In this document: positions 1 to 64,000 of the stretch, piece after piece | Layout of the letters: every line of letters starts with the position of its first letter | Position numbering within the stretch: the first letter of the stretch is position 1 | IMG/VR virus record: IMGVR_UViG_3300033463_000022 | Location: 22,542 to 86,541 of that record | Length of the DNA: 64,000 nucleotides | DNA from: a virus | Taxonomy: Duplodnaviria > Heunggongvirae > Uroviricota > Caudoviricetes | Strand: one strand, 5' to 3' | Made by a program: the position numbers and the translations under genes | The notes under the pieces: generated by a model | Databases searched by the model: none | Seen by the model: the letters and a program-made list of their open reading frames with translations, nothing else | Told to the model about the DNA's origin: nothing

Positions 1-66
1 AATAGGCTAGGTGACGAGACCTTCAATCTCGGGATGCTGGGTTCGAATCCCGCCGGGAGTACCATT
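1..66 (+). tRNA. tRNA-Glu(TTC), 3' portion; window starts inside the gene
   Basis: Anticodon stem CGAGA/TCTCG with loop CCTTCAA, T-loop TTCGAAT, 3' end GGGAGT-A-CCA encoded. Confidence 0.45.
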
Positions 67-400
67 TGCTAAGTCATTTTCTCATCCTTATGGAGAGCTG
101 AGCATCTCTTAAAACTGCTCTTGACTCCCTATGGCCCGTTCCTCTAATCGGACTAGGAGGCCGGTCTCTCACATCGGCAATAAGCGTTCAAGCCGCTTAC
201 GGGTCACCATCGGGCGCGCTTCCGCCCGTTTAAAGGAAGCATTATAGTGAGCGGAAAGGACGGATTTCTTCCACTTAAACTACCACCGGCGGCCGGATCG
301 ACCGATATGTGGTTCCGCGATTTAGCAGCTCACTCAAATAAAAAGACAACCGAAGTAAAGTGGAAACTATAAAACTTGATTTAGAAGGAAGGAATTCTAG

Positions 401-688
401 ATGAAGTATTTCTCTGAGAAGTTGAACAAGGTGTTCGACACTGAGAAAGCGTGCGTCGAAGCAGAGGATGCGCACGACAAGGAAGTGGCTGAAAAGGAAG
501 CCAAGCAGAAGGCGCTCACAGAGGAGCGCGCTACTCGTGCCAAGAACGTGGAAGATCTGTATAAGCAGGCTGTTGAAGCCAAGGCGGCTTACGACAAGGA
601 GCTCCGTGCGTTCCTGGATGACTATGGCAGCTTCCACTGCACTCTGAAGAACGTCGATCCATTCTTCGGGTTCTTCGACTGGTTTTAA
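401..688 (+). CDS. hypothetical protein (95 aa, charged, coiled-coil-like)
   Basis: ORF with GGAAGGAA RBS-like sequence upstream; no TAG. Confidence 0.45.
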   Translation: MKYFSEKLNKVFDTEKACVEAEDAHDKEVAEKEAKQKALTEERATRAKNVEDLYKQAVEAKAAYDKELRAFLDDYGSFHCTLKNVDPFFGFFDWF

Positions 689-883
689 TTAACTGGTCTT
701 AGCGTAGACGGTCTACGCCCAAGATGGTGAAAACGAGTTCGAGTCTCGCTACTAACAAGTTCGACTCTTGCTAGTGCAGGTGCAACAAACCATCTTCTTT
801 ATATTGCGGAGGAGTGAAACGGTTTCCACGCCGCCCTCATAAGGCGGAAACAGCGGGGTCAGCACCCGCCTCCGCAACCATAT

Positions 884-959
884 ACCTCGGTAGCTCAGTC
901 GGTAGAGCACCATCTTCATACGGTGAGGGTCGTTGGTTCGATCCCAACCCGAGGTACCA
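884..959 (+). tRNA. tRNA-Met(CAT)
   Basis: Full cloverleaf: acceptor ACCTCGG/CCGAGGT, D-arm GCTC-AGTCGGTA-GAGC, loop TTCATAC, T-arm GTTGG-TTCGATC-CCAAC, CCA encoded. Confidence 0.7.
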
Positions 960-1026
960 ACAGAGGATTTTTGCTTTGCTCCTCTTCATTTCCCTAGCCA
1001 GCTTGGGTTAAAGCTGGCATTCCTAT

Positions 1027-1117
1027 ATAGAGGTGTCTGAGAGGTCGAAAGAGGCGCCCTGCTAAGGCGTTAATCCTATTCTAGGGTTCGAGGGTTCGAA
1101 TCCCTCCCTCTATGCCA
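1027..1117 (+). tRNA. tRNA-Ser(GCT), type II with long variable arm
   Basis: Acceptor ATAGAGG/CCTCTAT, anticodon stem GCGCC/GGCGT with loop CTGCTAA, T-arm AGGG-TTCGAAT-CCCT, discriminator G, CCA encoded. Confidence 0.55.
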
Positions 1118-1212
1118 ATCTGCGCAGGACGGATGCTTTAAGACCGTAGTGAGGGGCGATACGGCACTATCCTGTACCCCTCCCATACTATAAACGAAGG
1201 AGCGGATATAAT

Positions 1213-2139
1213 ATGGCAAATATCAATTCATTAACCAGAACAAATGCAACATCTTCCATTTATGGCACAAGGAATGTGCTTACGGGTCTTAGTTCGGGAC
1301 TTGACACCGAAGCTATGATTGAAAATAGTGTTTCGGGATATAAAATGAAAATTGAGTCCTTGAAACAAGAGCAAGACCTAATTGGATGGAAACAGGACGC
1401 TTATGGTAATATTATTGATAAAGCCACTAAGCTAAGCAGCAATTTTTTCTCTTATGGATCAAGCACAAACTTACTAAGTAATGGAATCTATGAAGCGGAA
1501 TCTTCTGAAAAGCTGACCCGCGCACTAAAAGACTTTGTTACTCAGTACAACGATTTAGCAACTACTCTAAGAACCGAATTCAAAACCCCCCCTAGCGACA
1601 GCGGCAACAAACCTCTTACAGAGAGCGATAAAGCCGATATGTCAGAAAACGCTATTAAGAACTATGAGGATAAGGCAAAGCAGGGCATCCTTTATAACGA
1701 TTCTGACATTACAAATTTTTATATGAAGTTAACTCAAGCAGTTTCCGCAAACTCTGCTGAGTTATCTAAACTTGGAATTAAGACTCGTTATGAAAGCGGT
1801 CTAACCACCCTTTCTTTTGATGAAGATACATTTAAGTCTGCGGCCGGAGGTATGGAGGAGCTACATGGCTTGATGAATAGGGTCAAAGGGGTAACCGAAA
1901 CCTATACTTCAACCTCGTTCTCTAACCCCGGCATCTTGAATAAGAAGGCGAGTAAGACTGACACACGTTCCGCCTGGAACCAAGAAGCCGCACGCATTGC
2001 CGAGCGAATTAAAATTCAAGAATCTCGCATGAGCCAGAAAATAGATTACTATACTCGTCAGTTTACGGCTTTGGAAAAGCTGATGAATATTATGAATAAT
2101 CAAAGCGAGATGCTTAACGGTTTAATGCTCGGTTACTAA
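1213..2139 (+). CDS. fliD: FliD-like flagellar filament cap protein homologue (308 aa)
   Basis: N-terminal LTGLSSGLDTEAMIENS and C-terminal IDYYTRQFTALEKLMNIMNN resemble FliD terminal helices; strong RBS GAAGGAGCGGATATAAT-ATG. Confidence 0.55.
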   Translation: MANINSLTRTNATSSIYGTRNVLTGLSSGLDTEAMIENSVSGYKMKIESLKQEQDLIGWKQDAYGNIIDKATKLSSNFFSYGSSTNLLSNGIYEAESSEKLTRALKDFVTQYNDLATTLRTEFKTPPSDSGNKPLTESDKADMSENAIKNYEDKAKQGILYNDSDITNFYMKLTQAVSANSAELSKLGIKTRYESGLTTLSFDEDTFKSAAGGMEELHGLMNRVKGVTETYTSTSFSNPGILNKKASKTDTRSAWNQEAARIAERIKIQESRMSQKIDYYTRQFTALEKLMNIMNNQSEMLNGLMLGY

Positions 2140-2143
2140 GGGT

Positions 2144-2184
2144 TTGCAAATAATTAAAAAATAATATATAATATATATAGAAAG
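2144..2184 (+). promoter_or_regulatory. sigma70-type promoter TTGCAA-N17-TATAAT plus ATATATAGAAAG start region
   Basis: -35/-10 with 17-nt spacer; member of a conserved promoter family repeated through the window. Confidence 0.55.
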
Positions 2185-2309
2185 TGAAAGTTAAATCCTG
2201 CTATATCAACGGGTAAACAACCGTGCCTCGATAGCCGCGCTTGCGCGGTGAGGAGAGTGTAGAGAAGGTCTTGATGCCGAAGTACAAGGTGCAGGAGCCT
2301 TAATTATAT

Positions 2310-2384
2310 GGTGTAATTGGTGTAACGGCAGCACGCGTGCCTGTGGAGCACGAGGAATCGGATCGTCCCCGATATTTCACCCCA
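2310..2384 (+). tRNA. tRNA-His(GTG) with G-1
   Basis: Extra 5' G opposite discriminator C (His hallmark), anticodon stem CGTGC/GCACG with loop CTGTGGA, CCA encoded; T-loop ATCGTCC is atypical. Confidence 0.5.
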
Positions 2385-2544
2385 CTTAATAAAATGAAAG
2401 GAGCCGTTAGTAATGGCTGATAAATCTTATAAGAAGCTTCCGGCTTCTGAGGTTCAAGGACTTCTCCAGTTAAGGCGAAGAGGCAGCGTAATAAAAGCAA
2501 AGAAAGGCAAGGGTTCTTACGTCCGTCATCCTAAGCATAGATAC

Positions 2545-2625
2545 GCCGCTGTCGCCAAAGTGGATAAGGCACCGGTCTTCTAAACCGGCATTTTCTTCGG
2601 GGTTCGAGTCCCCGCAGCGGTACCA
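2545..2625 (+). tRNA. candidate tRNA-Arg(TCT) with unusually long (9-nt) variable loop
   Basis: Acceptor GCCGCTG/CAGCGGT, anticodon stem CCGGT/ACCGG with loop CTTCTAA, T-arm CGGGG-TTCGAGT-CCCCG, A-CCA encoded; overlaps the 3' end of a 57-codon ORF (2413..2583). Confidence 0.35.
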
Positions 2626-2632
2626 TATTTGA

Positions 2633-2724
2633 AAGGCACATACAGCAAATATTTATATAGCATAATGGTAATGCAATCGTCTTCAAAACGATCTATGCGG
2701 TTCGAATCCGTCTTTTTGTGCCTT
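2633..2724 (+). ncRNA. tRNA-like structured RNA: framing stem AAGGCAC/GTGCCTT enclosing a D/anticodon/T-arm core whose anticodon loop reads UCA
   Basis: D-arm GCAT-AATGGTA-ATGC, hairpin ATCGT-CTTCAAA-ACGAT, T-arm GCGG-TTCGAAT-CCGT; 20-nt insert ATACAGCAAATATTTATATA between outer stem and D-arm. Confidence 0.4.
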
Positions 2725-2732
2725 GAATCTAT

Positions 2733-2808
2733 ACACAGGTAGCTCAGCTGGTAGAGTACGCGACTGATAATCGCGAGGTCGAGGGATCGTACCCCTCCCT
2801 GTGTACCA
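2733..2808 (+). tRNA. tRNA-Ile(GAT)
   Basis: Acceptor ACACAGG/CCTGTGT, anticodon stem CGCGA/TCGCG with loop CTGATAA, CCA encoded. Confidence 0.7.
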
Positions 2809-2930
2809 GAAACTGCTCGGATGGCCGTAGTCCCAGTCTGATCAACCGTGCAAGCGAGGAGCAGTATAATATAATATGGGCCTCCGCAGCCGAGGTAGGA
2901 CTCTCTCGTTTGCTGCATTTATAACTCTTT

Positions 2931-3004
2931 CGAGGACGGGGTGTGATGGTAGCACGCTGCGCTTGGGACGCAGAGGAGCAGTCCGATTCTGACGTCTTCG
3001 ACCA
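2931..3004 (+). tRNA. possible degenerate tRNA-Pro(TGG)
   Basis: Perfect anticodon arm CTGCG-CTTGGGA-CGCAG and acceptor CGAGGAC/GTCTTCG with A-CCA, but T-arm only 3 bp and D-arm spacing irregular. Confidence 0.25.
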
Positions 3005-3138
3005 GGCTAGTTATGGAACTGGCTAGTATGATTTTTACAGTTCTAGGCTAAAGGAGCAAATGAGCCTCCCGCTGATAGACGTATCAATGGGTGACAAAAT
3101 GGGCAGCGGACCCACGCGACTTAAACTGTGGGACGTAT

Positions 3139-3212
3139 GCGGGTATAGTATAGTGGTAGTACATTAGCTTGCCATGCTAAGGGCGCGGGTTCAATCCCCG
3201 CTACTCGCTCCA
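3139..3212 (+). tRNA. tRNA-Gly(GCC)
   Basis: Acceptor GCGGGTA/TACTCGC, D-arm GTAT-AGTGGTA-GTAC, stem TTAGC/GCTAA with loop TTGCCAT, T-arm GCGGG-TTCAATC-CCCGC, CCA encoded. Confidence 0.7.
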
Positions 3213-3246
3213 TCGACCTTCATGGTCAATCCCTCTCTCTCTTGAT

Positions 3247-3385
3247 TAGACTCATACAGCAAATTATACATATAGAAAATAAAAATTATAGTAAAAAGCT
3301 ATTTGGCTGCTTTTTATGACCCGATCCATGCGTCGAAGCAAGCGCGGTAGGGTGGGAGACAAAGCGCTACAGTTTCGTGAGTCTA
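3247..3385 (+). ncRNA. structured element closed by 8-bp stem TAGACTCA/TGAGTCTA, carrying the shared ATACAGCAAAT motif
   Basis: Inverted 8-mers enclose about 125 nt; 5' motif shared with elements at 2633, 4015 and 17566. Confidence 0.3.
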
Positions 3386-3399
3386 GCATTTATCCTTTA

Positions 3400-3445
3400 T
3401 TGACCTTTCTTAAAAAATATAATATAATATTTATAGAAAGATTGA
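3400..3445 (+). promoter_or_regulatory. sigma70-type promoter TTGACC-N17-TATAAT plus ATTTATAGAAAG
   Basis: Near-consensus -35/-10 with 17-nt spacer upstream of the 3465 ORF. Confidence 0.6.
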
Positions 3446-3464
3446 GAAAGGGAGTGTTCAAGAA

Positions 3465-3650
3465 ATGAAAGTTTATATGGGAGAATATTACAACCTCCCG
3501 AATCTTGGTCTTGTGCGCACCGTCGGCAAGGCTAGGAACTGCGAAACGTGCAAGACAATGATTATGTTCGTTACCGTCAAGGACGGCGGCATCGTGGGTG
3601 ACACGCTGCTGATCAACGAGGAAGATTTTATCAAAAGGATAGAGAAATGA
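3465..3650 (+). CDS. small hypothetical protein (61 aa, CxxC)
   Basis: ORF with AGGGAG RBS immediately downstream of a consensus promoter. Confidence 0.45.
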   Translation: MKVYMGEYYNLPNLGLVRTVGKARNCETCKTMIMFVTVKDGGIVGDTLLINEEDFIKRIEK

Positions 3651-3799
3651 ATCCCGACGGACAAGGCTTTGGCGTATGACAATTTACTAAAAGCGAGAGA
3701 CACTCGTATGACACGTGTCGTTTGAATCGCTGATGTTTATTGAACAGGACGGTGGGACGCGAAAAAAAACGCCGTAAGGCGCGGTGGTCGGGATTTTAT

Positions 3800-3876
3800 G
3801 CTCGCTTAGCTCAGCTGGTTAGAGCGCTTGGTTTACACCCATGAGGTCGCTGGTTCGAGTCCAGCAGCGAGTACCA
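3800..3876 (+). tRNA. tRNA-Val(TAC)
   Basis: Acceptor GCTCGCT/AGCGAGT, D-arm GCTC-AGCTGGTTA-GAGC, anticodon loop TTTACAC, T-arm GCTGG-TTCGAGT-CCAGC, CCA encoded. Confidence 0.6.
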
Positions 3877-4014
3877 GACGCGCGTATCTTGGCTTTGTAT
3901 AGAGTGTGACGTACTTAGCCTCGTAGAAAGCACACCTTACCAGCCTGAGGTAGAAAAGTGGCGGGTTTGGGACGCCCGCTAAAGAAAGGCAAAGTCCCAA
4001 TTATTGATTAGAAT

Positions 4015-4128
4015 AGGCGCACACAGCAAATTTTTACTGATAAAGTAATTTTTAGTGCATTGGTAGCACATTAGAATGTTTAATCTAAAAGAGTGGGTCC
4101 GAATCCCACAAAAATACTTTTTGCGTCT
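4015..4128 (+). ncRNA. tRNA-like RNA with an 8-nt anticodon loop (ATGTTTAA) and AT-rich acceptor-like stem, framed by outer stem AGGCGCA/TGCGTCT
   Basis: Core 4046..4117: TAATTTT-TA-GTGC-ATTGGTA-GCAC-A-TTAGA-ATGTTTAA-TCTAA-AAGA-GTGGG-TCCGAAT-CCCAC-AAAAATA-C; CACAGCAAAT motif in the 5' insert. Confidence 0.35.
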
Positions 4129-4282
4129 AGAATTGATTAAAAGCTGGAAGCAAGTCCTAGAGGGCGACGTCCTGCAGGCGGTTCGTACTGGGCAACCAGC
4201 TTTTACACAAAATTTGGTATGCCCTAGAAAATTGTAGGGCAAAATCTTATAAAGATGCCACAAGTTTTTTTATATATAATAG

Positions 4283-4368
4283 ACGGAGATGACCGAGTGG
4301 TTGAAGGTATCAGACTTTGAATCTGACAGGGAAACCTCGCGTGGGTTCGAATCCCGCTCTCCGCGCCA
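4283..4368 (+). tRNA. type II (Ser-like body, long variable arm) tRNA with anticodon UUG
   Basis: 3-bp D-stem with 11-nt loop GAGTGGTTGAA (Ser-like), stem TCAGA/TCTGA with loop CTTTGAA, T-arm GTGGG-TTCGAAT-CCCGC, A1.C72 mismatch, discriminator G, CCA encoded. Confidence 0.5.
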
Positions 4369-4396
4369 ATTATTTCGAATAAAGGAGAATATAAAA

Positions 4397-5321
4397 TGAC
4401 TTGTGGCATCTATAAAATTGAAAACAACATAAATCATAAGATTTATGTTGGACAATCTCGAAATATAGAGCGTCGTTGGCAAAAACATAAAGCTGCAAAT
4501 GAAGATTACGCGCTCCATAAAGCATTCTAGAAGTACGGAGTTGAAAATTTCACATTTTCTATCCTAGAAGAATGTGATGTTGATATGCTTGATGAACGAG
4601 AAATCTATTGGATAGGATATTTTGACTCTTATCATCAAGGATATAATGAAACTAAAGGCGGTCAAGGTACTTCTGGGCTAACGATGAAGCTTACTGAAGA
4701 TTAGGTTTCTATAATAAGAGAACTTTTAAGAACAACCAACAGAACGAATGCTGATATTGCTGATGAATTTGGTGTTTCAGAGAATGCTATTAGCGGCATA
4801 AATACTGGATATTATTGGAAAAATAATTAGATAGATTACCCCATCAGAAAACAAGTTACTCGTCCTAAAAGCACTAAAAGCACTTATTGCTTACGATGTG
4901 GGCATGAATTAAAATCTCATAGCTCAACTTACTGCCCTGAATGTGCAGCAATCATGAGACGAAAGGTTGAACGCCCTTCCAAAGAAGAGCTTCTAAAAGA
5001 ACTTCAAGAATCTCAAGGTGCCTTTACAGCGATAGGAAAGAAATATGGAGTGACAGATAACACTATCAGAAAATGGTGTTCTGCATACGAACTACCAACA
5101 CACACATCAGATTATAAAATAGTAGTAAAAGAGAAGAAAGGTAAAAACTTTCCACCTGTTCGGGTTTAGCAGATAGATAAGAAAACCGGTGAAGTAATTC
5201 GAGAATTTGAATCTTTATCTCAGGCTCAAAGAGAAACTGGAATTGATCACATTATTCCCGCTAGCGATCCCAATAATACCACTCGAAAGACCGCAGGCGG
5301 ATATATATGGCGAAGAATTTA
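4397..5321 (+). CDS. GIY-YIG homing endonuclease (308 codons, 4 in-frame TAG read as Gln)
   Basis: N-terminal GIYKIEN...YVGQS, KAF-Q-KYGVENF across a TAG, C-terminal NUMOD-like ...QQIDKKTGEVIREFESLSQA; RBS AAAGGAGAAT. Confidence 0.8.
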
Positions 5322-5671
5322 ATTCTTCTCTATAGGGAATTAGTATAACAGCAGTGCGCTAGGCTCTGAACCTAGAGGAGGAGGAGCGTCACCTTCATTC
5401 CCTGCCATTAAGGAGAATATCTCGCCTCCGTATGCTAAAATACGCTACCAAGAGAAATAGAGCGGTAAGGATAAGCACGCTCAGCGAGTTTAACAATAGT
5501 AAGGAAAGCAGGACGGTCGGAAATCGTCTATAAGTCTTTTCTATATAGTGACCAGCGGGATGTAGATCTAGAAAATCATCATTTAAAGAGTCGCTCTAAG
5601 GGCGCAATGAGCGTTTGGGTGAAAACCACACCTCTGGCGTTTGGCGGTAACGTAGAACCGCCACTTCCCTC

Positions 5672-5748
5672 GCTCCAGTAGCCCAACTGGCAGAGGCATC
5701 GCACTTAAGATGCGAAAAGTGTGGGTTCGAATCCCACTTGGAGTACCA
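5672..5748 (+). tRNA. type I tRNA with anticodon UAA (Leu-decoding anticodon on a short-variable-arm body)
   Basis: Stem TCGCA/TGCGA with loop CTTAAGA, T-arm GTGGG-TTCGAAT-CCCAC, acceptor with terminal G.U pairs, A-CCA encoded. Confidence 0.5.
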
Positions 5749-5932
5749 TTAAGACGGTCACAGCAACAACTTTTCTGACAAGTATAAATCAGAGCCATTT
5801 TAACTTACCGTCTAGCTTTTATATAATGCCGCGAGCGGTAATGGTTTAGAAATTCTCCCTACAAATTCACAGTAGTCCTCGGGCGTGCCTGAAATGCCGA
5901 GCAATACGAGGGCCGCGGCTAAAATTTTATAT

Positions 5933-6019
5933 CGGGGAGCTGCTGAGTTGGTGATCAGCGGCGGGCCGTAACCCCGTTGCCCAACGGCTAAGTAGGTTCG
6001 AATCCTACCTCCCTGACCA
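5933..6019 (+). tRNA. tRNA-Tyr(GTA), type II
   Basis: Acceptor CGGGGAG/CTCCCTG, 5-bp D-stem GCTGA/TCAGC, anticodon loop CCGTAAC, variable-arm stem GCC/GGC, T-arm GTAGG-TTCGAAT-CCTAC, A-CCA encoded. Confidence 0.55.
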
Positions 6020-6200
6020 AAACGAAATACGACTATGCAGCTTCATATATTCATCATGATAACCTCCTTTCTTGAAACAATAGCAAGACAGACCTTGGTC
6101 GCTGCATACAAGGTAACTTGCGGCGGTCGCCCTAAAGGTCGGCGAGGCAGCTTTTTCTTCACTCCCCTGCCTCCGACCGGCGCCCGCACTTTCCCTCCCC

Positions 6201-6238
6201 AGACCCAGAGATTAACAGTCTCTGGGTCTTTTCTTTTA
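6201..6238 (+). terminator. intrinsic terminator (AGACCCAGAG-ATTAAC-AGTCTCTGGGTCT plus T-run)
   Basis: Perfect 11-bp hairpin followed by TTTTCTTTT. Confidence 0.6.
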
Positions 6239-6246
6239 TCTGCGCT

Positions 6247-6292
6247 ACCGCGAACGGCCGAATTCCCGTGACTAGGCCCCACCAATTTTTTC
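6247..6292 (+). promoter_or_regulatory. conserved GC-rich element ACCGCGAACGGCCGAATTCCC...CCACCAATTTTTT (copy 1 of 2)
   Basis: 20/21 identical to 32541..32561 and shares the CCACCAA(A)TTTTTT tail; both copies follow a terminator and precede TAG-containing genes. Confidence 0.45.
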
Positions 6293-6380
6293 CTTTCGTT
6301 TACTGGACGAAATTCTTATATTATATTTTCCCAATTTTCATATATCATAGGACAATGAAAATGAAAGGAGATAAAACTCT

Positions 6381-6701
6381 ATGTATACACCGACCTTTCT
6401 TAACGGGCAAGCAGCAAATATGGTTCGCGAGTTTGTTGTTGATACCGTTGAGGATATTACTTCTATAGATGTCTCCTAGTTACTACCTGGCTCAAGGGTA
6501 TTTGTTATTAATACAAGCTAGTGGTATATGCTAAATCACAGAAAATTATGGCAGACTATTAATTGGGGCTCTGGCGGAGGCGGTTCTGGCGGAAGTGTAG
6601 TATATGATGGCGGCAATATAGACGATAATTCAGCGAGCGACAGCGGTTCTGGAAGTGGAACCTCTACAAATAACACTTCATATGACGGTGGACAGCCTTG
6701 A
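6381..6701 (+). CDS. hypothetical structural-region protein (106 aa, Gly/Ser-rich C-terminus; 2 in-frame TAG)
   Basis: RBS AAAGGAG; frame open across TAGs at 6477 and 6519, ends at TGA. Confidence 0.5.
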
Positions 6702-6749
6702 CGGGCTAACCTACGAGTGAAGAATTTGTAAAGGAGGAATAAGGGTACT

Positions 6750-7256
6750 ATGGCAGATACAGTAATTAAAACTACTTTCTAGTTTCGCCGTGGGCAAGCT
6801 GCCACTTGGGCAAGCAAAGACCCAGTATTAGAATATGGCGAACCGGGTTTTGAAAGTGATACTGGAAGATTAAAAATTGGCACCTCAGACAAAAAGCATT
6901 GGAGCCAACTTCCCTACTTTGGTGGCGGAGGTGTATGCCAAGGCTATTATTATAATGGTGCCTTTTATAGCGATGTAAGTCATACGCATGAAATGCCGGC
7001 TTCTGTTGAATATATATATATTGATATTTCAAATTCCAATATATATTTCTATAACGGAAGCGCATATGTCCAAATCATCAATGGCGGTGGTACAATCGTC
7101 CCCGCGACAGATACCACTCCTGGTGTGATGAAGCTCTATAACGCCGCCGGTGCTAATACCGACGGTACTATAACTCAAAAATTTATCACAGAAGAATTAA
7201 ACAAGAAAGTTGAGGCTTCTGTTGATAGTGCACATGAAACTTTAATCCTCGACTAA
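6750..7256 (+). CDS. tail-fibre protein with the conserved phage fibre N-terminal motif (168 aa, 1 TAG)
   Basis: MADTVIKTTF-Q-FRRGQAATWASKDPVLEYGEPGFESDTGRLKIG matches the widespread FQFRRG...NP.L..GEPG.E.DT fibre motif, with Q supplied by the TAG; RBS AAAGGAGGAAT. Confidence 0.75.
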
Positions 7257-7279
7257 TTTTGTTAAGGAGGAATTACATT

Positions 7280-8143
7280 ATGTCTATTAACCCTACTTTT
7301 TCTAATACGCCAGTCCTTGCTAAAGTAAAAATTGGTAATTCCACCTATTTTCTTAAAGATGCAGAACTGCGTAATATTGTAAGCGCATTTGGTAACGCTG
7401 TCGAGCAAGACATTGCAGTTTCTATTGGCTCTGAAGCAACCGGTATTCCTCTCGCTAGTGACGTCTTCGCTTTTGTTGTCAGCGAGATTGGTACTCTTGG
7501 TCAGGCTATTACTCTTCTAAGCGAATCGGATCATACAGAAGTTTTAGTCCCTAGGAATGGTAACTTCGTAGTTGAATCCAACGGTGAAGAATGGCTATAT
7601 GTTGTTGATTCTACTACTGGTGTTGGAGCTTGGCGTGAGGTTGGCAGCGAAAATGCTTATGTTTTAAAGACATTTGAAGTTGCTGGCATTGCTATGAGTG
7701 GTTCTGAGATTACTGCTTCTCAGCTTTCTAGCGCGATGGATCTCAAGGCTTTTGCCCATGCAGATTCTGTTAGTTACACTCCAGAAGGCGGCGTTTCGGT
7801 TTCCCTTTCTACTTCCGATGTGAACGTTGTCACTTCTGTCGGCAAGCTTGGTTCTTTTAATGCGGGTTCTTATGTTGCACCTAGCATTTCTGAATCTTCT
7901 GGTTCTTTTGCAACAGCTGGTCTTGTTGCTTCTGTTGGCAGCGGCGATGATGCAGAAACTTTAATTTTGACTGCTGCAACTCTCGGTAACGCGCTTACCG
8001 CAACCAACTTTAATGCTGGCAGCTATACCGCACCTACTTATACCGGTGCAGAGCTTCCTAGTGTGGCTTCTTTTAGCGCTGCTTATGGTGTCGCTAATGC
8101 AGCTTTTAGTGGCACTAGTGCTACTATTGCTCCTGGCACTTAA
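7280..8143 (+). CDS. Ala/Ser/Gly-rich tail-fibre or structural protein (287 aa)
   Basis: RBS TAAGGAGGAATTACATT-ATG identical in context to the flagellin RBS; low-complexity A/S/G/T composition typical of fibre shafts. Confidence 0.55.
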   Translation: MSINPTFSNTPVLAKVKIGNSTYFLKDAELRNIVSAFGNAVEQDIAVSIGSEATGIPLASDVFAFVVSEIGTLGQAITLLSESDHTEVLVPRNGNFVVESNGEEWLYVVDSTTGVGAWREVGSENAYVLKTFEVAGIAMSGSEITASQLSSAMDLKAFAHADSVSYTPEGGVSVSLSTSDVNVVTSVGKLGSFNAGSYVAPSISESSGSFATAGLVASVGSGDDAETLILTAATLGNALTATNFNAGSYTAPTYTGAELPSVASFSAAYGVANAAFSGTSATIAPGT

Positions 8144-8147
8144 TATT

Positions 8148-8187
8148 AAGGACGGAGTAGATTTATTACTCCGTCCTTAATTTTTAC
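8148..8187 (+). terminator. intrinsic terminator (AAGGACGGAGTAG...CTACTCCGTCCTT plus T-run)
   Basis: 13-bp inverted repeat followed by AATTTTTA. Confidence 0.65.
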
Positions 8188-8214
8188 TGAGAAAAAGGAG
8201 TTAAAAGAATTCAT

Positions 8215-9189
8215 ATGAAGTTATAGATACTAGTCCCTCAATATAAAGAGACGGATGAAATTATTAAGTCTTTGCTGGATTCGCTTTTGATCTAGCAAAA
8301 TGTTGACTTTAATGAATTTAGCGTTATAATTGTGAATGATGGAACGGATGTTTGTTTAAGTGATAAATTACTTACTTCTTATCCGTTTAAAATAGATTAC
8401 TATAAAGCTCCACATCGAGGAGTTTCTGCTACGCGTAATACCTGTCTTGACTATGCAACGGCTGATTATGTCATGTTTTGCGATGCCGATGATATGTTTT
8501 ATAATGCGTGCGGACTGTATTTAATTTTTAGAGAGATTAATTTAGGATTTGACACGCTTTCTTCTAAGTTTATAGAGGAAGGACATACTGATAGCGGTGA
8601 AGTCGTGTATATAAATCGAGAGAACGATAGCACTTTTGTTCATGGTAAGGTTCATCGGAGGTAGTATCTAATAGATAATAACATCAGATGGAATCCAGAA
8701 CTTACAATTCATGAAGATAGCTTCTTTAACTCTCAATGCCAACTGTATACTGATAAGCCAAAGTATTTGAATGAGTCCTTTTATCTTTGGAAGTGGAGAC
8801 CCGACTCCGTCTGTAGGCGCGATCCTGAGTATATATTAAAGACTTATCCCTGTTTAATAGATAGTATAGACTCTTTAGTTGATAAACTTGAGCGAGATGG
8901 GAAGCATGAGAGAGCTGTTTATTATACGGCTTATTTATTGTTCACCAGCTACTATACTATTAATAAACCCTAGTGGAGAGATAAAAAGAACCTTGACTAC
9001 TTAATGAAAATGGAGTTAAGGTGCTATTAGTTTTTTACCAAGCATGAGAGTAAATGGAAAGAATTTCCATTAAAATCGGCTATGGAATTGAGTTCTAAAT
9101 TGCGAGTTTAGGCTATTAATGAAGGTATGCTATTGGAATAGCTTACCTTAGATTAGTGGCTAAATAAACTTATTATGAACTATAAATAA
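8215..9189 (+). CDS. family-2 (GT-A) glycosyltransferase, 324 codons with 8 in-frame TAG
   Basis: ILVPQYKETDEI...VIIVNDGTDV and YVMFCDADDMFYN (DxD) motifs; single frame open from 8215 to TAA at 9189 only if TAG is sense. Confidence 0.7.
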
Positions 9190-9203
9190 AGGAGGATCTG
9201 AAA

Positions 9204-10010
9204 ATGGCAGATATTTCTTTAATAAAGATTAATAAGACAAATATGACCTACGGTGTAAAAGATCTAGAAGCCAGATAGAGCATTGCTAATATAAAAGACG
9301 GAGTTGCCATTGATAGTTTTAGTGACGTTGAGAGTGCTTTAGCTGACAAAGTCGATGCAGAGTCTCTCGGCACGGCTGCCACTATGGAAGCAGGAGCGGC
9401 TAATGGAGTTGCCACCCTTGATAATGGTGGAAAAGTTCCTGCTAATCAGCTTCCATCTTATGTCGATGATGTTCTTGAATATGCGGACGAAGCAAGCTTC
9501 CCTGTAACAGGTGAGGTAGGAAAAATTTATGTAGATATAGCAACTGGAAAGACTTATCGTTGGAGCGGTTCTCAATATATCGAACTAAACACATATGCCG
9601 AAGCTACACAGAGCGCGTCTGGATTAATGAGTAGGAACGATAAGACAAAACTAGATGGTGTAGATGTAGGCGCGGAAGTCAATGTATAGAGCGACTGGAA
9701 TGTAACTGATAATGCATCTGACGCATATATTAAAAATAAGCCATCTATTGCTTAGATAAAGCAATATTCAGTGGTACTTGATAAAGACACTTGGGTAGCA
9801 GGACAGGATAGTTTTTCTTATACTCTATCTATCCCAACTTTAAAGTGCGGCAATGATGGAACCGTAGCTCCTATTATTACTCCAATAAGTAATATAGAAG
9901 AATATTCTACAATAGCTAGCGCAACTGCAACAGTTGGCACAGGAATTGTTTTTGTCGCGCCTGTAAAGCCAACAAAAGGCATTAGTATTATCGTTTAGGA
10001 CGTTGGCTAA
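9204..10010 (+). CDS. tail-fibre protein (268 codons, 4 TAG) with conserved fibre core domain
   Basis: GVATLDNGGKVPANQLPSYVDDVLEYADEASFPVTGEVGKIYVDIATGKTYRWSGSQYIEL and SASGLMSRNDKTKLDGV are canonical tail-fibre motifs. Confidence 0.8.
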
Positions 10011-10032
10011 TTATTATAAGGAGGAATAAATA

Positions 10033-12039
10033 ATGAGCGTAAATGCTATTTTAATGGATCAAGAAACTCTTATAGCGCCGGAATTTAGCACCAGTAACAG
10101 CTATGGGGTTGGAGATTATGTGAAATATGGAAACAGAATCTATAGATTCTTTGAAAGTAAGCCTGCTGGAGCTTGGAACGGAGGCTATGTAGAGGAAATC
10201 AGTGCTGTTGGATAGTATGTAACCGCTGGGCAGAAGAGCGGGACTACATTAGGAAGATACGCAACGGCAGAAGGATACGACACAACCGCTTCTGGCGATT
10301 ATTCTCATGCAGAAGGTGGTTCTACACACGCTTCTGGCGATTATTCTCATGCAGAAGGTGGTTCTACACACGCTACACGTATTTATTCTCACGCAGAAGG
10401 CGAATATACATATGCTAATGGTGAAGCTTCTCACGCAGAAGGCGAATCGACAAATGCTATGGAGGAAGCTTCTCATGCAGAAGGTAATCTAACAACAGCT
10501 TCTGGCGAAGCTTCTCATGCAGAGGGTTATATAACAACAGCATCTGGCGAAGCTTCTCATGCAGAAGGGAAAAATACAATAGCTGTAGGCGATAGCTCTC
10601 ACGTAGAAGGATTTATGGACTACGAAGGGGAAGGTTATTTATTTTTAACCTCAACTTCCTATAACAACAAAATTTATAAATTTAACCTTTCTCCAGAAAA
10701 CTATATCCATATTGGAACAGTGGTAAGTGTTAAGCCCAATGGTGATTGGGATAGCGCAGTTATTAAAGAAATAAATGAAGGTCAATTGACTATCACTTTA
10801 GATAAGACGTTAGGAACTTTATAGAACTAGCATGCTTTTATTGGTGCAGCTTATGGAGCATACTCTCATTCAGAAGGATATGAGACTTCGGCTGCTGGTG
10901 AAGCTTCTCATGCTGAGGGTAACGGTACAGCTGCTTTTAAGTACAATTCTCATGCAGAGGGCAACAATACAGAAGCTTCTGGCGAAGCCTCCCATGCAGA
11001 AGGCCGTTACACAACGGCTCGTGGTATTGGTTCTCATGCAGAAGGAGAGATGACAATAGCTTCTAGTTACGCTTCCCATGTAGAAGGCCGTAGTACAACT
11101 GCTTCTGGCGATTATTCTCATGCAGAAGGAGAGTATACAAAAGCATATGGAAGAGGTTCCCATGCCGAAGGAGGAGCTAGTCTCACAAATGGAAGTTTAA
11201 CTTCAACAGAGAATGATGAAGTATATTCTATCACATCAACTTCGGGTCTTAAGACTGGGGCGGCATTATCTTATAATGGTATCGCAACTGAGATTGTCTC
11301 AATAGATTCTACATCTTCTCCTAAGACAATTACATTAAGTAAAACGTTAGGAACATTATCAAACCAACAGGTTTATGTAGGTGCAGCTTCTGGCGATTGT
11401 TCCCATGCAGAAGGCGATGGGACAACTGCTTCTGGTTATTATTCTCACGCAGAAGGTCGTTACACAACTGCTTCTGGTTATGCTTCCCATGCGGAAGGTG
11501 ATAGTTCAGAAGCTGTCGGTCAAGCTTCTCACGCTGAAGGTGATAGTACAACCGCTTCCAAACCAGGCTCCCATGCGGAAGGTCATGGTACAACCGCTTC
11601 TGGCAACGCTTCCCATGCGGAAGGCTATATTACAACTGCTAAAGGCAATTATTCCCACGCAGAGGGTATTCATACAACCGCTTTCGGTGACTATTCCCAC
11701 GCAGAAGGTTTCAACACGGAGGCTGAAGGTAGTAACTCCCACGCAGAAGGAAATCGTACAACTGCTAATCATAAATCTCAACATGTATTTGGTGAGTGGA
11801 ACGTATTAGACACCAACGCCGCTGCCGCTACGGCCCGCGGAGACTACGTTGAAATTGTTGGTAACGGTTCTGGTTCTTCGGCTCGTTCTAATGCTCGAAC
11901 TCTTGACTGGTCTGGTAATGAGACCCTTGCTGGTACTTTAACCATCGGTGGCACTAACGGTATCACCCTTTCCATTGATTCTAGTGGTAATCTTAAAGTA
12001 ACAAAAGGTAATAAATCCGCCACCATTACTTTAAGTTAA
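10033..12039 (+). CDS. large tail-fibre or tail-spike protein with about 14-residue SHAEG (Hep/Hag-like) beta-repeats, 668 codons, 3 TAG
   Basis: Dozens of ...TTASG(D/E)YSHAEG... repeats; frame continuous across TAGs at 10213, 10822 and 10828. Confidence 0.75.
10289..10372 (+). repeat. perfect 42-bp tandem duplication inside the SHAEG-repeat fibre gene
   Basis: CTTCTGGCGATTATTCTCATGCAGAAGGTGGTTCTACACACG occurs twice back to back. Confidence 0.8.
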
Positions 12040-12108
12040 TAATATAAAAAAGGAGGGGAAAAGATTTTTCTTTTTCCTCCCAACTTCTTCAAGAAAGGAG
12101 TTAAATAA

Positions 12109-13704
12109 ATGGCAGATATTTCTAAAATTAAAATACCAGGCACAAATGATGCTTATAATATAAAAGATGCTGCCGCAAGAGAAGTTCTTTATCCTGTATA
12201 GCTCCCCGTCATCACCAAGCAGCCAGTCGATACTGCTAATTCTTCTGGGTATACAGTAACATTTTCAGTTAGTGCGACCGGGATTGGTCCGCTATCTTAT
12301 CAATGGGAGGTGAAAGCTCCGACAAATGACTGGCATAATTCAACTGCAAGCGGAGCAACAACCAACACTGTTTCTCCCACGCTTACTGCTAGCTCAGTAC
12401 GTGGGTATAAATGGCGATGCAAAATCTCGAATCAAAATGGATATGTGTACACAAACGAAGTAACCAATGCTCCAAAATATGATATTGCTAAACCATTTAA
12501 TAACGCTACAAATTTTCCGGTTGGGGCGTATTGTACGTATGCCGGCATTCTTTACCGCTGCACTACGGCGCATACTGGCGAGTGGGACGCCAGCCATTTT
12601 ACGGCAGTTGAAGTTGGAAACGACCTTACTGTCCTCAATTCCGCACAGCTTCCTGTTATCACTAAGCAGCCCGAAGATGTATATGGCTCGATTGGCGATA
12701 CCATATCATTTACCGTTGAAGCAACCGGGGTTGGAACGCTCACCTATTTGTGGCAGTACAAGTTGCGTGGCTCGTCTACTTGGTATAATGCCTCAGATCA
12801 AACATCAAGCACGGTTAGTTTTTCTATCGCTAATGCCAATATCGGCGAAAAAGTACGCTGCAAAATAACAAACGCCAACGGCACGATTTATTCTAACGAA
12901 GCAGCCGTTAACCCAGAATCTCGTTTTGCACTTCCCGTCATCACCAAGCAGCCCGAAGATGTGTACGTCGCGGTTGGCTCTCCGTATTCATTTAGTGTTG
13001 AAGCGACTGGGTTTGGTACACTCACCTATCAGTGGGAGTACCGATGGAGGAATCATGCGACATGGACGAACATTTCAGGAGCTACGAGCGCAACATATTC
13101 CGATTCGGGGTTGACTGATGCCGAGATTGGCGCGCAAGCTCGATGCAAAATAACCAATACAAATGGAACGGTTTATTCTAATGTAGCAACAATCAATCCA
13201 GAATTTAACTTTGCACCACAATTTGACCCCAATACCCCTGTTCCGTATGGTAGTTATGTCGTTTACAACACCGGCTTGTACCGCTGCACCAATCCGTCCG
13301 GGCATCCCGTGTCTGCGTGGGTAAATGCTGACTTCACGGCGGTCAGCGTGGGCGGGGATATCGTGAACTATCTTCCGACGCTGTTTGCGCCTGCGGGGTT
13401 CGGATTGGGCGGCAGAGGTTTTGTTTTAAATTCAAGCTTCAATTTTGATGCATCGGTGCCAGAGGAAGGAGCTATCACAAAGTCGGGGTTCTACAGTTGG
13501 AGCAGTTCGTCCGTTCCCTCTGGGTTACCGTCTTATTTTTCTAGTAAGAATGGTGTTGCGCTATTTATTGGAGCTTCTTCTGTTGGTTCTTTAATCATAG
13601 CAGCCGCTCTTGGAGGCAGCGGGGACAGCTATGTTCCCAGAATTGCTGTTCGTCAAAAATGGGCTCAAACTGCTTCAAGTTGGCACGAAATCACATTAAC
13701 TTAA
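12109..13704 (+). CDS. tail-fibre protein with three Ig-like repeats (531 codons, 1 TAG)
   Basis: N-terminus MADISKIKIPGTNDAYNIKDAAAR parallels MADISLIKINKT of the 9204 fibre; three LPVITKQPEDVY...ATG.GTLTYQW repeats. Confidence 0.7.
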
Positions 13705-13717
13705 AGGAGGAATCATT

Positions 13718-14032
13718 ATGCAGAGAGTAATCTACGAAGTCTATGCCAAAGTCGTAGACTCTAACGGCACTTACAACACTTTAAACGGATACCCCAAAGT
13801 TTTTGACAGTAAGAACTACGGCGGTGACCAACTCAAGACACGCCAGCGCGCCGAGGGAGAGTTTCATGAATGCATCGGCGCTATGTGTAAAAATGATACC
13901 CGCCAGCTTTAGAGCGTTATTCTTATGAGTGCGGACGGATTTGTACTGGACAGCAAGTCCATTGGCAGGATTGCCGACCTGCCAGATCCAGAAACTGAAG
14001 AGGACGTAGAACCAACTGAGGATGGTGTTTAA
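13718..14032 (+). CDS. hypothetical protein (104 codons, 1 TAG)
   Basis: RBS AAAGGAGGAATCATT-ATG; frame continues through TAG at 13910 to TAA at 14030. Confidence 0.45.
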
Positions 14033-14271
14033 TGTATATTATTAATGAAATTCAGACTACGGCTGATGGCACAGTTGCTATTCTTACTACTCAGAAAGCT
14101 AACCGTAACGAGGCGGAATCTGAGTACCACCGCGTTCTTCAGTATGCCGCTATCAGTACTCTCCCCTGTCATGCTGCATCAATGATGACAGAGGAAGGCT
14201 TTCCTGTCATGCACCAAGCATATAGACACGAAGTCGCTCCTATCGCGCCAGAATCTGAAAAGGAAGCGTAA
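14032..14271 (+). CDS. hypothetical protein (79 aa)
   Basis: ATG overlaps the upstream stop (TAATG). Confidence 0.4.
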   Translation: MYIINEIQTTADGTVAILTTQKANRNEAESEYHRVLQYAAISTLPCHAASMMTEEGFPVMHQAYRHEVAPIAPESEKEA

Positions 14272-14381
14272 TGACGTTGAAAAGGTGACCGCCTTTAAAT
14301 TAAAAGCGGCCGCCTTTTCAATCTTTGCAATTATTAAAAAATTAATTTATAATATATTTAGAAAGTTAAAAGGAATGACTC

Positions 14382-14609
14382 GTGTATATGAAGTTTGATA
14401 TTAAGTACAAAGATCTAAAGCCAATGCAAGTACGAGATAACTATCTTCGTGGAAAAACTTGGGGCAAATGTTGGCATTGCGGCGCCCCTACTCAATTTAT
14501 AGAGATTAACTATGAAGCTCATCTTTGCTCTGAAGAGTGCGAACAGGCGAAAGATGAAGAAATTAATGAAGCTTGTAAAAGGTTTTCGCGAGACAAAAGG
14601 TTTGATTAA
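14382..14609 (+). CDS. small Zn-ribbon hypothetical protein (75 aa)
   Basis: CWHCG...C..EC motif; preceded by promoter TTGCAA-N17-TATAAT. Confidence 0.45.
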   Translation: MYMKFDIKYKDLKPMQVRDNYLRGKTWGKCWHCGAPTQFIEINYEAHLCSEECEQAKDEEINEACKRFSRDKRFD

Positions 14610-14693
14610 AAATCTGGTCGATTAGTTTAACTAGCAAAATAAGGGATTTGTAACCCCTAGTCCTCGGAGCATCACCGAGATCGACCTCCAAAT

Positions 14694-14770
14694 GCGGATG
14701 TAGCTCAATTGGCTAGAGTGTCTGGCTTCCACCCAGAAGGTTGCGGGATCGTGCCCCGTCATCCGCTCCA
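14694..14770 (+). tRNA. tRNA-Gly(TCC)
   Basis: Acceptor GCGGATG/CATCCGC, D-arm GCTC-AATTGGCTA-GAGT, stem TCTGG/CCAGA with loop CTTCCAC, T-CCA encoded. Confidence 0.65.
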
Positions 14771-14802
14771 TTATTCACAAACAAGAGAGAAAGGAAGTAA
14801 CT

Positions 14803-15024
14803 ATGAACAACCATGTTATTGACGAAGTAATTGAGATTCTCATTAACTGGTATCAGGACGGCAAGATTAAAGTTATCGACACTCCCGCAATCGAAGATGC
14901 TTATCGCGAGCGTCTTTGCGGCGCTGACGACAGTGATGTAGATAATATTGTTGCTCTTGTTCTTCACGAACTTCAAAAAGACGAAGATAAGGAGGTTCTC
15001 CTCAAGGAGGGCACGATAGTATGA
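14803..15024 (+). CDS. hypothetical protein (73 aa)
   Basis: ORF with GAAAGGAAG RBS after the tRNA. Confidence 0.4.
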   Translation: MNNHVIDEVIEILINWYQDGKIKVIDTPAIEDAYRERLCGADDSDVDNIVALVLHELQKDEDKEVLLKEGTIV

Positions 15025-15212
15025 ACTTAGTTCAAAATCTTGTCGATGAAGTGAAGTGGCGTTATAAGATAGGCTCCATTGATAAGATTAATGCGGAAGC
15101 TGTTACAGAAGTCGCAGAGGAAATATATCCCAATTTGGGAATTCACAACAGTGATTTTACTTCCAATCTTGACCTTGGAGGTTTAGTCTTCGAAGCTCTA
15201 ATGAAGATATGA
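15021..15212 (+). CDS. hypothetical protein (63 aa)
   Basis: Overlapping start (ATGA), GGAGG RBS. Confidence 0.35.
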   Translation: MNLVQNLVDEVKWRYKIGSIDKINAEAVTEVAEEIYPNLGIHNSDFTSNLDLGGLVFEALMKI

Positions 15213-15661
15213 AAGTTAAAATTTCTTACTTTTATAAAGTTAGATTCTTCAAACCTACCGATATCCCCCTTAGTACCGCTTGGTTAGATCCAAAATGGTA
15301 CTACAACAAGAGACAAGGAGAAGCGTACCGAGATAAACGTGGTGTAATAAATGGCTTGCGGGCGTCGGCTTTCGCACCGGGGCGCCTATGTGAAGGATTA
15401 TGCCACGGAAAAGAAGGTTGCGGTAAGTCTCCCGAGACGTGCGATTTTCTCCAGATGTATCACGTTCAGCTCAAGCATTTAGATTTTGAAGGCATTATGC
15501 GAGAGATGGAATGTCTTTGTAATGAATATGGTGGGGATGCTATCGTTCTCTTAGTACACGAATCTCCAGATAATCCCTGTAGCGAACGCTCAATGATAAT
15601 TAAATGGTTTAAAGAAAATAATTATGAATTAAAGGAGTATAATGAAAATGTATCCGATTGA
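15209..15661 (+). CDS. hypothetical Cys-rich protein (150 aa)
   Basis: Translationally coupled ORF; no recognisable family. Confidence 0.4.
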   Translation: MKVKISYFYKVRFFKPTDIPLSTAWLDPKWYYNKRQGEAYRDKRGVINGLRASAFAPGRLCEGLCHGKEGCGKSPETCDFLQMYHVQLKHLDFEGIMREMECLCNEYGGDAIVLLVHESPDNPCSERSMIIKWFKENNYELKEYNENVSD

Positions 15662-15992
15662 CAAGTACAAGTTCTACACTGATGATCCGAAGAACCCGAC
15701 CAAGATCTACGCTGTTTCTACCTACGCCGGCAGAACTGTGCGTGGTGTTGCAAAGTGCGATCCTCGCGATAAGTTCTCTATGCAGCAGGGTAAGGAGCTT
15801 GCGGCCGCTCGTTGTGAGCTAAAGGTTGCTCAGAAGCGCAAGGCTCGTGCTATACGCTTGTTCGCCGAAGCTACTGCTCGTAAGGCGCAGGCTCTCAAGT
15901 ACGCCGACAAGATGGCTCAGTACGCAGCTGACGCTGATAATGCAGCTATTAACGCCGAAGATCGTATCAACACTCTTCTCGAAAAGATGTAA
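15642..15992 (+). CDS. hypothetical protein (116 aa, basic/Ala-rich C-terminus)
   Basis: GC-rich ORF with AAGGAG RBS. Confidence 0.4.
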   Translation: MKMYPIDKYKFYTDDPKNPTKIYAVSTYAGRTVRGVAKCDPRDKFSMQQGKELAAARCELKVAQKRKARAIRLFAEATARKAQALKYADKMAQYAADADNAAINAEDRINTLLEKM

Positions 15993-16029
15993 TTGCGGCC
16001 GCCGCCTAAAGCGGCGCCTATGCAGGATG

Positions 16030-16245
16030 AACCGGACAAGCGCGCCGGAACCGCCTTGAAAGCGGATTGTAGGGAAACCTATGGAGAGCATGCCTTCCGT
16101 CCTGCGCCATATATACAGCATTAACCAGACAAGCGTGCTGGGCTCGCCTCGAAAGCGAAGCGGAGGGAAACCTCTAGGGTGCAAGTCCTTAGTGCTGTGC
16201 CAGCCCGCGAGGGCAAATCGCGCGGACGAAGGATTGTCCGTAATA
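16030..16245 (+). promoter_or_regulatory. structured GC-rich 5' leader of the flagellin gene with two about 57-nt direct repeats carrying GGA motifs
   Basis: AACCGGACAAGCGCGCCGG...GTAGGGAAACCTATGGAG and AACCAGACAAGCGTGCTGG...GGAGGGAAACCTCTAGGG; SD AAGGAGGA also contains GGA. Confidence 0.4.
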
Positions 16246-16266
16246 TTTTTTAAGGAGGAATACATT

Positions 16267-17466
16267 ATGCGTATTCAACACAATGTCACCGCGATGAACA
16301 GCTATCGCAACTTCAACACCAACAACTCCAATCTCAGCAAGAACCTTGAGAAGCTCTCTTCTGGCTACAAGATCAACCGCGCTGGAGACGACGCCGCAGG
16401 TCTGGCAATCTCCGAGAAAATGCGTGCATAGATCACTGGCCTCGAGGGCGCAACCAAAAACGCCAAGGACGGCATTTCCCTTATCCAGACCGCAGAAGGC
16501 GCACTTACCGAGGTACATTCGATGCTCAACCGTATGACTACTCTTGCCGAGCAGTCTGCAAACGGCACTTATGATAACGACGTCGACCGTACCCAGCTCC
16601 AGAAGGAAGTAGATGCGCTCAAGACCGAAATCAACCGCATTGCCGATTCCACCAACTTCAACGGCATCAAGCTTCTTGATGGCAGCCTTGGTGGATGGAA
16701 CAACACCACCGATATCACCGATTCCATGACTTACACTAGCTTCGATGTTTCTGGCGGCAAGCTCAAGAACGGCGACGCAGTCACCGTTACTCAGAGCGCT
16801 AGCGGCATGGATATTAAGTCGGTCACCGTAGGCGGTGTGACTATCGCAAAGGCCGATCTGGCTGGTAAGGGTCTTACTTGGGAAGCAGATGCCGACAATC
16901 CCGCAGGGAAGACTGGCGCATATAAGTTTACTCTCAAGGTCTCTGACCGCTCCAAGGCAACTGCCGAAGTCGCCGACGCCATTGGCGAAGGTCTCTCGGT
17001 CGCTGTCAACGTAAAGGAGAAGGTTACCTCCAATACTGATCTCGCGTTCACCACTGATGGCACTGGCGGCGGTCTGACTCTTCAGATTGGCGATACCAGC
17101 GACGACTTCAACAAGATGAATGTTCTTGTTGGAGATATGCACACCCAGGCTCTGGGCATTGCTGATATTGATATCAGCACCCAGGAAGGTGCATCCAGCG
17201 CTATGGATCTTATCAAGAACGCTATCAACCAGGTCTCTGACACTCGTGGCGGTCTTGGTGCCCTCCAGAATCGTCTTGACCACACCATCAACAACCTCGG
17301 AACCATGCGCGAGAACATTCAGAACGCTGAGTCCAACATCCGCGATACTGACGTCGCAGAGGAAATGATGGCGTACACCAAGAACAACATTCTGAACCAG
17401 GCTGCTCAGGCTATGCTTGCGCAGGCGAATCAGATGCCTCAGGGCGTACTCCAGCTCCTTCAGTAA
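16267..17466 (+). CDS. fliC: flagellin (FliC/Hag family), 399 codons, 1 in-frame TAG read as Gln
   Basis: [16 protein letters not shown]...[51 protein letters not shown] and C-terminal [15 protein letters not shown]...[16 protein letters not shown]; the universal MRAQI Gln is encoded by TAG. Confidence 0.9.
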
Positions 17467-17565
17467 TACGCAAACTGCGGAGGGGCTTCAATGCCCCTCC
17501 AAAGTAAAAAATTTGCAATAATTAAAAAAATATTTTATAATATATTTGTAAGAATTAAGAAAGGC

Positions 17566-17674
17566 ACTTACAGCAATTATTTACATAATGTAAATGTCGT
17601 AGGTTCAACTCCTACTTCCGCCACGCGGCAGAATAGCTCAATGGATAGAGCGTTACAACTATATTTTGTGCCTT
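17566..17674 (+). ncRNA. circularly permuted tRNA-like (Y-RNA/YrlA-like) element framed by AAGGCAC/GTGCCTT
   Basis: Order is anticodon 3'-strand TGTAA, variable ATGTC, T-arm GTAGG-TTCAACT-CCTAC, acceptor 3' TTCCGCC, tight loop ACGC, acceptor 5' GGCAGAA, D-arm GCTC-AATGGATA-GAGC, anticodon 5'-strand TTACA; RNA ends sit in the anticodon-stem position and carry TTACAGCAAT. Confidence 0.4.
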
Positions 17675-17684
17675 GTTTGTATAA

Positions 17685-17758
17685 TCCGGCTTAGCATAAT
17701 AGTAGTGCAGGGGTCTCTAAAACCTCGGGACTCGGAGCGTAACCGAGAGCCGGTGCCA
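17685..17758 (+). tRNA. candidate amber-suppressor tRNA, anticodon CUA (reads UAG), with Gln-like identity elements
   Basis: Acceptor TCCGGCT/AGCCGGT (1:72 unpaired), D-arm GCAT-AATAGTA-GTGC, stem GGGGT/ACCTC with loop CTCTAAA, T-arm CTCGG-AGCGTAA-CCGAG, discriminator G73, CCA encoded; D and T loops noncanonical. Confidence 0.5.
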
Positions 17759-17813
17759 TCGCAAGCAAGGTTACTATCTCTATCAGTAGCCTTGCTTTTT
17801 TCTTTTTATATCT

Positions 17814-17889
17814 CCGTCGGTAGCCAAGTTGGTAAGGCACCGCACTTTTAATGCGGGTATCGCGGGTTCAAGTCCCGCCCGACGGACCA
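17814..17889 (+). tRNA. tRNA-Lys(TTT)
   Basis: Acceptor CCGTCGG/CCGACGG, stem CCGCA/TGCGG with loop CTTTTAA, T-arm GCGGG-TTCAAGT-CCCGC, A-CCA encoded. Confidence 0.7.
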
Positions 17890-17893
17890 ATAT

Positions 17894-17969
17894 GCGGGTG
17901 TAACTTAATTGGCAGAGTAGCGGTCTCTTAAACCGAAGGTTGCAGGTTCAACTCCTGTCACCCGCACCA
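17894..17969 (+). tRNA. tRNA-Lys(CTT)
   Basis: Acceptor GCGGGTG/CACCCGC, anticodon loop CTCTTAA, T-arm GCAGG-TTCAACT-CCTGT, A-CCA encoded. Confidence 0.65.
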
Positions 17970-17976
17970 AATAAAT

Positions 17977-18055
17977 GTCAGCGTACCCGAAGAGGCGAAC
18001 GGGCCGGTCTGCAAAACCGTGATTTCCACCGCGGGTTCGATTCCCGCCGCTGACT
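17977..18055 (+). tRNA. tRNA-Cys(GCA) candidate with long variable region
   Basis: Acceptor GTCAGCG/CGCTGAC, anticodon loop CTGCAAA, T-arm GCGGG-TTCGATT-CCCGC; no encoded CCA. Confidence 0.45.
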
Positions 18056-18132
18056 CGGTCACAAGAGTATGCCTTCTCGTGGCGTGACTGTTTTTACCAA
18101 ATACTCAATATTAGATAAGGAGCTGTTTAATT

Positions 18133-18795
18133 ATGGCATACATCTATTAGATTACTAATGATGTAAACGGAAAAATTTATATAGGTAAGACAACGCTTCC
18201 TACTATAGAAGAACGATTTAAATAGCACTGTAGAGATAGTAAAAGGACACGGTGCGAAAAGCGTCCGCTTTATGATGCAATGAATAAATATGGCATTGAA
18301 CATTTTCATATTGAGGAGCTTGAAAAAGTTGACGATATAACAAAATTAGAAGATCGTGAAACCTATTGGATAGAACAAAAATGTTCTTTTAAAGAGGGGT
18401 ATAACGCCACAATGGGTGGAGATGGAACGCCGTATATAGATAGGCAAATGGTAGCAAAACTGTGGTCAGAAGGTTTAACTTGTAAGGCAATTGCCGTTTT
18501 AACAAAACATGATGCCGGTAGTATTAGTAAAATACTAAAAACTGAAAATATAGCCACAGCTAAAGAAATCCAAGAAAACGGAATAAAAAGTTTAAAGAAA
18601 CCTGTTTGTCAAATCGATCCATCAACAGGAGATATTGTGGCAGTTTTTAATTGCTTACGAGATGCTAGCAAAGCGATGCTTGAATAGGGGTTTACTCATT
18701 GTCAGGTTAGTACTGGAGCCACCCATATTAGTCAAGTTTGCGCTGGCAAACGTAAAACATTTGCCAGCTTCGCTTGGAAGCTATTAAATATTTAA
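18133..18795 (+). CDS. GIY-YIG homing endonuclease (220 codons, 3 TAG)
   Basis: MAYIY-Q-ITNDVNGKIYIGKTT...YWIEQK; C-terminal helix-turn-helix-like repeats. Confidence 0.75.
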
Positions 18796-18822
18796 ACCAA
18801 GAGAGAAAAAGGAGAATGAAAG

Positions 18823-20343
18823 ATGAACACTTTGCTTAAGTCCATGAAAGAGTCTCAGAACTATAAGTTGACCGAGAACGGTGGCGTTTCCTACAAGTCC
18901 ACCCTGTCCGGTCTGCTCGACCTGTTCGCGATGGGCGGCTCCTATCGTTCTCGCTCTGACGACGACTGTATCCTCTTGTTCAAGAAGGCTTTCGCAGAGG
19001 ACGAAGTGCACGCATTGCGTTGCCTCTTCTACCTTCGTGACTGCCGCGGCGGCCAGGGTGAGCGTCGCTTCTTCCGCGTTGTCATGAAGTGGCTGGCTAA
19101 CGAGAACACCGAGGCTGCTCGTCGTAACCTTGAACACGTTCCTGAGTTCGGCCGCTGGGATGACCTCTACGCTTTCCTCGGCACTCCGCTCGAGCGTGAG
19201 GCTATGGGAATGATCCGGCACCAGCTCGCTCTGGACGTTCAGTGCAAGACCCCGTCTCTGCTCGCCAAGTGGCTGCCGTCCGAAAACGCTTCGTCTCTCA
19301 AGACTCGCGCTCTTGCTACGAAGACTCGTCGCTTCCTGATGATGACCTCGAAGCAGTACCGTAAGGTTCTGTCTACGCTTCGTAAGCGCATCAACGTCCT
19401 TGAGCGTCTTATGAGTGAGGGCCGTTGGGACGAGATCGAGTTCGATAAGATTCCGTCTAAGGCGGGCCTTATCTACCGCAACGCCTTTGCTCGTCACGAC
19501 GTAGAGCGTGCCAAGAACGAGAACGTCCAGACCTATGCTGACTTCGCTAAGGATAAGACCACTAAGGTCAACGCAGAGACTCTCTATCCTTGCGATGTTG
19601 TGCATAAGGCTCTTGGCACTCGTAGCTACTGGGGCGGACATCAATCCGCGATGGATGCGACTGAGCGCGCTATGTTGAATAAGTACTGGGATAATCTTCA
19701 CGATTACTTCCAGAACGCTGTGTTCAACGGTGTTGCTGTTGTTGATACGTCCAGTTCCATGTGGAGCTGTCGCGGCAACGTGAAGGTTGCTCCTATGGAC
19801 GTGGCATGCGCCCTGGGTATGTACTGCGCTGAGAAGTGCAATCCGAACAGTCCGTGGCACGGTCACTACATCAGCTTCTCTCACCAGGCTCGTCTTGTTG
19901 AGATTGAGGGTGTAGACTTCGTGGATAAGGTTCGCCGCATCCGCGACCACGACCTCTGCGAGAACACCAACATCGAGAGCGTGTTCGAGCTTATCCTCAG
20001 CCTCGCGGTGAAGAACCGCGTTCCGCAGAAGGATATGCCTAAGAACATCGTCATTATCTCCGATCTCGAATTCGATGAGGCTCAGGGGTACGATCGTCGT
20101 TCCAATGAGACCGTTATGGAAAAATGGGTTCGGAAATATGAGGAGTGCGGATATACTTGCCCTAAGATTGTCTTCTGGAATGTTGATTGTCGAAATGACA
20201 ATATTCCCATGAAAGACAACGGCAATGTCACTTTTGTGTCGGGGTATAGTCCCTCCCTTTTCGAGCAGCTCCTTACCGGCAAAACCGGTTTGGATTTCGT
20301 GCTCGATAAGCTCGACAGCGAAAGATACTCCTGTATCCGCTAA
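18823..20343 (+). CDS. TROVE-like plus vWA (MIDAS) domain protein, Ro60/Rsr-like; GC-rich and TAG-free
   Basis: N-terminal pattern NGGVSYKSTLSGLLDLF..GGSY and RDCRGGQGER resembles the Ro60 TROVE N-terminus; MIDAS VAVVDTSSSM...IVIISDLEFD; strong RBS AAGGAGAATGAAAG-ATG; GC content far above flanks. Confidence 0.55.
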   Translation: MNTLLKSMKESQNYKLTENGGVSYKSTLSGLLDLFAMGGSYRSRSDDDCILLFKKAFAEDEVHALRCLFYLRDCRGGQGERRFFRVVMKWLANENTEAARRNLEHVPEFGRWDDLYAFLGTPLEREAMGMIRHQLALDVQCKTPSLLAKWLPSENASSLKTRALATKTRRFLMMTSKQYRKVLSTLRKRINVLERLMSEGRWDEIEFDKIPSKAGLIYRNAFARHDVERAKNENVQTYADFAKDKTTKVNAETLYPCDVVHKALGTRSYWGGHQSAMDATERAMLNKYWDNLHDYFQNAVFNGVAVVDTSSSMWSCRGNVKVAPMDVACALGMYCAEKCNPNSPWHGHYISFSHQARLVEIEGVDFVDKVRRIRDHDLCENTNIESVFELILSLAVKNRVPQKDMPKNIVIISDLEFDEAQGYDRRSNETVMEKWVRKYEECGYTCPKIVFWNVDCRNDNIPMKDNGNVTFVSGYSPSLFEQLLTGKTGLDFVLDKLDSERYSCIR

Positions 20344-20420
20344 CAATATGGAAATTGACTGGGCAAAAGAAGTTTGACTAGCCCAGTCAATTTCCATATA
20401 ATATGAAAGGAGCGGATAAT

Positions 20421-21212
20421 ATGGAACTTGAAGAATTAATCCCTTATCATCCTAAGAAAGTGCCTCATAATTTTATTGACTTGACAGGAACCGAAACTCC
20501 AGCCTATAAAATTATATGTCGAGTAGCTCAACCGGAAGGAAAAACTGCTGGAGTTTATTGGGGATGCCAATGTAAGATTTGCGGCAGCTATTGTATAAAA
20601 CTGGGAACAAATGTAAAACGAGATAAAAGTTGCGGCTGCGCGAGAAAAAAGAATATTGGAGCCGCTTTACGAAAAAATTTAGCCGGACAAAAATTTGGTA
20701 TGCTTACGGCTATTGAATATACCGGTCGAAGTAATTCCAGTGGTAATGCAATATGGCGCTGCCAATGCGAATGTGGCAATGAATGCGAAGTTGATAGTAA
20801 TAATCTTACCTCTTTGCATACTGTTTCTTGTGGATGCGTAAAACGTGAAAAATCTGTGGGTGCTAAAAATATAGAAACACTATTAAAACAGTCAAATATT
20901 TCTTTTAAAACAGAGATAGGGTTTAAAGACCTTTATGATAAGAACCCCATTCATTTGCTCCGTTATGATTTTGGTATATATGATAATGCGGGTACTTTAA
21001 TTCGATTAATTGAATTTGATGGAATACAGCACTTTTCAGAAACATGGGGAAAGTGGAATAATCAAGATTCGTTAAAAGACAGACAATATCGAGATAAGCA
21101 AAAGAATGAATACGCTTTATCTCATAATATCCCCCTTGCCCGCATCCCTTATACTGAACGCGATAACATCACTTTAGATATGATACTAGGAGACGAGTAT
21201 CTTATCAAGTAA
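20421..21212 (+). CDS. putative endonuclease (Zn-ribbon N-terminus plus PD-(D/E)xK/DUF559-like C-terminus)
   Basis: CQCKICG...CGC and RYDFGIYDNAGTLIRLIEFDGIQHF motifs; RBS GAAAGGAGCGGATAAT-ATG identical in context to the fliD-like gene. Confidence 0.5.
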   Translation: MELEELIPYHPKKVPHNFIDLTGTETPAYKIICRVAQPEGKTAGVYWGCQCKICGSYCIKLGTNVKRDKSCGCARKKNIGAALRKNLAGQKFGMLTAIEYTGRSNSSGNAIWRCQCECGNECEVDSNNLTSLHTVSCGCVKREKSVGAKNIETLLKQSNISFKTEIGFKDLYDKNPIHLLRYDFGIYDNAGTLIRLIEFDGIQHFSETWGKWNNQDSLKDRQYRDKQKNEYALSHNIPLARIPYTERDNITLDMILGDEYLIK

Positions 21213-21320
21213 CCTAGCGACCTTTTAGAGGAGAGTAGCAAGCCTACTCTCCTCTTTTACTTTTATTAAAATTTATTATATAATATTATTAGAGAATGAG
21301 AAAGGAAGTGTAAGAGTTCT

Positions 21321-21884
21321 ATGAAGATTATTCTGCCCAAACCAATTATTTTCATTGAAAGATGGAAATACAGTAAAGTCTATGGTATTTATGTTTCCAA
21401 TAGAGGCAATTTCCGCGACAAGAATAAACAGGTTATAAAGCCTATGGTTGGCAGTAATGGTTACCTGTCCGTTCAGCTCAAATATGGTACTGAGCTCGCT
21501 CACAGAATTGTCGCTGCGGTGTGGCTGCCATGCGAAGATATGTATCATTTAACAGTTGACCACCTTGACCATAACAAGCGCAACAACTCTGTTTCCAATC
21601 TGGAATGGGTGACGGAGAAAGAGAATCTTCAAAGGGCGCAAGCCGATCTAGAAAGCACTCAACAGACAGTTAAAATTCAAACCAACGCCTCTATTGGTAT
21701 ATTCACTGATGCTGAATATAAAAACGTCATTATTTCATTTGACGGCGCTGCCGAAGCTGCGAAATGGTTGCGAAAAAAGCATCCTGAACTGTGCCGGTTC
21801 AGCGAAGATAGCACGATTGAGAGAATTGCCAAAGCGTGCAACAAAACCGCCGCATGGTGTTCCTACTACTGGAAAGCACTCTAA
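21321..21884 (+). CDS. HNH homing endonuclease
   Basis: NGYLSVQL..G...LAHRIVAAVWLP...HLTVDHLDHNKRNNSVSNLEWVTEKEN. Confidence 0.7.
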   Translation: MKIILPKPIIFIERWKYSKVYGIYVSNRGNFRDKNKQVIKPMVGSNGYLSVQLKYGTELAHRIVAAVWLPCEDMYHLTVDHLDHNKRNNSVSNLEWVTEKENLQRAQADLESTQQTVKIQTNASIGIFTDAEYKNVIISFDGAAEAAKWLRKKHPELCRFSEDSTIERIAKACNKTAAWCSYYWKAL

Positions 21885-21907
21885 TTAAGAAAGGAGAGTT
21901 ATGAGAA

Positions 21908-22213
21908 ATGTTAAAGATTTGGGTTGATGATATAAGATCCGCTCCGGACGGATATATTTGGTGTAAGAGCACCAACGAAGCAAAGAAAACTATCTGGGAT
22001 AGTGATGATATGTCTGTCCTGCTTGACCTCGATCACGACGCCGGTGATTTCTTCTATGACGGCGGCGATTACGTCAAAATTCTCGATTGGTTAGAGTATT
22101 ATGCCATGGGTAAATTCGATATCTCGGTACATATTCATAGCATGAACCCTGTCGGTCGTCAGAATATGGTTCGCATCTGCCAAAGAAATGGCTGGAAGGT
22201 GGAGGTAGACTGA
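21908..22213 (+). CDS. hypothetical protein (101 aa)
   Basis: ORF with AAAGGAGAG RBS. Confidence 0.45.
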   Translation: MLKIWVDDIRSAPDGYIWCKSTNEAKKTIWDSDDMSVLLDLDHDAGDFFYDGGDYVKILDWLEYYAMGKFDISVHIHSMNPVGRQNMVRICQRNGWKVEVD

Positions 22214-22437
22214 TGGAAAAGTTTTATAAGGTTAGCGAAAGTAAATTGAGAGAACTTATTTATGATTCTCTCAGATGGATTGCTCTCGAAAATGGGGGTG
22301 TAGATAATTGGGATTGGTATGGTGCATCGCTTACGGACTATCTACATGGATATAACGAAACAGAGTCATCATTATATGATAGCATCTATGATATTGCTAC
22401 TGATCTTGTCCATCAAGAGTATGAGGAGGTGGAGTAA
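22213..22437 (+). CDS. hypothetical protein (74 aa)
   Basis: Overlapping start ATGG; acidic protein. Confidence 0.4.
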   Translation: MEKFYKVSESKLRELIYDSLRWIALENGGVDNWDWYGASLTDYLHGYNETESSLYDSIYDIATDLVHQEYEEVE

Positions 22438-22742
22438 TGCCTCGAATGAGTGGACATAGCAAGGAGCGCTCCGTCGAGCGAGTAGATGGCGTTGATAATT
22501 TCTCCGACGCCCGCAAGTATGCTAAGCAAGCTTGGCAGAGCGGGAACACAATTAATCACTATATTAAATATCCCAAGTTTTTTAGTTATCTGCAAAACAA
22601 AAAGAATCAAACATGTACTTGCTCATTAAGAATTTATAAGGATAATATTTATATATGGAGAGGACGATTGAGGACACTTGTAACTGTCCATCCAATACCC
22701 GATAGATATATTAAAGAAATGGAAGTGATAGATAATGGCTAA
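22437..22742 (+). CDS. hypothetical protein (101 aa)
   Basis: Translationally coupled (TAATG). Confidence 0.4.
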   Translation: MPRMSGHSKERSVERVDGVDNFSDARKYAKQAWQSGNTINHYIKYPKFFSYLQNKKNQTCTCSLRIYKDNIYIWRGRLRTLVTVHPIPDRYIKEMEVIDNG

Positions 22743-23538
22743 TTATCATAGTGATAAATGGATTATGGATAGAATGATGGAGCATTACAAAGAAGGGTGC
22801 TCCATCATTCCAGAAAAACAGGTGGTTGGTCTCTTTTATCAAGGGTCTGGCAACTATGGATTAGATGTTGAAACCTCTGATGTTGACACGCGCATGGCTA
22901 TCGTACCTACTTTTCACGATATTGCGATGAATAAAAAAGCGATTAGTACCACACACATTCGGGCCAACGAAGAGCACATTGACCTAAAAGATATTAGAAA
23001 TCTTTGTGCAACCTTCAAAAAGCAGAATATGAATTTCGTCGAGCTCCTTTTTACACCCTATAAAGAAGTGAACCCCCTCTATCAAGAGCAATGGGATAGG
23101 CTCGTGCGGGAACGCGAGGTCATCGCGCGTTACTCTCCCTATCAGGCGGTCAAGACCATGAAAGGTATCGCTATGGAGAAGTACCATGCGATGGAACACG
23201 AATATCCGTCAAAGTTGGAAGTCTTGGCTAAGTACGGCTACGACCCGAAACAACTCCACCATCTTTTGAGGGTACTCGACTTCTTGGACAGATATATCAG
23301 AGGCGAGGCTTATGAAGATTGTTTGCGGCCGCGCCCTGCCGACCTTGAGTACCTTAAAAAGGTGAAAATGGGATGCCATGACCTTGAAACCGCGCGCGCT
23401 ATCGCGAACGCCGCAATTAAAACCGTCACCGATATCGCTGATGGTTATACTTCCGCCCACGAATGCACTTGCGATCCCTACGCTGAGGAACTAATCGACG
23501 ATGTGCAATATGAAATTATGAAGATTGCCGTAGAATAG
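22735..23538 (+). CDS. putative nucleotidyltransferase (pol-beta superfamily)
   Basis: GSGNYGLDVETSDVDT matches the G[SG]x9-13D.D NTase motif. Confidence 0.5.
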   Translation: MANYHSDKWIMDRMMEHYKEGCSIIPEKQVVGLFYQGSGNYGLDVETSDVDTRMAIVPTFHDIAMNKKAISTTHIRANEEHIDLKDIRNLCATFKKQNMNFVELLFTPYKEVNPLYQEQWDRLVREREVIARYSPYQAVKTMKGIAMEKYHAMEHEYPSKLEVLAKYGYDPKQLHHLLRVLDFLDRYIRGEAYEDCLRPRPADLEYLKKVKMGCHDLETARAIANAAIKTVTDIADGYTSAHECTCDPYAEELIDDVQYEIMKIAVE

Positions 23539-23549
23539 GAGTTAAAATA

Positions 23550-23774
23550 ATGTATCTATATTTTGAACACTCTAATGGCGATCTCTCTTTCATCTGCGAA
23601 TGTAGCAAGGAAGAGGTCGACAAAAAGATTACGGAGTTTGTCCACTCCATCAACCCTAATTACAAAATTCCCTATATGCGTTCTTGGGGTAGCGAAGACA
23701 ATTTCATCACTTACGACATTGGAAGCCACACTGAATTCTTTCATCTGGTGAAAGATCGTCGTTTCGAGAACTAA
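23550..23774 (+). CDS. hypothetical protein (74 aa)
   Basis: ORF with GGAG RBS. Confidence 0.4.
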   Translation: MYLYFEHSNGDLSFICECSKEEVDKKITEFVHSINPNYKIPYMRSWGSEDNFITYDIGSHTEFFHLVKDRRFEN

Positions 23775-24012
23775 TGCTCTTTTGACCTAAGCATTTTTAT
23801 TTGTTATAATAATTATAGACACTTGAGAAAGGAGTAACTCAAATGAATATCTCTATTGGCGCGACCGTTTATGACAAACGATTCCCCGACACAGTAATTG
23901 GTAAGGCGGTATCCATCAATAGCAAGACTCAGGTAGCAATCATCGAAACCATGCGAGGTTGGAGTGTACTCCCTACTTATATGATTGAAATGAATGGAGG
24001 TCGAAAGAACTA

Positions 24013-24291
24013 ATGCCAGGTAGAAAAAGTCAATACTCAGCGGAGTTTAACGCTCAGATTAAAACAAATTTGCTTATGACCTTGGACGAAGCAACCGAGG
24101 CAGACATCCCCACGACAGATTGGATACAGAGAAATAATATTATCTTGTCTAATGTCACGCCTCAAAAGCTGTCGAGGAGCTTGAATGAGCTTGCAGATAT
24201 GGGGCTTGTAGTTAAAGGGAAGAACAGGGCCGGCAGGATGGTTTATAGACTGAAAGCCAATATGGAGAAAGAGGGGTACACGTTCGAATGA
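24013..24291 (+). CDS. hypothetical protein (92 aa)
   Basis: ORF. Confidence 0.4.
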   Translation: MPGRKSQYSAEFNAQIKTNLLMTLDEATEADIPTTDWIQRNNIILSNVTPQKLSRSLNELADMGLVVKGKNRAGRMVYRLKANMEKEGYTFE

Positions 24292-25055
24292 TAAAGGCGT
24301 TGACAGCTTTAGGAATTATTGGCGCGACAATTTATATTATTATCTTTTGCTTCTGTCTATTTTCAGAAAGACATTTCATTTTCCCCTTTAGATTTCTCAA
24401 TTCTCTTAAAGATTACTATGAATGGCGAAATTCTAGCTACGACTTCTCTATTCTTAAAAGAGAGGGTGGTATTTCTCATATAATGCCTAAGAATCTCCCC
24501 ATTCTCGAATTTGATAAGTTCCTTGATTTATATTCCATTAACCCTAAGAAGTATGATATTGATGGAACTTATGCAGTAAAGTATAATGAAAGTAGTAAAT
24601 ACTATAACTGCTATCAAGCTGTCTTTACTTTCTCTTATCCCGACTGGCTGCGTTATGATGCTTGGAAAAAGAATAATAAACAGCAGAAAGCGGCTTTTGA
24701 AAGCGATAAACGCAGTGCTGTAGCTCAGGTCGCCATGTACGATATGCTGAAAGACGCAGAACAAGATATTGAAAAGCTGAAAGCTAAAAGCCAGCAAGAG
24801 ATGGAAGCAGCCGCAAAGAAGGCGGCAGAGATTGGTCAAAGAGTAGCCGTTAATAACGAAGAGTTTGTTGATTTTCTTCAAACTCTTGGAGCGTGCGGGG
24901 ACGCGATGTTGTCGGGCGACACATCTAGCTCTGAGGCGCCTCAGCCCTCCCCGCCGCTCCCAGATATGACCTTAATTGCTAACTGGCCCGATTATATTGA
25001 ATGGGAAGATCGGGCAGGCCGCCGTTGGTATCAACAAAGAAAGAAAGGAAGATGA
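24288..25055 (+). CDS. hypothetical membrane-anchored protein (255 aa)
   Basis: N-terminal TM helix, coiled-coil centre, Pro-rich tail. Confidence 0.45.
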   Translation: MIKALTALGIIGATIYIIIFCFCLFSERHFIFPFRFLNSLKDYYEWRNSSYDFSILKREGGISHIMPKNLPILEFDKFLDLYSINPKKYDIDGTYAVKYNESSKYYNCYQAVFTFSYPDWLRYDAWKKNNKQQKAAFESDKRSAVAQVAMYDMLKDAEQDIEKLKAKSQQEMEAAAKKAAEIGQRVAVNNEEFVDFLQTLGACGDAMLSGDTSSSEAPQPSPPLPDMTLIANWPDYIEWEDRAGRRWYQQRKKGR

Positions 25056-25061
25056 TAAGTA

Positions 25062-26444
25062 ATGTCTGAACACGTCGGTTATATCGTGAAGGTTGAATTC
25101 CTTCGTCCGCACTCTAACGCTGATCGCCTCAATATTCTCACCGTTTTCGGCGAAGATACCTGTGTTTCTAAGGAAGTTCAGGTTGGCGATATCGGCATCT
25201 ATTTCCCTTGCGATCTCCAGCTGAGCGAGGAGTACTGCGACCAGAACCACCTTTGCCGCAAGAAGGCAGATGGTACTCCCGATACTGGTTATCTTGAGCG
25301 CAACACTCGTCATGTGACCGCCATCAAGCTCCGCGGTGAGAAGTCTAGCGGTCTCTATATGCCTCTCTCTTCTCTTGCTTACTGCGGCAACGCTTCCTTT
25401 GAGGTCGGTCAGAAGATCGACATGGTGAACGGTCATGAAATCTGCCGCAAGTATATCCCCCGTTCTAACACCCGCCAGGGGCAGGTTAGCGAGGGCAACC
25501 GCACTCGCAAAAAGCGCGTGCCTTTGGCGCCTCTCTTCGCTGAGCACGCTGACACTGAGCAGCTTGCTTACAACCTGGCAGCCTTTAAGCCTGGTGACCT
25601 CGTTGAGATCACCTTGAAGATGCACGGCACTTCTCAGCGTACTGGCTACCTGCCTAAGTACTCTGGCGAAAAGCGCACCTTCTGGCAGAAGCTGTTCAAT
25701 AAGCCTGGCACTCCTATCTACGACTGGGGTTATGTAACCGGCACTCGCCGCACCGTACTTAACGACTTCGACGAGGGCGGCTTCTATGGCAACAACGAGT
25801 TCCGTTCGGGCCCCGCCAAGTTCTTCGAGGGTAAGTTGGAGAAGGGTGAAACTGTCTACTACGAAGTCGTAGGTTTCACCACTTCTGGTGCGCCTATCAT
25901 GGCTTCTCAGTCCAACAAGCAGGTTGATAAGCTTCTTGGCGACAAGAGCTTCTCTCAGAAGTACGGCGAGACTACAGTCTTCTCCTATGGTTGCACTCCG
26001 GACGGTGATCTCCAGCAGGACTTCTATGTCTACCGCATGACCTTCACCAACGAGGATGGCTTCGTCGTAGAGTATACTCCCGACTTCATGCGCTATCGTT
26101 GCGAGCAGATGGGAGCTAAGTGCGTACCGCTGCTTTGGAAGGGATTTATTCCAAAGACGCCAAAGCGTTATCCATCCAATGAAGATGGCCTCACCTTCCG
26201 CGAGGAAGAGTGTAGCGCTGGCGAGTATGTTAAGGCAATCGCCGAGGAATACTTCGACGGTCCCGACCCTGTCGGTAAGACCCACGTTCGCGAGGGCGTT
26301 GTCTGCCGTATCGTAAATCGTCCGAAGTTCTGCGCCTACAAGCACAAGAACTTCTCCTTCAAGGTGCTCGAAGGCCTCATTAAGGAGAACGCGCAGGCTC
26401 CTGACATGGAAGAAGCCGAAGATATCAAGAGCGATGAAATCTAG
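25062..26444 (+). CDS. Rnl2-family ATP-dependent RNA ligase fused to an N-terminal tRNA-binding OB domain; GC-rich, TAG-free
   Basis: Nucleotidyltransferase motif I EITLKMHGTSQRTG matches T4 Rnl2 KIHGTN; N-terminal VKVEFLRPHSNADRLNIL resembles the Myf/CsaA tRNA-binding fold. Confidence 0.65.
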   Translation: MSEHVGYIVKVEFLRPHSNADRLNILTVFGEDTCVSKEVQVGDIGIYFPCDLQLSEEYCDQNHLCRKKADGTPDTGYLERNTRHVTAIKLRGEKSSGLYMPLSSLAYCGNASFEVGQKIDMVNGHEICRKYIPRSNTRQGQVSEGNRTRKKRVPLAPLFAEHADTEQLAYNLAAFKPGDLVEITLKMHGTSQRTGYLPKYSGEKRTFWQKLFNKPGTPIYDWGYVTGTRRTVLNDFDEGGFYGNNEFRSGPAKFFEGKLEKGETVYYEVVGFTTSGAPIMASQSNKQVDKLLGDKSFSQKYGETTVFSYGCTPDGDLQQDFYVYRMTFTNEDGFVVEYTPDFMRYRCEQMGAKCVPLLWKGFIPKTPKRYPSNEDGLTFREEECSAGEYVKAIAEEYFDGPDPVGKTHVREGVVCRIVNRPKFCAYKHKNFSFKVLEGLIKENAQAPDMEEAEDIKSDEI

Positions 26445-27048
26445 CTATAAACAAATAGCTTGCGGCGGCATGGTTGCTGGCTTCCTCATAGGGTGCGCAG
26501 CTGCTGCTAGTACCCTCGCCGCCGCAAGCCTTCCCTTTCTAAAACCCCTCATTTTTCCCTTCGCTCTTCTCTTGATTTGTTATGGCAGATTCCATTTATT
26601 TACAGGAAACCTCTATAAAATTGGAAGAGATGAGTCTCTGTCCGCAATAACTAAATATAACTTACTTGCACTTAACTACATTTCCAATTTGCTAGGAACT
26701 TTTTTGACGAGCCTTCTCATAAAAGTTCCAACAGAAGCAATGATGTTTGATAAAGCAGCGCTCGGCGCAAGGAAGATTTTTTTCTTAGGCATCGGTTGTA
26801 ATATCCTCGTATGTTTAGGTGTTAAGCTCTTTAAAGTCTCTCCTTTCGCTACCTATTGTTGCACTGCTTTGTTTGTAGCTTGCGGATTCGAGCACTCTAT
26901 AGCGGATATGTATTATGCGCTATGTCTTCCATTCTCTTGGTCGTATCTCCTAGGTTTTGGTTCTGTAGTAGTGGTTGTGACTGCTGGTAATATAATAGGT
27001 GCTTTTATTGTGATTTTAATAGAAAGGATAATGGAACATGACTCTTGA
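26434..27048 (+). CDS. polytopic membrane protein (204 aa)
   Basis: Five or six hydrophobic helices. Confidence 0.45.
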   Translation: MKSSYKQIACGGMVAGFLIGCAAAASTLAAASLPFLKPLIFPFALLLICYGRFHLFTGNLYKIGRDESLSAITKYNLLALNYISNLLGTFLTSLLIKVPTEAMMFDKAALGARKIFFLGIGCNILVCLGVKLFKVSPFATYCCTALFVACGFEHSIADMYYALCLPFSWSYLLGFGSVVVVVTAGNIIGAFIVILIERIMEHDS

Positions 27049-27292
27049 GCTATTCAAAAAGTCTATCTACAAAATCCGCGAGTTTGTTAATAAGGCATCA
27101 GAAGTCGAGAAGCTAACTGGCTTCAACTGGACAGAGTCTTTCATCGGTGACTTGTTCGACGTTTTCTATGATGTAATGATGCCTAATGCAACAGATGAAG
27201 ATTTCGAAGCCTTTGGCGATTTGCTATTTGCTAATGAAATCAAAGACGATGATATTGAAAATGTTTGGGAACTTTATAAAGAGAGCCTTTGA
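27038..27292 (+). CDS. hypothetical acidic protein (84 aa)
   Basis: ORF followed by a terminator hairpin overlapping the stop. Confidence 0.4.
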   Translation: MTLELFKKSIYKIREFVNKASEVEKLTGFNWTESFIGDLFDVFYDVMMPNATDEDFEAFGDLLFANEIKDDDIENVWELYKESL

Positions 27293-27366
27293 ACAAAGGC
27301 TCTCTTTACTTTTTTAATTATTTATATTATAATATTTATAGAAACTGAAAGAAGGTGTGAGTTCAA

Positions 27367-27582
27367 ATGAGAGATTTCTATGGAGAGATTGATAAGGCAC
27401 TGCAAAGCTATGAACAGTTTAAGCCCTGTCATATTCATAATACAGAATGGATTTGTAATCGCATCGACTGGTGTTATAAGTGGCGGAAAATCACCAAAGA
27501 GCAGATGGAAGAGCTCGTCAACCGTGTAATAGCAGTACTCGACAACGAGCTTGTGAAAGTTTGTAGAAAGAAGGGGTACTGA
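27367..27582 (+). CDS. hypothetical protein (71 aa)
   Basis: Promoter TTTACT-N17-TATAAT and GAAGG RBS upstream. Confidence 0.4.
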   Translation: MRDFYGEIDKALQSYEQFKPCHIHNTEWICNRIDWCYKWRKITKEQMEELVNRVIAVLDNELVKVCRKKGY

Positions 27583-28277
27583 TGGCACGATATGTGGTTT
27601 CCGATCTCCACGGCAGGTTTGACCTCTATCAAGAGATAGAGAAGTTTAGAAAGTCTGGAGATAAAATTATTTGTCTGGGTGACTGCGGCGACCGCGGTCC
27701 GCAGAGCATTGAAGTATGCCAAGCCATTGCAGATAATCCCGATTGGATGTGTCTGATGGGCAATCACGAGCATATGACGCTTGAAGCCCTTAAAGAAGAT
27801 ATATATTGCAGAAGTAGTAGTTACTATAATCCAGATGCCTACTCTGTTTCTTTTGATAATGGCGGAGAAGATACCTACAATGGCATGATGGAAGATCCCC
27901 GATGGTGGATTGACTATCTGAGCAAACTCCCTTATAGAATTAATATTGAGAACGAGCTTGGGCTCAATCTGATCCTCACTCATGCGGGCTTTGATCCGAA
28001 CTACGAACCGAAAAAGTGGGATTATATCTGGAATCGCTCTCATATCAATATGCCGTGGCCCGTAGACCACAAATTTGATAGAACTCTCCTAATCCATGGT
28101 CACACTCCGATCCCCGCTATTAACGAGGATTGGAAGCCGCAGGATGGCTCCTACTCCTATGCCGATGGGCATAAAATCAACATTGACGCCGGCAGTGTAT
28201 GGACGGGAGCGACAATCCTGCTCGACATTGACTCGTTCGACGAGCACATCTTCGATATAGAGGGGGAAAACAAGTGA
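27582..28277 (+). CDS. calcineurin-like metallophosphoesterase (Ser/Thr phosphatase or ApaH-like)
   Basis: DLHG, GDCGDRGP and GNHE motifs. Confidence 0.7.
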   Translation: MARYVVSDLHGRFDLYQEIEKFRKSGDKIICLGDCGDRGPQSIEVCQAIADNPDWMCLMGNHEHMTLEALKEDIYCRSSSYYNPDAYSVSFDNGGEDTYNGMMEDPRWWIDYLSKLPYRINIENELGLNLILTHAGFDPNYEPKKWDYIWNRSHINMPWPVDHKFDRTLLIHGHTPIPAINEDWKPQDGSYSYADGHKINIDAGSVWTGATILLDIDSFDEHIFDIEGENK

Positions 28278-28451
28278 GGGTATTGAGTGGATATTTCTTC
28301 ACAAAGCGCAATGGAATAGTTCCTGTCCCTCCCGACCATCTTGCCGTAATCAACCTCGCTCCGAAAACTTATTTTAATAATTTTGACCGTTCAATTGAAG
28401 AGAATGCTGACCTGCGTGGTTATATGTTTTTGATAGAAGGTGAGGATAAAG

Positions 28452-28964
28452 ATGACTCGTGAATTAAGAATTCTGGTAGGCGTGCCTGGAGTAGGAAAGT
28501 CTACTTGGGCGAAGCGTGAAGCGGCATGTCTCGATGCCGATGGATGGTCTACTGCTATCATCAGTCGCGACAAGATCCGTTTCCGCTTGCTCGACGAAAA
28601 TCCGACCGACGATTACTTTGCCTACGAGAATCAGGTATTCAAGGAGTTTGTTGACGAAATCAATGAATGCCTGTATCTTGGTGTTGATTACATATTTGCT
28701 GATGCCACTCACATCTCCTACAATTCGCGTGCTAAGCTGCTGCGTCAGTTGAAGATTGACCCCGACGTCGCGATTCGCTTCGATGTGTTCGACCTCCCTC
28801 TTGAAGTGGTACTTTATCGCAATAGTCTCCGTGAAGGGCGTGAATGCGTACCCGTCAAGGCTGTGAAGAACATGGTAGCTGCTTTTAAGACGCCCACTTT
28901 CCTCGAAACTGAAGATTGCGGCTTGAAGAATGACGTTTGTATTGTGAAGCACAGTAAGGAGTGA
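28452..28964 (+). CDS. polynucleotide 5'-kinase (T4 Pnk kinase-domain-like)
   Basis: P-loop ILVGVPGVGKSTWAK and CVPVKAVKNM parallel T4 Pnk GCPGSGKSTWA and VPIDVLRSM; RBS GGTGAGGATAAAG. Confidence 0.65.
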   Translation: MTRELRILVGVPGVGKSTWAKREAACLDADGWSTAIISRDKIRFRLLDENPTDDYFAYENQVFKEFVDEINECLYLGVDYIFADATHISYNSRAKLLRQLKIDPDVAIRFDVFDLPLEVVLYRNSLREGRECVPVKAVKNMVAAFKTPTFLETEDCGLKNDVCIVKHSKE

Positions 28965-28968
28965 AGCT

Positions 28969-29532
28969 ATGAATAAAATTTTTCTTACCTCAGATCTCCA
29001 TTTTATGCACGATCGGGAGTTCATCTGGGGTCCTCGCGGTTTCAAGAACGTTCAAGAAATGAACGAAGCGATCGTCAAGCGGGCCTGGGAAGTTATGGAA
29101 GCCAATGATGACCTCTATATTCTTGGCGACCTAATGCTCAAGGACGATGAAATGGGCTTAAAACTCATTAACCAGATGCCTGGCCGCAAGTTCATTGTCG
29201 CAGGGAACCACGATACCGATAGTCGAATTAATAAGTATATTGAACAGGTGTCTGGCCTCGAAGCGATTCAATACGCAATGAGACTTAAATACAACGGTTA
29301 TCACTTTTTTCTCACTCACTTTCCTTGTCTGACTGGCAATCTTGAACATGAATCCTTAAAGCAGACCACTTGTAACCTCTTCGGTCATACGCACTCGAAA
29401 GATAAGTTCTATCAAGATATCCCTTATATGTATAACGTAGCGGTTGACGCTCATGACTGCTATCCCGTCTCGATCGACGAGATTATTGAAGATATGGAAG
29501 CAAAAGTAAAAGAATGTAAGGAGATGCTTTGA
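28969..29532 (+). CDS. metallophosphoesterase (candidate 2',3'-phosphatase partner of the kinase)
   Basis: DLHFMHD, ILGDLM and GNHD motifs; directly downstream of the kinase. Confidence 0.6.
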   Translation: MNKIFLTSDLHFMHDREFIWGPRGFKNVQEMNEAIVKRAWEVMEANDDLYILGDLMLKDDEMGLKLINQMPGRKFIVAGNHDTDSRINKYIEQVSGLEAIQYAMRLKYNGYHFFLTHFPCLTGNLEHESLKQTTCNLFGHTHSKDKFYQDIPYMYNVAVDAHDCYPVSIDEIIEDMEAKVKECKEML

Positions 29533-29535
29533 ACA

Positions 29536-29892
29536 ATGAAGTGCATTAATTGCGGAGGCGCTCCCTGTGAGTTACATCATGTTGTTCCTCTCGCGCTTGG
29601 TGGAAATGACATACCATCTAATAAAGTTCCTCTGTGTAGTAAATGTCACGCCCTTATTCACAATCTTAATGCAGACAGAAGAGGAACCAACTGGCGTAAT
29701 CTACAAGCTGCTGGCATTCACAAAGCAAAAGAGCGTGGTGTTAAGTTTGGTAAGCCATGTAGTAAGAAGCCCGATAATTGGAATGACGTTATTTCTAAAT
29801 GGCAAGCAGGGGAGATCACAGCAGTAAAGGCTATGGAGCTTACCGGCATGACCAAAACAACCTTTTACAAGTATGTGAAGGTATGGAGGTAG
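29536..29892 (+). CDS. HNH endonuclease with C-terminal resolvase-type HTH
   Basis: CELHHVVPLALGG...CSKCH and ...TGMTKTTFYKY. Confidence 0.6.
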   Translation: MKCINCGGAPCELHHVVPLALGGNDIPSNKVPLCSKCHALIHNLNADRRGTNWRNLQAAGIHKAKERGVKFGKPCSKKPDNWNDVISKWQAGEITAVKAMELTGMTKTTFYKYVKVWR

Positions 29893-30006
29893 AATAATGC
29901 AGAAACAAATCAGAACAATCCAAGTCGCAGCCCTTGTTGCTTCAATTGCTATTGCGGTAATCTCACGAACGTGTTCAGAAATTCTTAAGGAGGATGAAGA
30001 GTAATA

Positions 30007-30228
30007 ATGAAGAAGTTTTTAGCAGTAATTATTGCTATTCTTTTAGCACTCTCTCTATCGGCATGCGGACCTGCTGAAAACACCGCTTTGAATGGAAGTG
30101 AAGATCTTTCATTCAATACAGGAGCTCCTTGTGTGGCGTATGTTCTCCATGATTCAAAATATAATAAAGACTACATTGTAGTCCGTTTATATGACAATAG
30201 CGTTGCTATTACACCAAGATTAAAGTGA
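30007..30228 (+). CDS. lipoprotein (73 aa)
   Basis: Signal peptide plus lipobox LSLSAC. Confidence 0.5.
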   Translation: MKKFLAVIIAILLALSLSACGPAENTALNGSEDLSFNTGAPCVAYVLHDSKYNKDYIVVRLYDNSVAITPRLK

Positions 30229-30242
30229 AAGGAAAATGATGA

Positions 30243-31526
30243 ATGACACCTATTTACAATGCACGCAAAGAACTTGGCTGGAAGAAGACAGTACTTACGA
30301 GTCTCAACCACCTACTCGCCATGTTCGGCGCTACGATTCTAGTTCCAATCCTTGTACAATCATACGGCTTGCCCCTTTCAATATCTACTGCCCTCTTTAT
30401 GTCAGGAATTGGGACTCTACTCTTTCACCTGTTTACCAAGTTTAAAGTCCCCGCCTATCTCGGCTCTAGCTTCGCCTATCTCGGCGGTTTCGCAACAATA
30501 GCAGGAATGTATGAGGGTGTAGATCCTCAGACCAAGTTAGCCTATGCTTGCGGCGGCATCGTAATGGCTGGTCTAATCTACCTTGTCCTTGCAGGTATTG
30601 TGTATAAAGTGGGCGCAGATAAGGTAATGAAATACCTGCCTCCTGTGGTTACAGGTCCGGTAATTATTCTAATTGGCTTGACTTTAGCGCCGAGTGCTGT
30701 AACGAATGCGGCAATGTGTTGGCCCCTGGCTCTTACTGCCCTTGCCATTATCGTAATCTGTAATATTTATGGGCGAGGTATGGTAAAGATTATGCCTATC
30801 CTTTTAGGTGTAGCTGGTGCGTATATCGCTGCAATGATAGCGCAATACTTCGGAGTAACCAATGTTGATGGAAGTCCTCTGATTACACTTGCGGCAGCCG
30901 CCTCTCCGGTCGGTTTGCCAGACTTCGTGCTCGCCAAGTTCGACATTTCCGCAATTCTCGTAATGGCGCCCATCGCTCTAGCTAGCATGATGGAACACAT
31001 TGGAGATATTAGCTCTATCTCTGCGACAATTGACCGCCCCTTGCTCAGCGATCCCGGCCTACATCGTACACTCATGGGTGACGGATTGGCAACTTCCCTC
31101 GCCGGTCTTTTTGGCGGACCCGCAAACACCACCTATGGCGAAAATACTGGCGTTCTCGTTCTCAGTAAGGTTTATGACCCCTTCGTAGTGGAGCTTGCGG
31201 CGATATTTGCCATGCTCATAGGATTCCTGCCACCGGTCGCCGCAATTATAGGTTCTATTCCTACCGCAGTCATTGGTGGTATCTCCTTCATCCTTTATGG
31301 TATGATCTCTGCTATTGGTGTCCGTAACCTAGTAGAAAGCAAGACGGATCTAAAGGATTCTCGCAACCTTATTATAATTGCCGCTATCTTTGTGTGCGGA
31401 CTCGGGTTTACTAATGGCCTCACATTTAGCATCGGTTCTACTCCGATCACGCTTACTGGGCTCGCTATAGCGGCGGCCGCAGGCACTATTCTAAATGCGG
31501 TTTTACCTAACGAACATAATAATTAA
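30243..31526 (+). CDS. NCS2-family nucleobase (xanthine/uracil) permease
   Basis: Twelve or more TM segments, typical NCS2 layout; GC-rich. Confidence 0.7.
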   Translation: MTPIYNARKELGWKKTVLTSLNHLLAMFGATILVPILVQSYGLPLSISTALFMSGIGTLLFHLFTKFKVPAYLGSSFAYLGGFATIAGMYEGVDPQTKLAYACGGIVMAGLIYLVLAGIVYKVGADKVMKYLPPVVTGPVIILIGLTLAPSAVTNAAMCWPLALTALAIIVICNIYGRGMVKIMPILLGVAGAYIAAMIAQYFGVTNVDGSPLITLAAAASPVGLPDFVLAKFDISAILVMAPIALASMMEHIGDISSISATIDRPLLSDPGLHRTLMGDGLATSLAGLFGGPANTTYGENTGVLVLSKVYDPFVVELAAIFAMLIGFLPPVAAIIGSIPTAVIGGISFILYGMISAIGVRNLVESKTDLKDSRNLIIIAAIFVCGLGFTNGLTFSIGSTPITLTGLAIAAAAGTILNAVLPNEHNN

Positions 31527-31537
31527 GGAGAAAACAA

Positions 31538-32482
31538 ATGATTGGTGTTATTATCTTCTTCGCGGTTCTCGCTATTGCACTCAATATCACCTTTGGTATT
31601 CTGAGTAAGGAAAAGCCGTCTATGGACGACTATGATAAGCGGCTGTGCCACAAGTTCAAGCGCATTCGTTGGATTGCCACTATTGTTCCTACGGTCTTAA
31701 TGGTTTTAATTATCGCTTTTGCCGGTATCAAGATCATCGACTCCACCACCGTTGGCGTCGTAAAGACTTTCGGCAAGATTGACCACAGTATTTCTGGCGG
31801 TCTGAATTTTGTCAATCCGATTACCGACACAGTTACGACATATGACTTGAAGGTCCAGGCTCATGAAGCTTCCTTCTCGTCTTACACTAAAGATGCCCAG
31901 CCCGTCACCGGCGCCATTGAAGTTCAGTATTCTCTGAACCCCGCGTACATCCTTGATATCGCGCAGGAATACGGTACAATCGAGCAGCTTCAGGCGAAGC
32001 TCGGCAATACCATCGAAGAGCGTACGAAAATCGTCTTTGCTCGATATGGTGCGATGACGCTGCTGGAAAACCGCTCTAGCCTGTCCGCAGAAGTCACGGC
32101 AGAGGTTAAGCAGCTTGAAGAGCAGTTTAACGTAAAGTTCAACCAGGTTATCGTCCGCGATATCGACTTCTCTGATGCGTTCGAAGCTTCTGTTGAAGCT
32201 AAGATGGAAGCGGAGCAGGCTGCTCTGAAGGCCGAGCAGGAAAAGAAGACCGCAGTTATTAAGGCTGAGCAGGAGCAGGAAGTCGCTCGTATTGCTGCTC
32301 AGGCAAAAATTGCCGCCGCTGAAGGCGAAGCCCAAGCTTTGAAGATTACGCAGGAAGCTTTGGAGCAGATGCCCGAGAAGTGGATTCAGCAGATGTACCT
32401 CGAAAAGTGGGATGGCAAACTGCCCACCTACATGGTTGGCGATGGCACTAGCATTATGCTTACGCCTTCTCTTGGAGAGTAA
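31538..32482 (+). CDS. SPFH/band-7 (prohibitin/HflK-like) membrane protein
   Basis: N-terminal TM helix, SPFH core and C-terminal AEQ-rich coiled coil. Confidence 0.7.
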   Translation: MIGVIIFFAVLAIALNITFGILSKEKPSMDDYDKRLCHKFKRIRWIATIVPTVLMVLIIAFAGIKIIDSTTVGVVKTFGKIDHSISGGLNFVNPITDTVTTYDLKVQAHEASFSSYTKDAQPVTGAIEVQYSLNPAYILDIAQEYGTIEQLQAKLGNTIEERTKIVFARYGAMTLLENRSSLSAEVTAEVKQLEEQFNVKFNQVIVRDIDFSDAFEASVEAKMEAEQAALKAEQEKKTAVIKAEQEQEVARIAAQAKIAAAEGEAQALKITQEALEQMPEKWIQQMYLEKWDGKLPTYMVGDGTSIMLTPSLGE

Positions 32483-32497
32483 TATAATATAAATATT

Positions 32498-32531
32498 AAC
32501 CCCTCGGGATTAATCCCGAGGGGTTTTCTTA
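32498..32531 (+). terminator. intrinsic terminator (AACCCCTCGGG-ATTAA-TCCCGAGGGGTT plus T-run)
   Basis: 11-bp perfect hairpin followed by TTTTCTT. Confidence 0.65.
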
Positions 32532-32540
32532 TACCCAGAA

Positions 32541-32588
32541 ACCGCGAACGGCCGAGTTCCCAGTTTTCACACGCCACCAAATTTTTTC
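32541..32588 (+). promoter_or_regulatory. conserved GC-rich element ACCGCGAACGGCCGAGTTCCC...CCACCAAATTTTTTC (copy 2 of 2)
   Basis: See 6247..6292. Confidence 0.45.
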
Positions 32589-32672
32589 ATCAAATCCCTA
32601 ATAAAGTTGCTTTTTCTAAAAACTTATGTTATACTCAAATAAAAGAAATAATAAAGGAGACTTGAAACAAAA

Positions 32673-33151
32673 TGAGTGTCATTGCAGCTATCTACAATGC
32701 CCCCATTGTAGGTAAGGCAGTTCTACCCGAGGCTGGCGAAGTAAGCATCATTATTCAGTATCGTGGCCGCATATACTAGGGTGTTGCGCTCCTCCACCCC
32801 GAAGACAAAGACTTCTTTTCCGAAAAAGTGGGAAGCAATATCGCATTAGCCCGCGCTCGTATTGAAGCTCTATAGGATGCACTATATGATACATAGGCAG
32901 AAGCACAAATAAAACAACAAATGCTCTATGAAGTTATGCGTTTTGGGAAATATCAAAATCAAAATGATACATATGACCCTACTCAAATGTTTCGTCAAAA
33001 CGCCAATCGTGCTTTGCAACGAGTAAAAGCCCTTCAATCTGCTCTTGCTCAAGAGCGTGCGCACCTTAAAAATTATCTTTTTAACCACGGAAAAGCGATA
33101 CAATCATTCAAAATACATAGGGCAGAGCCAAAGGACGAAACTGAACAATAA
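32673..33151 (+). CDS. hypothetical protein (159 codons, 3 TAG)
   Basis: RBS AAAGGAGACTTG; frame open through TAGs at 32775, 32868 and 32895. Confidence 0.5.
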
Positions 33152-33191
33152 AATACCTCTAATTTTCAAATAAGGTTAGAGGTGGTAAATT

Positions 33192-33443
33192 ATGGACAAC
33201 TTACTTACCGGCTATCTATTTACTATCATAGCACTTTCTCTAGCTGATGGAGTTAGTGGTATAGTTAGTGCTGCGGCAGAAAATCTTAAAGCCACAATAA
33301 ATCTTAGCACTGCAAAGAAACAAATCGAAATACAAAAACTTGCAGATGCTCAAGAGCAGAATGGCGGCATGAGCCGCGCCGTAGGATTTGCAATTCCAGA
33401 AGAAGAGGATGATGAAGAAGATGAATTTGAAGACTAGCCCTGA
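33192..33443 (+). CDS. small membrane protein with acidic C-terminus (possible holin-like), 83 codons, 1 TAG
   Basis: One TM helix then EEEDDEEDEFED-Q-P. Confidence 0.4.
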
Positions 33444-34683
33444 CATAAGATTCTACGATACTTGTTCACTATTGTTGGCAGGAGAATAGTTATTTGAGCG
33501 GGGAGAAAAATTCTTAGTATCTTCCATTACATTCTCTGAGCTTGAAAGAATAAAGACAGCCAATAATAAAGATGCTGATGTAAAATACTCAGCACGCTTA
33601 TTACAACGTCTCTTTGAGAAATATCCAGACAACTATACTTTAGTTATTCACACCATTGATAACGAAAATTGGATACGAGAAAACGAGCTAGAAATTACTG
33701 ATGACACAAAGATACTATCTGATGCTATTGCTTATGATGCAGCATTGCGCCCAGACGAAGTAATATTTGTTACCAATGACCTAGCTCTCAAGCATATTGC
33801 GAATCTCTACTTTGGAGATGGTATGATTGAGAGTATTCCAGAAGAGAAGGATGATTATACTGGATATCTGGAAGTCGTCGCTAATGATGAAATGCTTACC
33901 AATTTCTATCAAGATATTAAAAAGAATTGGTGGGATTTAAAAGTAGGGCAGTATCTTATCATAAAGAACCCCGAAGGCGAAGTTATTGATACTCGATGCT
34001 GGACAGGCGAAGAATATCGGTATTTGAAATACGAGAACTTTAACTCTAAAGATTTTGGTAAAGTCAAACCATATGACATTTATCAGAAACTTTTATTTGA
34101 TAGCCTTTCTAATAATATTATAACTATGGTAAAGGGACCGGCCGGCTCCGGAAAAACAATCGCAAGTCTCGGCTACTTAATGAGCAAGCTGGAAAGACAT
34201 GAAATTGATAGAATTATTGTCTTCTGCAATACTGTTGCAACAGCAGACGCCGCAAGACTCGGATTTCTACCTGGAACAAGAGACGAAAAGCTTTTGGATT
34301 CACAAATTGGAAATCTTCTTATTAGTAAGTTTGGAGATCGCATCGCGGTTGAAGAACTAATGAATGAAGGAAAGCTAGTATTACTGCCCTTCTCAGACCT
34401 TCGTGGCTACGACACAACTGGTATGCGCGCAGGTATTTATATTTCAGAGGCTCAAAATTTAAGCCGTAGCCTAATGAAACTAGCTCTACAACGTGTTGGA
34501 AATGACTGCATATGCATTATAGATGGCGACGTCAAGAGCCAAGTAGACTCTATAGCGTTTGCAGGAGAAAATAATGGTATGCGACGTGCTTCCAAGGTTT
34601 ATAGAGGACATAACGTATATGGTGAAGTTACATTAAAGAATATCTATAGAAGCGAGATAGCTAAGATAGCAGAAGAGATATAA
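33421..34683 (+). CDS. PhoH-like ATPase with N-terminal PIN domain (YlaK-type), 420 codons, 1 TAG
   Basis: PIN N-terminus IRFYDTCSLLLAGEQ...; Walker A MVKGPAGSGKT. Confidence 0.75.
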
Positions 34684-34688
34684 TATTT

Positions 34689-34727
34689 TAAAGCCCGCTC
34701 TTAAGAGCGGGCTTTATTTTTTTATTT
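34689..34727 (+). terminator. intrinsic terminator (AAGCCCGCTC-TTAA-GAGCGGGCTT plus T-run)
   Basis: 10-bp hairpin plus TATTTTTTTATTTTT. Confidence 0.75.
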
Positions 34728-34803
34728 TTATATGTTATAATAAATAATAAAAAAGAATAGGAAAATTAAAAAGTAATTATTATAGCTTAAAGCGGGGGAT
34801 AGC

Positions 34804-35004
34804 ATGGAACTTACAAAGTATTTTGTTGCCGTTGGTTTTACCGGAAACGGATCGCTAGGATTCAACGTAGAAACTGGAAGTGAAGAAATGGCAAAACTTA
34901 TAGTCTTACAAGACTATTTGCCTAAAGAGCTTCTCGATATGATTGAGAATATTATAGTTGTTCCTCAGTATCGAATTGATATTTTAGAGAAAAAGGAGAG
35001 ATAG
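34804..35004 (+). CDS. hypothetical protein (66 aa)
   Basis: ORF with GGGGGA RBS. Confidence 0.4.
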   Translation: MELTKYFVAVGFTGNGSLGFNVETGSEEMAKLIVLQDYLPKELLDMIENIIVVPQYRIDILEKKER

Positions 35005-35005
35005 C

Positions 35006-35314
35006 ATGAGCGTACTGATAAAAGGCATGGATATGCCGAAAAGCTGTGAGGAATGCCCCTTTGAAAATCGTAAGTATAACCTCAGTTTTTGCGTGGCAGG
35101 CGCTTATAAAATTCCCACCTGGGATAATCGCCGTCTTAAGGGTAGAAATCCTGATTGCCCGTTAGTAGAAGTCGAAGCGCCGCACAGCGATTTGGTTGAC
35201 CGTGACGCGCTATTAGAAGAATGGCCAAGCGGCGGTTGTGGTAGCAGGGAATGGGTTGAAACTATTAGAGAATCTATAAAACTTGCTACAACAGTGATTA
35301 CAGCGGAGGAATGA
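35006..35314 (+). CDS. Cys-rich hypothetical protein (paralogue A)
   Basis: MP(K/R)SC..C...C...D.CPLVE..PH..L.D.DA pattern shared with the next ORF. Confidence 0.45.
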   Translation: MSVLIKGMDMPKSCEECPFENRKYNLSFCVAGAYKIPTWDNRRLKGRNPDCPLVEVEAPHSDLVDRDALLEEWPSGGCGSREWVETIRESIKLATTVITAEE

Positions 35315-35598
35315 GCATGGGCGTGTATAATCCGTGGGCTGAAATGCCGCGAAGCTGTGTTGTATGCGATTACCGAGATAAATGCCCGCTATTCAGCCAA
35401 AACTTTTATGGGCTTTCATCGTACAAGCATGACAGTTGCCCGTTGGTCGAAACCCCCGTACCGCATGGGCGGCTGATTGATGCGGACGCGATATTGAACG
35501 AATCAGGCAATTATATTGAGTTGTATGGTCACGACAAACTTTACCACGAAACGATATTGCAGAACGCGTCCACGGTAATTGGAGCGGAGGATGAATGA
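35311..35598 (+). CDS. Cys-rich hypothetical protein (paralogue B)
   Basis: Tandem paralogue of 35006..35314. Confidence 0.45.
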   Translation: MSMGVYNPWAEMPRSCVVCDYRDKCPLFSQNFYGLSSYKHDSCPLVETPVPHGRLIDADAILNESGNYIELYGHDKLYHETILQNASTVIGAEDE

Positions 35599-36306
35599 AT
35601 GAAATGGACAGATATACTACCTCAAGAAGCTATAGTTAAAATGAAAGAGTTGGCAAATCGCGCAGAAGAAGAGCGAAAGAAGGGCAAAATTATATGCCCT
35701 TCTCAAGAAAATATTTTTCGTGCTTTACAATTAACACCACCAGACAGAATTAAAGTCTGCATCATCGGACAAGATCCTTATCATTCTGGAATAGATGTCG
35801 CTAATGGTCTCGCATTCTCTGTCGCGCCTAAAAACCCCCTCCAGCCGAGCCTTCGCAATATCTTCAAAGAACTTAGAAGCGATATTGGGTGCGGCGTCCC
35901 GGCCTGTGGTGACCTCACACCATGGGCTGAACGTGGTGTACTCTTACTTAATACTGTTCTTACAGTCGAGGCTCATAAAGCCAATAGCCACGCAGACTGG
36001 GGGTGGCAAGAGTTTACTAGCGAGGTTTTTAGAGTATGTTCATTCTTGCCTCAGCCTATCGTATTTATTGCGTGGGGCAAGAGTGCTCAAGACATTGTAT
36101 GGAGATTTTTCCCACCTGGAACGGGATGGGAGGCGCTTATGAGCAACCGCCGCAAGGCTTGTATTTTTAGCACCCATCCATCTCCTTTTAGCGCCACAAG
36201 AGCTTCCTCAACTGCACCTGCTTTTGTTGGTAGTAAGCCGTTTTCGACAGCTAATAGATGTTTGGAGAAGATGGGCGCAGAACCTATAGATTGGAGTTTA
36301 CCGTAA
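35599..36306 (+). CDS. ung: uracil-DNA glycosylase (family 1, Ung)
   Basis: CIIGQDPYHSG...ANGLAFSV water-activating and Pro-rich loops; HPSP motif near the C-terminus. Confidence 0.8.
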   Translation: MKWTDILPQEAIVKMKELANRAEEERKKGKIICPSQENIFRALQLTPPDRIKVCIIGQDPYHSGIDVANGLAFSVAPKNPLQPSLRNIFKELRSDIGCGVPACGDLTPWAERGVLLLNTVLTVEAHKANSHADWGWQEFTSEVFRVCSFLPQPIVFIAWGKSAQDIVWRFFPPGTGWEALMSNRRKACIFSTHPSPFSATRASSTAPAFVGSKPFSTANRCLEKMGAEPIDWSLP

Positions 36307-36635
36307 TGGAAGAACAATTTATTTCTAAAACACGATTGCTGAAAGCTATTGAGAAGAGTCGATTCGACAATCCACATAATGATCCAAAAGTTCGAGCTAA
36401 TCATGATTATGAACATGACCACTTTTCTTATATGGTTCTTAACACACCAAATGCCGATGTGCGGCCTGTGGTTCATGCGCGGTGGATTGAAAACGAAGAC
36501 AGCTACGCAGAACCGCCGAAAGAGCAGAACATGACTTGCTCAAATTGCGGTCAACGCAGTAACCGCCCTGTTGGAAACTTTTGCAGATGGTGCGGCGCGG
36601 ATATGCGGGAGGTGACCCCTGATGACCAGAGATAA
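36306..36635 (+). CDS. hypothetical Zn-ribbon protein (109 aa)
   Basis: CSNCG...CRWCG. Confidence 0.45.
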   Translation: MEEQFISKTRLLKAIEKSRFDNPHNDPKVRANHDYEHDHFSYMVLNTPNADVRPVVHARWIENEDSYAEPPKEQNMTCSNCGQRSNRPVGNFCRWCGADMREVTPDDQR

Positions 36636-36775
36636 ACTCGTCAGAGCTGTCGATGCTATTGAAGATTTAATGATCGACACTGGCAAAGGCACGACTCGCA
36701 TTGATAGAATTATCTGGTGGGCTTGTAAATCTATCTGGCCGACATTACAGAAGGAATTGAGGAGAAAGGAAGAAA

Positions 36776-37216
36776 ATGAAGTTTCTACATGAATATTCAC
36801 ATTACCCAAACGGTCAAGTTATAGAAAATGGTTATTGGGCGATAGAAGGGGATCGCCTGGTAAATTCCTGCGGTGGTTGGCACCCTTATACCCCTAGCCC
36901 AGATGACGAAATTATTGATAGCGATTGGGACACAATCGAGAAATTATATGCCAAATCAAAGATTAATAATGACGCTACGACAGGGTGGATTGCTCCAGAC
37001 GGAACATTCTATGGCTGTGATTATAGGAGCCATGGATGGATAGCACGATATCTTGACATGACGGAACGAGAAATGGAAATACATGGTTATGTAAAGATAT
37101 TTGATGTTTTCCCAAACTCCTATGATGGCGTAAAATATGGATATTGGTGTGAGAAGCACCTTACCGAAGCTCAAAAGAAAGTTCTTGAGCAGAAAGGAAT
37201 TGTGATATTTGAATGA
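36776..37216 (+). CDS. hypothetical protein (146 aa)
   Basis: ORF with GAAAGGAAG RBS. Confidence 0.45.
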   Translation: MKFLHEYSHYPNGQVIENGYWAIEGDRLVNSCGGWHPYTPSPDDEIIDSDWDTIEKLYAKSKINNDATTGWIAPDGTFYGCDYRSHGWIARYLDMTEREMEIHGYVKIFDVFPNSYDGVKYGYWCEKHLTEAQKKVLEQKGIVIFE

Positions 37217-37635
37217 GACTATGGCACGAAGCATTACTTCCGTATCTTCCTCGGCAACAATTATTGGGCCAGCATAGGGAAGTATGCGCACTCAGGGGCA
37301 GAGGCTGGGGTCGCAATCACTCGGTTGTAAATTATGTCTTTGAGCATCCTAAAGAGTGGCTCTGGGCCTACCATATGAGAGTAATGAGCGAGATGCTTAA
37401 TCGAGGTTATCATCCTGATATGAAGTGGGCAGATATGAGATATCAAGGAGAATCATTGCCACTAAGAGATATCGTTGATGGTGCTGAAGAGGTTGATATG
37501 GCTGGAATGACAGAAAAGCTCGAATCTGGCGATTATATTTACCCCGAGCATGATGATGCGTACCTTGAAGAGTGCTTAAAGAATCTTGAAGGTAAAGGAA
37601 TTTATTTAAGAGAACAGGTCGATAAAAATGACTGA
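37213..37635 (+). CDS. hypothetical protein (140 aa)
   Basis: Translationally coupled ORF. Confidence 0.4.
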   Translation: MRLWHEALLPYLPRQQLLGQHREVCALRGRGWGRNHSVVNYVFEHPKEWLWAYHMRVMSEMLNRGYHPDMKWADMRYQGESLPLRDIVDGAEEVDMAGMTEKLESGDYIYPEHDDAYLEECLKNLEGKGIYLREQVDKND

Positions 37636-37893
37636 TGTTGAAGTTCTACAACGAGAACTTGAATGTGTCAAGCGCCAACAATGCGACAGAGACTGTTTTC
37701 ACTGCGACCTTGTTATGGAGGAGCAAGATATCATTCGAGCACTTACACACGCTATCAATGTTTTAACGCTAGATGTTTGAACATCTAGCGTTTTTATTAG
37801 CTGTAGCTTGATTTTATTATAAAAATAAGGTATAATATATATATATAATAGAAAAAAGTGAATGAAAACTTTAACAAAAGGAGGTTATAACTC

Positions 37894-39786
37894 TTGGCTG
37901 ACAAAACCCTATACACAGAAAAAAGTATCGAGTCACTTAGCCCACTAGAGTTTACAAGGCTCCGGCCGCAGGTATACGCCGGTGATTGTACCTACTCAAC
38001 TCAGCTCCTAGTCGAAATTCTCGCTAATGCGATCGACGAGTTCCGTCTTGGTCACGGCTCGGATATCGACGTCAACATCAATAAGGACATAGTGCTTGTC
38101 CGTGACTATGGACAAGGCTTCCTAGTTAATTCTACCCGCGAAGACGGCAAGACCGTTCTCGAAGCCGCGTTCTCTGTTCTTAACACTTCCGGTAAATACC
38201 ACGATGATGGTGTTTATGAAGGTACGTCACTCGGCTCCTTCGGTATCGGTAGTAAAATCACTACCTTCCTCTCTCATTGGCTCCGTGTAACTACTTACCG
38301 CGATGGGCAATATGAGCAGCTTGATTTCAAGGAAGGTGTTTTTGATAAGCGGCAGGTCGGGAAAACAATCAATCCTCATATCACTGGCACAGAAGTATCT
38401 TGGCAGCCTAGCGAGCAATTCTTCACCCATACCGAGGTAGACGTTCCTATTATTACTAAGCTAATCCAAACGCTTGTGTGTCTGTGTCCCGGGCTCACAA
38501 TTAACCTTCAAGTAAATGGGAATACCTCTCATTATCATTCTGAGCATGGAATTGACGACCTTGTAGACCAAGGTACTAACGGTAAGGAAATCATCAAGAA
38601 CCGTTTCTCTACCCATTTCGAAGAAGGTAAGAATAAACTCGACCTCGTCCTCACCTATACCTCTAACCATTCTCTAACTATTGTTCCTTATGTCAATACA
38701 GGACTTACAGAGAGCGGTCCGCATATCGTCCAGATTAAGACCCTTCTCACTCGCGAGTTCAATAAGTTCTTCCGAGAGAAAGGCTACCTCAAAGAGAAGG
38801 ACGAAAATCTATCGGGCGACGATATCCAAGAAGGTATGTACCTTGTCTTTAATGTCACCGCACCTAATGTGGCTTACGATGCACAGGTCAAGTCCCGTGT
38901 CACTAGGCTGGAAATGAAGCCATTTACTTCTGCTCTTGCTGAAAACTTGCAATTCTGGTTGCAAGCTAATGAGAAGGAAGTTAAAGCAATTGCGGAAAAG
39001 GCATTGACTGCGCGCAAAGCCCGTGAAGCAGCTCGCAAGGCTCGCGATGCAGTCAGGGATATCAAGCCAAAAGAGAAAAACACCCTTAAGGCTAAGATGG
39101 CTTTGAGCGATAAATTTATTGACTGTACTAACAAAGACCCCGATAAGCGTACTTTAATTATCGTCGAAGGCGTGTCCGCGGCAGGAGCAGTTATCGAGGC
39201 TCGTAATCCTCAGACAGATGCCATCTATCTTCTCCGCGGTAAAATTATCAGCCCTCTTAAAACAGATGTTTCTAAGATCCTCGCCAATCAAGAGATGAGC
39301 GATTTAGTGAAGGTTATTGGCGCTGGTTTTGATAAGACTTTTGACCTTAGTAAGATGAACTTCAGTAAGATTCTTATCGCCACCGACCAAGATTCAGATG
39401 GTGAAGATATCGAACTTATGCTCACCACTTTCTTCTTTACGTACATGCGGCCGCTCGTGCTTGCTGGCAAACTCTACCGTGCTGTAACGCCTCTATATAT
39501 CGTCCGCCGCAACGGAAAAGAGCAATACTTCTATAGTGAAGAAGAATACCAAAATTGGCGAAAAGTAGATGGCAAAGGTGATGTTACTCGCGCGAAGGGC
39601 CTTGGTGAATTGAACGCTCCTGACCTGCACGCAGTTTGCTTTGAACACGAACGCTATAAGAGGCTTACGGTTAATGACGAAAAGGCTGTAACCGCTCTGC
39701 TAGAGACCTTGATGGGTAGCGCTATCGAACCCCGCAAACAATATATCTATAATAACGCAGAAAGGCTAGGGTTTAACTTCGTATGA
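37894..39786 (+). CDS. type II DNA topoisomerase large subunit (GyrB/T4 gp39-like: GHKL ATPase plus Toprim)
   Basis: ILANAIDE and GLHH-like ATPase motifs; Toprim EGVSAAG...DQDSDG; TAG-free. Confidence 0.85.
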   Translation: MADKTLYTEKSIESLSPLEFTRLRPQVYAGDCTYSTQLLVEILANAIDEFRLGHGSDIDVNINKDIVLVRDYGQGFLVNSTREDGKTVLEAAFSVLNTSGKYHDDGVYEGTSLGSFGIGSKITTFLSHWLRVTTYRDGQYEQLDFKEGVFDKRQVGKTINPHITGTEVSWQPSEQFFTHTEVDVPIITKLIQTLVCLCPGLTINLQVNGNTSHYHSEHGIDDLVDQGTNGKEIIKNRFSTHFEEGKNKLDLVLTYTSNHSLTIVPYVNTGLTESGPHIVQIKTLLTREFNKFFREKGYLKEKDENLSGDDIQEGMYLVFNVTAPNVAYDAQVKSRVTRLEMKPFTSALAENLQFWLQANEKEVKAIAEKALTARKAREAARKARDAVRDIKPKEKNTLKAKMALSDKFIDCTNKDPDKRTLIIVEGVSAAGAVIEARNPQTDAIYLLRGKIISPLKTDVSKILANQEMSDLVKVIGAGFDKTFDLSKMNFSKILIATDQDSDGEDIELMLTTFFFTYMRPLVLAGKLYRAVTPLYIVRRNGKEQYFYSEEEYQNWRKVDGKGDVTRAKGLGELNAPDLHAVCFEHERYKRLTVNDEKAVTALLETLMGSAIEPRKQYIYNNAERLGFNFV

Positions 39787-39798
39787 GGAGGGTGTAAT

Positions 39799-40485
39799 AT
39801 GGGGTTTATTTATAAAATAAGTTGTCCATATTCTTCAAAAGTCTATATTGGACAAACTATCAATTCAATATAGACGCGATTTCAATAGCATATTAGACGA
39901 GACAGCGGAACAAAACTCGCTTAGGCGTTTCAAAAATATGGAATCGAATCATTTAGCGTTGATTTAGTAGAAGAAGTCGACAACGAACGATTAAATGAGC
40001 GTGAAATTTTTTGGATCAGTCATTATGATTCATATAACCATGGCTATAATATGACTCCTGGCGGACAAACAACGGTTTATGCAGTAGAGCAAACAAAAAA
40101 AGCCGTAGAAAAACGAGACAAAGATACCTTTGAATTATTAGCGGTATATCCTTCTTTAGCCGAAGCAGCTAGAAGTTTAGGACTAGAGGGCGCAGAAAAT
40201 AAACGAAAAAATTTAACAAAATGCTGTCATCGAGAAATCCATGAAATCTATGGTTTCAGATGGAACTTTGTTGGAGAACCGCCTGATACAATAAAAATGG
40301 GCATGGTTAGAAGAATTCCTGTTTATATGTGCGATAAAAACACAAAAGAAATCTTGCAAAAATTTGATAGCGCAAAAGCGGCTAGTATTTATTTGGGTAA
40401 AATAAATGGAAGCCAAATTACTGCCTGTTGCAAGAAGCGTATTCCCAGTGCTTATGGGTATTTTTGGAGATATGTAAATGAATAA
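39799..40485 (+). CDS. GIY-YIG homing endonuclease inserted between the two topoisomerase II subunit genes (228 codons, 3 TAG)
   Basis: MGFIYKISCPYSSKVYIGQT...YWISHYDSYNHGYN plus two repeated IYGFRW/AYGYFWRY helix motifs. Confidence 0.75.
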
Positions 40486-42862
40486 TGAAAAAATTTCTCA
40501 GATAACCGAGATAGACATTCTCGAAGAAGCTAAAGAAAATTTCTTAGTTTATAGTGAGGAGGTCTTGACAGACCGAGCAATTCCGAGCGTTGAAGACGGT
40601 CTTCTATCCTCCCAGCGCAAAATTCTCTGGACGATGGAAGATCCTTTGAAGATGACTTCAAAGGGCAAGACAAAGAAAAGTCAGAGTGTTGTAGGTTCAA
40701 CGCTTTCTACTTCTTACTTCCACGGCGATGCAGCCTGCTATGGCGTTCTCAGTAAGATGGCGCAAACCTATCTAATGCGCTATCCTCTGATCGATGGTCA
40801 AGGTAACCTCGGTACACAGGCAGATAACTCTATGGTATCTGCTCCTCGTTATACAGAAGCCAAGCCTTCCGTCTATACAGACCTCATGATGACTGATTTT
40901 AAGAAGGACGTTGTCCCTCTTAAAGAAACCTATAACAACGAGTACATGGAGCCAGTGGTTCTCCCAGGTCTTTTCCCCAACGCCATCTGCAATGGCCGCC
41001 AAGCCATCGGTATCTCCATGGCGCACAATTCAATGTGCCATAATCTTACCGAAACGTGCAATGCGATTATTAAATATCTTGAGCAGGGCAGCCTTACGAT
41101 TGACGAGCTACTCGAAATCATGCCTGGTCCTGACTTCCCGCTAAGCCAGACAGTAATCAATAAAGATGCAGTGCGTGAAGCGTTCGCTACAGGTAAGTCT
41201 AAAACCTCTCTAAAGCTACGCGGCGACTTTCATGTTGATGGTAACAAAATTATCTTTACTACTATCCCATATCGCACTTATCGTAATAAGATAACTGAAC
41301 AATTCAATAAAAACATTGATGTATTCAGCGAAGTCTTTACAGACTTTAATGACGAGAGCAAACTCGGTCAAAATAAGTTGATCTTCACTCTAAAGCCCGG
41401 CATTGCCCCAGACAGAGCAGTTGCCCTTCTATTTGATCTCACCGACCTGCAAACTTCCGTATCTTACAACATGAACTTCATTGTTAATGGTACACCGAAG
41501 CTTTGCTCAATGATTGACCTTATCAGATATTACTGTGAACATCAAGAGGAAGTCCTCATTAAAGCTACGGAGTTTGATAAGGATAAGGCTGTAAAACGCG
41601 CTCATATCCTCGAAGGGTTGATAGCGGCAGTCGATAAAATTGATGAAGTCATCGCTCTTATTAAGCAGTCTGAATCTCGTGCCGAAGCAGCAGCTGGTCT
41701 TATTAAGCTTCTCTCTATCGACGATATCCAAGCGAAAGCAATTCTTGATATGAAGCTTGGAAACCTTACTCGTATCGACAAGCAAGAGTTAGTGAATGAG
41801 CTAAAGGAAAAGAGAGAGTTTATTGCAAAATGCGACGAGATTTTGAATGATAAGAGCGTGCGGGCCCGCGTGCTCATCGGGCGAGTAACCAAGCTTCGTG
41901 ACGTCTATGGAGACGCTCGCCGCACGAAGCTCGAACAATACAAGGTCGAACCTAAAGCCAAGAAGGAAGTTCCTATTAAGGAGCCTGAGGACGTAGTGGT
42001 TTTGATCTCGAATAATGGCGCCGCTAAGCGGGTGGCCCGCAAGTCCTTCAGAGTTCAAAAGCGTAATACCGCAGGCGTAAAAACCAATGGTGATATCACT
42101 GCTTTCTCTGTCTCAACCAACACTATAGATTCTCTACTTATCTTTACAACAAAAGGTAAGATGTATAGGCTCCTGGTGGAGAAGATCCCCGAAGGTTCTA
42201 ATACTTCAAATGGCACTTTCCTCTCTAACTTAATTGAATTTGACAAAGATGAGTCTCCCATTGCATATGCTACTGTAAATACAGATACAGCTAACAAATA
42301 CTTATTCTTTGCTACGAAAAATGGAGTTATCAAGAAAGTTCCTTTGGAAGAATATCTTAATACCAAGCGTTCCGGGGTACTAGCAATCTCCTTTAAAGAT
42401 GGTGATGAACTAGCGTCAGTAACCTTCATTAATCAAGAGGAAATGATGTTGGTTACAAAGGACGGTATGGTCATTCGATTCCCAACCGCGACAATGCCAA
42501 TCTCTAGTAGAATTGCTCAAGGCGTTAAGGGTATTGGATTGAATGATGGAGACGAGGTATTGGTTGCCCTACCTATTACTAACCCCGAAAATTCTTTGGC
42601 TGTTGTTTCAACAACAGGAAAAGGTAAGAAGACCAAACTCTCTGAATTCACGAGTCAGAACCGTGGAGGTAAGGGTATTGCTTGCTACAAGGAAGAAGTA
42701 GCTGGCGCTGCACTTATCTCAGAAGAGGATAATATTCTAATAAGTGGTAATAAATCTTCTATAGTGATTGCGGCCGGCGATATCCCGCTACTAGGACGCA
42801 CGACTGCTGGTAACATCTTGTTAAAAAACAATGATGCAGTAGTCTCCATTGCTAAGTTCTAA
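40478..42862 (+). CDS. type II DNA topoisomerase subunit A (GyrA/ParC/T4 gp52-like)
   Basis: IPSVEDGLLSSQRKILWTM and AxRYTE active-site Tyr region; C-terminal beta-pinwheel; TAG-free. Confidence 0.85.
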   Translation: MNNEKISQITEIDILEEAKENFLVYSEEVLTDRAIPSVEDGLLSSQRKILWTMEDPLKMTSKGKTKKSQSVVGSTLSTSYFHGDAACYGVLSKMAQTYLMRYPLIDGQGNLGTQADNSMVSAPRYTEAKPSVYTDLMMTDFKKDVVPLKETYNNEYMEPVVLPGLFPNAICNGRQAIGISMAHNSMCHNLTETCNAIIKYLEQGSLTIDELLEIMPGPDFPLSQTVINKDAVREAFATGKSKTSLKLRGDFHVDGNKIIFTTIPYRTYRNKITEQFNKNIDVFSEVFTDFNDESKLGQNKLIFTLKPGIAPDRAVALLFDLTDLQTSVSYNMNFIVNGTPKLCSMIDLIRYYCEHQEEVLIKATEFDKDKAVKRAHILEGLIAAVDKIDEVIALIKQSESRAEAAAGLIKLLSIDDIQAKAILDMKLGNLTRIDKQELVNELKEKREFIAKCDEILNDKSVRARVLIGRVTKLRDVYGDARRTKLEQYKVEPKAKKEVPIKEPEDVVVLISNNGAAKRVARKSFRVQKRNTAGVKTNGDITAFSVSTNTIDSLLIFTTKGKMYRLLVEKIPEGSNTSNGTFLSNLIEFDKDESPIAYATVNTDTANKYLFFATKNGVIKKVPLEEYLNTKRSGVLAISFKDGDELASVTFINQEEMMLVTKDGMVIRFPTATMPISSRIAQGVKGIGLNDGDEVLVALPITNPENSLAVVSTTGKGKKTKLSEFTSQNRGGKGIACYKEEVAGAALISEEDNILISGNKSSIVIAAGDIPLLGRTTAGNILLKNNDAVVSIAKF

Positions 42863-42888
42863 GGAGGGAGAGTAATCTCTCCCTCCAC

Positions 42889-42925
42889 TTGACAGAAATT
42901 TCAATATATTATATTATACTTATAA
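42889..42925 (+). promoter_or_regulatory. sigma70 consensus promoter TTGACA-N17-TATTAT
   Basis: Perfect -35 with 17-nt spacer, upstream of the ligase gene. Confidence 0.6.
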
Positions 42926-42992
42926 AGTAAATATATTATAATATATATTATTATTATTATTAAATCTATATTATTGTGAGGAGTCTCTGTAT

Positions 42993-44159
42993 ATGGGTTT
43001 CGATATAGCTAAAGTAGAGAAACTTTATCCCGGCGCAGGTCCTTTCATGCAGGAAGCGATGCTCATATGGAAGCTTCCCGCAGGAAAAGAAAATAAAATG
43101 AGCGAAGTTTGCTCTAATGGCGAATATTTTGCCGAAGAGAAGATTGACGGTGCGTGGTATCAATTCACCAAAGGAACCGGAGGTCAAGAATATCTCTTCG
43201 GTCGCACTACCTCACGCGTAACAGGTCTTATGACAGAAAAGGGACAGAATGTTCCCCACATTCTTTCTGCTCTTAATTGTTTGCCTAACGGGACAGCTTT
43301 GATCGGTGAGGTATATTTCGATGGAGGCACAGCGAGAGATACTGTTACTATTACGGGATGTCTTCCGCAAGAAGCAGTTCGTCGTCAGAATAATCCAAAA
43401 GGAAAAGGTTTAATTAAATATTACGTTCATGATATTATATTCTATGATGGCGAAAATTTAATGGGAACTGGTGCTTTTGATAGATACGCTATCCTCCAAG
43501 CCATCTGGCAGAAGTATGAGTTATCTAAATTTCCTTTCCTACGTCTTGCTACTATTGTTGAAACAGGTATTGAAGAAGAGGTCTCTCGAATCCTCGCTGC
43601 GGGAGGAGAAGGCATGGTATTAAAGAAGAGAGATGCCGTCTATAGCCCAGGAAAGCGCCCTGCATGGAGTGCTATAAAGTTCAAGCAGATGGATTCAGAG
43701 GATCTCGTTTGTACTCGTACAATCGCACCTACAAAAGAATACACTGGTAAGGAACTTGATACATGGCAGTATTGGGGAAGAATGACATATATCTTCAATG
43801 AAACGACTAAAGAAGGGGTTCCTTGTGAAGTTATTTCCTGCTGTGGACCGACCGACGACAGTGATGAATGGTATCCAATAACTAAACCCTATGCTCTTAA
43901 ATGGCCCTCTGCTATTGGTATCGGCGCATATGACGACAATGGCGAGCTAAAAGAAATTGGTACTATTTCGTCTGGTCTTACTGACGCTGATAAACAAGCA
44001 ATGGCTGATAATCCAGATGCTTTTATTGGCAAAGTTATGCATTGTTACGGCATGTCAAGAGATCGAAAAGAGCAAACATTTAGACACTTCTCCTTTGGTG
44101 GTTGGAGAGATGACAAAGATGCTAAAGATTGCAAACTAAGCGAGATCTTTGGCAGCTAA
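42993..44159 (+). CDS. ATP-dependent DNA ligase
   Basis: Adenylation motif EEKIDGAWYQF (KxDG) and OB domain. Confidence 0.8.
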   Translation: MGFDIAKVEKLYPGAGPFMQEAMLIWKLPAGKENKMSEVCSNGEYFAEEKIDGAWYQFTKGTGGQEYLFGRTTSRVTGLMTEKGQNVPHILSALNCLPNGTALIGEVYFDGGTARDTVTITGCLPQEAVRRQNNPKGKGLIKYYVHDIIFYDGENLMGTGAFDRYAILQAIWQKYELSKFPFLRLATIVETGIEEEVSRILAAGGEGMVLKKRDAVYSPGKRPAWSAIKFKQMDSEDLVCTRTIAPTKEYTGKELDTWQYWGRMTYIFNETTKEGVPCEVISCCGPTDDSDEWYPITKPYALKWPSAIGIGAYDDNGELKEIGTISSGLTDADKQAMADNPDAFIGKVMHCYGMSRDRKEQTFRHFSFGGWRDDKDAKDCKLSEIFGS

Positions 44160-44213
44160 TAGTTGAAAAAACAAAAAAAATATTTTATTATATATTCACA
44201 ATAGTAAAGGAGG

Positions 44214-44432
44214 TTGCCAATGACCCGTACTCAGATAAATAAGCTTGCAAATACCATAGTCTCTTATGAGCAAGCCTTAAAAGATCCTAATAACTCGTAT
44301 GAAAAAAAGAAAGAGGCCGAGTCACAAATCAACCAAATTGCTATGATGCTTTCTAGGTTGCCAAACGGTCTACGAGTAATGCAACAAGTGGATGAAGTAG
44401 TACAATTAAAACTAGAGAGCATAAATATTTAG
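44214..44432 (+). CDS. hypothetical protein (72 aa)
   Basis: RBS AAAGGAGG. Confidence 0.45.
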   Translation: MPMTRTQINKLANTIVSYEQALKDPNNSYEKKKEAESQINQIAMMLSRLPNGLRVMQQVDEVVQLKLESINI

Positions 44433-44449
44433 AAAGAAGGATAATTATT

Positions 44450-44722
44450 ATGGCAGCAATGAAAGAGAATTCCCGCAAGGTACTTACCTATCTACAGGAT
44501 CACAATGGCGAAGATCTTATCGCAGCAGACGTCGCCGAGGCTCTTGGGCTCGAGAAGCGTTCTGTCGACGGTATCTTTACTGCATTCCAGAAGAAGGAAC
44601 TTGGCTATCGCCAGGAGACCGAACGCGAGAATGAAGATGGAACCCATTCTAAGGTTAAGCTCCTAAAGCTCACAGATGCCGGGCTTGCATTCAATCCCGA
44701 CGCGGAAGAGAACAAGGACTAA
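44450..44722 (+). CDS. winged-helix DNA-binding protein (putative transcription regulator)
   Basis: LTYLQDHNGEDLIAADVAEALGLEKRSVDGIFTAFQKKELGYR is a MarR/wHTH-like pattern. Confidence 0.5.
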   Translation: MAAMKENSRKVLTYLQDHNGEDLIAADVAEALGLEKRSVDGIFTAFQKKELGYRQETERENEDGTHSKVKLLKLTDAGLAFNPDAEENKD

Positions 44723-44773
44723 GAAACAATAGCGAGAAGTTGATACTTTTAACTTCTCGCTAATTTTCTACCC

Positions 44774-45733
44774 ATGTTTTACGGTTTAATTATCGAAGGC
44801 ATCTGTCTACTTGCTCTTTTTATTCTGTACTTGCGGGCGCGAGGTCAAGCGCGGCATACAGTCTAGCGTAACGACGCCATAGAGCAAGAAAACTAGCAAT
44901 TGGCTAATACAAATGACTAGCTACGTATTGAGTAGATGGCTCTTAATGAGTAGCGCAATGCTTCAGAGAAGCACTTAGAGTCATTAAAAACTTAGGTGTA
45001 GGCATAGGGCAACATTTTATAGAGCTACACTTTAACCACCCAATAGCTTGAAAAAGACGCCAAAGAGCGGGCTGAGCAGAGCTATTAGGCGGCGGCCGCA
45101 AGCCTAGCACAAAAGTATGGTTAGCAAGAAGCTGAATTAGAAACAACTTATTAGCAACACTCATAGTAGTTATTATCCCGTATTAAAGAAGAAGAAAATA
45201 AGCTAAAAGATTTAGAAGATAAATAGCTTGCTTATATTAAAGCAAAACAACGAGAAGAAGAAATTGCTGCTTAGCGAGATTATTATCGACTAGTTCTTGA
45301 AGATATAGATTGTGAAGAGATAAAGCTTCTTCGTAATTTATAGGTACAATTCTCAAGGAAAGAAGCCATCGATAAGCTTATATGGGAGAGTTACTACAAA
45401 GCAGCTTACGACCTCTTGATGACGCATTTGTTCTAGAGTTCTGATAAATTATGCGGCATCTATAAAATCACTAATCTTGAAAACGGTTAGGCGTATATTG
45501 GGCAGTCTGTTGATATAAAAGAGCGGTTTAGATAGCATATCAAATCTGCTCTAACAAGCGGCCCTACAACCAATAAGCTATATCAATAGATGAAGAAATA
45601 CTAGCCCGAAAATTTCACTTTTGAAATACTGGAATCGGTTTCGCGAGATAAATTGAATGAACGAGAATAGTACTGGATAGACTTTTATAAAACAAAAGAC
45701 TATGGAATGAATGGGACAAAAGGTGGGTCATGA
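44774..45733 (+). CDS. TAG-saturated ORF: TM helix plus Gln-rich coiled coil fused to a C-terminal GIY-YIG nuclease domain (319 codons, about 25 in-frame TAG)
   Basis: Frame free of TAA/TGA for 319 codons in AT-rich DNA while carrying about 25 TAG; C-terminal LCGIYKITNLENG-Q-AYIGQSVDIKERFR-Q-HIK...NEREQYWIDFYKT is a GIY-YIG core. Confidence 0.55.
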
Positions 45734-46110
45734 ATACTGATTGGTTAAAAACTAAATATACATGCAGCCTCTGTGGTCGACAAACAGACGTGACAGGAAG
45801 TGTCATCCCCACAGAGTATCAAGGCTATATACTATGTATAGCTTGCGGGCAGATGCTCTATACTTGCGGCACTTGCAAACATAATGCCTGCGGGGTCGAC
45901 AATGCTCTTCATGGCGGCCAATGCCCAGTTAGTCCAGTCGTACAGGTTGTAACGCAAGACGGTTTCATGACAATGGAGCGGCCTGAAATCAATCCGCGAT
46001 TAGTAGATATTTACTGCGAGGATTGCATATGCCGTGACGATAAACGATGCGTACATTTTACAGTACATTCATGTGATAAATATGAGATAATGGAGAAGAA
46101 ATATAAATGA
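45730..46110 (+). CDS. Cys-rich hypothetical protein (126 aa)
   Basis: Multiple CxxC pairs; overlapping start ATGA. Confidence 0.45.
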   Translation: MNTDWLKTKYTCSLCGRQTDVTGSVIPTEYQGYILCIACGQMLYTCGTCKHNACGVDNALHGGQCPVSPVVQVVTQDGFMTMERPEINPRLVDIYCEDCICRDDKRCVHFTVHSCDKYEIMEKKYK

Positions 46111-46772
46111 GTGAACGTATAATTGGAACAGCGAGTTATCGCTGTGTAAATAACGCTGTTGTCTATGACTTGGAAGAAAGTTTGATCGCTAGTGGGTATC
46201 CAATGAGGACGACAGCTCCGGACGGCACAATGACAGATAGGGATATAGCAAGAGGTAGTACGTTGTCTGCCGCAGCGAATGGTATTAACCACGCGCATGA
46301 CCAGTTTCTTTCTGGTATCCGAGTGAACTTCGATCTTACTTTTAGTAATAAGGCTTGGATTGAAGCGGAACGTTATAGGTTCCTAACTTTTGTAAGTTCT
46401 CAGTCTACGATGCATCGCATTACCAAGTTTGATATTAAGAACCAGTGTAATAAGTACGTGCGGCCGGAGGTTATCTCGCTACTAGAGAACTTGGTTCACG
46501 AGTATCATATCATGACCAGTGAACGCGATGAAGCTCCTGGTCTTGAAAAAGCAGAATGGGACAAGAAGCTTGCTGAGAAATACCTCGAAATTCTCTATAA
46601 TACCCCCTCTGGCTTTGAACTCACGGCTCGTATGTCTACCAATTATCGCTGTCTCAAGAATATCTATAACCAGCGTAAAGATCATCGCCTCCCCGAATGG
46701 AGAGAATTTTGCAGCTGGATAGAGACTTTGCCATATGCGCATGAATTAATTCTATGTGATAGCAAGACCTAA
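46107..46772 (+). CDS. ThyX-like flavin-dependent thymidylate synthase homologue with variant RYR motif
   Basis: ERYRFLTFVSSQS parallels ThyX RHRxxSxxxxS; TNYRCLKNIYNQRKDHRLPEWREF parallels the NARSLMNFLNLRAD region. Confidence 0.5.
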   Translation: MSERIIGTASYRCVNNAVVYDLEESLIASGYPMRTTAPDGTMTDRDIARGSTLSAAANGINHAHDQFLSGIRVNFDLTFSNKAWIEAERYRFLTFVSSQSTMHRITKFDIKNQCNKYVRPEVISLLENLVHEYHIMTSERDEAPGLEKAEWDKKLAEKYLEILYNTPSGFELTARMSTNYRCLKNIYNQRKDHRLPEWREFCSWIETLPYAHELILCDSKT

Positions 46773-46781
46773 TGCGCTTTA

Positions 46782-46822
46782 TTGACTTATTATTCATTTT
46801 ATTGTATAATAGATATATAGAA
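46782..46822 (+). promoter_or_regulatory. sigma70-type promoter TTGACT-N17-TATAAT plus AGATATATAGAATG
   Basis: Near-consensus -35/-10 with 17-nt spacer. Confidence 0.6.
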
Positions 46823-46852
46823 TGAAAGAAAAGGATAAAAGGATAAAAAGTT

Positions 46853-47218
46853 ATGAACAAAGCTTATGTATTGTTTGAAGGAATCGTAACTAACTATGGT
46901 ATTTCCCGCGATGATGAAATGGTTAAAGAGCTCTATGAGCTTCTTAACGCGCAGTCTGACCCCAGTAAGCCAGAAGTAACTGAAGCTGGTCTCGCAATTC
47001 TTGAATATATGCAGAATTGCGAAACTTCCAATCTCAAAGCCAAGGATATCGCTGAAGGCATGGGAGTTGCTTCTCGTAAGGTGTCTGGTTCTATTCGTAA
47101 GCTCGTAACAGACCAGTTTGTGGAAAAGGTAGGGCAAAATCCCGTTATCTACTCTCTTACAAGCAAAGGAAAAGAATTTGATACCAAGACTTATAAAGAA
47201 CAACTGCAAGACAAATAA
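46853..47218 (+). CDS. hypothetical wHTH-like protein (121 aa)
   Basis: ORF after a consensus promoter. Confidence 0.45.
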   Translation: MNKAYVLFEGIVTNYGISRDDEMVKELYELLNAQSDPSKPEVTEAGLAILEYMQNCETSNLKAKDIAEGMGVASRKVSGSIRKLVTDQFVEKVGQNPVIYSLTSKGKEFDTKTYKEQLQDK

Positions 47219-47242
47219 GAACAATTAAAGGAGAATTAAGTA

Positions 47243-48199
47243 ATGAAGAAGAATATGTATAACTCTTGCCACATTGAAGGCTATCTCTATGAGCACAACC
47301 TTGAGCTCAAGACTACCGGCGAGAAGTCTAAGAACCCTGGCACTGAATTTATCACTGGGTCGATTGGCATCGCTACCGATGATGATATGATGAATGTCGT
47401 GCAGGTACATTTTACCTATGTAACTGCCGTTACCTCTAAGGGTAAGCCTAATAACACCTTTAATACTCTTCAGGCGATTATTGACGAGAAGCTTCCAAGC
47501 GTCATGGGCTCCGGCAAGGAGAATGCCGCTCGTCTCCGCGTTGACTCTGCTATTGCTTTGAACGAGTGGTATGACAGTCGTACCGAGGGCAATCCTCTTA
47601 TCTCCGTTAAGCGTAACGAGGGCGGTTTTGTCCATCAGATGACCATGGCAGAGCAGCTTAATGAAGATCCTCATGCTCGTGCCACCTTTGATTGCGATAT
47701 CCTTCTCACAAAGGCAACTCGTGTTGAAGCTAACCCCGAGCGCAATATCCCCGAGAAGGTCGTTCTTAAGGGTTACATCTTCGATTTCCGTAAGAGCATT
47801 ATGCCTGTTGAGTTCTCTGTGACCAAGCCTGGCGCTATGAATTACTTTGAGGGTCTTGACCTCTCTAGTAAGAATCCTCTCTTTACCCGTATCAAAGGCG
47901 AGCAGATCTCTCAGACCATTGAGCGCAAGATTGAGGAAGAGTCTGCGTTTGGTGACGTCAACGTTCGCACTGTAAAGAGTTCTCAGCGTGACTTTGTGGT
48001 TACCTGGGCCGCTAAGGAGCCTTATGAGTGGGATACTGAAGATACCCTTCTTGGTTCCGAAGTTGAGAAAGCTCTTGCTGATCGTGAGGTTTACCTTGCT
48101 GATGTGAAGAAGCGCCAGGATGAATATCTTGCCTCTAAGGGTAATGCTATTGCAGATGCCCCTGCTACCACTCCTAAAAAGGGAACTTATGACTTCTAA
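47243..48199 (+). CDS. putative ssDNA-binding or recombination-associated protein (318 aa)
   Basis: Position between regulator and RecA-like ATPase; no firm motif. Confidence 0.35.
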   Translation: MKKNMYNSCHIEGYLYEHNLELKTTGEKSKNPGTEFITGSIGIATDDDMMNVVQVHFTYVTAVTSKGKPNNTFNTLQAIIDEKLPSVMGSGKENAARLRVDSAIALNEWYDSRTEGNPLISVKRNEGGFVHQMTMAEQLNEDPHARATFDCDILLTKATRVEANPERNIPEKVVLKGYIFDFRKSIMPVEFSVTKPGAMNYFEGLDLSSKNPLFTRIKGEQISQTIERKIEEESAFGDVNVRTVKSSQRDFVVTWAAKEPYEWDTEDTLLGSEVEKALADREVYLADVKKRQDEYLASKGNAIADAPATTPKKGTYDF

Positions 48200-48233
48200 G
48201 GGGAAACCCTTAGAAGTCTATAGGAGGTAACAT

Positions 48234-49217
48234 ATGGCTATTGATCTTTTAGCAATAGAACCTCATAAGGTTAGTACTGATCTCTCGGGGTATATTACCT
48301 ACCTCTATGGAGCTGCTAAGGTCGGTAAAACAACTCTTTGTAGTAAATTTCCTGGCACATTGATCCTGGCTTTTGAGCGTGGTTATAACGCCCTGCCTGG
48401 CGTTATGGTTCAAGACATTACTCGTTGGAGCGAATTCCGAGAAGTTATTCGTGAACTCAAGAAGCCAGAGGTTAAAGAGAAGTTTTCAACTATCGTAGTT
48501 GACACTGTTGATGTTGCTGGTTCTCTCTGCGATAAGTATATCTGTAATCAGCTTGGCATTGATACCCTTGGTGAGGGTGGATGGTCGGTGAACGGTTGGG
48601 CAGCATATAAGAAAGAGCTTGAAGACTGCTTCCGCACTATTACTCAGATGGGCTATGCCTTGGTGTGCATTAGCCATGACCAAGATAAGACATTCAAGCG
48701 CAAAGACGGCACCGAATATAACCAAGTTGTTCCTACTGCACAGAAGAGCTTGAACAATATCATTCGTGATATGGCTGACCTTTATCTTTACGCAGCAATA
48801 GACGAGAGCACCAAAGAGCGTAAACTCATTGTTCGTTCTCTTGATAATACTGTTGACTGCGGCAGCCGCTTTAAGTATATGGCTAACGAGATTCCTCTCG
48901 ACTACAACGCTCTTGTAAAGGCGCTGAATGACGCCATTGATGAAGAAGCTAAGGAACACGACAATCAGTTTGTTACTAACGAGAAGATAAAGCCTCTTGA
49001 GGCTACTCCAAAGCAGGACTTCAACTCTATGAAGGATGAATTTGGCGAGCTAGTTGGCAAGGTCATGCAATCCAATCCAGCTAACGCCGCAAGCATCACG
49101 GCCATCGTTGACAAGTATCTCGGTAAAGGCAAGAAGGTTGGAGATTGCAATCCTGCTCAAAGTGAACAGCTCGAGCTGATACTAGTCGAGCTTCGCGACC
49201 TCGCAAACAATAACTAA
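48234..49217 (+). CDS. RecA-family ATPase (Sak4/RadA-like)
   Basis: Walker A GYITYLYGAAKVGKTTL and Walker B IVVDTVD. Confidence 0.65.
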   Translation: MAIDLLAIEPHKVSTDLSGYITYLYGAAKVGKTTLCSKFPGTLILAFERGYNALPGVMVQDITRWSEFREVIRELKKPEVKEKFSTIVVDTVDVAGSLCDKYICNQLGIDTLGEGGWSVNGWAAYKKELEDCFRTITQMGYALVCISHDQDKTFKRKDGTEYNQVVPTAQKSLNNIIRDMADLYLYAAIDESTKERKLIVRSLDNTVDCGSRFKYMANEIPLDYNALVKALNDAIDEEAKEHDNQFVTNEKIKPLEATPKQDFNSMKDEFGELVGKVMQSNPANAASITAIVDKYLGKGKKVGDCNPAQSEQLELILVELRDLANNN

Positions 49218-49299
49218 ATACTCTACAAAGGGAGGGCTTGCCAGCACGAGCCTTCCCTTGACTTTTTTTTTATTATACGTTATAATATAAAAGGAAGGA

Positions 49300-49833
49300 G
49301 TGAACAGCTTGGCAAAACAACCGAAAGTTAAATGTCCCATATGCGGGGAACAATTCTATAGGGAAGATACTCCTTTTATCAAAATAAAGACACGTTATTA
49401 CCATACTTCTTGCTACGAAGCAGTAGAGGCTGCGAAGACAGAGGAAGAAAAAGAGCATGAGCGTTTGATTGAATATATCAAACAATTATTTAATGTAAAT
49501 ATATTAACTGTAAAGATAAATAAACAAATAAAAGACTATATAGAAAAAGGTTACTCTTACAAAGGAATTAGAAAAACTTTACAATATTGGTTTGAAATTA
49601 AGGGTAATTCTATTGAGAAAGCGAATGGTGGCATTGGAATAGTACCGTACACCTATGAGCAGGCGCTTACATATTGGAGAGGAATTTGGGAAGCTCAGCA
49701 GCGCAATCAACAGACAGGTGTAGCCGAGATTACTATCCCAGTTAGAGAAATCCGTATCGCTCCTCCAGAAAGGAAGCCCATGAAAATCACGCGCAAATTA
49801 TTTACCTTTTTAGAAGAGGATGGTGAGGATTAG
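49300..49833 (+). CDS. Zn-finger protein, possible helicase loader (177 aa)
   Basis: CPICG...YHTSCYE; immediately upstream of dnaB-like gene. Confidence 0.4.
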   Translation: MNSLAKQPKVKCPICGEQFYREDTPFIKIKTRYYHTSCYEAVEAAKTEEEKEHERLIEYIKQLFNVNILTVKINKQIKDYIEKGYSYKGIRKTLQYWFEIKGNSIEKANGGIGIVPYTYEQALTYWRGIWEAQQRNQQTGVAEITIPVREIRIAPPERKPMKITRKLFTFLEEDGED

Positions 49834-51374
49834 TGAATAGTTATAATGATCCTGCCGCAATCACTCAGGTTATAGGCTGTGTATTCAACAACCCCAGCTT
49901 ATTGGATGAAACAGATAAATACACTATTTCTGATGATGACTTCCCCGAAGAGTTTCATAGAATTGTCTTTGGATCTATATATAATATTCATGCTACCCAA
50001 AGCGAAGTTACAATAGATGCCATAATTGATTATCTTGCCAATAGGCCAAAGTATGAAGCAGTATTCAATGTAAATAAAGGTATTGAATATCTTGCAGAAG
50101 CAAGTAGGTATGCTAAAGAAAATACCTTTAATTATTACTACGGTCGTATGAAGAAGTTTACTCTACTTCGTATGTATAATAAGTACGGTGTTGACGTTTC
50201 TTGGTTGTACTCTCCCTTGACTCTTGATACTCAACTTCGTCAGCAACAGGAAGATTGGTTAGATGCTACAAGCCTTGTAGATATAGCTAATAAAGTAGAT
50301 AGCAAAATTGAAGAGATAAAGTCAAAATATGTTGACGATGAAATAGATGAAGGTATGCAGGCAGGCGAAGGTATTGATAATTTGCTTGAAGAACTGCAAA
50401 AACATCCCGAAGTTGGTATTCCTCTTTATGGTCCGCTTATAAACACTGTAACAAGAGGAGCAAGATTAAGAAAGTTTTACTTGCGGTCCGCGGCCACTGG
50501 CGTCGGTAAGACAAGGTCTATGGTCGCTGATGCCTGGAACTTTGCTGCTACAGAGATATATAGCGAGCAGTTCGGAATGTGGATTAAAAACGGGCCGTCA
50601 CAGCCTACTCTCTTCATCGTAACAGAGCAGGATATGGGAGAGTTCCAGACCATGTCTCTTGCTTTTCTATCTGGAGTTGATGAAGGTCATATCCTTGATA
50701 ATAGATATGAAGAAGGCGAATGGGATAGAATCCTTAAAGCCAAAGAAATTATCAAGAACAGTTGCTTGTGGGTTGAGCAGTTGCCAGATTTCTCTATTCA
50801 AGACGTCGAAGGAAAGATAAAGAAACATATAAGAGATCATGATGTAAAGTATGTATTCTTTGATTATCTGCACACTTCGATGAAAATTCTTGAAGAAGTT
50901 AGCCGACGTTCCGGTGGGGTTAAGTTGAGAGAAGATAATGTCCTGTTTATGCTTTCAACCCACTTGAAAGACTTGGCTAACCAATATGGAGTTTTTATTA
51001 TGTCAGCAACACAATTGAATGCCGACTATCAAGATAGTGAAACGCCAGACCAAAACCTGCTGCGCGGAGCGAAGAGTATCGCAGATAGAATTGACGTTGG
51101 TATGATTCTATTGAGCGTGACAGATTCTGACTTGAAGAAGATAGAACCTATCATGGAGCTTCATCCAGAGTTCTCTTCTCCAATACTTAAAATTTCTGTT
51201 TATAAAAACAGAAGAGGCGCATATAGAGGATGCTATTTATTCTGTAGAGGTAATCTTGGAACTTGCAGAATAGAACCGATGTTTATGACCGATTGGCGAC
51301 ATCAGCTTATGTCGATTGAAGATATTAAAATATTTGTAGAAGATGACCTTCCTCCATGGGAAGATCAAAAATAA
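49833..51374 (+). CDS. dnaB: DnaB-family replicative helicase
   Basis: Walker A AATGVGKTRSMVADAW plus N-terminal DnaB domain; TAG-free. Confidence 0.8.
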   Translation: MNSYNDPAAITQVIGCVFNNPSLLDETDKYTISDDDFPEEFHRIVFGSIYNIHATQSEVTIDAIIDYLANRPKYEAVFNVNKGIEYLAEASRYAKENTFNYYYGRMKKFTLLRMYNKYGVDVSWLYSPLTLDTQLRQQQEDWLDATSLVDIANKVDSKIEEIKSKYVDDEIDEGMQAGEGIDNLLEELQKHPEVGIPLYGPLINTVTRGARLRKFYLRSAATGVGKTRSMVADAWNFAATEIYSEQFGMWIKNGPSQPTLFIVTEQDMGEFQTMSLAFLSGVDEGHILDNRYEEGEWDRILKAKEIIKNSCLWVEQLPDFSIQDVEGKIKKHIRDHDVKYVFFDYLHTSMKILEEVSRRSGGVKLREDNVLFMLSTHLKDLANQYGVFIMSATQLNADYQDSETPDQNLLRGAKSIADRIDVGMILLSVTDSDLKKIEPIMELHPEFSSPILKISVYKNRRGAYRGCYLFCRGNLGTCRIEPMFMTDWRHQLMSIEDIKIFVEDDLPPWEDQK

Positions 51375-51607
51375 AAAGGAGATTTTTTATTATGAAGCAC
51401 GCAGGAATTGAATATCAGATGACTAAGAAAATGTTTGATAGTCTTCTAAAAACGCGTTCAGAATCTGAAAAGAGTATGAACCCCTACGCCTTTGTTATGA
51501 AGGTTATTAATGAACAATTCGGTATCAAGGGGCAAGTAACCCACGTAACATTTTACGAATAATACCGCTAAGTAGCGGTCATTATTGTATTAAGAAAGGT
51601 AGATATA

Positions 51608-52708
51608 ATGAGTCGCTACTTTGATAAAGATAAGCTAAAAGAAGCTCTTGAGCTTGGGCAGATCTACGATCTGCTTGAGCTCTGGGGCGGTGAGCCAGAA
51701 GAATTCGAAGGCGGACTAGTTTCTAGAACCATTTGCCACAACGTTCCAGGCGAGGGATCACGAAAACTGTATTATTATGAAAATACTCGCCTATTTCATT
51801 GCTTTACTGGTTGTATTGAACCTTCATTTGATATTTTTGAATTAGCTGCAAAAGTTGCAAAGATACAAAAAGGGGCAACTTGGGAACTTTATGACGCGAT
51901 GTGCTTTATCGCTGACTACTTTGGCTTCGAAGGAGAAGAGCAAGAGGAAAAGAAGATAGAGCTTGCGGATTGGAAGGTTTTTAGTCGCCATAGGTATGGT
52001 GAAGTAAAGCTACCAAGTAAGGTAACTCTTCCAGAGTATAATCCAGTGATTCTTACTCGTTTTTCTTATCCTAGAATATCAAGCTGGGAAAAAGAAGGTA
52101 TAGCGCCAGAAGTTGTGAAACGAAACGTAATAGGCTATTATGCAGGAGGCGAGCAGATCACTATTCCTCATTTTGACGAAGATGGTAGGCTTATAGGAAT
52201 TAGAGGGAGATTTTTGTCAGAGGAAAGCGCTGATAGATACGGAAAATATCGTCCTCTATATGTCAATAAAACACTCTATAATCATCCACTAAGCATGAAT
52301 TTATACAATCTCAACCACTCGCGTCCGCAGATAGCCAAGAGCGGAATAGCTTTAGTTTTTGAAAGTGAAAAGGCATGTCTACAATATCAGAGTTATTATG
52401 GCGGAGATAATGATATCTCCGTAGCTGTGTGCGGAAGCTCGGTTAGTAGCTACCAAATGCATCTTTTAAAGGAAAGTGGAGCGAGAGAAATAGTGTATTG
52501 CTTTGACCGTGACTTTGAAGAGATAGGCGATGACAAATTCAATAGATTAAAAACAAAGATAACTCACTTATATAATAAGTATAGCAATTCTTTAAAGATT
52601 TCTATTGTATTTGATAAGAATATGATTACTGGACTTCATTCTTCTCCTATTGATGAAGGCAAAGAAAAATTTGAGCAACTATTAAATGAAAGGATTATGT
52701 CACTATGA
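51608..52708 (+). CDS. dnaG: DnaG-type DNA primase
   Basis: Zn-ribbon CHNVPGEGS...FHCFTGC and Toprim LVFESEKACLQYQ...VYCFDRD. Confidence 0.75.
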   Translation: MSRYFDKDKLKEALELGQIYDLLELWGGEPEEFEGGLVSRTICHNVPGEGSRKLYYYENTRLFHCFTGCIEPSFDIFELAAKVAKIQKGATWELYDAMCFIADYFGFEGEEQEEKKIELADWKVFSRHRYGEVKLPSKVTLPEYNPVILTRFSYPRISSWEKEGIAPEVVKRNVIGYYAGGEQITIPHFDEDGRLIGIRGRFLSEESADRYGKYRPLYVNKTLYNHPLSMNLYNLNHSRPQIAKSGIALVFESEKACLQYQSYYGGDNDISVAVCGSSVSSYQMHLLKESGAREIVYCFDRDFEEIGDDKFNRLKTKITHLYNKYSNSLKISIVFDKNMITGLHSSPIDEGKEKFEQLLNERIMSL

Positions 52709-52971
52709 ATCTTGTACCTGCAATTAAAGAGCTTGAATCAGAAATTAGAAAAATGCGTTATGAGTTCGAGCGGAAGGTTAAACCCTATGAAGAGTCTATT
52801 GCTCAACTTAGAAAGTTAAATGATGCTTGTGAATACTGTAATGGTGCGGGTAAAGTATTGCGTTCTAGAGCCTGCGCCGAAGATGATCCCCCAGATGCCA
52901 ATGACCCTAGAGACTGGCTTGTATGTGATCATTGCCGTGGTACGGGAAAATGCAAGAAAAAGGAGAGCTGA
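52705..52971 (+). CDS. hypothetical CxxC protein (88 aa)
   Basis: Overlapping start; CEYCNG...CDHCRGTGKC. Confidence 0.4.
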   Translation: MNLVPAIKELESEIRKMRYEFERKVKPYEESIAQLRKLNDACEYCNGAGKVLRSRACAEDDPPDANDPRDWLVCDHCRGTGKCKKKES

Positions 52972-53010
52972 TATAATGTAGTTTAATAATAAGTAAAGGA
53001 TTTGATTTAA

Positions 53011-54282
53011 TTGGACTATACACTTATAAACCCCATAAACCCCAAAATATCCCCTATTGAATAGGTGCTTGTTAATCGAGGGTTTAAACTAGAAGATATC
53101 CCTCATTATCTTCATGTAACGAAAGAGGACAATTTATCTCCGCGACTTTTGAATAATATTGATAGAGCTGTCTCTCTTTTAGGTAAACATATAATGGATG
53201 ATAATTCTCATATCCATATATAGGTAGATAGTGACTGCGATGGTTATACCAGTGCAGCTTGTTTGCTAGATTATATTTACCTAGCTTTTCCAACCGCTAT
53301 ATCAAAGTTCTCCTATTCCTTCCATGATGATAAAACTCACGGCATTGATACAAAAAACATACCAAGTGACACCACATTAGTAATAGCACCTGATGCTTCT
53401 AGTAATGAATATGATACTCATAAAGCTCTTTCAGAAAAAGGCATTGATGTATTGGTAATAGACCACCACCAAGCCGATAGGATCTCTGAGTACGCCTGTG
53501 TTGTGAATAATCAGCTATGTGACTACCCCAATAAGGCATTAAGTGGCGTAGGTGTGGTATATAAAGTTTGTCAGCGCTTCGACGAACTTATGAATACTGA
53601 CTATGCAAACCAACTAGTAGATTTAGTCATGCTGGGGCTCACGGGAGATATGATGGACTTGCGATCTCTTGAGACTAAATATCTCGTAAATCAAGGTATC
53701 GCGCATCTTAGAAACCCGTTTATTAAGGGCATGGCGGAGAAGAATGAACATTCGCTCGGTTCGCAAATTACACCCATTGGTGTTGCTTTCTATATTGTAC
53801 CATATGTTAATGCTGTAACAAGAGTAGGGACACAAGAAGAGAAGTAGCTGCTTTTTAAAAGTATGCTAAACTGGGAAGCTTTTAATATTGTACCCTCTAC
53901 TAAGAAAGGCTGTAAAGGGCAGACAGAAACTATCGTAACACAAGCTGTTCGTACTTGCCAAAATATCAAGAACCGTCAAACAAAAGTACAGGAAGCCGCG
54001 GTAGAAGATCTTGAAGAGCTGATTGCGGCCGCCGGGTTACTGGAGCATAAAGTCTTAATCTTCCAGCTCGATGACTCATTCTCTATTACGCCAGAACTTC
54101 GAGGTCTGATAGCGAATAAGTTCATGGCTAAATATTGTAGACCAGTACTTATGTTGTCACTCACAGAATACGAAGGTAAGCCCGCTTTAATGGGGTCTGC
54201 ACGAGGTTATGAGAAATCAAAACTCTTGGATTTCCGCAAATTCTGTAGGGAATCTGGTCTGGTGTTCTTGGCTGAGGGTTAG
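53011..54282 (+). CDS. RecJ-like DHH/DHHA1 single-strand exonuclease (423 codons, TTG start, 3 TAG)
   Basis: DHH motifs HIHI-Q-VDSDCDGYTSAA and VLVIDHHQ; frame joins three listed ORF fragments across TAGs at 53062, 53221 and 53848; RBS AAAGGA. Confidence 0.65.
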
Positions 54283-54477
54283 CTTTAGTGTGGCCCTAAA
54301 ACTTTTTTCCGTCTTATCAACGGGGTCGCTAATTAAATGGCCAATTCTGGACATTCTTGATTAGTTGGCTAACGAGAAAACCTAAATATAATAGAGGATA
54401 TTATACATGGTAATCTCGTGGGAAGAATTATTCTTTATATGACGTCCTCTTAATTTAGAATTAAGGAGACATAAAGT

Positions 54478-55326
54478 ATGTTAAAAAGCATCTATAAAAT
54501 TACCAATACCCTAAATAACAAATGCTACATCGGTCAAACAGATGACGTAAAACGTAGATTTACTGAGCATAAAGCTCTAGGGTATGGTCGAGAAAATTCC
54601 ATTTTATATCGCGCTATCAAAAAATACGGTCTTGAGAATTTTACATTTGAAGTAATTGAAGAGAATATTGAAAATTATAACGAAAGAGAAAAATATTGGA
54701 TTGCATATTATGATTCATATTAGAGTGGCTACAATATGACACCAGGTGGAGAAGAGCCTCCAGTGAAATATGGAGAAAATCATCCTCTTGCAACGCACTC
54801 AAAAGCCGAATCCGAGGAAGTAAAAAATCTGTTACTGGCAACTCAAATGACCGTAAAAGAAATCGCTCAAAAGATGGCATATAACGTTTCTTCTATCATA
54901 AGAATTAATAATGGAGCACTTTGGCATGATGATACACTCGATTATCCGCTTAGAAAAGAATTAAGTAAAAAATTCAACGAAGACCGTGCATTAAGAATAA
55001 TTGATGACTTGCTAAATACAAGTATGACCCAGAGAGAAATTGCCGTTAAATACGGAGTAGGACGCTCTACAGTAACAGCCATAAACAATGGTTAGAATAA
55101 TAGGCAAGATGATTTAGAGTATCCAATTCGAGATAAAGATAGAGATAAATAGTCAAAACATATTTTTATGATAGATAAAGACACTGACGAAATTCTTAAA
55201 GATTTTGTTAATGCCAAAGAAGCGGCTCGCTATCTTGGCGATGCCGGTATGGCAACTGCATTACAAACATGCGCAAGGGGGAATTCAAGAACTTCCCATG
55301 GATATAAATGGAGATATAAAGAATGA
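54478..55326 (+). CDS. GIY-YIG homing endonuclease (282 codons, 3 TAG)
   Basis: MLKSIYKITNTLNNKCYIGQTDD...KYWIAYYDSY-Q-SGYNMTPGG; C-terminal NUMOD-like repeats. Confidence 0.75.
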
Positions 55327-55613
55327 TTAACCTGTATCGACTATCTCGGGTGAGACCGAGAGTACTGGCACTATTGATACGTGCTGGGAAAAGGAGTTCC
55401 CTTCGGGGTAAGAAATAGTCAGCGCTGCTGGAAACAGTAGAATAATCGCACCCTAATGCTTTCGGTTTTGGAATCTACCTGGAAAACATAGAGAAGTTCA
55501 TCGCTTACTCTGATGAAAAACTCAAAGATATAGAGTTCTCTCCTAGCTACAGAGTAGACTTTATTTTTCAAGGTTCTCAAGTTGACCCGCAGACCGTTCT
55601 TGAAGTTGGCACT

Positions 55614-55925
55614 ATGAAAACTCTATGGGGACAGAATATCGACGAGGCATATGTCGCAGTTGAAAGGCTAAATGTTACTAAAGAAATGGTAACTCTTATG
55701 TCCCGTGATAAAAGCCCAACACTTAAAATTTCTCTACCTAATGGAGTAGCTTGTATCAAATTCAAGTCAAGCGAAGAAGAGTATGAATCTTTGCTGACTG
55801 AAACAGGTTGCGTAACACTTACAATTATTGGTAAGTGTGAAGTAAATAGATACTTTAACTCTGTCACACCACAGATTATTATTGAAGACTACGAAATTGT
55901 TGATCGAATGGATTATTACTTCTGA
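55614..55925 (+). CDS. OB-fold-like protein, possibly the RecJ C-terminal domain separated by the homing-endonuclease insertion
   Basis: Open frame extends upstream to 55446; beta-rich GCVTLTIIGKCEVNRYFNSVTPQIIIEDYEIV pattern. Confidence 0.35.
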   Translation: MKTLWGQNIDEAYVAVERLNVTKEMVTLMSRDKSPTLKISLPNGVACIKFKSSEEEYESLLTETGCVTLTIIGKCEVNRYFNSVTPQIIIEDYEIVDRMDYYF

Positions 55926-55956
55926 ACGCAACCTCCCATAAAAAGGAGGAAACAAA

Positions 55957-56712
55957 ATGAATAAACGTATTATTTCTATGTTATTGTGTTTGATTTTAAT
56001 TGTTAGCGGTTGCGGATATCATCCGCAGCTAGCAAGCGCCTACCATGTAGAATATGAACAACATCTATATGGTTATAGAGATATGCCAGCTATAAAGAAG
56101 ATGATTGCTGAGCTTGAAACTCGTATGGAGCTTGCGCACAATATGGCCGAAACTGCTCGTGCTTTGGGGTATGAGGATAGCCACCTGGTTATTCTAACCG
56201 CCAAACAAGAGTACGATGAAGCAGAAAAGCTCAAAGTACAATATGAAAATATTTACAATGACTTAGAAGAACATTGGCATAGCAAAGAAGCTGAATACCC
56301 AGAGGCGGCATATGTTTGGAAAACCTTGATGGATGAAGGATACAACGATGAAGTTATTGCGGGTATAATTGGCAATATGATGGTTGAGTGCGGCGGCCAC
56401 ACCCTGGCGCTCCAACCCACGGTTGCTACAGATTCTTATTATGGTATATGCCAATGGAGTCGCGGATATCCTGATGTTTGGGAAACATCATTAGAGGAAC
56501 AAGTCCAATTCTTGTTATCAACAATCAAATATGAATTAAATACATATGGTTATATGTATAAGAAAGGTGCTAACTATGAGACTTTCTTACTTATGACTGA
56601 TGTACGGCAAGCAGCATTAATGTTTGCTAAATCATATGAACGATGTGGAACTTCAACGCATAAGCTACGCCAAAAGTTAGCTGTTGAAGCATATAATTAC
56701 TTTGTTACTTGA
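55957..56712 (+). CDS. lipoprotein with phage tail-lysozyme-like peptidoglycan hydrolase domain
   Basis: Lipobox LIVSGC; GNMMVECGGH...YYGICQWSRGYP resembles the E-x-G-G...G-[LI]-x-Q-W tail-lysozyme motif. Confidence 0.5.
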   Translation: MNKRIISMLLCLILIVSGCGYHPQLASAYHVEYEQHLYGYRDMPAIKKMIAELETRMELAHNMAETARALGYEDSHLVILTAKQEYDEAEKLKVQYENIYNDLEEHWHSKEAEYPEAAYVWKTLMDEGYNDEVIAGIIGNMMVECGGHTLALQPTVATDSYYGICQWSRGYPDVWETSLEEQVQFLLSTIKYELNTYGYMYKKGANYETFLLMTDVRQAALMFAKSYERCGTSTHKLRQKLAVEAYNYFVT

Positions 56713-56717
56713 GAATA

Positions 56718-56752
56718 GGGTCGGTGCAATTCCGACCCAATTTTCTCTTTTA
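56718..56752 (+). terminator. intrinsic terminator (GGGTCGG-TGCAATT-CCGACCC plus T-run)
   Basis: 7-bp GC hairpin followed by AATTTTCTCTTTT. Confidence 0.65.
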
Positions 56753-57096
56753 TGGAGGAAAACATCATGGATGGAATAATATGGTACTGGAAAAACTATA
56801 ATCAAGCTAAAGATATTCTAAAGAGCATGCTTGATAAATATGAGAAGCAGGGAATTGGCCTGTCTACAAAATATACTCACCCTATTCAAGAAATGCAAAG
56901 AAAAATGTGTGTAGTACTAGATAATGGAGACAGATGGCAAGTTATTCAAGTAAATCCACAAGCTCGCGGAATAAAATGTAATATTTCTTACATATCTTAT
57001 TCAATTTCAGAAGAGCTAGTAAATAATATTATAAAACCTTGCACAATAGATTATTATTATCCATATAGAGGTTTTAATTACTGGGTGGAAGAGTAA
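56752..57096 (+). CDS. hypothetical protein (114 aa)
   Basis: ORF with GGAGG RBS. Confidence 0.4.
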   Translation: MEENIMDGIIWYWKNYNQAKDILKSMLDKYEKQGIGLSTKYTHPIQEMQRKMCVVLDNGDRWQVIQVNPQARGIKCNISYISYSISEELVNNIIKPCTIDYYYPYRGFNYWVEE

Positions 57097-57200
57097 AGTC
57101 CGATCGCCACTCCGAGCGCGAGTGTAAACACCGTTCGCCAGATTAAAAAGTGGTTTAACTAATTTTTAGAGCAAATGAACAAGAGGTGAAGAAATTATAA

Positions 57201-58385
57201 ATGGAGTTGACTAAACGACAAGAACAAGGGCTCGCTACGGCGCTATATAAGTACCGTCATGGCGACCCATTCACGGTTATAAGTGGCTACGCAGGTACAG
57301 GTAAGTCTACACTTATCATGTTTATAATCGCGGCGCTCGACCTTAGCCAGCAAAACGTGGCATATGTCGCTTATACCGGCAAAGCCGCTCAAGTGTTAAG
57401 ATCTAAAGGGTGCCCTAACGCGGTTACAGCCCATCGTTTACTATATAAATCAGTCCGACAAAGCGATGGAACTTTTAAACATTATCCGAAGATGGAGCTT
57501 GATGGAAACTATAAGTTGATAGTAGTAGATGAAGTATCTATGCTTCCAAAAAAAATGTGGGACTTGTTACTATCCCATCATATACACGTAATAGCTTGCG
57601 GCGACCCCGCGCAGCTACCCCCCATCGATAAGGATGCAGATAACCACGTTCTAGACCATCCAGACGTCTTCCTTGACGAGATTATGCGCCAGGCCGCAGA
57701 TAATGACATTATTAGACTATCTATGGATGTGAGAGAGGGTCGCGCTATCTCTACATTCAAGGGGAAAGACGCCAATATTGTTCGTTCCGCAGATTTCAAT
57801 GATGGAATGATGGAATGGGCAGACCAAATTATCTGTGGTAAAAACAATACAAGAAACGAGTTAAATCGCCACTATAGAGAGTTGCTGTGGGGCGAGGATG
57901 TAACTTCTATTCCTCTTGTTGGAGACAAATTGATATGTTTGAAGAATGATTGGGATCAAGTTACCGAGGTGGGAGATGCCTTAGTAAATGGAACAACAGG
58001 TCGATTAAAGAAGATAGATATCATAGGTAGCGATGATTTTTTGGGAAAGAAATGTTTTATCGACTTTGACCCAGAAGTAGACGATACTGACCAGCTTGAT
58101 ACAGTATTCCATAATCTCTTGATTGATTGGAAGTTAATAACTACTAATATACCCACTATTACTAAAGAGAACTGGAGAACACTTCCTTGGTTTGTAAAGA
58201 AACTTCCGCTCGAACAGTTTGACTATGGGTATGCCATTACTGCTTGGAAAGCGCAAGGCTCCGAATTTGGAAAAGTAACATTCCTCGCTGAAAACGTTGG
58301 GCATATGGACAGAGATACATACAAGAGGTATTTATACACCGGAATCACACGTGCGAGTGAAAAGCTCACGCTAGTATTGCCATAA
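57201..58385 (+). CDS. Dda/RecD-like SF1 DNA helicase
   Basis: GYAGTGKSTLI, VVDEVSM and GDPAQLPP motifs. Confidence 0.8.
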   Translation: MELTKRQEQGLATALYKYRHGDPFTVISGYAGTGKSTLIMFIIAALDLSQQNVAYVAYTGKAAQVLRSKGCPNAVTAHRLLYKSVRQSDGTFKHYPKMELDGNYKLIVVDEVSMLPKKMWDLLLSHHIHVIACGDPAQLPPIDKDADNHVLDHPDVFLDEIMRQAADNDIIRLSMDVREGRAISTFKGKDANIVRSADFNDGMMEWADQIICGKNNTRNELNRHYRELLWGEDVTSIPLVGDKLICLKNDWDQVTEVGDALVNGTTGRLKKIDIIGSDDFLGKKCFIDFDPEVDDTDQLDTVFHNLLIDWKLITTNIPTITKENWRTLPWFVKKLPLEQFDYGYAITAWKAQGSEFGKVTFLAENVGHMDRDTYKRYLYTGITRASEKLTLVLP

Positions 58386-58618
58386 GGAGAAAATAATATG
58401 ACTAATAAAGAAGAAGGCTGGATTTTTGTAGCCTATGAAATGTATTATAAAGGACTAACAAAAGAAGAGCTAGATAGTATGACTCCTTTTGAAATGGTTG
58501 TGGAGATGGATGACTTTGATAAATGGATTGCTAAAGGAATGCCAGAGCTGTAAGTGCGGGCGCCGGTCGGCGCTGCCCTGAAGATCCGTAAGGCGGCGGC
58601 CGCACTTAGCATCACAGG

Positions 58619-58660
58619 TCGACAAAATATAAAATCTATTGTATAATATAAATATAAACT
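58619..58660 (+). promoter_or_regulatory. sigma70-type promoter TCGACA-N17-TATAAT plus ATAAATATAAAC
   Basis: Upstream of dnaE-like gene. Confidence 0.55.
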
Positions 58661-58721
58661 AAAAGAGTGTTTCCTCGGTATCCGCTGTATTACCTTGTGA
58701 AATCACGGAAAGGATCGCAAT

Positions 58722-61700
58722 ATGTATTTTGATAACCACTCGCATACTTGTTTCTCGAACGTGCGTTTGCTCGACAGCATCAACAATTATGATTCTCTAA
58801 TTAACAAGGCTTTAGAATATGGTCTTAGTGGCATTGCCATTACCGACCATGAAATTCTCTCTAGCCATATGAAAGTAAATAAGCTTGCAAAGAAGCTCCA
58901 TGAGACTAATCCCGATTTTAAGGTCGTCTTGGGGAATGAGATCTATCTTACTGATACACGTGATATGGGTCAGAAATACTATCACTTCATTCTCCTTGCC
59001 AAGGATCTCGTCGGCTATCGTGCGCTCAAGGAGCTTTCTTCTATAGCATGGATGAATAGTTACTATGATCGTCGTCTGGAACGAGTTCCTACACTTAAGA
59101 GCGAACTTGCAGAAGTGATGAAGAAATATAAGGGACATATAGTAGGGACTACTGCCTGTATTGGCGGAGAACTGGGTAGTTCAATCCTTGCTCTTACAGC
59201 TTGCGAAGAAGTTGATGATAATGTAAATGCTCAACGCTATCACAATCAGATTGTTAGCTTTCTTGAATTCTGCATTGACACCTTCGGTAAGCAAGACTTC
59301 TATCTCGAAGTAGCGCCGGCCGCAAGCCCAGAGCAAATTACTGTCAACCAACGCATTCTTTCTATTGCTAAAGCATTTGACCTCAGTCTCTGTATTGGTA
59401 ACGATGCTCACTATCTTACTAAAGAGGATCGCTATATCCATAAAGCCTACCTTAATTCCAAAGGTGGCGAGCGAGAAGTTGATGACTTCTATGAATATTG
59501 CTATCTTAAAACCGAAGAAGAAGTTAAAGACCTTCTTCGTGAAAGTTTTGATGCAACTACAGTAAACTCCATTATTGATTCTTCTAATGAACTAGCTAGT
59601 AAATTTGAGTTTTATAGTCTAGAACACAATCAAAGCGTTCCAGAAGTAGAAGTTAAAGATTATCCTAAGTCTGCTTGGTGGGGAGTAAACAATCCTCTCG
59701 CTGACGATTTTAATCCCGGCGGTCGTTATGAAGAACTAGGTAGATTATTCACTTCTGACAATATCCAAGAGCGTTATTGGGTAAATGAATGCTGGAACGC
59801 CCTTAATGAAAAGATCGGTTATTGGGGCGAGCATGAAGATTATGTAGCAAGATTAAATGAAGAAGCGAGAGTAAAGAGAGTAGTTGGCGAGAAACTCAAT
59901 ACCTGTATGTTCGCCTATCCTAATACTCTAAAGCACTATATCGACCTCTTCTGGGAGTGCGGTTCTACTGTTGGAGCAGGTCGTGGTTCTTCGTGCGCAG
60001 CGCTCAACCACTATCTCCTTGGTATTACCCAACTCGATCCTATCAAATGGGAGCTTCCTTTCTGGCGTTATATGAATGATGACCGTGTTGAGCTAGGCGA
60101 TATTGACCTTGACCTTGCACCTTCTAAAATTCAAACAATTTTTTCTGCGATTAGAGAAGAAAGGGGAGAGCTTGGTCTTGTCCAGGTCTCGACATTTGGT
60201 ACCGAAGGAACTAAGTCTGCAATCCTTACAGCTTGCAGAGGATATAGATCGGAAAGTTTTCCAGAAGGCATTGATACTGATGAAGCCCAGTATCTTAGCT
60301 CACTTATACCGTCAGAACGCGGCTTCCTATGGCCTATCGAAGATGTGGTTAATGGAAATGCAGAGAAAGGCAGAAAGCCAGTCCAACCTTTCATCGCCGC
60401 AGTTAACCAGTATCCAGGACTCTTGGAGATCATTACTCGTATCCAAGGGTTGGTTAACAAAAGATCCAGCCATGCTTCCGGCGTCATCTTATTTAATGAA
60501 GACACTATCTTTGACTCTGCGGCGGTTATGCGAACCCCAAAAGGAGCATTGATTACCCAGTGGGATCTGCATGACCAAGAGGCAGCAGGAAGTGTCAAAT
60601 ATGACTTTCTTTTAACAAGCGTACAAGATATTATTATCAAGACTATCGAACTCTTGCAAGAAGATGGCGTAATTGAAAAAGATATGTCGCTTCGAGAGAT
60701 TTATAATAAATATCTGCATCCTGCTGTTCTTCCGCAAGACGATGAAAAGATGTGGGACGCATTAGCAAACGGCGATGTACTGGGTTGCTTCCAATTTGAT
60801 AGTGCTGTTGGCAGTCGAGCCGCAAAGATGATTAAACCTAAGAATCCAAGAGAAATGGCAGATGCCAATGGATTAATGAGACTAATGACTTCTGAAAAAG
60901 GGCAAGAAACTCCTATGGAGAAGTATGTCCGATTTAAGAATAATATATCTCTTTGGTATAAAGAAATGGACGCTTATGGATTAACAAAAGAAGAGCAAGA
61001 AGCGTTTAAGCCGCATTTTCTTTCTTCTTACGGTGTTCCGCCATCTCAAGAGCAGATGATGACGATGCTACAAGATAAAAAGCTTTGTGGTTTCAGCTTG
61101 AAAGAAGCCAACGACGCACGAAAGATTGTTGGTAAGAAGCAGATGAATCGTATTCCTGAGCTGAAACAAAAGGTGATGGATAGCGCAACGTCTGCGGCGG
61201 TTGGTAGATATATCTGGAATTGTGGCATCGGCCCGCAAATGGGATATTCATTTAGTATCATTCACGCGCTTGCTTATTCATTTATCGGAATGCAAACCCT
61301 TTATCTAGCTACCCATTTCAACCCTATCTATTGGAACACTGCATACTTAATCGTCAATTCTGGTTCTATTGATGAAGATGCGGCAGAGCAGACTGACTAT
61401 ACTAAAGTCGCCAGAGCATTGGGAGAAATTATGAACGCGGGAATTAAAATCTCATTGGCGGATATCAATAAATCAGTCTTTGGCTTCTCTCCCGATGCAG
61501 ATAATAACCAAATTCTATTTGGATTAAAAGGGCTTGTTAACGTTAATAACGATCTCGTTAAAACAATTATCGACAATCGCCCCTACACCTCTATGTATGA
61601 CTTCATGGCTCGCGTTAATCCTAACAAGCAAGCGATGATTGCCTTGATTAAAGGTGGTGCTTTTGACCAGTTCTACCCTACGCGCTATCAGGCTATGGTA

Positions 61701-62618
61701 GAATATATTTGGACGACCTGCGATAAGAAAAAGCGATTGACTTTGCAAAATATGCCAGGTCTAATTCGCGCAGGACTTTTGCCAAACAATACAGAAAAGC
61801 AAAAACTTGCAAGACGCTTCTATGAGTTTAATAGATACCTTAAGGCGGAATGCAAGACGGACGGTGGATATTGGGCAGATGAAAGAGCTATTGATTTCTT
61901 AAATGAATTAGATTATGGTGGTTTAATTCAAAATAAATTTGGTCGTCCCTTTATTGATGCAAAAAACTGGGATAAGGAGTATCAAGGGTGGATGGATGTA
62001 TTCCGCGATTGGATTAAAGCAGATCCACAAGGAATACTTGATAAATTGAATACCAAGATTTTTATGGCAGACTGGGAGAAGTATGGTAAAGGCAGCTTGT
62101 CCTCTTGGGAAATGGAAGCGTTATGCTTCTACTACCATGACCATGAGCTGAAGAATGTCAACAAAAGTAAGTACGGAATTGTAGATTATAGCAGCTTGCC
62201 AGAAGAGCCAGAAGTTGAAAAATTCTTCAAACGTGGCAACGCGCAAATTCCCATTTATAAGCTGCATGTTATCTGCGGCACGTGCTTAGCGAAAGACAAA
62301 ACCAAGCACGTAGTATATTTACTCACCCCAAATGGAGTCGCAACAGTTAAGTTCCGTGGAGAACATTTTGCGGCGTTCGATAAGCAGGTATCTCAAAGAA
62401 ACCCCGATGGTACGAAAACTATCATTGAGCGTAGTTGGTTTAACCGAGGCAATATGCTAATGGTCCAAGGCATCAGACGCGGCGATGAATTCGTAGCGAA
62501 GAAGTACAGTACGAGTAATCTCCATCAATTGTATCATATTGATGGTATTAAAGAGAATGGTGACCTTGTTTTGAGAAGTGAAAGATATGACGGTGAGCAA
62601 GAGGAGGAAGACTCTTGA
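58722..62618 (+). CDS. dnaE: DNA polymerase III alpha subunit (DnaE-type, N-terminal PHP domain), 1298 aa, TAG-free
   Basis: PHP motif FDNHSHTCFS...AITDHE, palm, fingers and C-terminal OB region. Confidence 0.9.
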   Translation: MYFDNHSHTCFSNVRLLDSINNYDSLINKALEYGLSGIAITDHEILSSHMKVNKLAKKLHETNPDFKVVLGNEIYLTDTRDMGQKYYHFILLAKDLVGYRALKELSSIAWMNSYYDRRLERVPTLKSELAEVMKKYKGHIVGTTACIGGELGSSILALTACEEVDDNVNAQRYHNQIVSFLEFCIDTFGKQDFYLEVAPAASPEQITVNQRILSIAKAFDLSLCIGNDAHYLTKEDRYIHKAYLNSKGGEREVDDFYEYCYLKTEEEVKDLLRESFDATTVNSIIDSSNELASKFEFYSLEHNQSVPEVEVKDYPKSAWWGVNNPLADDFNPGGRYEELGRLFTSDNIQERYWVNECWNALNEKIGYWGEHEDYVARLNEEARVKRVVGEKLNTCMFAYPNTLKHYIDLFWECGSTVGAGRGSSCAALNHYLLGITQLDPIKWELPFWRYMNDDRVELGDIDLDLAPSKIQTIFSAIREERGELGLVQVSTFGTEGTKSAILTACRGYRSESFPEGIDTDEAQYLSSLIPSERGFLWPIEDVVNGNAEKGRKPVQPFIAAVNQYPGLLEIITRIQGLVNKRSSHASGVILFNEDTIFDSAAVMRTPKGALITQWDLHDQEAAGSVKYDFLLTSVQDIIIKTIELLQEDGVIEKDMSLREIYNKYLHPAVLPQDDEKMWDALANGDVLGCFQFDSAVGSRAAKMIKPKNPREMADANGLMRLMTSEKGQETPMEKYVRFKNNISLWYKEMDAYGLTKEEQEAFKPHFLSSYGVPPSQEQMMTMLQDKKLCGFSLKEANDARKIVGKKQMNRIPELKQKVMDSATSAAVGRYIWNCGIGPQMGYSFSIIHALAYSFIGMQTLYLATHFNPIYWNTAYLIVNSGSIDEDAAEQTDYTKVARALGEIMNAGIKISLADINKSVFGFSPDADNNQILFGLKGLVNVNNDLVKTIIDNRPYTSMYDFMARVNPNKQAMIALIKGGAFDQFYPTRYQAMVEYIWTTCDKKKRLTLQNMPGLIRAGLLPNNTEKQKLARRFYEFNRYLKAECKTDGGYWADERAIDFLNELDYGGLIQNKFGRPFIDAKNWDKEYQGWMDVFRDWIKADPQGILDKLNTKIFMADWEKYGKGSLSSWEMEALCFYYHDHELKNVNKSKYGIVDYSSLPEEPEVEKFFKRGNAQIPIYKLHVICGTCLAKDKTKHVVYLLTPNGVATVKFRGEHFAAFDKQVSQRNPDGTKTIIERSWFNRGNMLMVQGIRRGDEFVAKKYSTSNLHQLYHIDGIKENGDLVLRSERYDGEQEEEDS

Positions 62619-63052
62619 GAATAGCTGAGCTCGTTAAACAATATAATTATAAGCCGTTGCCTGCGGAGTTATCCGCAGCGCAACGCGCTCAATATCTTAA
62701 AGAACTTCCTTCCAATTTACAGGTTGATGGTGATCAAAACTGTGAATTATATTCAAGAGGTCTAAAGATTAGTAATGGTTATCGTCGTATCGTGATAGGT
62801 GATTATGGAGCCTATATTGAAATTGCGCCTTCGCAAATGGAGATAGAAAATCTTGAAGTAACACCTGGAATGGAATATAGATTAAATAAAAATTATATCT
62901 CTGTTAAATATATTTGGTTATGTCCAAAAGGTCAACCAGATGTCAAGATTTATTTCCAACAGCACCCTGTCTCTTATGCCGACTACCAGCCGATGATGTT
63001 TTACATATCGCCCTTTGAAGTAGCAATAAAACAAAAGGAGAAAGAAGAATGA
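62615..63052 (+). CDS. hypothetical protein (145 aa)
   Basis: Translationally coupled to dnaE. Confidence 0.4.
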   Translation: MRIAELVKQYNYKPLPAELSAAQRAQYLKELPSNLQVDGDQNCELYSRGLKISNGYRRIVIGDYGAYIEIAPSQMEIENLEVTPGMEYRLNKNYISVKYIWLCPKGQPDVKIYFQQHPVSYADYQPMMFYISPFEVAIKQKEKEE

Positions 63053-63240
63053 TTAAAGAAGAACAAGTGCCAATTCAGTGGCGGAAAGAAAGCGTTCTTT
63101 ATTGTGATAACTGCGGTGAAGTTATGAGACTTGACCACGAACGTACTTCTCTTTATGATACAAGCTGGTACTATGAGTGCCCTAAATGTGATTTGCGTTT
63201 GATATCACCCAGAAGATTGGACGGTGTATTAAGTGTATAA
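63049..63240 (+). CDS. Zn-ribbon hypothetical protein (63 aa)
   Basis: CDNCG...CPKCD. Confidence 0.4.
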   Translation: MIKEEQVPIQWRKESVLYCDNCGEVMRLDHERTSLYDTSWYYECPKCDLRLISPRRLDGVLSV

Positions 63241-63805
63241 TATTATAGCAATAGCAGGAAAAGCAGGTAGCGGCAAAGATACTATTATGCAAAGGGTACT
63301 TGCGGCCGCCCCCGATCGGTTCCACGAGATTGTAAGTGCGACGACCCGCCCTCCTCGTGAGGGCGAGGTCGATGGTAAGAACTATCACTTCATGGATTAT
63401 GAAGATTTCAGAAAGATGGCCGACGAAGGTGACATGCTTGAGTTCACTTCATTTAATGGTTGGTATTATGGTACTCCAATTTCCTCTCTCGCCCCTCACA
63501 AAATCAATATCGGCGTTTTCAATCCCGCCGGTCTGCGCTCATTGTTACGATCGCCGCAAGTTTGTCTATTTATTATCTATGTTGATACTCTTGATAAGAT
63601 ACGATTAATAAGACAATTAAATCGAGAGGAAAAACCAAATGTACATGAAATCATCCGCCGTTTCTCCACCGATGAAAAAGATTTTCAAGATTTTATATCT
63701 GATTTCAAGCCCTATATTGTGTTGAATAACAATACCTCTGATCTTGATTTTGCGGTACGAAGCATTACCACCATGATGGCAGATGAAACCTTTGGGCAAA
63801 ATTGA
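63233..63805 (+). CDS. deoxynucleoside monophosphate kinase (T4 gp1-like)
   Basis: P-loop IAGKAGSGKDT as in T4 dNMP kinase SGKDT. Confidence 0.6.
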   Translation: MYNIIAIAGKAGSGKDTIMQRVLAAAPDRFHEIVSATTRPPREGEVDGKNYHFMDYEDFRKMADEGDMLEFTSFNGWYYGTPISSLAPHKINIGVFNPAGLRSLLRSPQVCLFIIYVDTLDKIRLIRQLNREEKPNVHEIIRRFSTDEKDFQDFISDFKPYIVLNNNTSDLDFAVRSITTMMADETFGQN

Positions 63806-63874
63806 TTACAAGATAATGGATAGATTTTAAATATAGTATATACAAAATACAATATCTTGTATAGGAGGGTAAAA

Positions 63875-64000
63875 ATGCTTTAGGTAACAAAGCGAAATGG
63901 TATTAAAGTACCTTTTGATAAACAACGTATTATCGCTGCTGTAAACTCTGCCTTTCTAAGTGTTGATGGCAAGCTCTACGAAACAGATACTGCAAGCGAT
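63875..64000 (+). CDS. ribonucleotide reductase N-terminus (ATP-cone), partial, TAG at codon 3
   Basis: ML-Q-VTKRNGIKVPFDKQRIIAAVNSAF matches the ATP-cone consensus V.KR.G..E.F...KI..A; runs off the window. Confidence 0.5.

What the first reader, a model, noticed from the sequence alone, without database searches (positions are those of the whole stretch)
37894..62618. TAG-free replication genes versus TAG-containing structural, endonuclease and accessory genes suggest a temporal code-switch
DnaE (1298 codons), DnaB, primase, both topo II subunits, DNA ligase, Dda, UDG, the Ro60-like gene and the RNA ligase contain zero TAG. Tail fibres, GT2, flagellin, RecJ, PhoH, all GIY-YIG genes and several hypotheticals carry 1 to 25 each. 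This is the pattern proposed for recoded phages in which early genes are translated under the host code and late genes only after the suppressor tRNA is expressed.
Basis: inference. Interest (0 to 1): 0.6.

Follow-up and report, generated by a model that had tools for sequence, protein, structure and literature searches.

The report
Amber-recoded phage spares its replication genes
This is part of a large gut or rumen phage that reads the TAG stop codon as glutamine, but uses it almost only in tail, lysis and homing-endonuclease genes and not in its DNA-replication genes; this split is real, but it has already been described for other recoded phages.

Summary
GyrB, GyrA, DNA ligase, DnaB, primase, Dda, DnaE, UDG and the Ro60-like gene have no in-frame TAG. 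The RNA ligase has one, at codon 461 of 462. Tail-fibre genes, GT2, flagellin, RecJ, PIN-PhoH and all five GIY-YIG genes have 1 to 24.

- **Counts:** replication and repair genes carry 3 TAG in 5856 codons, all in RecJ. The tail-fibre cluster carries 20 in 2542 and the GIY-YIG genes 37 in 1357. Fisher tests give P from 1e-8 to 1e-24.
- **Control:** out-of-frame TAG is equally common in both classes.
- **Rest of the genome:** 16.5 kb of the same genome beyond the window holds an endolysin (6 TAG) and tail genes (4 to 14 TAG).
- **Decoding:** TAG aligns mostly with Gln in homologues, and a tRNA-CUA lies at 17685-17758.
- **Relatives:** DnaE is TAG-free in 10 of 12 TAG-recoded relatives, but two relatives have TAG in DnaB and DnaE. 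RecJ carries TAG in 10 of 12.

It fits, but timing is not shown by sequence. I rate this a new member of a known kind, of low to moderate interest.

Side findings are a likely group I intron in RecJ and Y RNA-like genes next to the Ro60-like gene.

The parts
17685..17758 (+). Suppressor tRNA with anticodon CUA and an encoded CCA end. It has a U1.U72 mismatch and G73, and its D and T loops are degenerate.
   Evidence: ARAGORN. Rfam tRNA match of 40.8 bits. Cloverleaf as the minimum-energy fold. tRNA-CUA genes of other phages share U1.U72, G73 and the anticodon arm.
17513..17541 (+). Sigma-70-like promoter, TTGCAA-17-TATAAT, in front of the Y RNA-like gene and the tRNA-CUA. The same cassette precedes the tRNA arrays at 2144 and 14325.
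   Evidence: This is a consensus match only.
17763..17807 (+). A 13-bp hairpin followed by a T run, directly after the tRNA-CUA. It looks like an intrinsic terminator.
   Evidence: Fold energy -17.5 kcal/mol, z-score -6.9.
37894..39786 (+). GyrB-like topoisomerase II subunit, 0 TAG.
   Evidence: Pfam DNA_gyraseB, Toprim and GyrB_C. Counts.
39799..40485 (+). GIY-YIG/NUMOD1 homing endonuclease with 3 TAG (codons 25, 30, 42). It starts 12 nt after the GyrB stop and overlaps the GyrA start.
   Evidence: Pfam. Counts.
40478..42862 (+). GyrA/topo IV subunit A, 0 TAG.
   Evidence: Pfam, E = 1e-100.
42993..44159 (+). ATP-dependent DNA ligase, 0 TAG.
   Evidence: Pfam.
44774..45733 (+). Protein with a transmembrane segment, a coiled coil and a GIY-YIG domain. 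It has 24 TAG in 319 codons, which is 67% of its Gln-type codons.
   Evidence: Pfam GIY-YIG at residues 227-308. Counts.
48234..52708 (+). AAA_24 ATPase, hypothetical gene 49300, DnaB helicase and Toprim primase. None has an internal TAG. The hypothetical gene ends TAG-TGA.
   Evidence: Pfam..
53011..54279 (+). RecJ-like (DHH) exon 1 with 3 TAG at codons 18, 71 and 279. Two of them align with Gln in the L010 orthologue.
   Evidence: Pfam DHH. tblastn.
54280..55448 (+). Intervening sequence in RecJ, a probable group I intron. It carries the GIY-YIG plus HTH endonuclease 54478-55326 (3 TAG).
   Evidence: Seamless exon junction LAEG|HPNAFG, a 5' exon ending in T and an intron ending in G. There is no Rfam intron match.
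55449..55925 (+). RecJ exon 2 (OB domain), 0 TAG. There is no start codon near the junction.
57201..58385 (+). Dda/SF1 helicase, 0 TAG.
   Evidence: Pfam AAA_30 and UvrD_C_2.
58722..62618 (+). DnaE-type Pol III alpha, 1298 codons, 0 TAG.
   Evidence: Pfam. 40% identity to SPbeta YorL.
6381..14032 (+). Tail-fibre cluster: Mtd_N, GT2, YadA-head-repeat and Ig-domain proteins. It has 20 TAG in 2542 codons.
   Evidence: Pfam. Counts.
16267..17466 (+). Flagellin with 1 TAG, at the Gln of the conserved motif MRxQIxGL.
   Evidence: Pfam Flagellin_N and Flagellin_C. The sequence read, compared with Bacillus Hag from my own knowledge.
33388..34683 (+). PIN-PhoH protein with 1 TAG, at codon 34 inside the PIN domain.
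   Evidence: Pfam.
18823..20343 (+). Ro60-like (DUF2828/DUF7788) gene, 0 TAG.
   Evidence: Pfam.

Best explanation
The window is part of a large, uncultivated phage, probably 135 kb or more, from a rumen or gut sample. Its likely host is an Oscillospiraceae-type clostridial bacterium. The phage decodes TAG as glutamine with its own tRNA-CUA.

In-frame TAG is kept out of the replisome and of most accessory genes, which can therefore be translated by the unmodified host machinery. TAG is frequent in virion, lysis and GIY-YIG homing-endonuclease genes, and is also present in RecJ.

The most likely function is the published code-switch gate. Until enough charged tRNA-CUA has accumulated to outcompete RF1, ribosomes stop at the mostly 5'-proximal TAGs. 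Tail, lysis and DNA-cutting proteins are then not made, even when their mRNAs are present, as for the endonuclease genes embedded in replication operons.

What is shown: the recoding, Gln as the likely meaning, the suppressor tRNA, the non-random partition, and its recurrence in relatives. What is inferred: the order in time, the RF1 competition, and the adaptive value.
For: - **The ORFs are real.** TAA/TGA-only ORFs tile 91% of the window, all on one strand. Pfam domains span TAG positions.
- **TAG means Gln.** Gln is the commonest partner at TAG positions in alignments with relatives: 29 of 194 and 28 of 134, against a 3.6% background. RecJ and NrdD show direct TAG-to-Q matches.
- **A suppressor is encoded.** tRNA-CUA was found.
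- **The partition is strong.** Replication and nucleotide genes have 5 TAG in 6999 codons. Virion and lysis genes have 63 in 5790 (Fisher P = 1.8e-16).
- **It is not composition.** Out-of-frame TAG is equal in the two classes. GC3 ranges overlap.
- **Late genes carry TAG.** The endolysin has 6 TAG and the 621-aa tail protein 14.
- **It recurs in relatives.** DnaE is TAG-free in 10 of 12 TAG-recoded relatives and primase in 11 of 12.
- **Promoters differ by class.** Strong sigma-70-like intergenic promoters precede tRNA arrays, GyrB, ligase, the DnaB-primase unit and DnaE. None precedes the fibre, lysis or tail blocks.
- **TAGs sit early in genes.** The first TAG lies at mean relative position 0.19, against 0.31 simulated (P = 0.002).
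- **The pattern is published.** Borges et al. describe the same pattern, including a recoded intron endonuclease in an early gene.
Against: - There are no expression data.
- The tRNA-CUA has the same host-type promoter cassette as the other tRNA arrays and would be transcribed from the start of infection.
- Its D and T loops lack the usual GG and T-Psi-C elements, so its efficiency is unknown.
- RecJ, PIN-PhoH, flagellin and NrdD carry TAG without any evidence that they are late.
- FliD, the lysozyme-domain protein and a transmembrane protein in the lysis cassette have none.
- L007 and L025 have TAG in DnaB (6 and 2) and DnaE (2 each). L031 has TGA in DnaE, DnaB and primase.
- No RF2, RF1 or aminoacyl-tRNA synthetase gene was found in about 89 kb.
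- The 5' bias could be inflated by start codons called too far upstream.
Confidence: 0.6

Rival explanations
1. Tolerance without timing. TAG read-through is never complete. TAG therefore drifts in wherever some truncated product is harmless, and is purged from long or dosage-critical enzymes such as DnaE, gyrase and DnaB. The partition would then reflect a cost of suppression and not a clock.
For: - Leaky cases exist in relatives: TAG in DnaB and DnaE of L007 and L025, and TGA in the replisome of L031.
- TAG occurs in RecJ, PhoH, flagellin and NrdD.
- The suppressor has an early-type promoter.
- No code-change proteins were found.
Against: - Virion and lysis proteins are usually needed in the largest amounts, yet they carry the most TAG.
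- The 5' bias of TAG and TAG-bearing endonuclease genes inside TAG-free operons fit gating better than drift.
- The partition recurs in 10 of 12 relatives.
Confidence: 0.25
2. Mosaic origin. The TAG-bearing modules (fibres, homing endonucleases, the lysis and tail block) came by recombination from more heavily recoded phages. The replication module came from, or is exchanged with, standard-code relatives.
For: - The clade mixes TAG-recoded, TGA-recoded (with tRNA-UCA) and standard-code members.
- GIY-YIG genes have a distinct low GC3 of 0.25-0.26 and are mobile.
- Host-like accessory genes have a high GC3 of 0.58-0.66.
Against: - The replication module is syntenic across 32 relatives at 46-73% DnaE identity. 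That is ample time for synonymous CAG-to-TAG change, yet DnaE stays free of recoded stops in all but 3 of the 32.
- RecJ, inside that module, does carry TAG at sites that are Gln in relatives.
- Replication and fibre genes with the same GC3 differ in TAG.
Confidence: 0.1
3. No recoding. The TAGs are true stops, and the TAG-containing ORFs are pseudogenes or chance open frames.
For: A few TAGs lie within 0 to 3 codons of the next stop and may act as real terminators. In dUTPase, TAG falls exactly at the end of the domain.
Against: - A 327-codon frame holds 24 TAG and no TAA or TGA.
- Domains and orthologue alignments run through TAG.
- Gln is enriched at TAG positions.
- A tRNA-CUA is encoded.
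Confidence: 0.02

Closest known systems
Stop-codon-recoded gut phages with standard-code replication genes (Borges et al., bioRxiv 10.1101/2021.08.26.457843). The closest case is the 'Agate' clade.
   Same: - A phage-encoded suppressor tRNA.
- In-frame recoded stops concentrated in structural and lysis genes.
- Replication machinery without recoded stops.
- A recoded homing endonuclease inserted in an early gene.
- A clade that mixes TAG-recoded, TGA-recoded and standard-code members.
- Genomes of roughly 125-180 kb, ruminant or animal gut samples, and a Firmicutes-type host.
   Different: - Membership of Agate itself was not tested, because no terminase was available.
- No RF2 was found here, although two TAG-recoded Agate phages have one.
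- Here RecJ is a recurrent recoded exception inside the replication module.
phAss-1 / 'Phassvirus' TAG-recoded gut phages (PMC10607447)
   Same: - A genome of about 136 kb and many tRNAs, including tRNA-Sup-CTA.
- DNA polymerase III alpha, a flagellin-like ORF and an Ig-domain protein.
- A Clostridia host is predicted, and no dedicated synthetase was found.
   Different: - There is no DNA similarity to any record in the phage collection.
- The best DnaE protein matches there are SPbeta-like at 40% identity, so this phage is at most distantly related.
- In phAss-1, several DNA-processing enzymes are also recoded.
Block-wise dual coding in crAss-like phages (Mgcod, bioRxiv 10.1101/2022.06.29.495998) and proteomic proof of TAG-to-Gln (PMC9523058)
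   Same: Genomes are divided into standard-code and TAG-reassigned sections, and TAG is read as Gln.
   Different: - The host phylum is different (Bacteroidota).
- Here the TAG-bearing genes are partly interspersed as single genes inside standard-code operons. They do not form one contiguous block.

Membership tests
TAG-to-Gln (code 15) recoded phage with a code-switch partition | In-frame TAG inside ORFs whose homology continues across the TAG | tested here: met
   Pfam domains span TAGs in the GIY-YIG genes, GT2, DHH, PIN and flagellin. The RecJ orthologue alignment runs through 3 TAGs.
TAG-to-Gln (code 15) recoded phage with a code-switch partition | TAG corresponds to Gln in homologues | tested here: met
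   Gln is the commonest partner, at about 15-21% against a 3.6% background, followed by E, R and K. There are direct Q matches in RecJ and NrdD. No peptide evidence is available.
TAG-to-Gln (code 15) recoded phage with a code-switch partition | Phage-encoded suppressor tRNA with anticodon CUA | tested here: met
   17685-17758. Whether it is charged with Gln was not tested.
TAG-to-Gln (code 15) recoded phage with a code-switch partition | Recoded codons enriched in structural and lysis genes and depleted in replication genes | tested here: met
   63 TAG in 5790 codons against 5 in 6999 (P = 1.8e-16). This covers about 89 kb of a genome that is probably larger than 135 kb. Capsid, portal and terminase genes were not seen.
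TAG-to-Gln (code 15) recoded phage with a code-switch partition | The host uses the standard code | tested here: inconclusive
   The phage flagellin is closest to Oscillospiraceae and other Clostridia genomes, with up to about 90% identity in segments. No bacterium with TAG read as Gln is known to me. The host itself was not identified.
TAG-to-Gln (code 15) recoded phage with a code-switch partition | TAG-free genes are expressed before TAG-containing genes | not testable with these tools
   Only indirect evidence exists: the distribution of sigma-70-like promoters.
Agate clade (Borges et al.) | Placement in the terminase phylogeny, or ANI to named Agate genomes | not tested
   No terminase was found in the accessible sequence, and no Agate genomes are in the searchable collections.
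Group I intron with a GIY-YIG homing endonuclease (the RecJ intervening sequence) | Precise interruption of a conserved coding sequence, a 5' exon ending in U, an intron ending in G, and a P1 guide pairing | tested here: met
   The junction is LAEG|HPNAFG. The exon ends in GGT and the intron ends in G. GCCCT in the intron can pair with AGGGT of the exon. Exon 2 has no nearby start codon.
Group I intron with a GIY-YIG homing endonuclease (the RecJ intervening sequence) | A conserved catalytic core recognised by a covariance model | tested here: not met
   No Rfam match at E up to 1 in 54200-55520.
Bacterial and phage Y RNA (YrlA) with a Ro60/Rsr-like protein | A tRNA-like domain plus a closing stem, encoded next to a Ro60-like gene | tested here: inconclusive
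   The Rfam YrlA match scores 34.8 bits, below the gathering score of 69, with E = 2e-6 locally. A model built from three copies finds similar elements upstream of Ro60-like genes in at least 14 other phage loci.

The most novel reading that the evidence does not exclude
Outside the virion and lysis genes, the amber codons may act mainly as a translational lock on DNA- and RNA-cutting enzymes that are transcribed together with early genes. These are all five GIY-YIG endonucleases, the RecJ exonuclease (recoded in 10 of 12 TAG-recoded relatives while its replisome neighbours are not) and the PIN-PhoH protein. The 5'-proximal placement of TAG would keep truncated products short. A few TAGs with a back-up stop within 0 to 3 codons might still serve as terminators early in infection.
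Probability: 0.2. Interest if true: 0.5.

Novelty: new member of a known kind. Interest (0 to 1): 0.25.

Why it matters
The window adds a well-resolved example from a likely Oscillospiraceae phage lineage. In this lineage TAG recoding, TGA recoding and the standard code all occur among relatives with syntenic replication modules. That makes it a useful clade for asking how a code change spreads gene by gene.

It also has a practical consequence. Standard-code gene calling shatters the fibre, lysis and endonuclease genes; the JGI calls split GIY-YIG genes into pieces of 44 to 51 aa.

It does not change what is known about recoded phages, and it does not test the temporal model.

Tried and rejected
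- **DNA similarity:** megablast of the interval against 50,697 phage records found no match.
- **Intron model:** an Rfam scan for a group I intron core in the RecJ intervening sequence found nothing.
- **Ribozyme:** an Rfam E-value scan found no HDV-like or theta ribozyme 3' of the tRNA-CUA. The sequence there is a hairpin plus T run.
- **Codon context:** the base after TAG does not differ from the base after CAA or CAG (P = 0.34).
- **Terminal TAGs as relic or early stops:** the window has 6 against 2.4 expected (P = 0.04). There is no excess in 259 ORFs of TAG-recoded relatives, so I treat this as weak.
- **Coupling of the suppressor to the Y RNA-like gene:** the two are adjacent here but not in other phages that have both. 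The adjacency is probably incidental.
- **GC3 as an explanation:** rejected, because replication and fibre genes of equal GC3 differ in TAG.
- **The 24-TAG gene as unusually strongly recoded:** its TAG share of Gln-type codons (0.67) equals that of GT2 and a small tail gene. It is simply rich in Gln.
- **Retrieving the downstream contig with a protein query:** this returned 80 unrelated phage loci. An exact DNA pattern worked instead.


Full report
**What the window is.** All sizeable ORFs lie on the + strand. GC content is 42.6%. ARAGORN finds 17 tRNA genes, among them a tRNA with anticodon CUA at 17685-17758. Rfam adds three more tRNA-like hits. With TAA and TGA as the only stops, ORFs tile 91% of the window.

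Pfam and PHROGs give the following layout:
- FliD, followed by a tRNA array.
- A tail-fibre cluster at 6381-14271, with Mtd_N, GT2, YadA-head-repeat and Ig-domain proteins.
- Flagellin.
- The tRNA-CUA cluster.
- A Ro60-like gene and an RNA-repair-like set: cREC_REC, an RlaP-like protein, RNA ligase, two metallophosphatases and an AAA_33 kinase.
- Transporters, an SPFH protein and PIN-PhoH.
- UDG and a pyrimidine-dimer glycosylase.
- A replication block from 37894: GyrB, GyrA, ATP ligase, AAA_24, DnaB, primase, RecJ, a Dda-like helicase, DnaE and guanylate kinase.

No phage record shares DNA similarity with the interval. DnaE is 40% identical to SPbeta YorL.

**Check of the observation.** The RNA ligase has one, at codon 461 of 462. 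The maximum is 24, not 25, in the 319-codon GIY-YIG protein at 44774-45733.

RecJ needs a correction. The single-ORF orthologue of relative L010 aligns to 53011-54279 and then, without a gap, to 55449-55925. The two TAGs at "codons 424 and 426" therefore lie in an intervening sequence, and RecJ has 3 TAG.

| Class | TAG | Codons |
|---|---|---|
| Replication/repair (all 3 in RecJ) | 3 | 5856 |
| Fibre cluster | 20 | 2542 |
| GIY-YIG genes | 37 | 1357 |
| All other genes | 9 | 7448 |

As a share of Gln-type codons (TAG + CAA + CAG), TAG makes up 0.016 in replication genes, 0.29 in the fibre cluster, 0.47 in GIY-YIG genes and 0.035 in the rest. Fisher tests run from 2.5e-8 (replication against fibre, per codon) to 5e-24 (replication against GIY-YIG). 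Heterogeneity across genes remains at P = 4e-13 after removing the 24-TAG gene.

Replication genes hold 161 out-of-frame TAG trinucleotides, or 10.2 per kb. Fibre genes hold 11.4 per kb. The avoidance is therefore specific to the reading frame. GC3 does not explain it: primase, ligase, DnaB and DnaE (0.32-0.39) overlap Mtd_N, GT2 and fib6381 (0.33-0.36).

The stated coordinates cover only the replication block.

**TAG is a sense codon, most likely Gln.** Domain matches run across TAGs. In BLASTP alignments between window proteins and ORFs of relatives, the residue opposite a TAG is most often Gln: 29 of 194 for window TAGs and 28 of 134 for relatives' TAGs, against a 3.6% background. E, R and K follow. 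In RecJ, two of three TAGs face Gln. In NrdD, a relative's TAGs face Gln in this genome. The flagellin TAG sits at the Gln of the conserved MRxQIxGL motif; this comparison with Bacillus Hag rests on my own knowledge.

The tRNA-CUA folds as a cloverleaf. Like tRNA-CUA genes of other large phages, it has a U1.U72 mismatch, G73 and the anticodon arm GGGGUCUCUAAAACCUC. Unlike them, its D loop has no GG and its T loop reads AGCGUAA, so how efficient it is remains open.

**Beyond the window.** The same genome could be extended in both directions.
- *Upstream.* JGI contig Ga0265301_10000464 is identical over window positions 1-6260 and adds 8.8 kb. That stretch holds six ORFs of unknown function with no TAG or one near-terminal TAG, another GIY-YIG gene and more tRNAs.
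- *Downstream.* IMGVR_UViG_3300028797_000704 is identical over the last 4890 bases of the window and adds 16.5 kb. It holds the genes in the table below.

| Downstream gene | TAG | Note |
|---|---|---|
| NrdD | 1 | at codon 3 |
| NrdG | 0 | |
| dUTPase | 1 | TAG falls exactly at the end of the domain |
| Holin-like protein | 2 | + strand |
| Endolysin | 6 | PHROG endolysin, E = 1.6e-28 |
| Tail genes, 402 aa / 86 aa / 621 aa / 634 aa | 6 / 4 / 14 / 6 | - strand |

Pooled, virion and lysis genes have 63 TAG in 5790 codons and replication and nucleotide genes have 5 in 6999 (P = 1.8e-16). Capsid, portal and terminase genes were not reached.

**Relatives.** DnaE retrieves 33 loci from IMG/VR, of which 32 are relatives and one (L006) is this same genome. 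Many lie on contigs of 100-180 kb. By ORF tiling and codon counts the clade holds three kinds of member:
- TAG-recoded: L007, L010, L011, L013, L017, L022, L024, L025, L026, L034, L036, L037.
- TGA-recoded: L027, L030 and L031. tRNA-UCA genes occur in L014, L015 and L023.
- Standard-code members.

| Gene, among the 12 TAG-recoded loci | Result |
|---|---|
| DnaE | TAG-free in 10 |
| Primase | TAG-free in 11 |
| DnaB | TAG-free in 9 |
| RecJ | carries TAG in 10, up to 10 per gene |

L007 and L025 have 2 TAG each in DnaE, and 6 and 2 in DnaB. L031 has 2 TGA in DnaE. The partition is thus a conserved tendency, maintained over 46-73% DnaE identity. It is not an absolute rule, and RecJ is a recurrent exception inside the replication module.

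**Evidence bearing on a temporal gate.** None of it is direct.
1. Strong sigma-70-like promoters (10 or more of 12 positions) in intergenic DNA precede the three tRNA arrays, which share one conserved cassette. They also precede GyrB, the ligase, the wHTH unit, the hyp49300-DnaB-primase unit and DnaE. None precedes the fibre cluster, the lysis cassette or the tail genes. This suggests two transcription classes, but these are consensus matches only.
2. GIY-YIG 39799-40485 starts 12 nt after the GyrB stop and overlaps the GyrA start. GIY-YIG 44774-45733 overlaps the start of the next TAG-free gene. A third GIY-YIG gene lies inside the RecJ intervening sequence. These genes must share transcripts with TAG-free genes, so any separate control has to act on translation.
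3. Within TAG-bearing genes, TAGs lie towards the 5' end. 30 of 100 fall in the first fifth. A Mann-Whitney test against CAA/CAG positions gives P = 0.003. The first TAG sits at mean relative position 0.19, against 0.31 simulated (P = 0.002). Start codons called too far upstream could inflate this.

Against a simple late-suppressor model, the tRNA-CUA unit has a host-type promoter (17513-17541) and its own hairpin plus T-run terminator. It should therefore be transcribed from the outset, and any delay would have to come from accumulation and competition with RF1. No release factor or synthetase gene was found.

**Comparison with what is known.** Borges et al. (bioRxiv 10.1101/2021.08.26.457843) describe exactly this pattern:
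- Recoded stops in structural and lysis genes.
- Variable but often absent recoding in replication genes.
- Suppressor tRNAs.
- A recoded group I intron endonuclease inside an early gene of Agate phages.
- Agate genomes of about 127-154 kb with TGA-recoded, TAG-recoded and standard-code members, from cattle, pig and tortoise.

Mgcod (10.1101/2022.06.29.495998) formalises block-wise dual coding. PMC9523058 shows TAG-to-Gln by proteomics. phAss-1 (PMC10607447) is a similar TAG-recoded Clostridia-type phage with Pol III alpha, a flagellin-like gene and many tRNAs, but it shares no detectable DNA similarity with this window. The present genome is therefore a new member of a known kind. I could not test whether it belongs to Agate.

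**Host.** The phage flagellin is closest to Oscillospiraceae, Oscillibacter and other Clostridia genomes, including sheep rumen and colon MAGs. This is a lead and not an identification.

**Verdict.** The interpretation fits and gains some support from the extended genome, the relatives, the promoter layout and the codon positions. Its temporal core remains an inference, and there are real exceptions. Interest is low to moderate.

Noticed in passing
window 54280-55448 (RecJ exons 53011-54279 and 55449-55925): RecJ is interrupted inside its conserved LAEG|HPNAFG motif by a 1169-nt sequence that carries a GIY-YIG plus HTH endonuclease (54478-55326). The 5' exon ends in T and the insert ends in G. 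GCCCT near the start of the insert can pair with the exon's AGGGT. Exon 2 has no start codon nearby. This points to a group I intron, yet no Rfam model matches it.
   Followed up: partly
window 17561-17677 (+); weaker copies at 4005-4137 and 2623-2732: A Y RNA-like (YrlA) element with a tRNA-like domain lies between a promoter and the tRNA-CUA, about 1.1 kb upstream of a Ro60-like gene (18823-20343). A covariance model built from three copies finds similar elements upstream of Ro60-like genes in at least 14 other large-phage loci. The odd 'tRNA' with a 4-base anticodon (gttt) at 4045-4118 overlaps one of the weaker copies, so it is probably part of a Y RNA-like gene and not a tRNA.
   Followed up: partly
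window 21908-29532: An RNA-repair-like gene set follows the Ro60-like gene: a cREC_REC domain, an RlaP-like nucleotidyltransferase, an RNA ligase, two metallophosphatases and an AAA_33 kinase. Together with more than 20 tRNA genes, it may counter host nucleases that cut tRNAs.
   Followed up: no
window 4283-4368 (+): A tRNA with a long variable arm and a Ser-like D arm (a class II body) carries the Gln anticodon UUG. It also has an A1.C72 mismatch. No ordinary tRNA-Gln was found in the window.
   Followed up: no
window 1213-2139 and 16267-17466: The phage encodes a flagellar cap protein FliD and a full-length flagellin. The flagellin is closest to Oscillospiraceae and other Clostridia genomes. 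It and three other accessory genes (the Ro60-like gene, the RNA ligase and SPFH) have much higher GC3 (0.58-0.66) than the rest of the window, which suggests recent uptake.
   Followed up: partly
loci L200-L279 (Ro60-like homologues in IMG/VR phages): In 22 of 80 large-phage loci a tRNA-CUA lies within 4 kb of the Ro60-like gene, mostly upstream on the same strand. This may only reflect that the gene sits next to tRNA arrays.
   Followed up: no
loci L034, L035, L036, L038 (DnaE), L036 and L038 (DnaB), L035 (Dda): In several relatives DnaE, DnaB or Dda is split by an inserted GIY-YIG or other ORF. Homing-endonuclease insertions in replisome genes are therefore common in this clade.
   Followed up: no
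window 2100-2230, 14281-14411, 17469-17599: Three tRNA-array leaders share a conserved cassette of about 45 nt, TTTGCAA..ATTAAAAAA..TATAATATAT. Each is preceded by a hairpin.
   Followed up: partly
window 26434-27048, 30243-31526, 31538-32482: The phage carries a formate/nitrite-transporter-family gene, a xanthine/uracil permease and an SPFH/band-7 protein. All three are TAG-free membrane proteins and are unusual phage cargo.
   Followed up: no

What the first reader, a model, noticed from the sequence alone, without database searches (positions are those of the whole stretch)
39799..55925. Homing-endonuclease load: one GIY-YIG splits the topo II subunit genes and another may split RecJ from its OB domain
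At least five GIY-YIG and two HNH genes occur in 64 kb. The one at 39799 sits exactly between the large and medium topo II subunit genes (as mobile elements do in T4-like topo loci), with the next gene's ATG overlapping its stop. The one at 54478 lies between the RecJ DHH/DHHA1 gene and a downstream OB-fold-like ORF (frame open from 55446) that could be the detached RecJ C-terminus.
Basis: inference. Interest (0 to 1): 0.55.

Follow-up and report, generated by a model that had tools for sequence, protein, structure and literature searches.

The report
Group I intron in phage RecJ
The 'split' RecJ gene of this gut-type phage is one gene interrupted by a self-splicing group I intron that carries its own homing endonuclease, and a second endonuclease gene is a free-standing insertion between the gyrase B and A genes: a clear but ordinary case of selfish DNA in a phage that reads the TAG stop codon as glutamine.

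Summary
Every in-frame 'stop' in these genes is TAG, and a tRNA-CUA lies at 17685..17758.

Five GIY-YIG genes and two HNH genes are confirmed.

**RecJ.** The gene is not split into two genes.
- A 1169-nt insertion (54280..55448) sits between Gly423 and His424 of the DHHA1 motif.
- It starts after a U and ends in G.
- It has P1/IGS, P3-P9 and P7.1/P7.2, supported by covariation.
- The endonuclease ORF lies in the P6 loop.
- The spliced 581-aa protein aligns end to end with SPbeta YorK and with more than 100 uninterrupted relatives.
- Other phages carry the same break with ORF-less introns of 232-242 nt. Rfam's group I model matches one of them (E 7.7e-10).

**Topoisomerase genes.** They are gyrase B/A-like, not T4-like. 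The 39799 endonuclease is a free-standing insertion in a 12-25 nt spacer. Six relatives lack it. More distant phages carry homologues at the same spot.

**Verdict.** This is a new member of a known kind, of low to moderate interest. Splicing and cleavage are inferred, not shown.

The parts
37894..39786 (+). gyrB-like type IIA topoisomerase subunit B gene (630 aa, no TAG codons)
   Evidence: Pfam DNA_gyraseB, Toprim and DNA_gyraseB_C. NCBIfam DNA gyrase subunit B over the full length, below the cutoff.
39799..40485 (+). Free-standing GIY-YIG homing endonuclease gene (228 aa), with in-frame TAG at 39871, 39886 and 39922. It uses the GGAGG that serves gyrA in relatives. Its stop overlaps the gyrA ATG (ATGAATAA).
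   Evidence: Pfam GIY-YIG + NUMOD1. TIGR01453 74 bits against a cutoff of 56. Absent from the 12-25 nt gyrB-gyrA spacer of L126-L131 and of L049. Homologues of 54-69% identity sit at the same spot in L132, L135 and L136/L137.
40478..42862 (+). gyrA-like type IIA topoisomerase subunit A gene (794 aa, no TAG codons)
   Evidence: Pfam DNA_topoisoIV plus five DNA_gyraseA_C stretches. NCBIfam gyrA residues 9-792 against profile 2-796/798.
53011..54279 (+). RecJ-like (YorK-type) exonuclease, exon 1 (423 codons, TTG start, TAG=Gln at 53062, 53221 and 53845). It ends ...GAG GGT.
   Evidence: Pfam DHH 68-209 and the DHHA1 start. Alignment A1. The DNA alignment to intron-less relative L004 breaks exactly after 54279.
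54280..55448 (+). Group I intron, 1169 nt, with the endonuclease ORF in the P6 loop. It begins after U54279 and ends with G55448.
   Evidence: A clean 1169-nt insertion relative to L004. The same site is occupied by ORF-less introns of 232-242 nt or ORF-carrying introns of 945-1173 nt in ten other phage contigs. Structure covariation. RF00028 matches ORF-less homologue L029. A family profile built without the window hits only 54274-54438 and 55323-55455.
54280..54433 (+). 5' half of the ribozyme. P1 pairs exon 54275-79 (AGGGU) with IGS 54293-97 (GCCCU), with a U.G at the splice site. P10 partner GUG lies within 54288-54292. P3 5' strand 54300-06. Extra hairpin A 54309-23. Extra hairpin B 54325-69. 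P4 54372-76 pairs with 54415-19. P5 54380-82 pairs with 54409-11. P6 54420-21. P6a 54426-33.
   Evidence: Sequence. Pair counts on alignment A2. nhmmer E 1.9e-22.
54444..54470 (+). Hairpin that pairs the endonuclease's Shine-Dalgarno sequence (AAGGAG, 54463-68)
   Evidence: Minimum-free-energy fold of 54436-54485. [quoted passage not shown] The function here is inferred.
54478..55326 (+). Intron-encoded GIY-YIG homing endonuclease (282 aa), with TAG=Gln at 54721, 55093 and 55150
   Evidence: Pfam GIY-YIG + HTH. TIGR01453 'group I intron endonuclease' 92 bits against a cutoff of 56. The closest relatives are the endonucleases inside the RecJ-site introns of L087 (52% identity, full length) and L021 (56%).
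55321..55448 (+). 3' half of the ribozyme. P6a' 55321-28. P6' 55331-32. P7 55339-44 pairs with 55415-20. P7.1 55345-60. P7.2 55365-87, whose loop 55375-79 pairs with the hairpin A loop 54315-19. P3' 55392-98. P8 55399-407 (UUCG loop). P9 55425-40 (GAAA loop). Terminal G at 55448.
   Evidence: nhmmer E 9.6e-25. 71-73% identity to the same element in Enterococcus phages EF1, EF5 and VRE9_3.
55449..55925 (+). RecJ-like exonuclease, exon 2 (158 codons + TGA). It starts CAC CCT AAT GCT (HPNAFG) and encodes the end of DHHA1 plus the RecJ OB domain.
   Evidence: The Pfam DHHA1 match 350-449 spans the junction, and RecJ_OB covers 460-570. TIGR00644 matches in one stretch, residues 15-571. There is no ATG, GTG or TTG in frame before 55614.
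17685..17758 (+). Suppressor tRNA with anticodon CUA. It is needed to translate the TAG codons of both endonucleases and of RecJ exon 1.
   Evidence: ARAGORN. Rfam tRNA 40.8 bits.
4396..5322 (+). GIY-YIG endonuclease gene inside the tRNA array (308 aa, 4 TAG)
18133..18795 (+). GIY-YIG endonuclease gene next to the second tRNA cluster (220 aa, 3 TAG)
44774..45733 (+). Protein of 319 aa with a transmembrane segment, a coiled coil and a C-terminal GIY-YIG domain. It has 24 TAG codons and is conserved in place in relatives, so it is probably a resident gene rather than a homing element.
21321..21884 (+). HNH_3 + NUMOD4 endonuclease gene (187 aa, 0 TAG)
29536..29988 (+). HNH endonuclease-domain gene (150 aa, 1 TAG)

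Best explanation
The window comes from a phage of about 145 kb with an SPbeta-like replication module. It reads TAG as glutamine through its own tRNA-CUA.

**RecJ locus.** The RecJ-like (YorK-type) exonuclease gene is a single gene interrupted at 54280..55448 by a mobile group I intron.
- Inferred: after transcription the intron folds, with P1 formed by exon AGGGU and guide GCCCU, and a P3-P9 core with P7.1/P7.2.
- Inferred: a guanosine attacks after U54279, the freed exon attacks after G55448, and the joined mRNA encodes a 581-aa protein with an intact ...LAEG|HPNAFG... DHHA1 motif and OB domain.
- Shown: the intron's P6 loop holds a GIY-YIG (I-TevI-type) endonuclease gene.
- Inferred: this endonuclease cuts intron-less RecJ alleles in co-infecting relatives, and repair copies the intron in (homing).

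**Gyrase locus.** The gene at 39799..40485 is a free-standing endonuclease of the same superfamily. It is inserted in the short spacer between the gyrB-like and gyrA-like genes and spreads by intron-less homing. It belongs to a lineage found at that same spacer in other phages.

**Timing.** Both endonuclease genes, like the other three GIY-YIG genes, contain in-frame TAG codons. The neighbouring replication genes contain none. The likely consequence is that the nucleases are made only once the suppressor tRNA is active. In the intron, a hairpin over the ribosome-binding site would add to this delay.

Shown here: the anatomy, the homology, the covariation and the presence/absence pattern. Inferred: splicing, cleavage and timing.
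For: **TAG reassignment**
- All in-frame stops are TAG, and a tRNA-CUA is present.
- TAG positions align to CAG or CAA Gln codons in relatives, including a standard-code contig, and to Gln in SPbeta YorK.

**One RecJ gene**
- The Pfam DHHA1 match spans the junction, and RecJ_OB lies in exon 2.
- TIGR00644 recJ matches in one stretch, residues 15-571 against profile 4-546/546.
- tblastn gives a single piece at 99% coverage to YorK and to other phage RecJ-like genes.
- More than 100 uninterrupted homologues of 580-582 aa exist, with G423 and H424 invariant.
- Close relative L004 lacks exactly 54280..55448.

**Group I intron**
- Exon 1 ends in U and the intron ends in G.
- Ten other contigs are broken at the same G|H codon pair. 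Five of them carry ORF-less introns of 232-242 nt.
- RF00028 matches L029 over the full model: 42.4 bits, E 7.7e-10.
- On alignment A2, 91.5% of cells are paired against 78.7% in shuffles (0/500). 27 pairs change on both sides against 17 (0/500). Slid controls give 30-45%.
- A profile built without the window hits only the two flanks of the ORF, and the hits are contiguous in profile coordinates (E 1.9e-22 and 9.6e-25).
- The endonuclease scores above the TIGR01453 cutoff. Its closest relatives sit in introns at the same site.

**Free-standing endonuclease**
- Relatives L126-L131 and L049 have gyrB directly followed by gyrA.
- Homologues occupy the same spacer in L132, L135, L136 and L137.

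**TAG bias**
- There are 0 TAG against 162 Gln codons in nine replication genes, and 3-24 TAG in each GIY-YIG gene.
- The same idea is published for Agate phages (bioRxiv 10.1101/2021.08.26.457843).
Against: - Rfam's group I model does not hit the window itself. This holds for the whole window, the region, and either half.
- The hit on the ORF-less homologue is below the gathering score (42.4 against 50).
- The 5' half departs from the textbook layout. There is no P2, and two hairpins lie between P3 and P4.
- P4 and P7 are invariant in the alignment, so they carry no covariation evidence.
- P7 was fixed by the search pattern used to collect family members.
- No RNA data show splicing.
- No assay shows that either endonuclease is active.
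- RecJ exon 1 itself has three TAG codons, so the split between 'early genes without TAG' and 'nucleases with TAG' is not clean.
Confidence: 0.88

Rival explanations
1. Genes in pieces. A free-standing endonuclease inserted into RecJ and split it into a DHH/DHHA1 protein and a separate OB-domain protein that re-associate. This would resemble NrdA split by mobE in Aeromonas phage Aeh1, or T4 gene 39/60 split by mobA.
For: An endonuclease gene lies between two RecJ-homologous reading frames. Such split genes exist in T4-like phages (PMC2988022).
Against: - The endonuclease is flanked by 198 nt and 122 nt that form the two halves of a conserved, covarying ribozyme family.
- The same break occurs with no endonuclease at all in five contigs.
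- The break separates Gly from His inside the invariant DHHA1 motif.
- The downstream frame has no start codon until 55614, 55 codons in.
- The upstream frame runs on into the intron to a TAA at 54334-36.
Confidence: 0.03
2. Dead intron and pseudogene. The insertion is a decayed intron that no longer splices, so this phage has lost RecJ function.
For: Rfam does not recognise the window's intron. RecJ-type genes may be dispensable for phages.
Against: - All core helices and the U and G splice-site nucleotides are intact, and they fit the family consensus.
- Both exons are open and 75% identical to an intact relative. Every one of the 113 columns invariant across the ten aligned homologues necessarily keeps its residue in the window protein.
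- The endonuclease ORF is intact under TAG=Gln.
Confidence: 0.05
3. The standard code applies. The in-frame TAGs are real stops, so the endonucleases and RecJ are fragmented pseudogenes.
For: In table 11 the ORFs are broken into pieces of 81, 119, 144 and 194 aa and similar.
Against: - Only TAG interrupts these frames, never TAA or TGA.
- A tRNA-CUA is encoded.
- TAG also interrupts structural genes.
- TAG columns align to Gln codons in relatives.
- A related phage, Phass-1, is filed in the 'Caudoviricetes code 15 clade'.
Confidence: 0.02
4. The 39799 gene is no longer selfish. It has been retained at the gyrB-gyrA junction for a host-beneficial role, for example excluding competing phages or regulating gyrA translation.
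For: Homologues persist at the same spacer in several diverged phages. Its 3' end supplies a GGAG 8 nt before the gyrA ATG and overlaps that ATG.
Against: Its patchy presence among relatives with 66-68% amino-acid identity is the usual signature of an active or recently active homing element. Nothing tested here points to another function.
Confidence: 0.1

Closest known systems
T4 td intron with I-TevI, and other phage group IA introns carrying GIY-YIG endonucleases
   Same: - A self-splicing group I intron in a conserved phage DNA-metabolism gene.
- Insertion at codons for catalytically critical residues.
- P7.1 and P7.2 between P7 and P3'.
- A GIY-YIG endonuclease ORF looped out of P6.
- A ribosome-binding site buried in a hairpin.
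- From my memory of the td sequence, the same CGACUAUC ... AUAGUC P7 strands.
   Different: - The host gene is RecJ/YorK. It is not among the host genes (DNA polymerases, ribonucleotide reductases, terminases) that the 2014 review PMC3984707 names for phages.
- There is no P2.
- Two extra hairpins lie between P3 and P4. The first forms a covarying loop-loop pairing with L7.2.
- There is a single short P9 instead of the extended P9.0-9.2 quoted for IA2 (PMC4227781).
- The endonuclease carries reassigned TAG codons.
Free-standing T4 Seg/Mob endonucleases (intron-less homing)
   Same: A GIY-YIG gene sits between conserved genes, is patchily present among relatives, and overlaps its neighbour's start or stop codons.
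   Different: - It lies between two naturally separate genes, gyrB and gyrA. It does not create a new split as mobA does in T4 gene 39/60.
- The target enzyme is gyrase-like with a GyrA C-terminal domain, not the T4 gp39/gp52/gp60 enzyme.
Recoded intron endonuclease of Agate phages (Borges et al., bioRxiv 10.1101/2021.08.26.457843)
   Same: A group I intron endonuclease sits inside a replication gene of a stop-codon-recoded gut phage, and the reassigned stop is enriched in the endonuclease. The proposed effect is that the nuclease is made only late.
   Different: - There the reassigned codon is TGA=Trp. Here it is TAG=Gln.
- Here the pattern extends to all five GIY-YIG genes, including the free-standing ones.
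- Here the host gene's exon 1 also has three TAGs.
Bacillus phage SPbeta YorK (RecJ-like ssDNA exonuclease) and the yorI-yorJ-yorK-yorL module
   Same: The gene order helicase, primase-like, RecJ-like, PolIII-alpha-like is the same. The spliced protein aligns over 99% of its length at 35% identity.
   Different: SPbeta yorK is uninterrupted. The window has extra genes (lysozyme-like, PIF1-like helicase) between RecJ and the polymerase.

Membership tests
Group I intron (Rfam RF00028) | The 5' splice site follows a U that forms a U.G pair in P1 with an internal guide sequence just inside the intron | tested here: met
   Exon AGGGU (54275-79) pairs with GCCCU (54293-97), and U54279 pairs with G54293. 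The U.G and three G-C pairs are invariant in 10/10 family members.
Group I intron (Rfam RF00028) | The intron ends with a G (omega-G) | tested here: met
   G55448. The boundary is fixed independently by alignment to intron-less L004. All ten homologous introns end in G before a CAY codon.
Group I intron (Rfam RF00028) | Conserved core P3-P9 with the P3/P7 pseudoknot and the P/Q/R/S sequence elements | tested here: met
   The manual structure on alignment A2 is supported by covariation in P3, P5, P7.1, P7.2, P8 and P9. P4 and P7 are invariant and match the Rfam consensus strands in the alignment of homologue L029.
Group I intron (Rfam RF00028) | A score at or above Rfam's gathering threshold (50 bits) | tested here: not met
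   There is no hit on the window. The ORF-less homologue L029 scores 42.4 bits, E 7.7e-10, over the full model. A loop of about 900 nt that holds the 849-nt ORF cannot be spanned by the model.
Group I intron (Rfam RF00028) | Guanosine-dependent self-splicing | not testable with these tools
   This needs in vitro transcription and splicing, or RNA-seq.
Subgroup IA2 | Two hairpins, P7.1 and P7.2, in domain 7 (PMC4227781) | tested here: met
   P7.1 is 55345-60 and P7.2 is 55365-87. In P7.2, 7/7 pairs show compensatory changes.
Subgroup IA2 | Extended domain 9 (P9.0, P9.1, P9.2), and P2 between P1 and P3 | tested here: not met
   There is only one 6-bp P9 hairpin, followed by 8 nt before the terminal G. 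P3 follows P1 after 2-3 nt. Two hairpins lie between P3 and P4 instead. The subclass is left unassigned.
GIY-YIG homing endonuclease (I-TevI type, TIGR01453) | An N-terminal GIY-YIG catalytic domain plus a C-terminal DNA-binding module | tested here: met
   - 54478: PF01541 + HTH, and TIGR01453 at 92.1 bits against a cutoff of 56.05.
- 39799: PF01541 + NUMOD1, and TIGR01453 at 74 bits.
GIY-YIG homing endonuclease (I-TevI type, TIGR01453) | Presence/absence polymorphism at a fixed site among related genomes | tested here: met
   - RecJ site: empty in L004, L071, L091 and L096; occupied in ten contigs.
- gyrB-gyrA spacer: empty in L126-L131 and L049; occupied in the window, L132, L135, L136 and L137.
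GIY-YIG homing endonuclease (I-TevI type, TIGR01453) | Site-specific cleavage of the empty allele, and homing | not testable with these tools
   This needs a cleavage assay and phage crosses.
RecJ (TIGR00644) / SPbeta YorK-type exonuclease | DHH, DHHA1 (GGGH-type motif) and OB domains in one polypeptide | tested here: met
   This holds for the spliced product only. DHH covers 68-209, DHHA1 covers 350-449 across the junction, and RecJ_OB covers 460-570. The match is one stretch to profile 4-546/546, but 261.6 bits is below the equivalog cutoff of 396.9. It is therefore RecJ-like, not a RecJ equivalog.
Genes-in-pieces split by a free-standing endonuclease (Aeh1 nrdA/mobE type) | No intron RNA around the endonuclease, and a downstream fragment with its own translation start | tested here: not met
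   A ribozyme core flanks the ORF. There is no in-frame start between 55446 and 55613.
T4-type topoisomerase II (gp39/gp52/gp60) | A GyrA-like subunit lacking the C-terminal beta-pinwheel domain, and a GyrB-like part split into two subunits | tested here: not met
   The 794-aa subunit has five GyrA_C repeats and matches gyrA profiles end to end. The 630-aa subunit covers the whole of GyrB. The definition of the T4 enzyme comes from my own knowledge and from PMC2988022.
Genetic code 15 (TAG = Gln) phage | In-frame TAG in conserved genes aligning to Gln, and a tRNA-CUA | tested here: met

The most novel reading that the evidence does not exclude
The RecJ intron may represent a widespread and structurally distinct subfamily of phage group IA introns that, as far as I could check, has not been described.
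- It lacks P2 and has two extra hairpins between P3 and P4.
- It has a covarying kissing-loop between the first extra hairpin and L7.2. Four compensatory variants were seen: AUCA/UGAU, ACCA/UGGU, GCCA/UGGC and ACCG/CGGU.
- It has colonised at least three catalytic-motif sites of the SPbeta-type replication module: RecJ G|H, GyrB KGL|GEM, and the primase.
- In recoded phages its endonucleases would be time-gated by the reassigned TAG codon.
Probability: 0.3. Interest if true: 0.45.

Novelty: new member of a known kind. Interest (0 to 1): 0.3.

Why it matters
**Practical value**
- Standard gene callers will report this locus as five or six fragments. These are three RecJ pieces, two or three endonuclease pieces and an orphan 'OB-fold' ORF.
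- The correct model is one 581-aa RecJ-like gene plus one intron endonuclease. It needs both code 15 and splicing.
- The same RecJ site (GGT|CAY in the DHHA1 motif) is interrupted in at least ten other viral contigs. The same intron family also interrupts gyrB and a primase gene, so the correction applies to other genomes too.

**Biological value**
- The case adds a new host gene and homing site to the list of phage group I introns.
- It gives a second example, this time with TAG, of intron and free-standing endonucleases loaded with a reassigned stop codon.
- It does not change how these elements are thought to work.

Tried and rejected
- **Rfam on the window.** I searched the whole window at gathering and at E-value thresholds, the region 54100-55700, and each intron half alone. 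None gave a group I hit. A search of four whole relative loci also gave nothing. Only a narrow search on ORF-less L029 succeeded.
- **blastn of the intron 5' half against phage genomes.** It gave only chance-level matches of 30 nt.
- **A td-like fold for the 5' half.** I tried P3 = UAUCAA/UUGAUA and P4 = CGGGG/CUCGUG. I rejected it because the flanking stems (hairpin A and P7.2) show two-sided covariation. The UAUCA/UGAUA pairing is therefore a loop-loop contact.
- **The P3 assignment made by the Rfam model on L029.** It pairs the hairpin B 3' strand with the P7.2 5' strand. I rejected it for the same reason and because it does not hold in other members.
- **An intein.** Excluded, because the intervening frame has a TAA at 54334-36.
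- **'Collaborative homing'.** The idea was that the free-standing 39799 endonuclease targets the gyrB intron site about 200 bp upstream. Only the catalytic domains are similar to gyrB-intron endonucleases (about 43% identity over 86 aa). The closest full-length relatives are all spacer-resident. The idea is not supported, though not excluded.
- **Other introns of this family in the window.** None were found.
- **A covariance model.** I did not build one, because the nhmmer profile test was sufficient.

Full report
**1. The reading depends on TAG reassignment**

In table 11 the region is a mosaic of short ORFs in the same frame. Every interrupting codon is TAG:
- 39871, 39886 and 39922 in the first endonuclease;
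- 53062, 53221 and 53845 in RecJ;
- 54721, 55093 and 55150 in the second endonuclease.

With TAG read as sense, the whole window resolves into long genes on the + strand. A tRNA with anticodon CUA lies at 17685..17758.

The TAG columns align to glutamine:
- RecJ codon 18 aligns to CAG in relative L004.
- Endonuclease codon 42 aligns to CAA in L135 and in the standard-code contig L136.
- RecJ codon 71 (alignment position 72) aligns to Gln of Bacillus phage SPbeta YorK.

One relative in GenBank, Phass-1, is filed under 'Caudoviricetes code 15 clade'. So the window is from a TAG=Gln phage.

**2. The count of endonuclease genes**

Pfam finds a GIY-YIG domain in five proteins: 4396..5322, 18133..18795, 39799..40485, 44774..45733 and 54478..55326. 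It finds HNH domains in two: 21321..21884 and 29536..29988. All five GIY-YIG proteins score above the cutoff of NCBIfam TIGR01453.

The 44774 protein is different from the rest. It has a transmembrane segment and a long coiled coil before a C-terminal GIY-YIG domain. It has 24 TAG codons. It is present at the same position in relatives. I therefore count it as a resident gene, not a homing element.

**3. RecJ is one gene with an intron**

The upstream frame ends ...FLAEG at 54279. The downstream frame, open from 55446, reads (S)HPNAFGFGI from 55449. Joined, they give LAEG|HPNAFG, the DHHA1 'GHxxAxG' motif.

The evidence that the joined 581-aa protein is a single unit:
- It has DHH (68-209), a DHHA1 match that runs across the junction (350-449), and RecJ_OB (460-570).
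- It matches the RecJ profile TIGR00644 in a single stretch from end to end, below the equivalog cutoff.
- It aligns as one tblastn piece over 99% of its length to SPbeta YorK and to similar genes in Geobacillus, Enterococcus and other phages.
- More than a hundred uninterrupted homologues of 580-582 aa exist, up to 75% identical. Gly423 and His424 are invariant.

The closest relative (L004, a 146.5-kb contig) has the same neighbourhood, and its RecJ is followed directly by the lysozyme-like gene. A DNA alignment places a clean 1169-nt insertion at 54280..55448 in the window, with no gap in the relative.

**4. The insertion is a group I intron**

The basic anatomy:
- It follows a U (54279) and ends in G (55448).
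- Exon AGGGU pairs with GCCCU at 54293-97 to form P1, with a U.G at the splice site.
- GUG just upstream of that guide can pair with the first exon 2 bases, CAC, to form P10.
- The 849-nt endonuclease ORF leaves 198 nt upstream and 122 nt downstream.

Related elements found elsewhere:
- The 3' part is 71-73% identical to a segment in Enterococcus phages EF1, EF5 and VRE9_3. In EF5 that segment follows a GIY-YIG gene which interrupts the primase-like gene next to an intact RecJ.
- A pattern built from the P7 strands found more than 120 viral contigs, most of them sharing the same layout.
- Ten of those contigs hold RecJ homologues broken at exactly the same Gly|His codon pair (GGT|CAY).
- Five of the ten have introns of only 232-242 nt with no ORF. 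The other five have introns of 945-1173 nt with the ORF in the same loop.

Tests of the structure:
- Rfam's group I model matches the ORF-less L029 intron over the full model, at 42.4 bits and E 7.7e-10. The gathering score is 50.
- On a ten-sequence alignment with a hand-drawn structure, 91.5% of cells pair against 78.7% in shuffles (0/500).
- 27 pairs change on both sides against 17 in shuffles (0/500).
- Structures slid by one to three columns pair at only 30-45%.
- P7.2 (7/7 pairs), P9 (6/6), hairpin A (3/4) and P3 (3/7) carry the compensatory changes. P4 and P7 are invariant.
- A profile built from the other nine sequences hits the window only at 54274-54438 and 55323-55455. The two hits are contiguous in profile coordinates (E 1.9e-22 and 9.6e-25).

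In every ORF-carrying member, a long stem (P6a) brings the ORF flanks together. In the window, P6a is 54426-33 paired with 55321-28.

Rfam does not hit the window itself. That is expected for a core interrupted by a loop of about 900 nt that holds the 849-nt ORF.

**5. Fine structure and subgroup**

P7.1 and P7.2 between P7 and P3' place the intron in subgroup IA (PMC4227781). The 5' half is not the textbook IA2 layout:
- P3 follows P1 directly.
- Two covarying hairpins lie between P3 and P4.
- P9 is a single hairpin.

The loop of the first extra hairpin pairs with the loop of P7.2. Across 30 family members this contact shows four compensatory variants. I could not compare the fold with specialised intron databases, so I leave the subclass open.

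**6. The intron endonuclease**

It is an I-TevI-type protein (TIGR01453, 92 bits). Its nearest relatives are the endonucleases in the RecJ-site introns of L087 and L021, at 52-56% identity. So the nuclease and the site travel together.

Its Shine-Dalgarno sequence (54463-68) is paired in a hairpin. The same arrangement is known for the T4 intron endonucleases (PMC2988022).

**7. The topoisomerase locus**

The two genes match gyrase B and gyrase A profiles over their full length. The A subunit has the C-terminal beta-pinwheel. This is therefore not the T4 three-subunit enzyme.

In six relatives at 66-68% protein identity, gyrB is followed after 12-25 nt by gyrA. In the window a 687-nt GIY-YIG gene fills that spacer:
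- It starts 13 nt after the gyrB stop and uses the GGAGG there.
- It ends in ATGAATAA, which overlaps the gyrA start.
- A GGAG within its last codons lies 8 nt before that ATG.
- There is no room for ribozyme sequence, so the gene is free-standing.

Full-length homologues (54-69% identity) occupy the same spacer in more distant phages. In L136 and L137 the locus carries three elements at once: an intron with its endonuclease in gyrB, the spacer endonuclease, and a LAGLIDADG intein in gyrA. In L049 an intron of the same family as the RecJ intron interrupts gyrB at the KGL|GEM motif.

**8. TAG and timing**

Nine replication genes in the window have no TAG among 162 Gln codons. These are gyrB, gyrA, the ligase, the YorF-like gene, the AAA_24 gene, DnaB, the primase-like gene, the PIF1-like helicase and PolIII alpha. 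Each GIY-YIG gene has 3-24 TAG codons.

Borges et al. reported the same bias for a group I intron endonuclease in TGA-recoded Agate phages. They proposed that it delays nuclease synthesis. That reading fits here but is not tested, and RecJ exon 1 also has three TAGs.

**9. Verdict**

What is present is a mobile group I intron in a RecJ-like gene and a free-standing homing endonuclease in the gyrB-gyrA spacer of a code-15 phage. Both are well-known kinds of element. The RecJ insertion site and the details of the intron fold may be new.

Splicing and cleavage remain inferences.

Noticed in passing
window 17561..17677 (+): A sub-threshold match to the Y RNA-like family YrlA (RF02553: 34.8 bits against a gathering score of 69, E 7.5e-4, full model). 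It lies immediately 5' of the suppressor tRNA-CUA. Nearby are a DUF2828/DUF7788 protein (18823..20343) and a cREC_REC domain protein (21908..22213). This may be an RNA-repair or Ro-like module.
   Followed up: partly
window 44774..45733 (+): A 319-aa protein with a transmembrane segment, a coiled coil and a C-terminal GIY-YIG domain. It has 24 in-frame TAG codons, which is 67% of its TAG+Gln codons. It is conserved at the same place in relatives (L004 1694-2683). Its function is unknown, and the TAG density is extreme.
   Followed up: partly
window 4283..4368 (+): An 86-nt tRNA with a long variable arm, which ARAGORN nevertheless assigns the anticodon UUG (Gln). That is an odd combination in a phage that also reassigns TAG to Gln.
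   Followed up: no
window 1213..2139 and 16081..17466 (+): A FliD-like gene (Pfam FliD_N and FliD_C) and a gene whose translation looks flagellin-like by eye. The second was not scanned against any protein family library. Both lie among phage structural and tRNA genes.
   Followed up: partly
L136 / L137 1049..8279 (relatives): One gyrase locus carries three selfish elements. gyrB is interrupted at about residue 570 by an intron with a GIY-YIG gene. A free-standing GIY-YIG gene sits in the gyrB-gyrA spacer. A LAGLIDADG intein lies inside gyrA (1195 aa).
   Followed up: partly
L005 1436..3557 (Enterococcus phage EF5); L001 (VRE9_3): The primase-like gene next to RecJ is annotated as two 'hypothetical proteins' with a GIY-YIG gene between them. 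The segment after that gene is 71-73% identical to the 3' core of the window's intron. This is probably an unannotated group I intron in cultured Enterococcus phages.
   Followed up: partly
L049 and many loci ending ...ACG|TAGGCGAAATGG: The same intron family has a second frequent insertion site, in gyrB at the conserved KGL|GEM motif. The window's gyrB (KGLGEL, around 39600) is uninterrupted.
   Followed up: partly
window 54315..54319 with 55375..55379: A loop-loop pairing (UAUCA/UGAUA) between an extra hairpin after P3 and the P7.2 loop. It covaries across the family as ACCA/UGGU, GCCA/UGGC and ACCG/CGGU. I could not establish whether this contact is described for IA introns.
   Followed up: partly
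window 49300..49836 (+): The penultimate codon of this YorH-like gene is TAG, followed directly by TGA. The gene overlaps the DnaB start at 49833. Depending on the state of the code, the protein ends one residue earlier or later.
   Followed up: no

Follow-up and report, generated by a model that had tools for sequence, protein, structure and literature searches.

One view of stop codon recoding in phages is that it serves as a timer, holding dangerous late proteins back until the code of the cell has been changed; the prior evidence for this view came from a few gene families, mostly of crAss-like and Agate phages. The locus considered here raises the question of what is encoded by a gene that is crowded with in-frame TAG codons amid genes that largely follow the standard code, how such a gene could be expressed, and whether its TAG codons have regulatory consequences. 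It lies in the 64,000-nucleotide stretch of viral DNA that was analysed as a whole and is referred to below as the window. The features discussed are collected in Table 1.

Coding status of the frame and meaning of TAG

The plus-strand frame at 44774-45733 comprises 320 codons including a terminal TGA, contains no TAA, and has TGA at its end only. An earlier note on this DNA had described 319 codons free of TAA and TGA with about 25 TAG, or about 8% of codons; the open frame stands, but the exact count is 24 TAG among 319 sense codons (7.5%). Because the first TAG is codon 31, the standard code would yield a 30-residue peptide, as the note had also stated. Translation with Gln at TAG gave an exact match to a protein-database entry (P0001; 319 aa, 100% identity). 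The GC content of the gene (0.38) and its GC3 (0.39) are inside the range of the genes of the window.

Table 1. Positions of the features of the nuclease locus and of related genes in the window
Feature	Position	Strand	Basis	Remarks
Suppressor tRNA (predicted), anticodon CUA	17685..17758	+	ARAGORN; Rfam tRNA, 40.8 bits	anticodon loop CTCTAAA in sequence
Upstream partner up90, 90-aa acidic protein	44450..44722	+	synteny	0 TAG; good Shine-Dalgarno (SD) sequence
Terminator-like element	44730..44770	+	consensus scan	14-bp hairpin at 44730-44762, ending 11 nt before the ATG, then ATTTTCT
Nuclease gene	44774..45733	+		319 sense codons, 24 in-frame TAG; terminated by TGA; SD absent upstream
N-terminal transmembrane (TM) helix, residues 1-21	44774..44836	+	hydropathy	followed by R21, R23 and R27
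Long Gln/Glu/Lys-rich helix, residues 22-167 (presumed coiled-coil stalk)	44837..45274	+	AlphaFold	17 of the 24 TAG
Family-specific helical mini-domain, residues 177-219	45302..45430	+	invariant alignment columns	motif DYYRL...LLR.LQ...K.AIDKLIWE.YYK
GIY-YIG catalytic domain, residues 227-311	45452..45706	+	Pfam PF01541	TAG at codons 239, 254, 272, 277 and 299
Cys-rich gene, 126 aa	45730..46110	+		ATG overlaps the nuclease TGA (ATGA); own SD (AGGTG); 0 TAG
Four classical GIY-YIG homing endonuclease genes	4396-5322, 18133-18795, 39799-40485, 54478-55326			usual layout

A search of the protein collection revealed 1,752 homologues, most of the listed ones being 290-370 aa long with 80-100% query coverage, and in an alignment of 14 members (49-76% identity) conservation extends over the entire length of the protein. 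The family amounts to about 700 clusters at 50% identity and is unannotated. These homologues bear on a rival reading, in which the gene either begins with ~640 nt of TAG-rich, non-coding leader or is a pseudogene in decay as a whole, and in which an internal start yields no more than a short GIY-YIG product. The standard-code list of open reading frames, in which this frame yields peptides of at most 30 aa, would fit such a reading, yet residues 1-226 are retained at the protein level across hundreds of clusters, and homologues from non-recoded phages are equal in length and contain no TAG. Furthermore, 319 codons without TAA or TGA compare with 12 and 28 such stops in the two alternative frames of the same interval, so the nuclease frame has been kept open except for TAG, and the TAG codons run on through the GIY-YIG domain itself. 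The earlier note had suggested an internal ATG at 45419 as the start of a standalone GIY-YIG product; this start would give none, since a TAG follows five codons later and six TAG are found within or just before the domain. The note's question of whether the N-terminal region is conserved as coding can be answered in the affirmative, as full-length homologues, over 1,700 in number, keep the TM helix, long helix and mid region, and the leader scenario, which the note had named as its own refutation, is excluded by this comparison. By homology, 44774-45733 is a genuine full-length gene, and the leader or pseudogene reading retains a negligible probability.

The meaning of TAG was judged on close homologue pairs (70-97% identity). 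This replaced a test of alignment columns across the whole family, in which the residues opposite TAG were Glu (18%), Gln (16%) and Lys (14%) and which gave a noisy picture owing to the poor alignment of the coiled coil. In the close pairs, the position opposite TAG was TAG in 73% of cases, a CAA or CAG Gln codon in 22%, and another residue in the remaining 5% (Ser 3%, no other residue reaching 1%), a pattern that mirrors the behaviour of CAA and CAG codons. Two invariant Gln residues, Q244 of the YIGQS motif and Q254, are encoded by TAG in 50% and 34% of the recoded members, respectively, and alternate between TAG and CAR among relatives. It was concluded from these alignments that TAG specifies Gln (genetic code 15) in the nuclease gene. 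The predicted tRNA(CUA) would be needed for reading the 24 TAG, in keeping with the suppressor-dependent expression that the earlier note had proposed.

Architecture and genomic setting of the nuclease

The protein predicted from this gene has four parts. Residues 1-20 are hydrophobic (Kyte-Doolittle 19-residue mean of 2.2-2.3), and a hydrophobic N-terminus followed by Lys or Arg is kept in all homologues, in agreement with the TM helix that had been noticed earlier. By the positive-inside rule, the protein would adopt an N-out/C-in topology. AlphaFold modeled residues 2-167 as a single helix (pLDDT 82-95) that is rich in Gln (11%), which is consistent with the Gln-rich coiled coil of the earlier description, the coiled coil itself being presumed. 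The length of this stalk differs among homologues, with insertions of up to ~60 residues. The mini-domain that follows has no match among Pfam families, and a profile built from it retrieved 704 cluster representatives, nearly all of 300-350 aa and identical in layout; in this profile search, it occurs solely in the present nuclease architecture.

The C-terminus is a GIY-YIG domain, as had been recognized from the sequence (PF01541, E=1.5e-9, 38.4 bits against a cut-off of 22.6; TIGR01453, E=1.2e-19), with the alpha/beta fold of that superfamily and with I-TevI as the closest relative of its catalytic domain. Residues Y230, Y241, R251, H255, E298 and N313 are invariant in the 14-member alignment and align with Y6, Y17, R27, H31, E75 and N90 of I-TevI. 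The active site is intact, and the protein is predicted to be a catalytically competent DNA endonuclease. Searches of Pfam, PHROG, NCBIfam and PADLOC with the query and 10 diverse members found no known N-terminal domain beyond the GIY-YIG part. A DUF4041/T5orf172-like N-terminal domain was considered and rejected, as all family matches were confined to the GIY-YIG part.

Comparison with known phage nucleases sets this protein apart. In I-TevI and the Seg proteins of T4, the catalytic domain is N-terminal and is followed by a linker and a DNA-binding domain, whereas here it is C-terminal, neither of the other elements is present, and it is preceded by the TM helix, the long helix and the family's own mini-domain; in addition, the gene occupies a fixed locus and is not mobile. 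The chemistry recalls that of T4 endonuclease II (DenA), which is of the GIY-YIG type and introduces nicks into host DNA, but DenA is soluble and early, has neither TM helix nor stalk, and is 13% identical to the present nuclease. In the literature, no membrane-anchored coiled-coil GIY-YIG phage protein was found to be described.

The genomic setting of the gene is a replication module, with genes for UDG, gyrase B and A, DNA ligase, YorF, AAA_24, DnaB, a RecJ-like DHH protein and Pol III alpha. YorF lies downstream of the nuclease in 61 of 68 loci and DNA ligase upstream in 42 of 68. A homologue of up90 (45-73% identity) is found upstream in 62 of the 68 loci, and in 61 of these 62 it starts 294-373 nt 5' of the nuclease start; these fixed flanks persist across nuclease homologues down to ~30% identity. 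Searches of Pfam and PHROG gave no match for up90, the sequence of which looks winged-helix-like (wHTH-like) by eye. The 126-aa gene that overlaps the nuclease stop codon is kept in only one of 68 loci. Two other ideas about the region were rejected: a suspected split of gyrB around 38290-38836 was discarded, as the frame 37891-39786 is open throughout, and horizontal transfer of the nuclease gene from a more heavily recoded phage is unsupported, its base composition being in the range of the window and its synteny conserved.

This setting bears directly on the possibility that the gene is a free-standing, selfish, mobile GIY-YIG homing endonuclease, the TAG codons of which merely delay expression, as in the intron endonuclease of Agate phages. 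The top profile matches are indeed to homing families (phrog_7168, phrog_314, TIGR01453 and the PADLOC HEase), the nearest relative of the catalytic domain is the homing enzyme I-TevI, and the four true homing endonuclease genes of the window also carry TAG, 3-4 each. On the other hand, those four genes have the opposite layout and a GC3 much lower than that of the nuclease gene, the mid-domain is confined to the present architecture, and the same upstream gene keeps the same position in the great majority of loci. The domain order, described earlier as atypical for homing endonucleases, is borne out by a catalytic domain at residues 227-311 of 319, and NUMOD, HTH and zinc-finger domains are absent from the query and the 10 diverse members. 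Based on the conserved synteny and the reversed domain order without a DNA-binding module, it appears that the nuclease is not a mobile homing endonuclease, and that reading was judged very improbable.

Among 50,697 GenBank phage genomes, Phass-1 (OQ749652.1) is the sole carrier of the mid-domain; a nucleotide search of the same genomes with 42900-47300 of the window gave no match. The Phass-1 homologue is 326 aa long with 8 TAG, and GenBank, following the standard code, splits it into two 'hypothetical protein' fragments (WIC39637 and WIC39636). The paper describing Phass-1 (PMC10607447) does not discuss the nuclease and has no 'GIY' in its text. Contigs with homologues were binned with Eubacterium, Oscillospiraceae, Lachnospiraceae, Clostridia and Bacilli, and these bins, together with strong AAGGAG SD sequences and an SLH domain in a neighbouring endolysin, indicate that the hosts are probably Bacillota. 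Uncultivated gut phages, probably of Bacillota, that are related to Phass-1 and possess an SPbeta-like replication module form a large group in which the nuclease is a core gene passed on by vertical descent.

TAG bias and further brakes on expression

Within the window, the 36 putative Gln codons of the nuclease gene consist of 24 TAG, 10 CAA and 2 CAG. In the other open reading frames of the window, TAG makes up 0.11 of the Gln codons, and at this share the probability of at least 24 TAG in 36 is 3e-15. The gene also exceeds the other TAG-using genes of the window, in which 35 of 106 pooled Gln codons are TAG (0.67 vs. 0.33; Fisher p = 7e-4). Similar bias was found across the family. At 69 loci, the median TAG content was 2.6% of nuclease codons vs. 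0.19% of codons in neighbours, and the nuclease was the most TAG-dense gene in 45 of the 69. When the loci were dereplicated at 90% identity and limited to recoded phages (n=30), TAG accounted for 0.37 of Gln codons in the nuclease vs. 0.064 in its neighbours within 10 kb on either side (Wilcoxon p=4.7e-9), and the nuclease ranked first in 19 of the 30 loci. The TAG bias is therefore a trait of the family, and the gene is preferentially recoded relative to its ±10 kb neighbours. In a syntenic orthologue on a 146-kb contig (L003) 13 TAG are present, and the ligase, gyrase B and A, YorF, AAA_24 and DnaB genes there have none. Comparison of the window gene with this orthologue revealed seven sites with TAG in the window where L003 has CAR, against one site of the reverse kind, pointing to a net gain of TAG in the window lineage relative to L003.

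Preferential recoding was described for the amidase, spanin and tail tube genes of crAss-like phages and for a group I intron endonuclease and a TM protein of Agate phages, and was interpreted as a block to translation until the code is switched (Borges et al., 10.1101/2021.08.26.457843). As in those genes, the reassigned stop codon of the nuclease is used far above its synonymous sense codons and the gene is set among early genes in the standard code. Unlike them, it belongs to a clade of Bacillota phages, is a core gene of the replication module rather than of a lysis cassette or an intron, and has an upstream hairpin and no SD sequence. Other TAG-rich genes of the neighbourhoods encode an endolysin (Phage_lysozyme2, Amidase_2 and SLH domains; 9-11 TAG), holin-like small TM proteins, a RecJ-like exonuclease and homing endonucleases; these are hazardous or late functions, matching the preferential-recoding model. 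Counting against that model, a Phage_lysozyme2 homologue within the window (55957-56712) has no TAG.

The degree of bias is less exceptional when late genes are the standard, a comparison that within the same genome covers Phass-1 and the window only. A glycosyltransferase (GT2) gene of the window (8215-9189) has a TAG share of 8/12, equal to that of the nuclease gene, and in Phass-1, a relative with a complete genome, the homologue, at a share of 0.33, compares with 0.29-0.75 for structural and late genes of that phage. The Phass-1 homologue ranks ninth of 131 open reading frames by TAG density and is among the few TAG-using genes of the replication arm. A search with the Phass-1 TerL for structural modules returned near-identical relatives of Phass-1 only, none of them on contigs with the nuclease locus. 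Because of the shares in the glycosyltransferase and in Phass-1, the density of 7.5% in part reflects late-class codon usage combined with a Gln-rich helix. It is secure that the nuclease gene is coded like a late gene amid genes in the standard code.

The nuclease gene has two other unusual features, both near its start. The hairpin of the terminator-like element folds at -24.4 kcal/mol (z = -5.9; none of 200 shuffled sequences was as good). Under a strict rule, a hairpin followed by a T-run is found at 31 of 48 distinct homologue loci vs. 6 of 635 other genes at the same loci; several further loci show a hairpin by eye beyond the strict rule. The hairpins of the family are GC-rich, differ in stem sequence and lie at a median of 12 nt 5' of the ATG. 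RNAalifold, applied to 27 upstream regions, found no consensus structure because MAFFT left the hairpins out of register, and support for the hairpins comes from folds of individual sequences and from the motif count with its background control; for the window's own hairpin it comes from the scan and the fold. An AAGGAG-like SD sequence precedes 47 of 58 genes of the window and is absent from the nuclease gene; in the family, it is present at 7 of 48 nuclease loci vs. 372 of 654 other genes. As there is no space for a promoter between hairpin and ATG, the nuclease is probably reached by transcriptional read-through only. A distant subfamily (L078-L082) instead has a TATAAT-like element of its own and an SD sequence. 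Judged from these patterns, the terminator-like hairpin and the missing SD would constitute two further conserved brakes on expression. Non-recoded members share both and have no TAG, so TAG is inessential to the regulation of the family.

A related arrangement is known from T4, in which homing endonuclease genes within early and middle transcription units are silenced by a highly stable hairpin that covers the ribosome-binding region or immediately precedes it, and in which segD has intrinsic terminators on both sides (Edgell et al. 2010, PMC2988022). The T4 hairpins sequester an SD sequence that exists, and an internal late promoter relieves the block (PMC2988022), whereas in the present family the SD is absent, no promoter is recognisable between hairpin and ATG, and the genetic code provides an extra layer.

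The chief alternative to a regulatory role for TAG is neutral accumulation, by which a late, fast-evolving and dispensable gene acquired TAG codons that mean no more for regulation than those of late genes in general. A Gln/Glu/Lys-rich coiled coil would tolerate the one-step routes to TAG from CAG, GAG, AAG, TTG, TGG and TCG. In line with this proposal, 11 of the 24 TAG of the window gene are opposite non-Gln residues in L003 (E, L, K, W, S, G and V), mostly one step from TAG, and total Gln content is 7.7% in recoded vs. 5.5% in non-recoded members. The residues opposite TAG in the family-wide column test, the parity with the glycosyltransferase of the window and a share typical of Phass-1 structural genes fit as well, and published time series tie in-frame TAG to fast-evolving genes (10.1101/2023.08.07.552389). 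However, the bias is as strong outside the tolerant helix: TAG makes up 7 of 10 Gln codons in the mid and catalytic part of the window gene, the family-wide share is 0.42 in the conserved C-terminal half and 0.49 in the helix, and invariant Gln residues are among those affected. Moreover, the protein is well conserved rather than decaying, the highest share falls on this gene in most of the independent lineages (19/30) despite TAG-free surroundings, and the bias coincides with the two other conserved brakes. Neutral accumulation is rated a serious but less probable account than regulation.

A model for control and function

The reading favored here, at somewhat better than even probability, is that the gene encodes a multiply locked, suppressor-gated, membrane-tethered GIY-YIG nuclease. 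The TM helix and the long helical stalk would tether the endonuclease to the cytoplasmic face of the membrane, given the orientation predicted above. Expression would be restrained at three levels. The terminator-like hairpin would limit transcription to read-through; the same hairpin, abutting the site where ribosomes land, and the absent SD would limit initiation; and in recoded lineages, a third to two thirds of the Gln codons would be stops to the unmodified host machinery. Under the host code, translation would halt at codon 31, just past the TM helix, and full-length enzyme would be made only once the phage tRNA(CUA) had become abundant, with a yield that drops steeply and multiplicatively with each TAG. 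The nuclease gene would thereby be separated from the TAG-free replication genes that surround it.

Late timing, a cytoplasmic orientation, an adaptive TAG bias and the substrate are what we infer from this model. As a preferred guess, the substrate would be DNA of the host, or other DNA lacking protection, close to the membrane at a late stage of infection; the enzyme might equally resolve replication intermediates or exclude superinfecting DNA. A membrane-bound link to DNA has a precedent in phi29, where p16.7 consists of an N-terminal TM segment, a coiled coil and a C-terminal domain that interacts with DNA. This integral membrane protein has phage DNA and terminal protein as ligands and serves as a membrane anchor for replication (PMC4974454). 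The nuclease resembles it as a protein of a Gram-positive-host phage that may link DNA transactions to the membrane, a likeness of architecture alone, and differs from it in that p16.7 is small, non-catalytic and early.

A more speculative proposal, considered unlikely, is that the run of TAG codons acts as a digital fuse with two products: a membrane peptide of ~30 residues before the code switch, possibly with an early function, and an ultrasensitive late burst of nuclease, the number of TAG being selected as a timer or attenuator. Before the switch, the stop would leave the downstream message untranslated and may lower the expression of genes behind it; after the switch, full-length yield would vary as about the 24th power of suppression efficiency and would be all-or-none. 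In most recoded members, the first TAG (codon 23-45; 31 in the window) falls just past the TM helix.

Recoding, suppressor tRNAs and the preferential recoding of hazardous genes were already known. New here are the family itself, the domain layout of its protein, its membership in the core of the replication module, the bias across many lineages of a different clade, and the coincidence of this bias with a terminator and an SD-less start. Because the bias coincides with the terminator and the absence of an SD, these features provide independent evidence, from outside the code, that the product must be restrained. Standard-code annotation has hidden the gene. Judged by its sequences, the family appears to define an uncharacterised membrane-tethered GIY-YIG nuclease that is core to the replication module of abundant Bacillota gut phages, and with one small gene and one tRNA, it is a good test case for the lock hypothesis.

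Small proteins flanking the nuclease

The nuclease operon is bracketed by two small proteins, up90 (the 90-aa product of the gene at 44450-44722, directly upstream of the nuclease) and a TrmB-like protein (46853-47218). Up90 matched no known family, and its sequence, judged by eye, appears winged-helix-like. It is also the gene most consistently linked to the nuclease, being found in 62 of 68 loci, above every other gene. The nuclease itself has no DNA-binding domain, and up90 may partner it as a DNA binder or as a regulator.

Uneven composition, a permease and homing endonuclease genes

Base composition is very uneven in the window, with GC3 values among its genes ranging from 0.25 to 0.66. 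GC3 exceeds 0.6 in three genes (16081-17466, 18823-20343 and 25062-26450), which suggests that these are recent acquisitions. A full-length xanthine/uracil permease is encoded in this phage genome (30243-31526; Pfam E=2e-82). Four classical GIY-YIG homing endonuclease genes of the window (see table) have very low GC3 (about 0.26) and 3-4 in-frame TAG codons each, while their neighbours are TAG-free. One of these four separates gyrB from gyrA. Another (54478-55326) lies within a 1.17-kb insert that splits a RecJ-like DHH exonuclease gene (53011-55922), as revealed by mapping of the 582-aa orthologue from L003, a related 146-kb contig. This insert is probably an intron carrying a homing endonuclease gene, although no group I intron was detected in it by Rfam at the gathering threshold.

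Coordinates of homing endonuclease, exonuclease and holin-like genes
Feature	Coordinates	Remarks
Classical GIY-YIG homing endonuclease	4396-5322	catalytic domain N-terminal
Classical GIY-YIG homing endonuclease	18133-18795	catalytic domain N-terminal
Classical GIY-YIG homing endonuclease	39799-40485	catalytic domain N-terminal
Classical GIY-YIG homing endonuclease	54478-55326	catalytic domain N-terminal
RecJ-like DHH exonuclease, first part	53011-54279	residues 1-423 of 582-aa L003 orthologue
RecJ-like DHH exonuclease, second part	55446-55922	residues 423-582 of 582-aa L003 orthologue
Small holin-like TM protein	L007, about 2822-3166	107-114 aa, 3-5 TAG (range for L007 and L008)
Small holin-like TM protein	L008, about 1944-2267	107-114 aa, 3-5 TAG (range for L007 and L008)

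TAG-rich genes and a probable second use of TAG

The TAG share of the nuclease, i.e., TAG among putative glutamine codons (TAG, CAA and CAG), is equalled by that of a family-2 glycosyltransferase gene (8215-9189; TAG in 8 of 12), which adjoins tail-fibre-like genes (9204-12039) with 3-4 TAG codons in each. In some loci, the sole genes that surpass the nuclease in TAG per codon encode small holin-like TM proteins, in which TAG reaches up to 4.4% of codons; those of the related loci L007 and L008 have no Pfam match and are located 7.1 kb upstream of the nuclease homologue. In three ORFs (22735-23550, 25062-26450 and 33192-33443), the sole TAG stands 1-3 codons ahead of a terminal TAA or TGA. There, TAG is probably still the stop codon, with the TAA or TGA just behind it serving as a back-up, and thus one genome would put TAG to two uses, as a stop in these ORFs and as glutamine elsewhere.

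tRNAs and suppressors

ARAGORN predicted a tRNA at 4045-4118 with a four-base anticodon, 'gttt', and assigned it no amino acid; Rfam likewise gives a tRNA at this position (46.6 bits). The prediction may reflect a frameshift-suppressor-like tRNA, or else a loop that was parsed wrongly. Phass-1 carries two tRNA-Sup-CTA genes (L084 9809-9974, corresponding to OQ749652.1 62445-62610) roughly 400 nt downstream of its nuclease homologue and on the same strand, so that the most TAG-dependent gene of its replication arm adjoins its suppressors.
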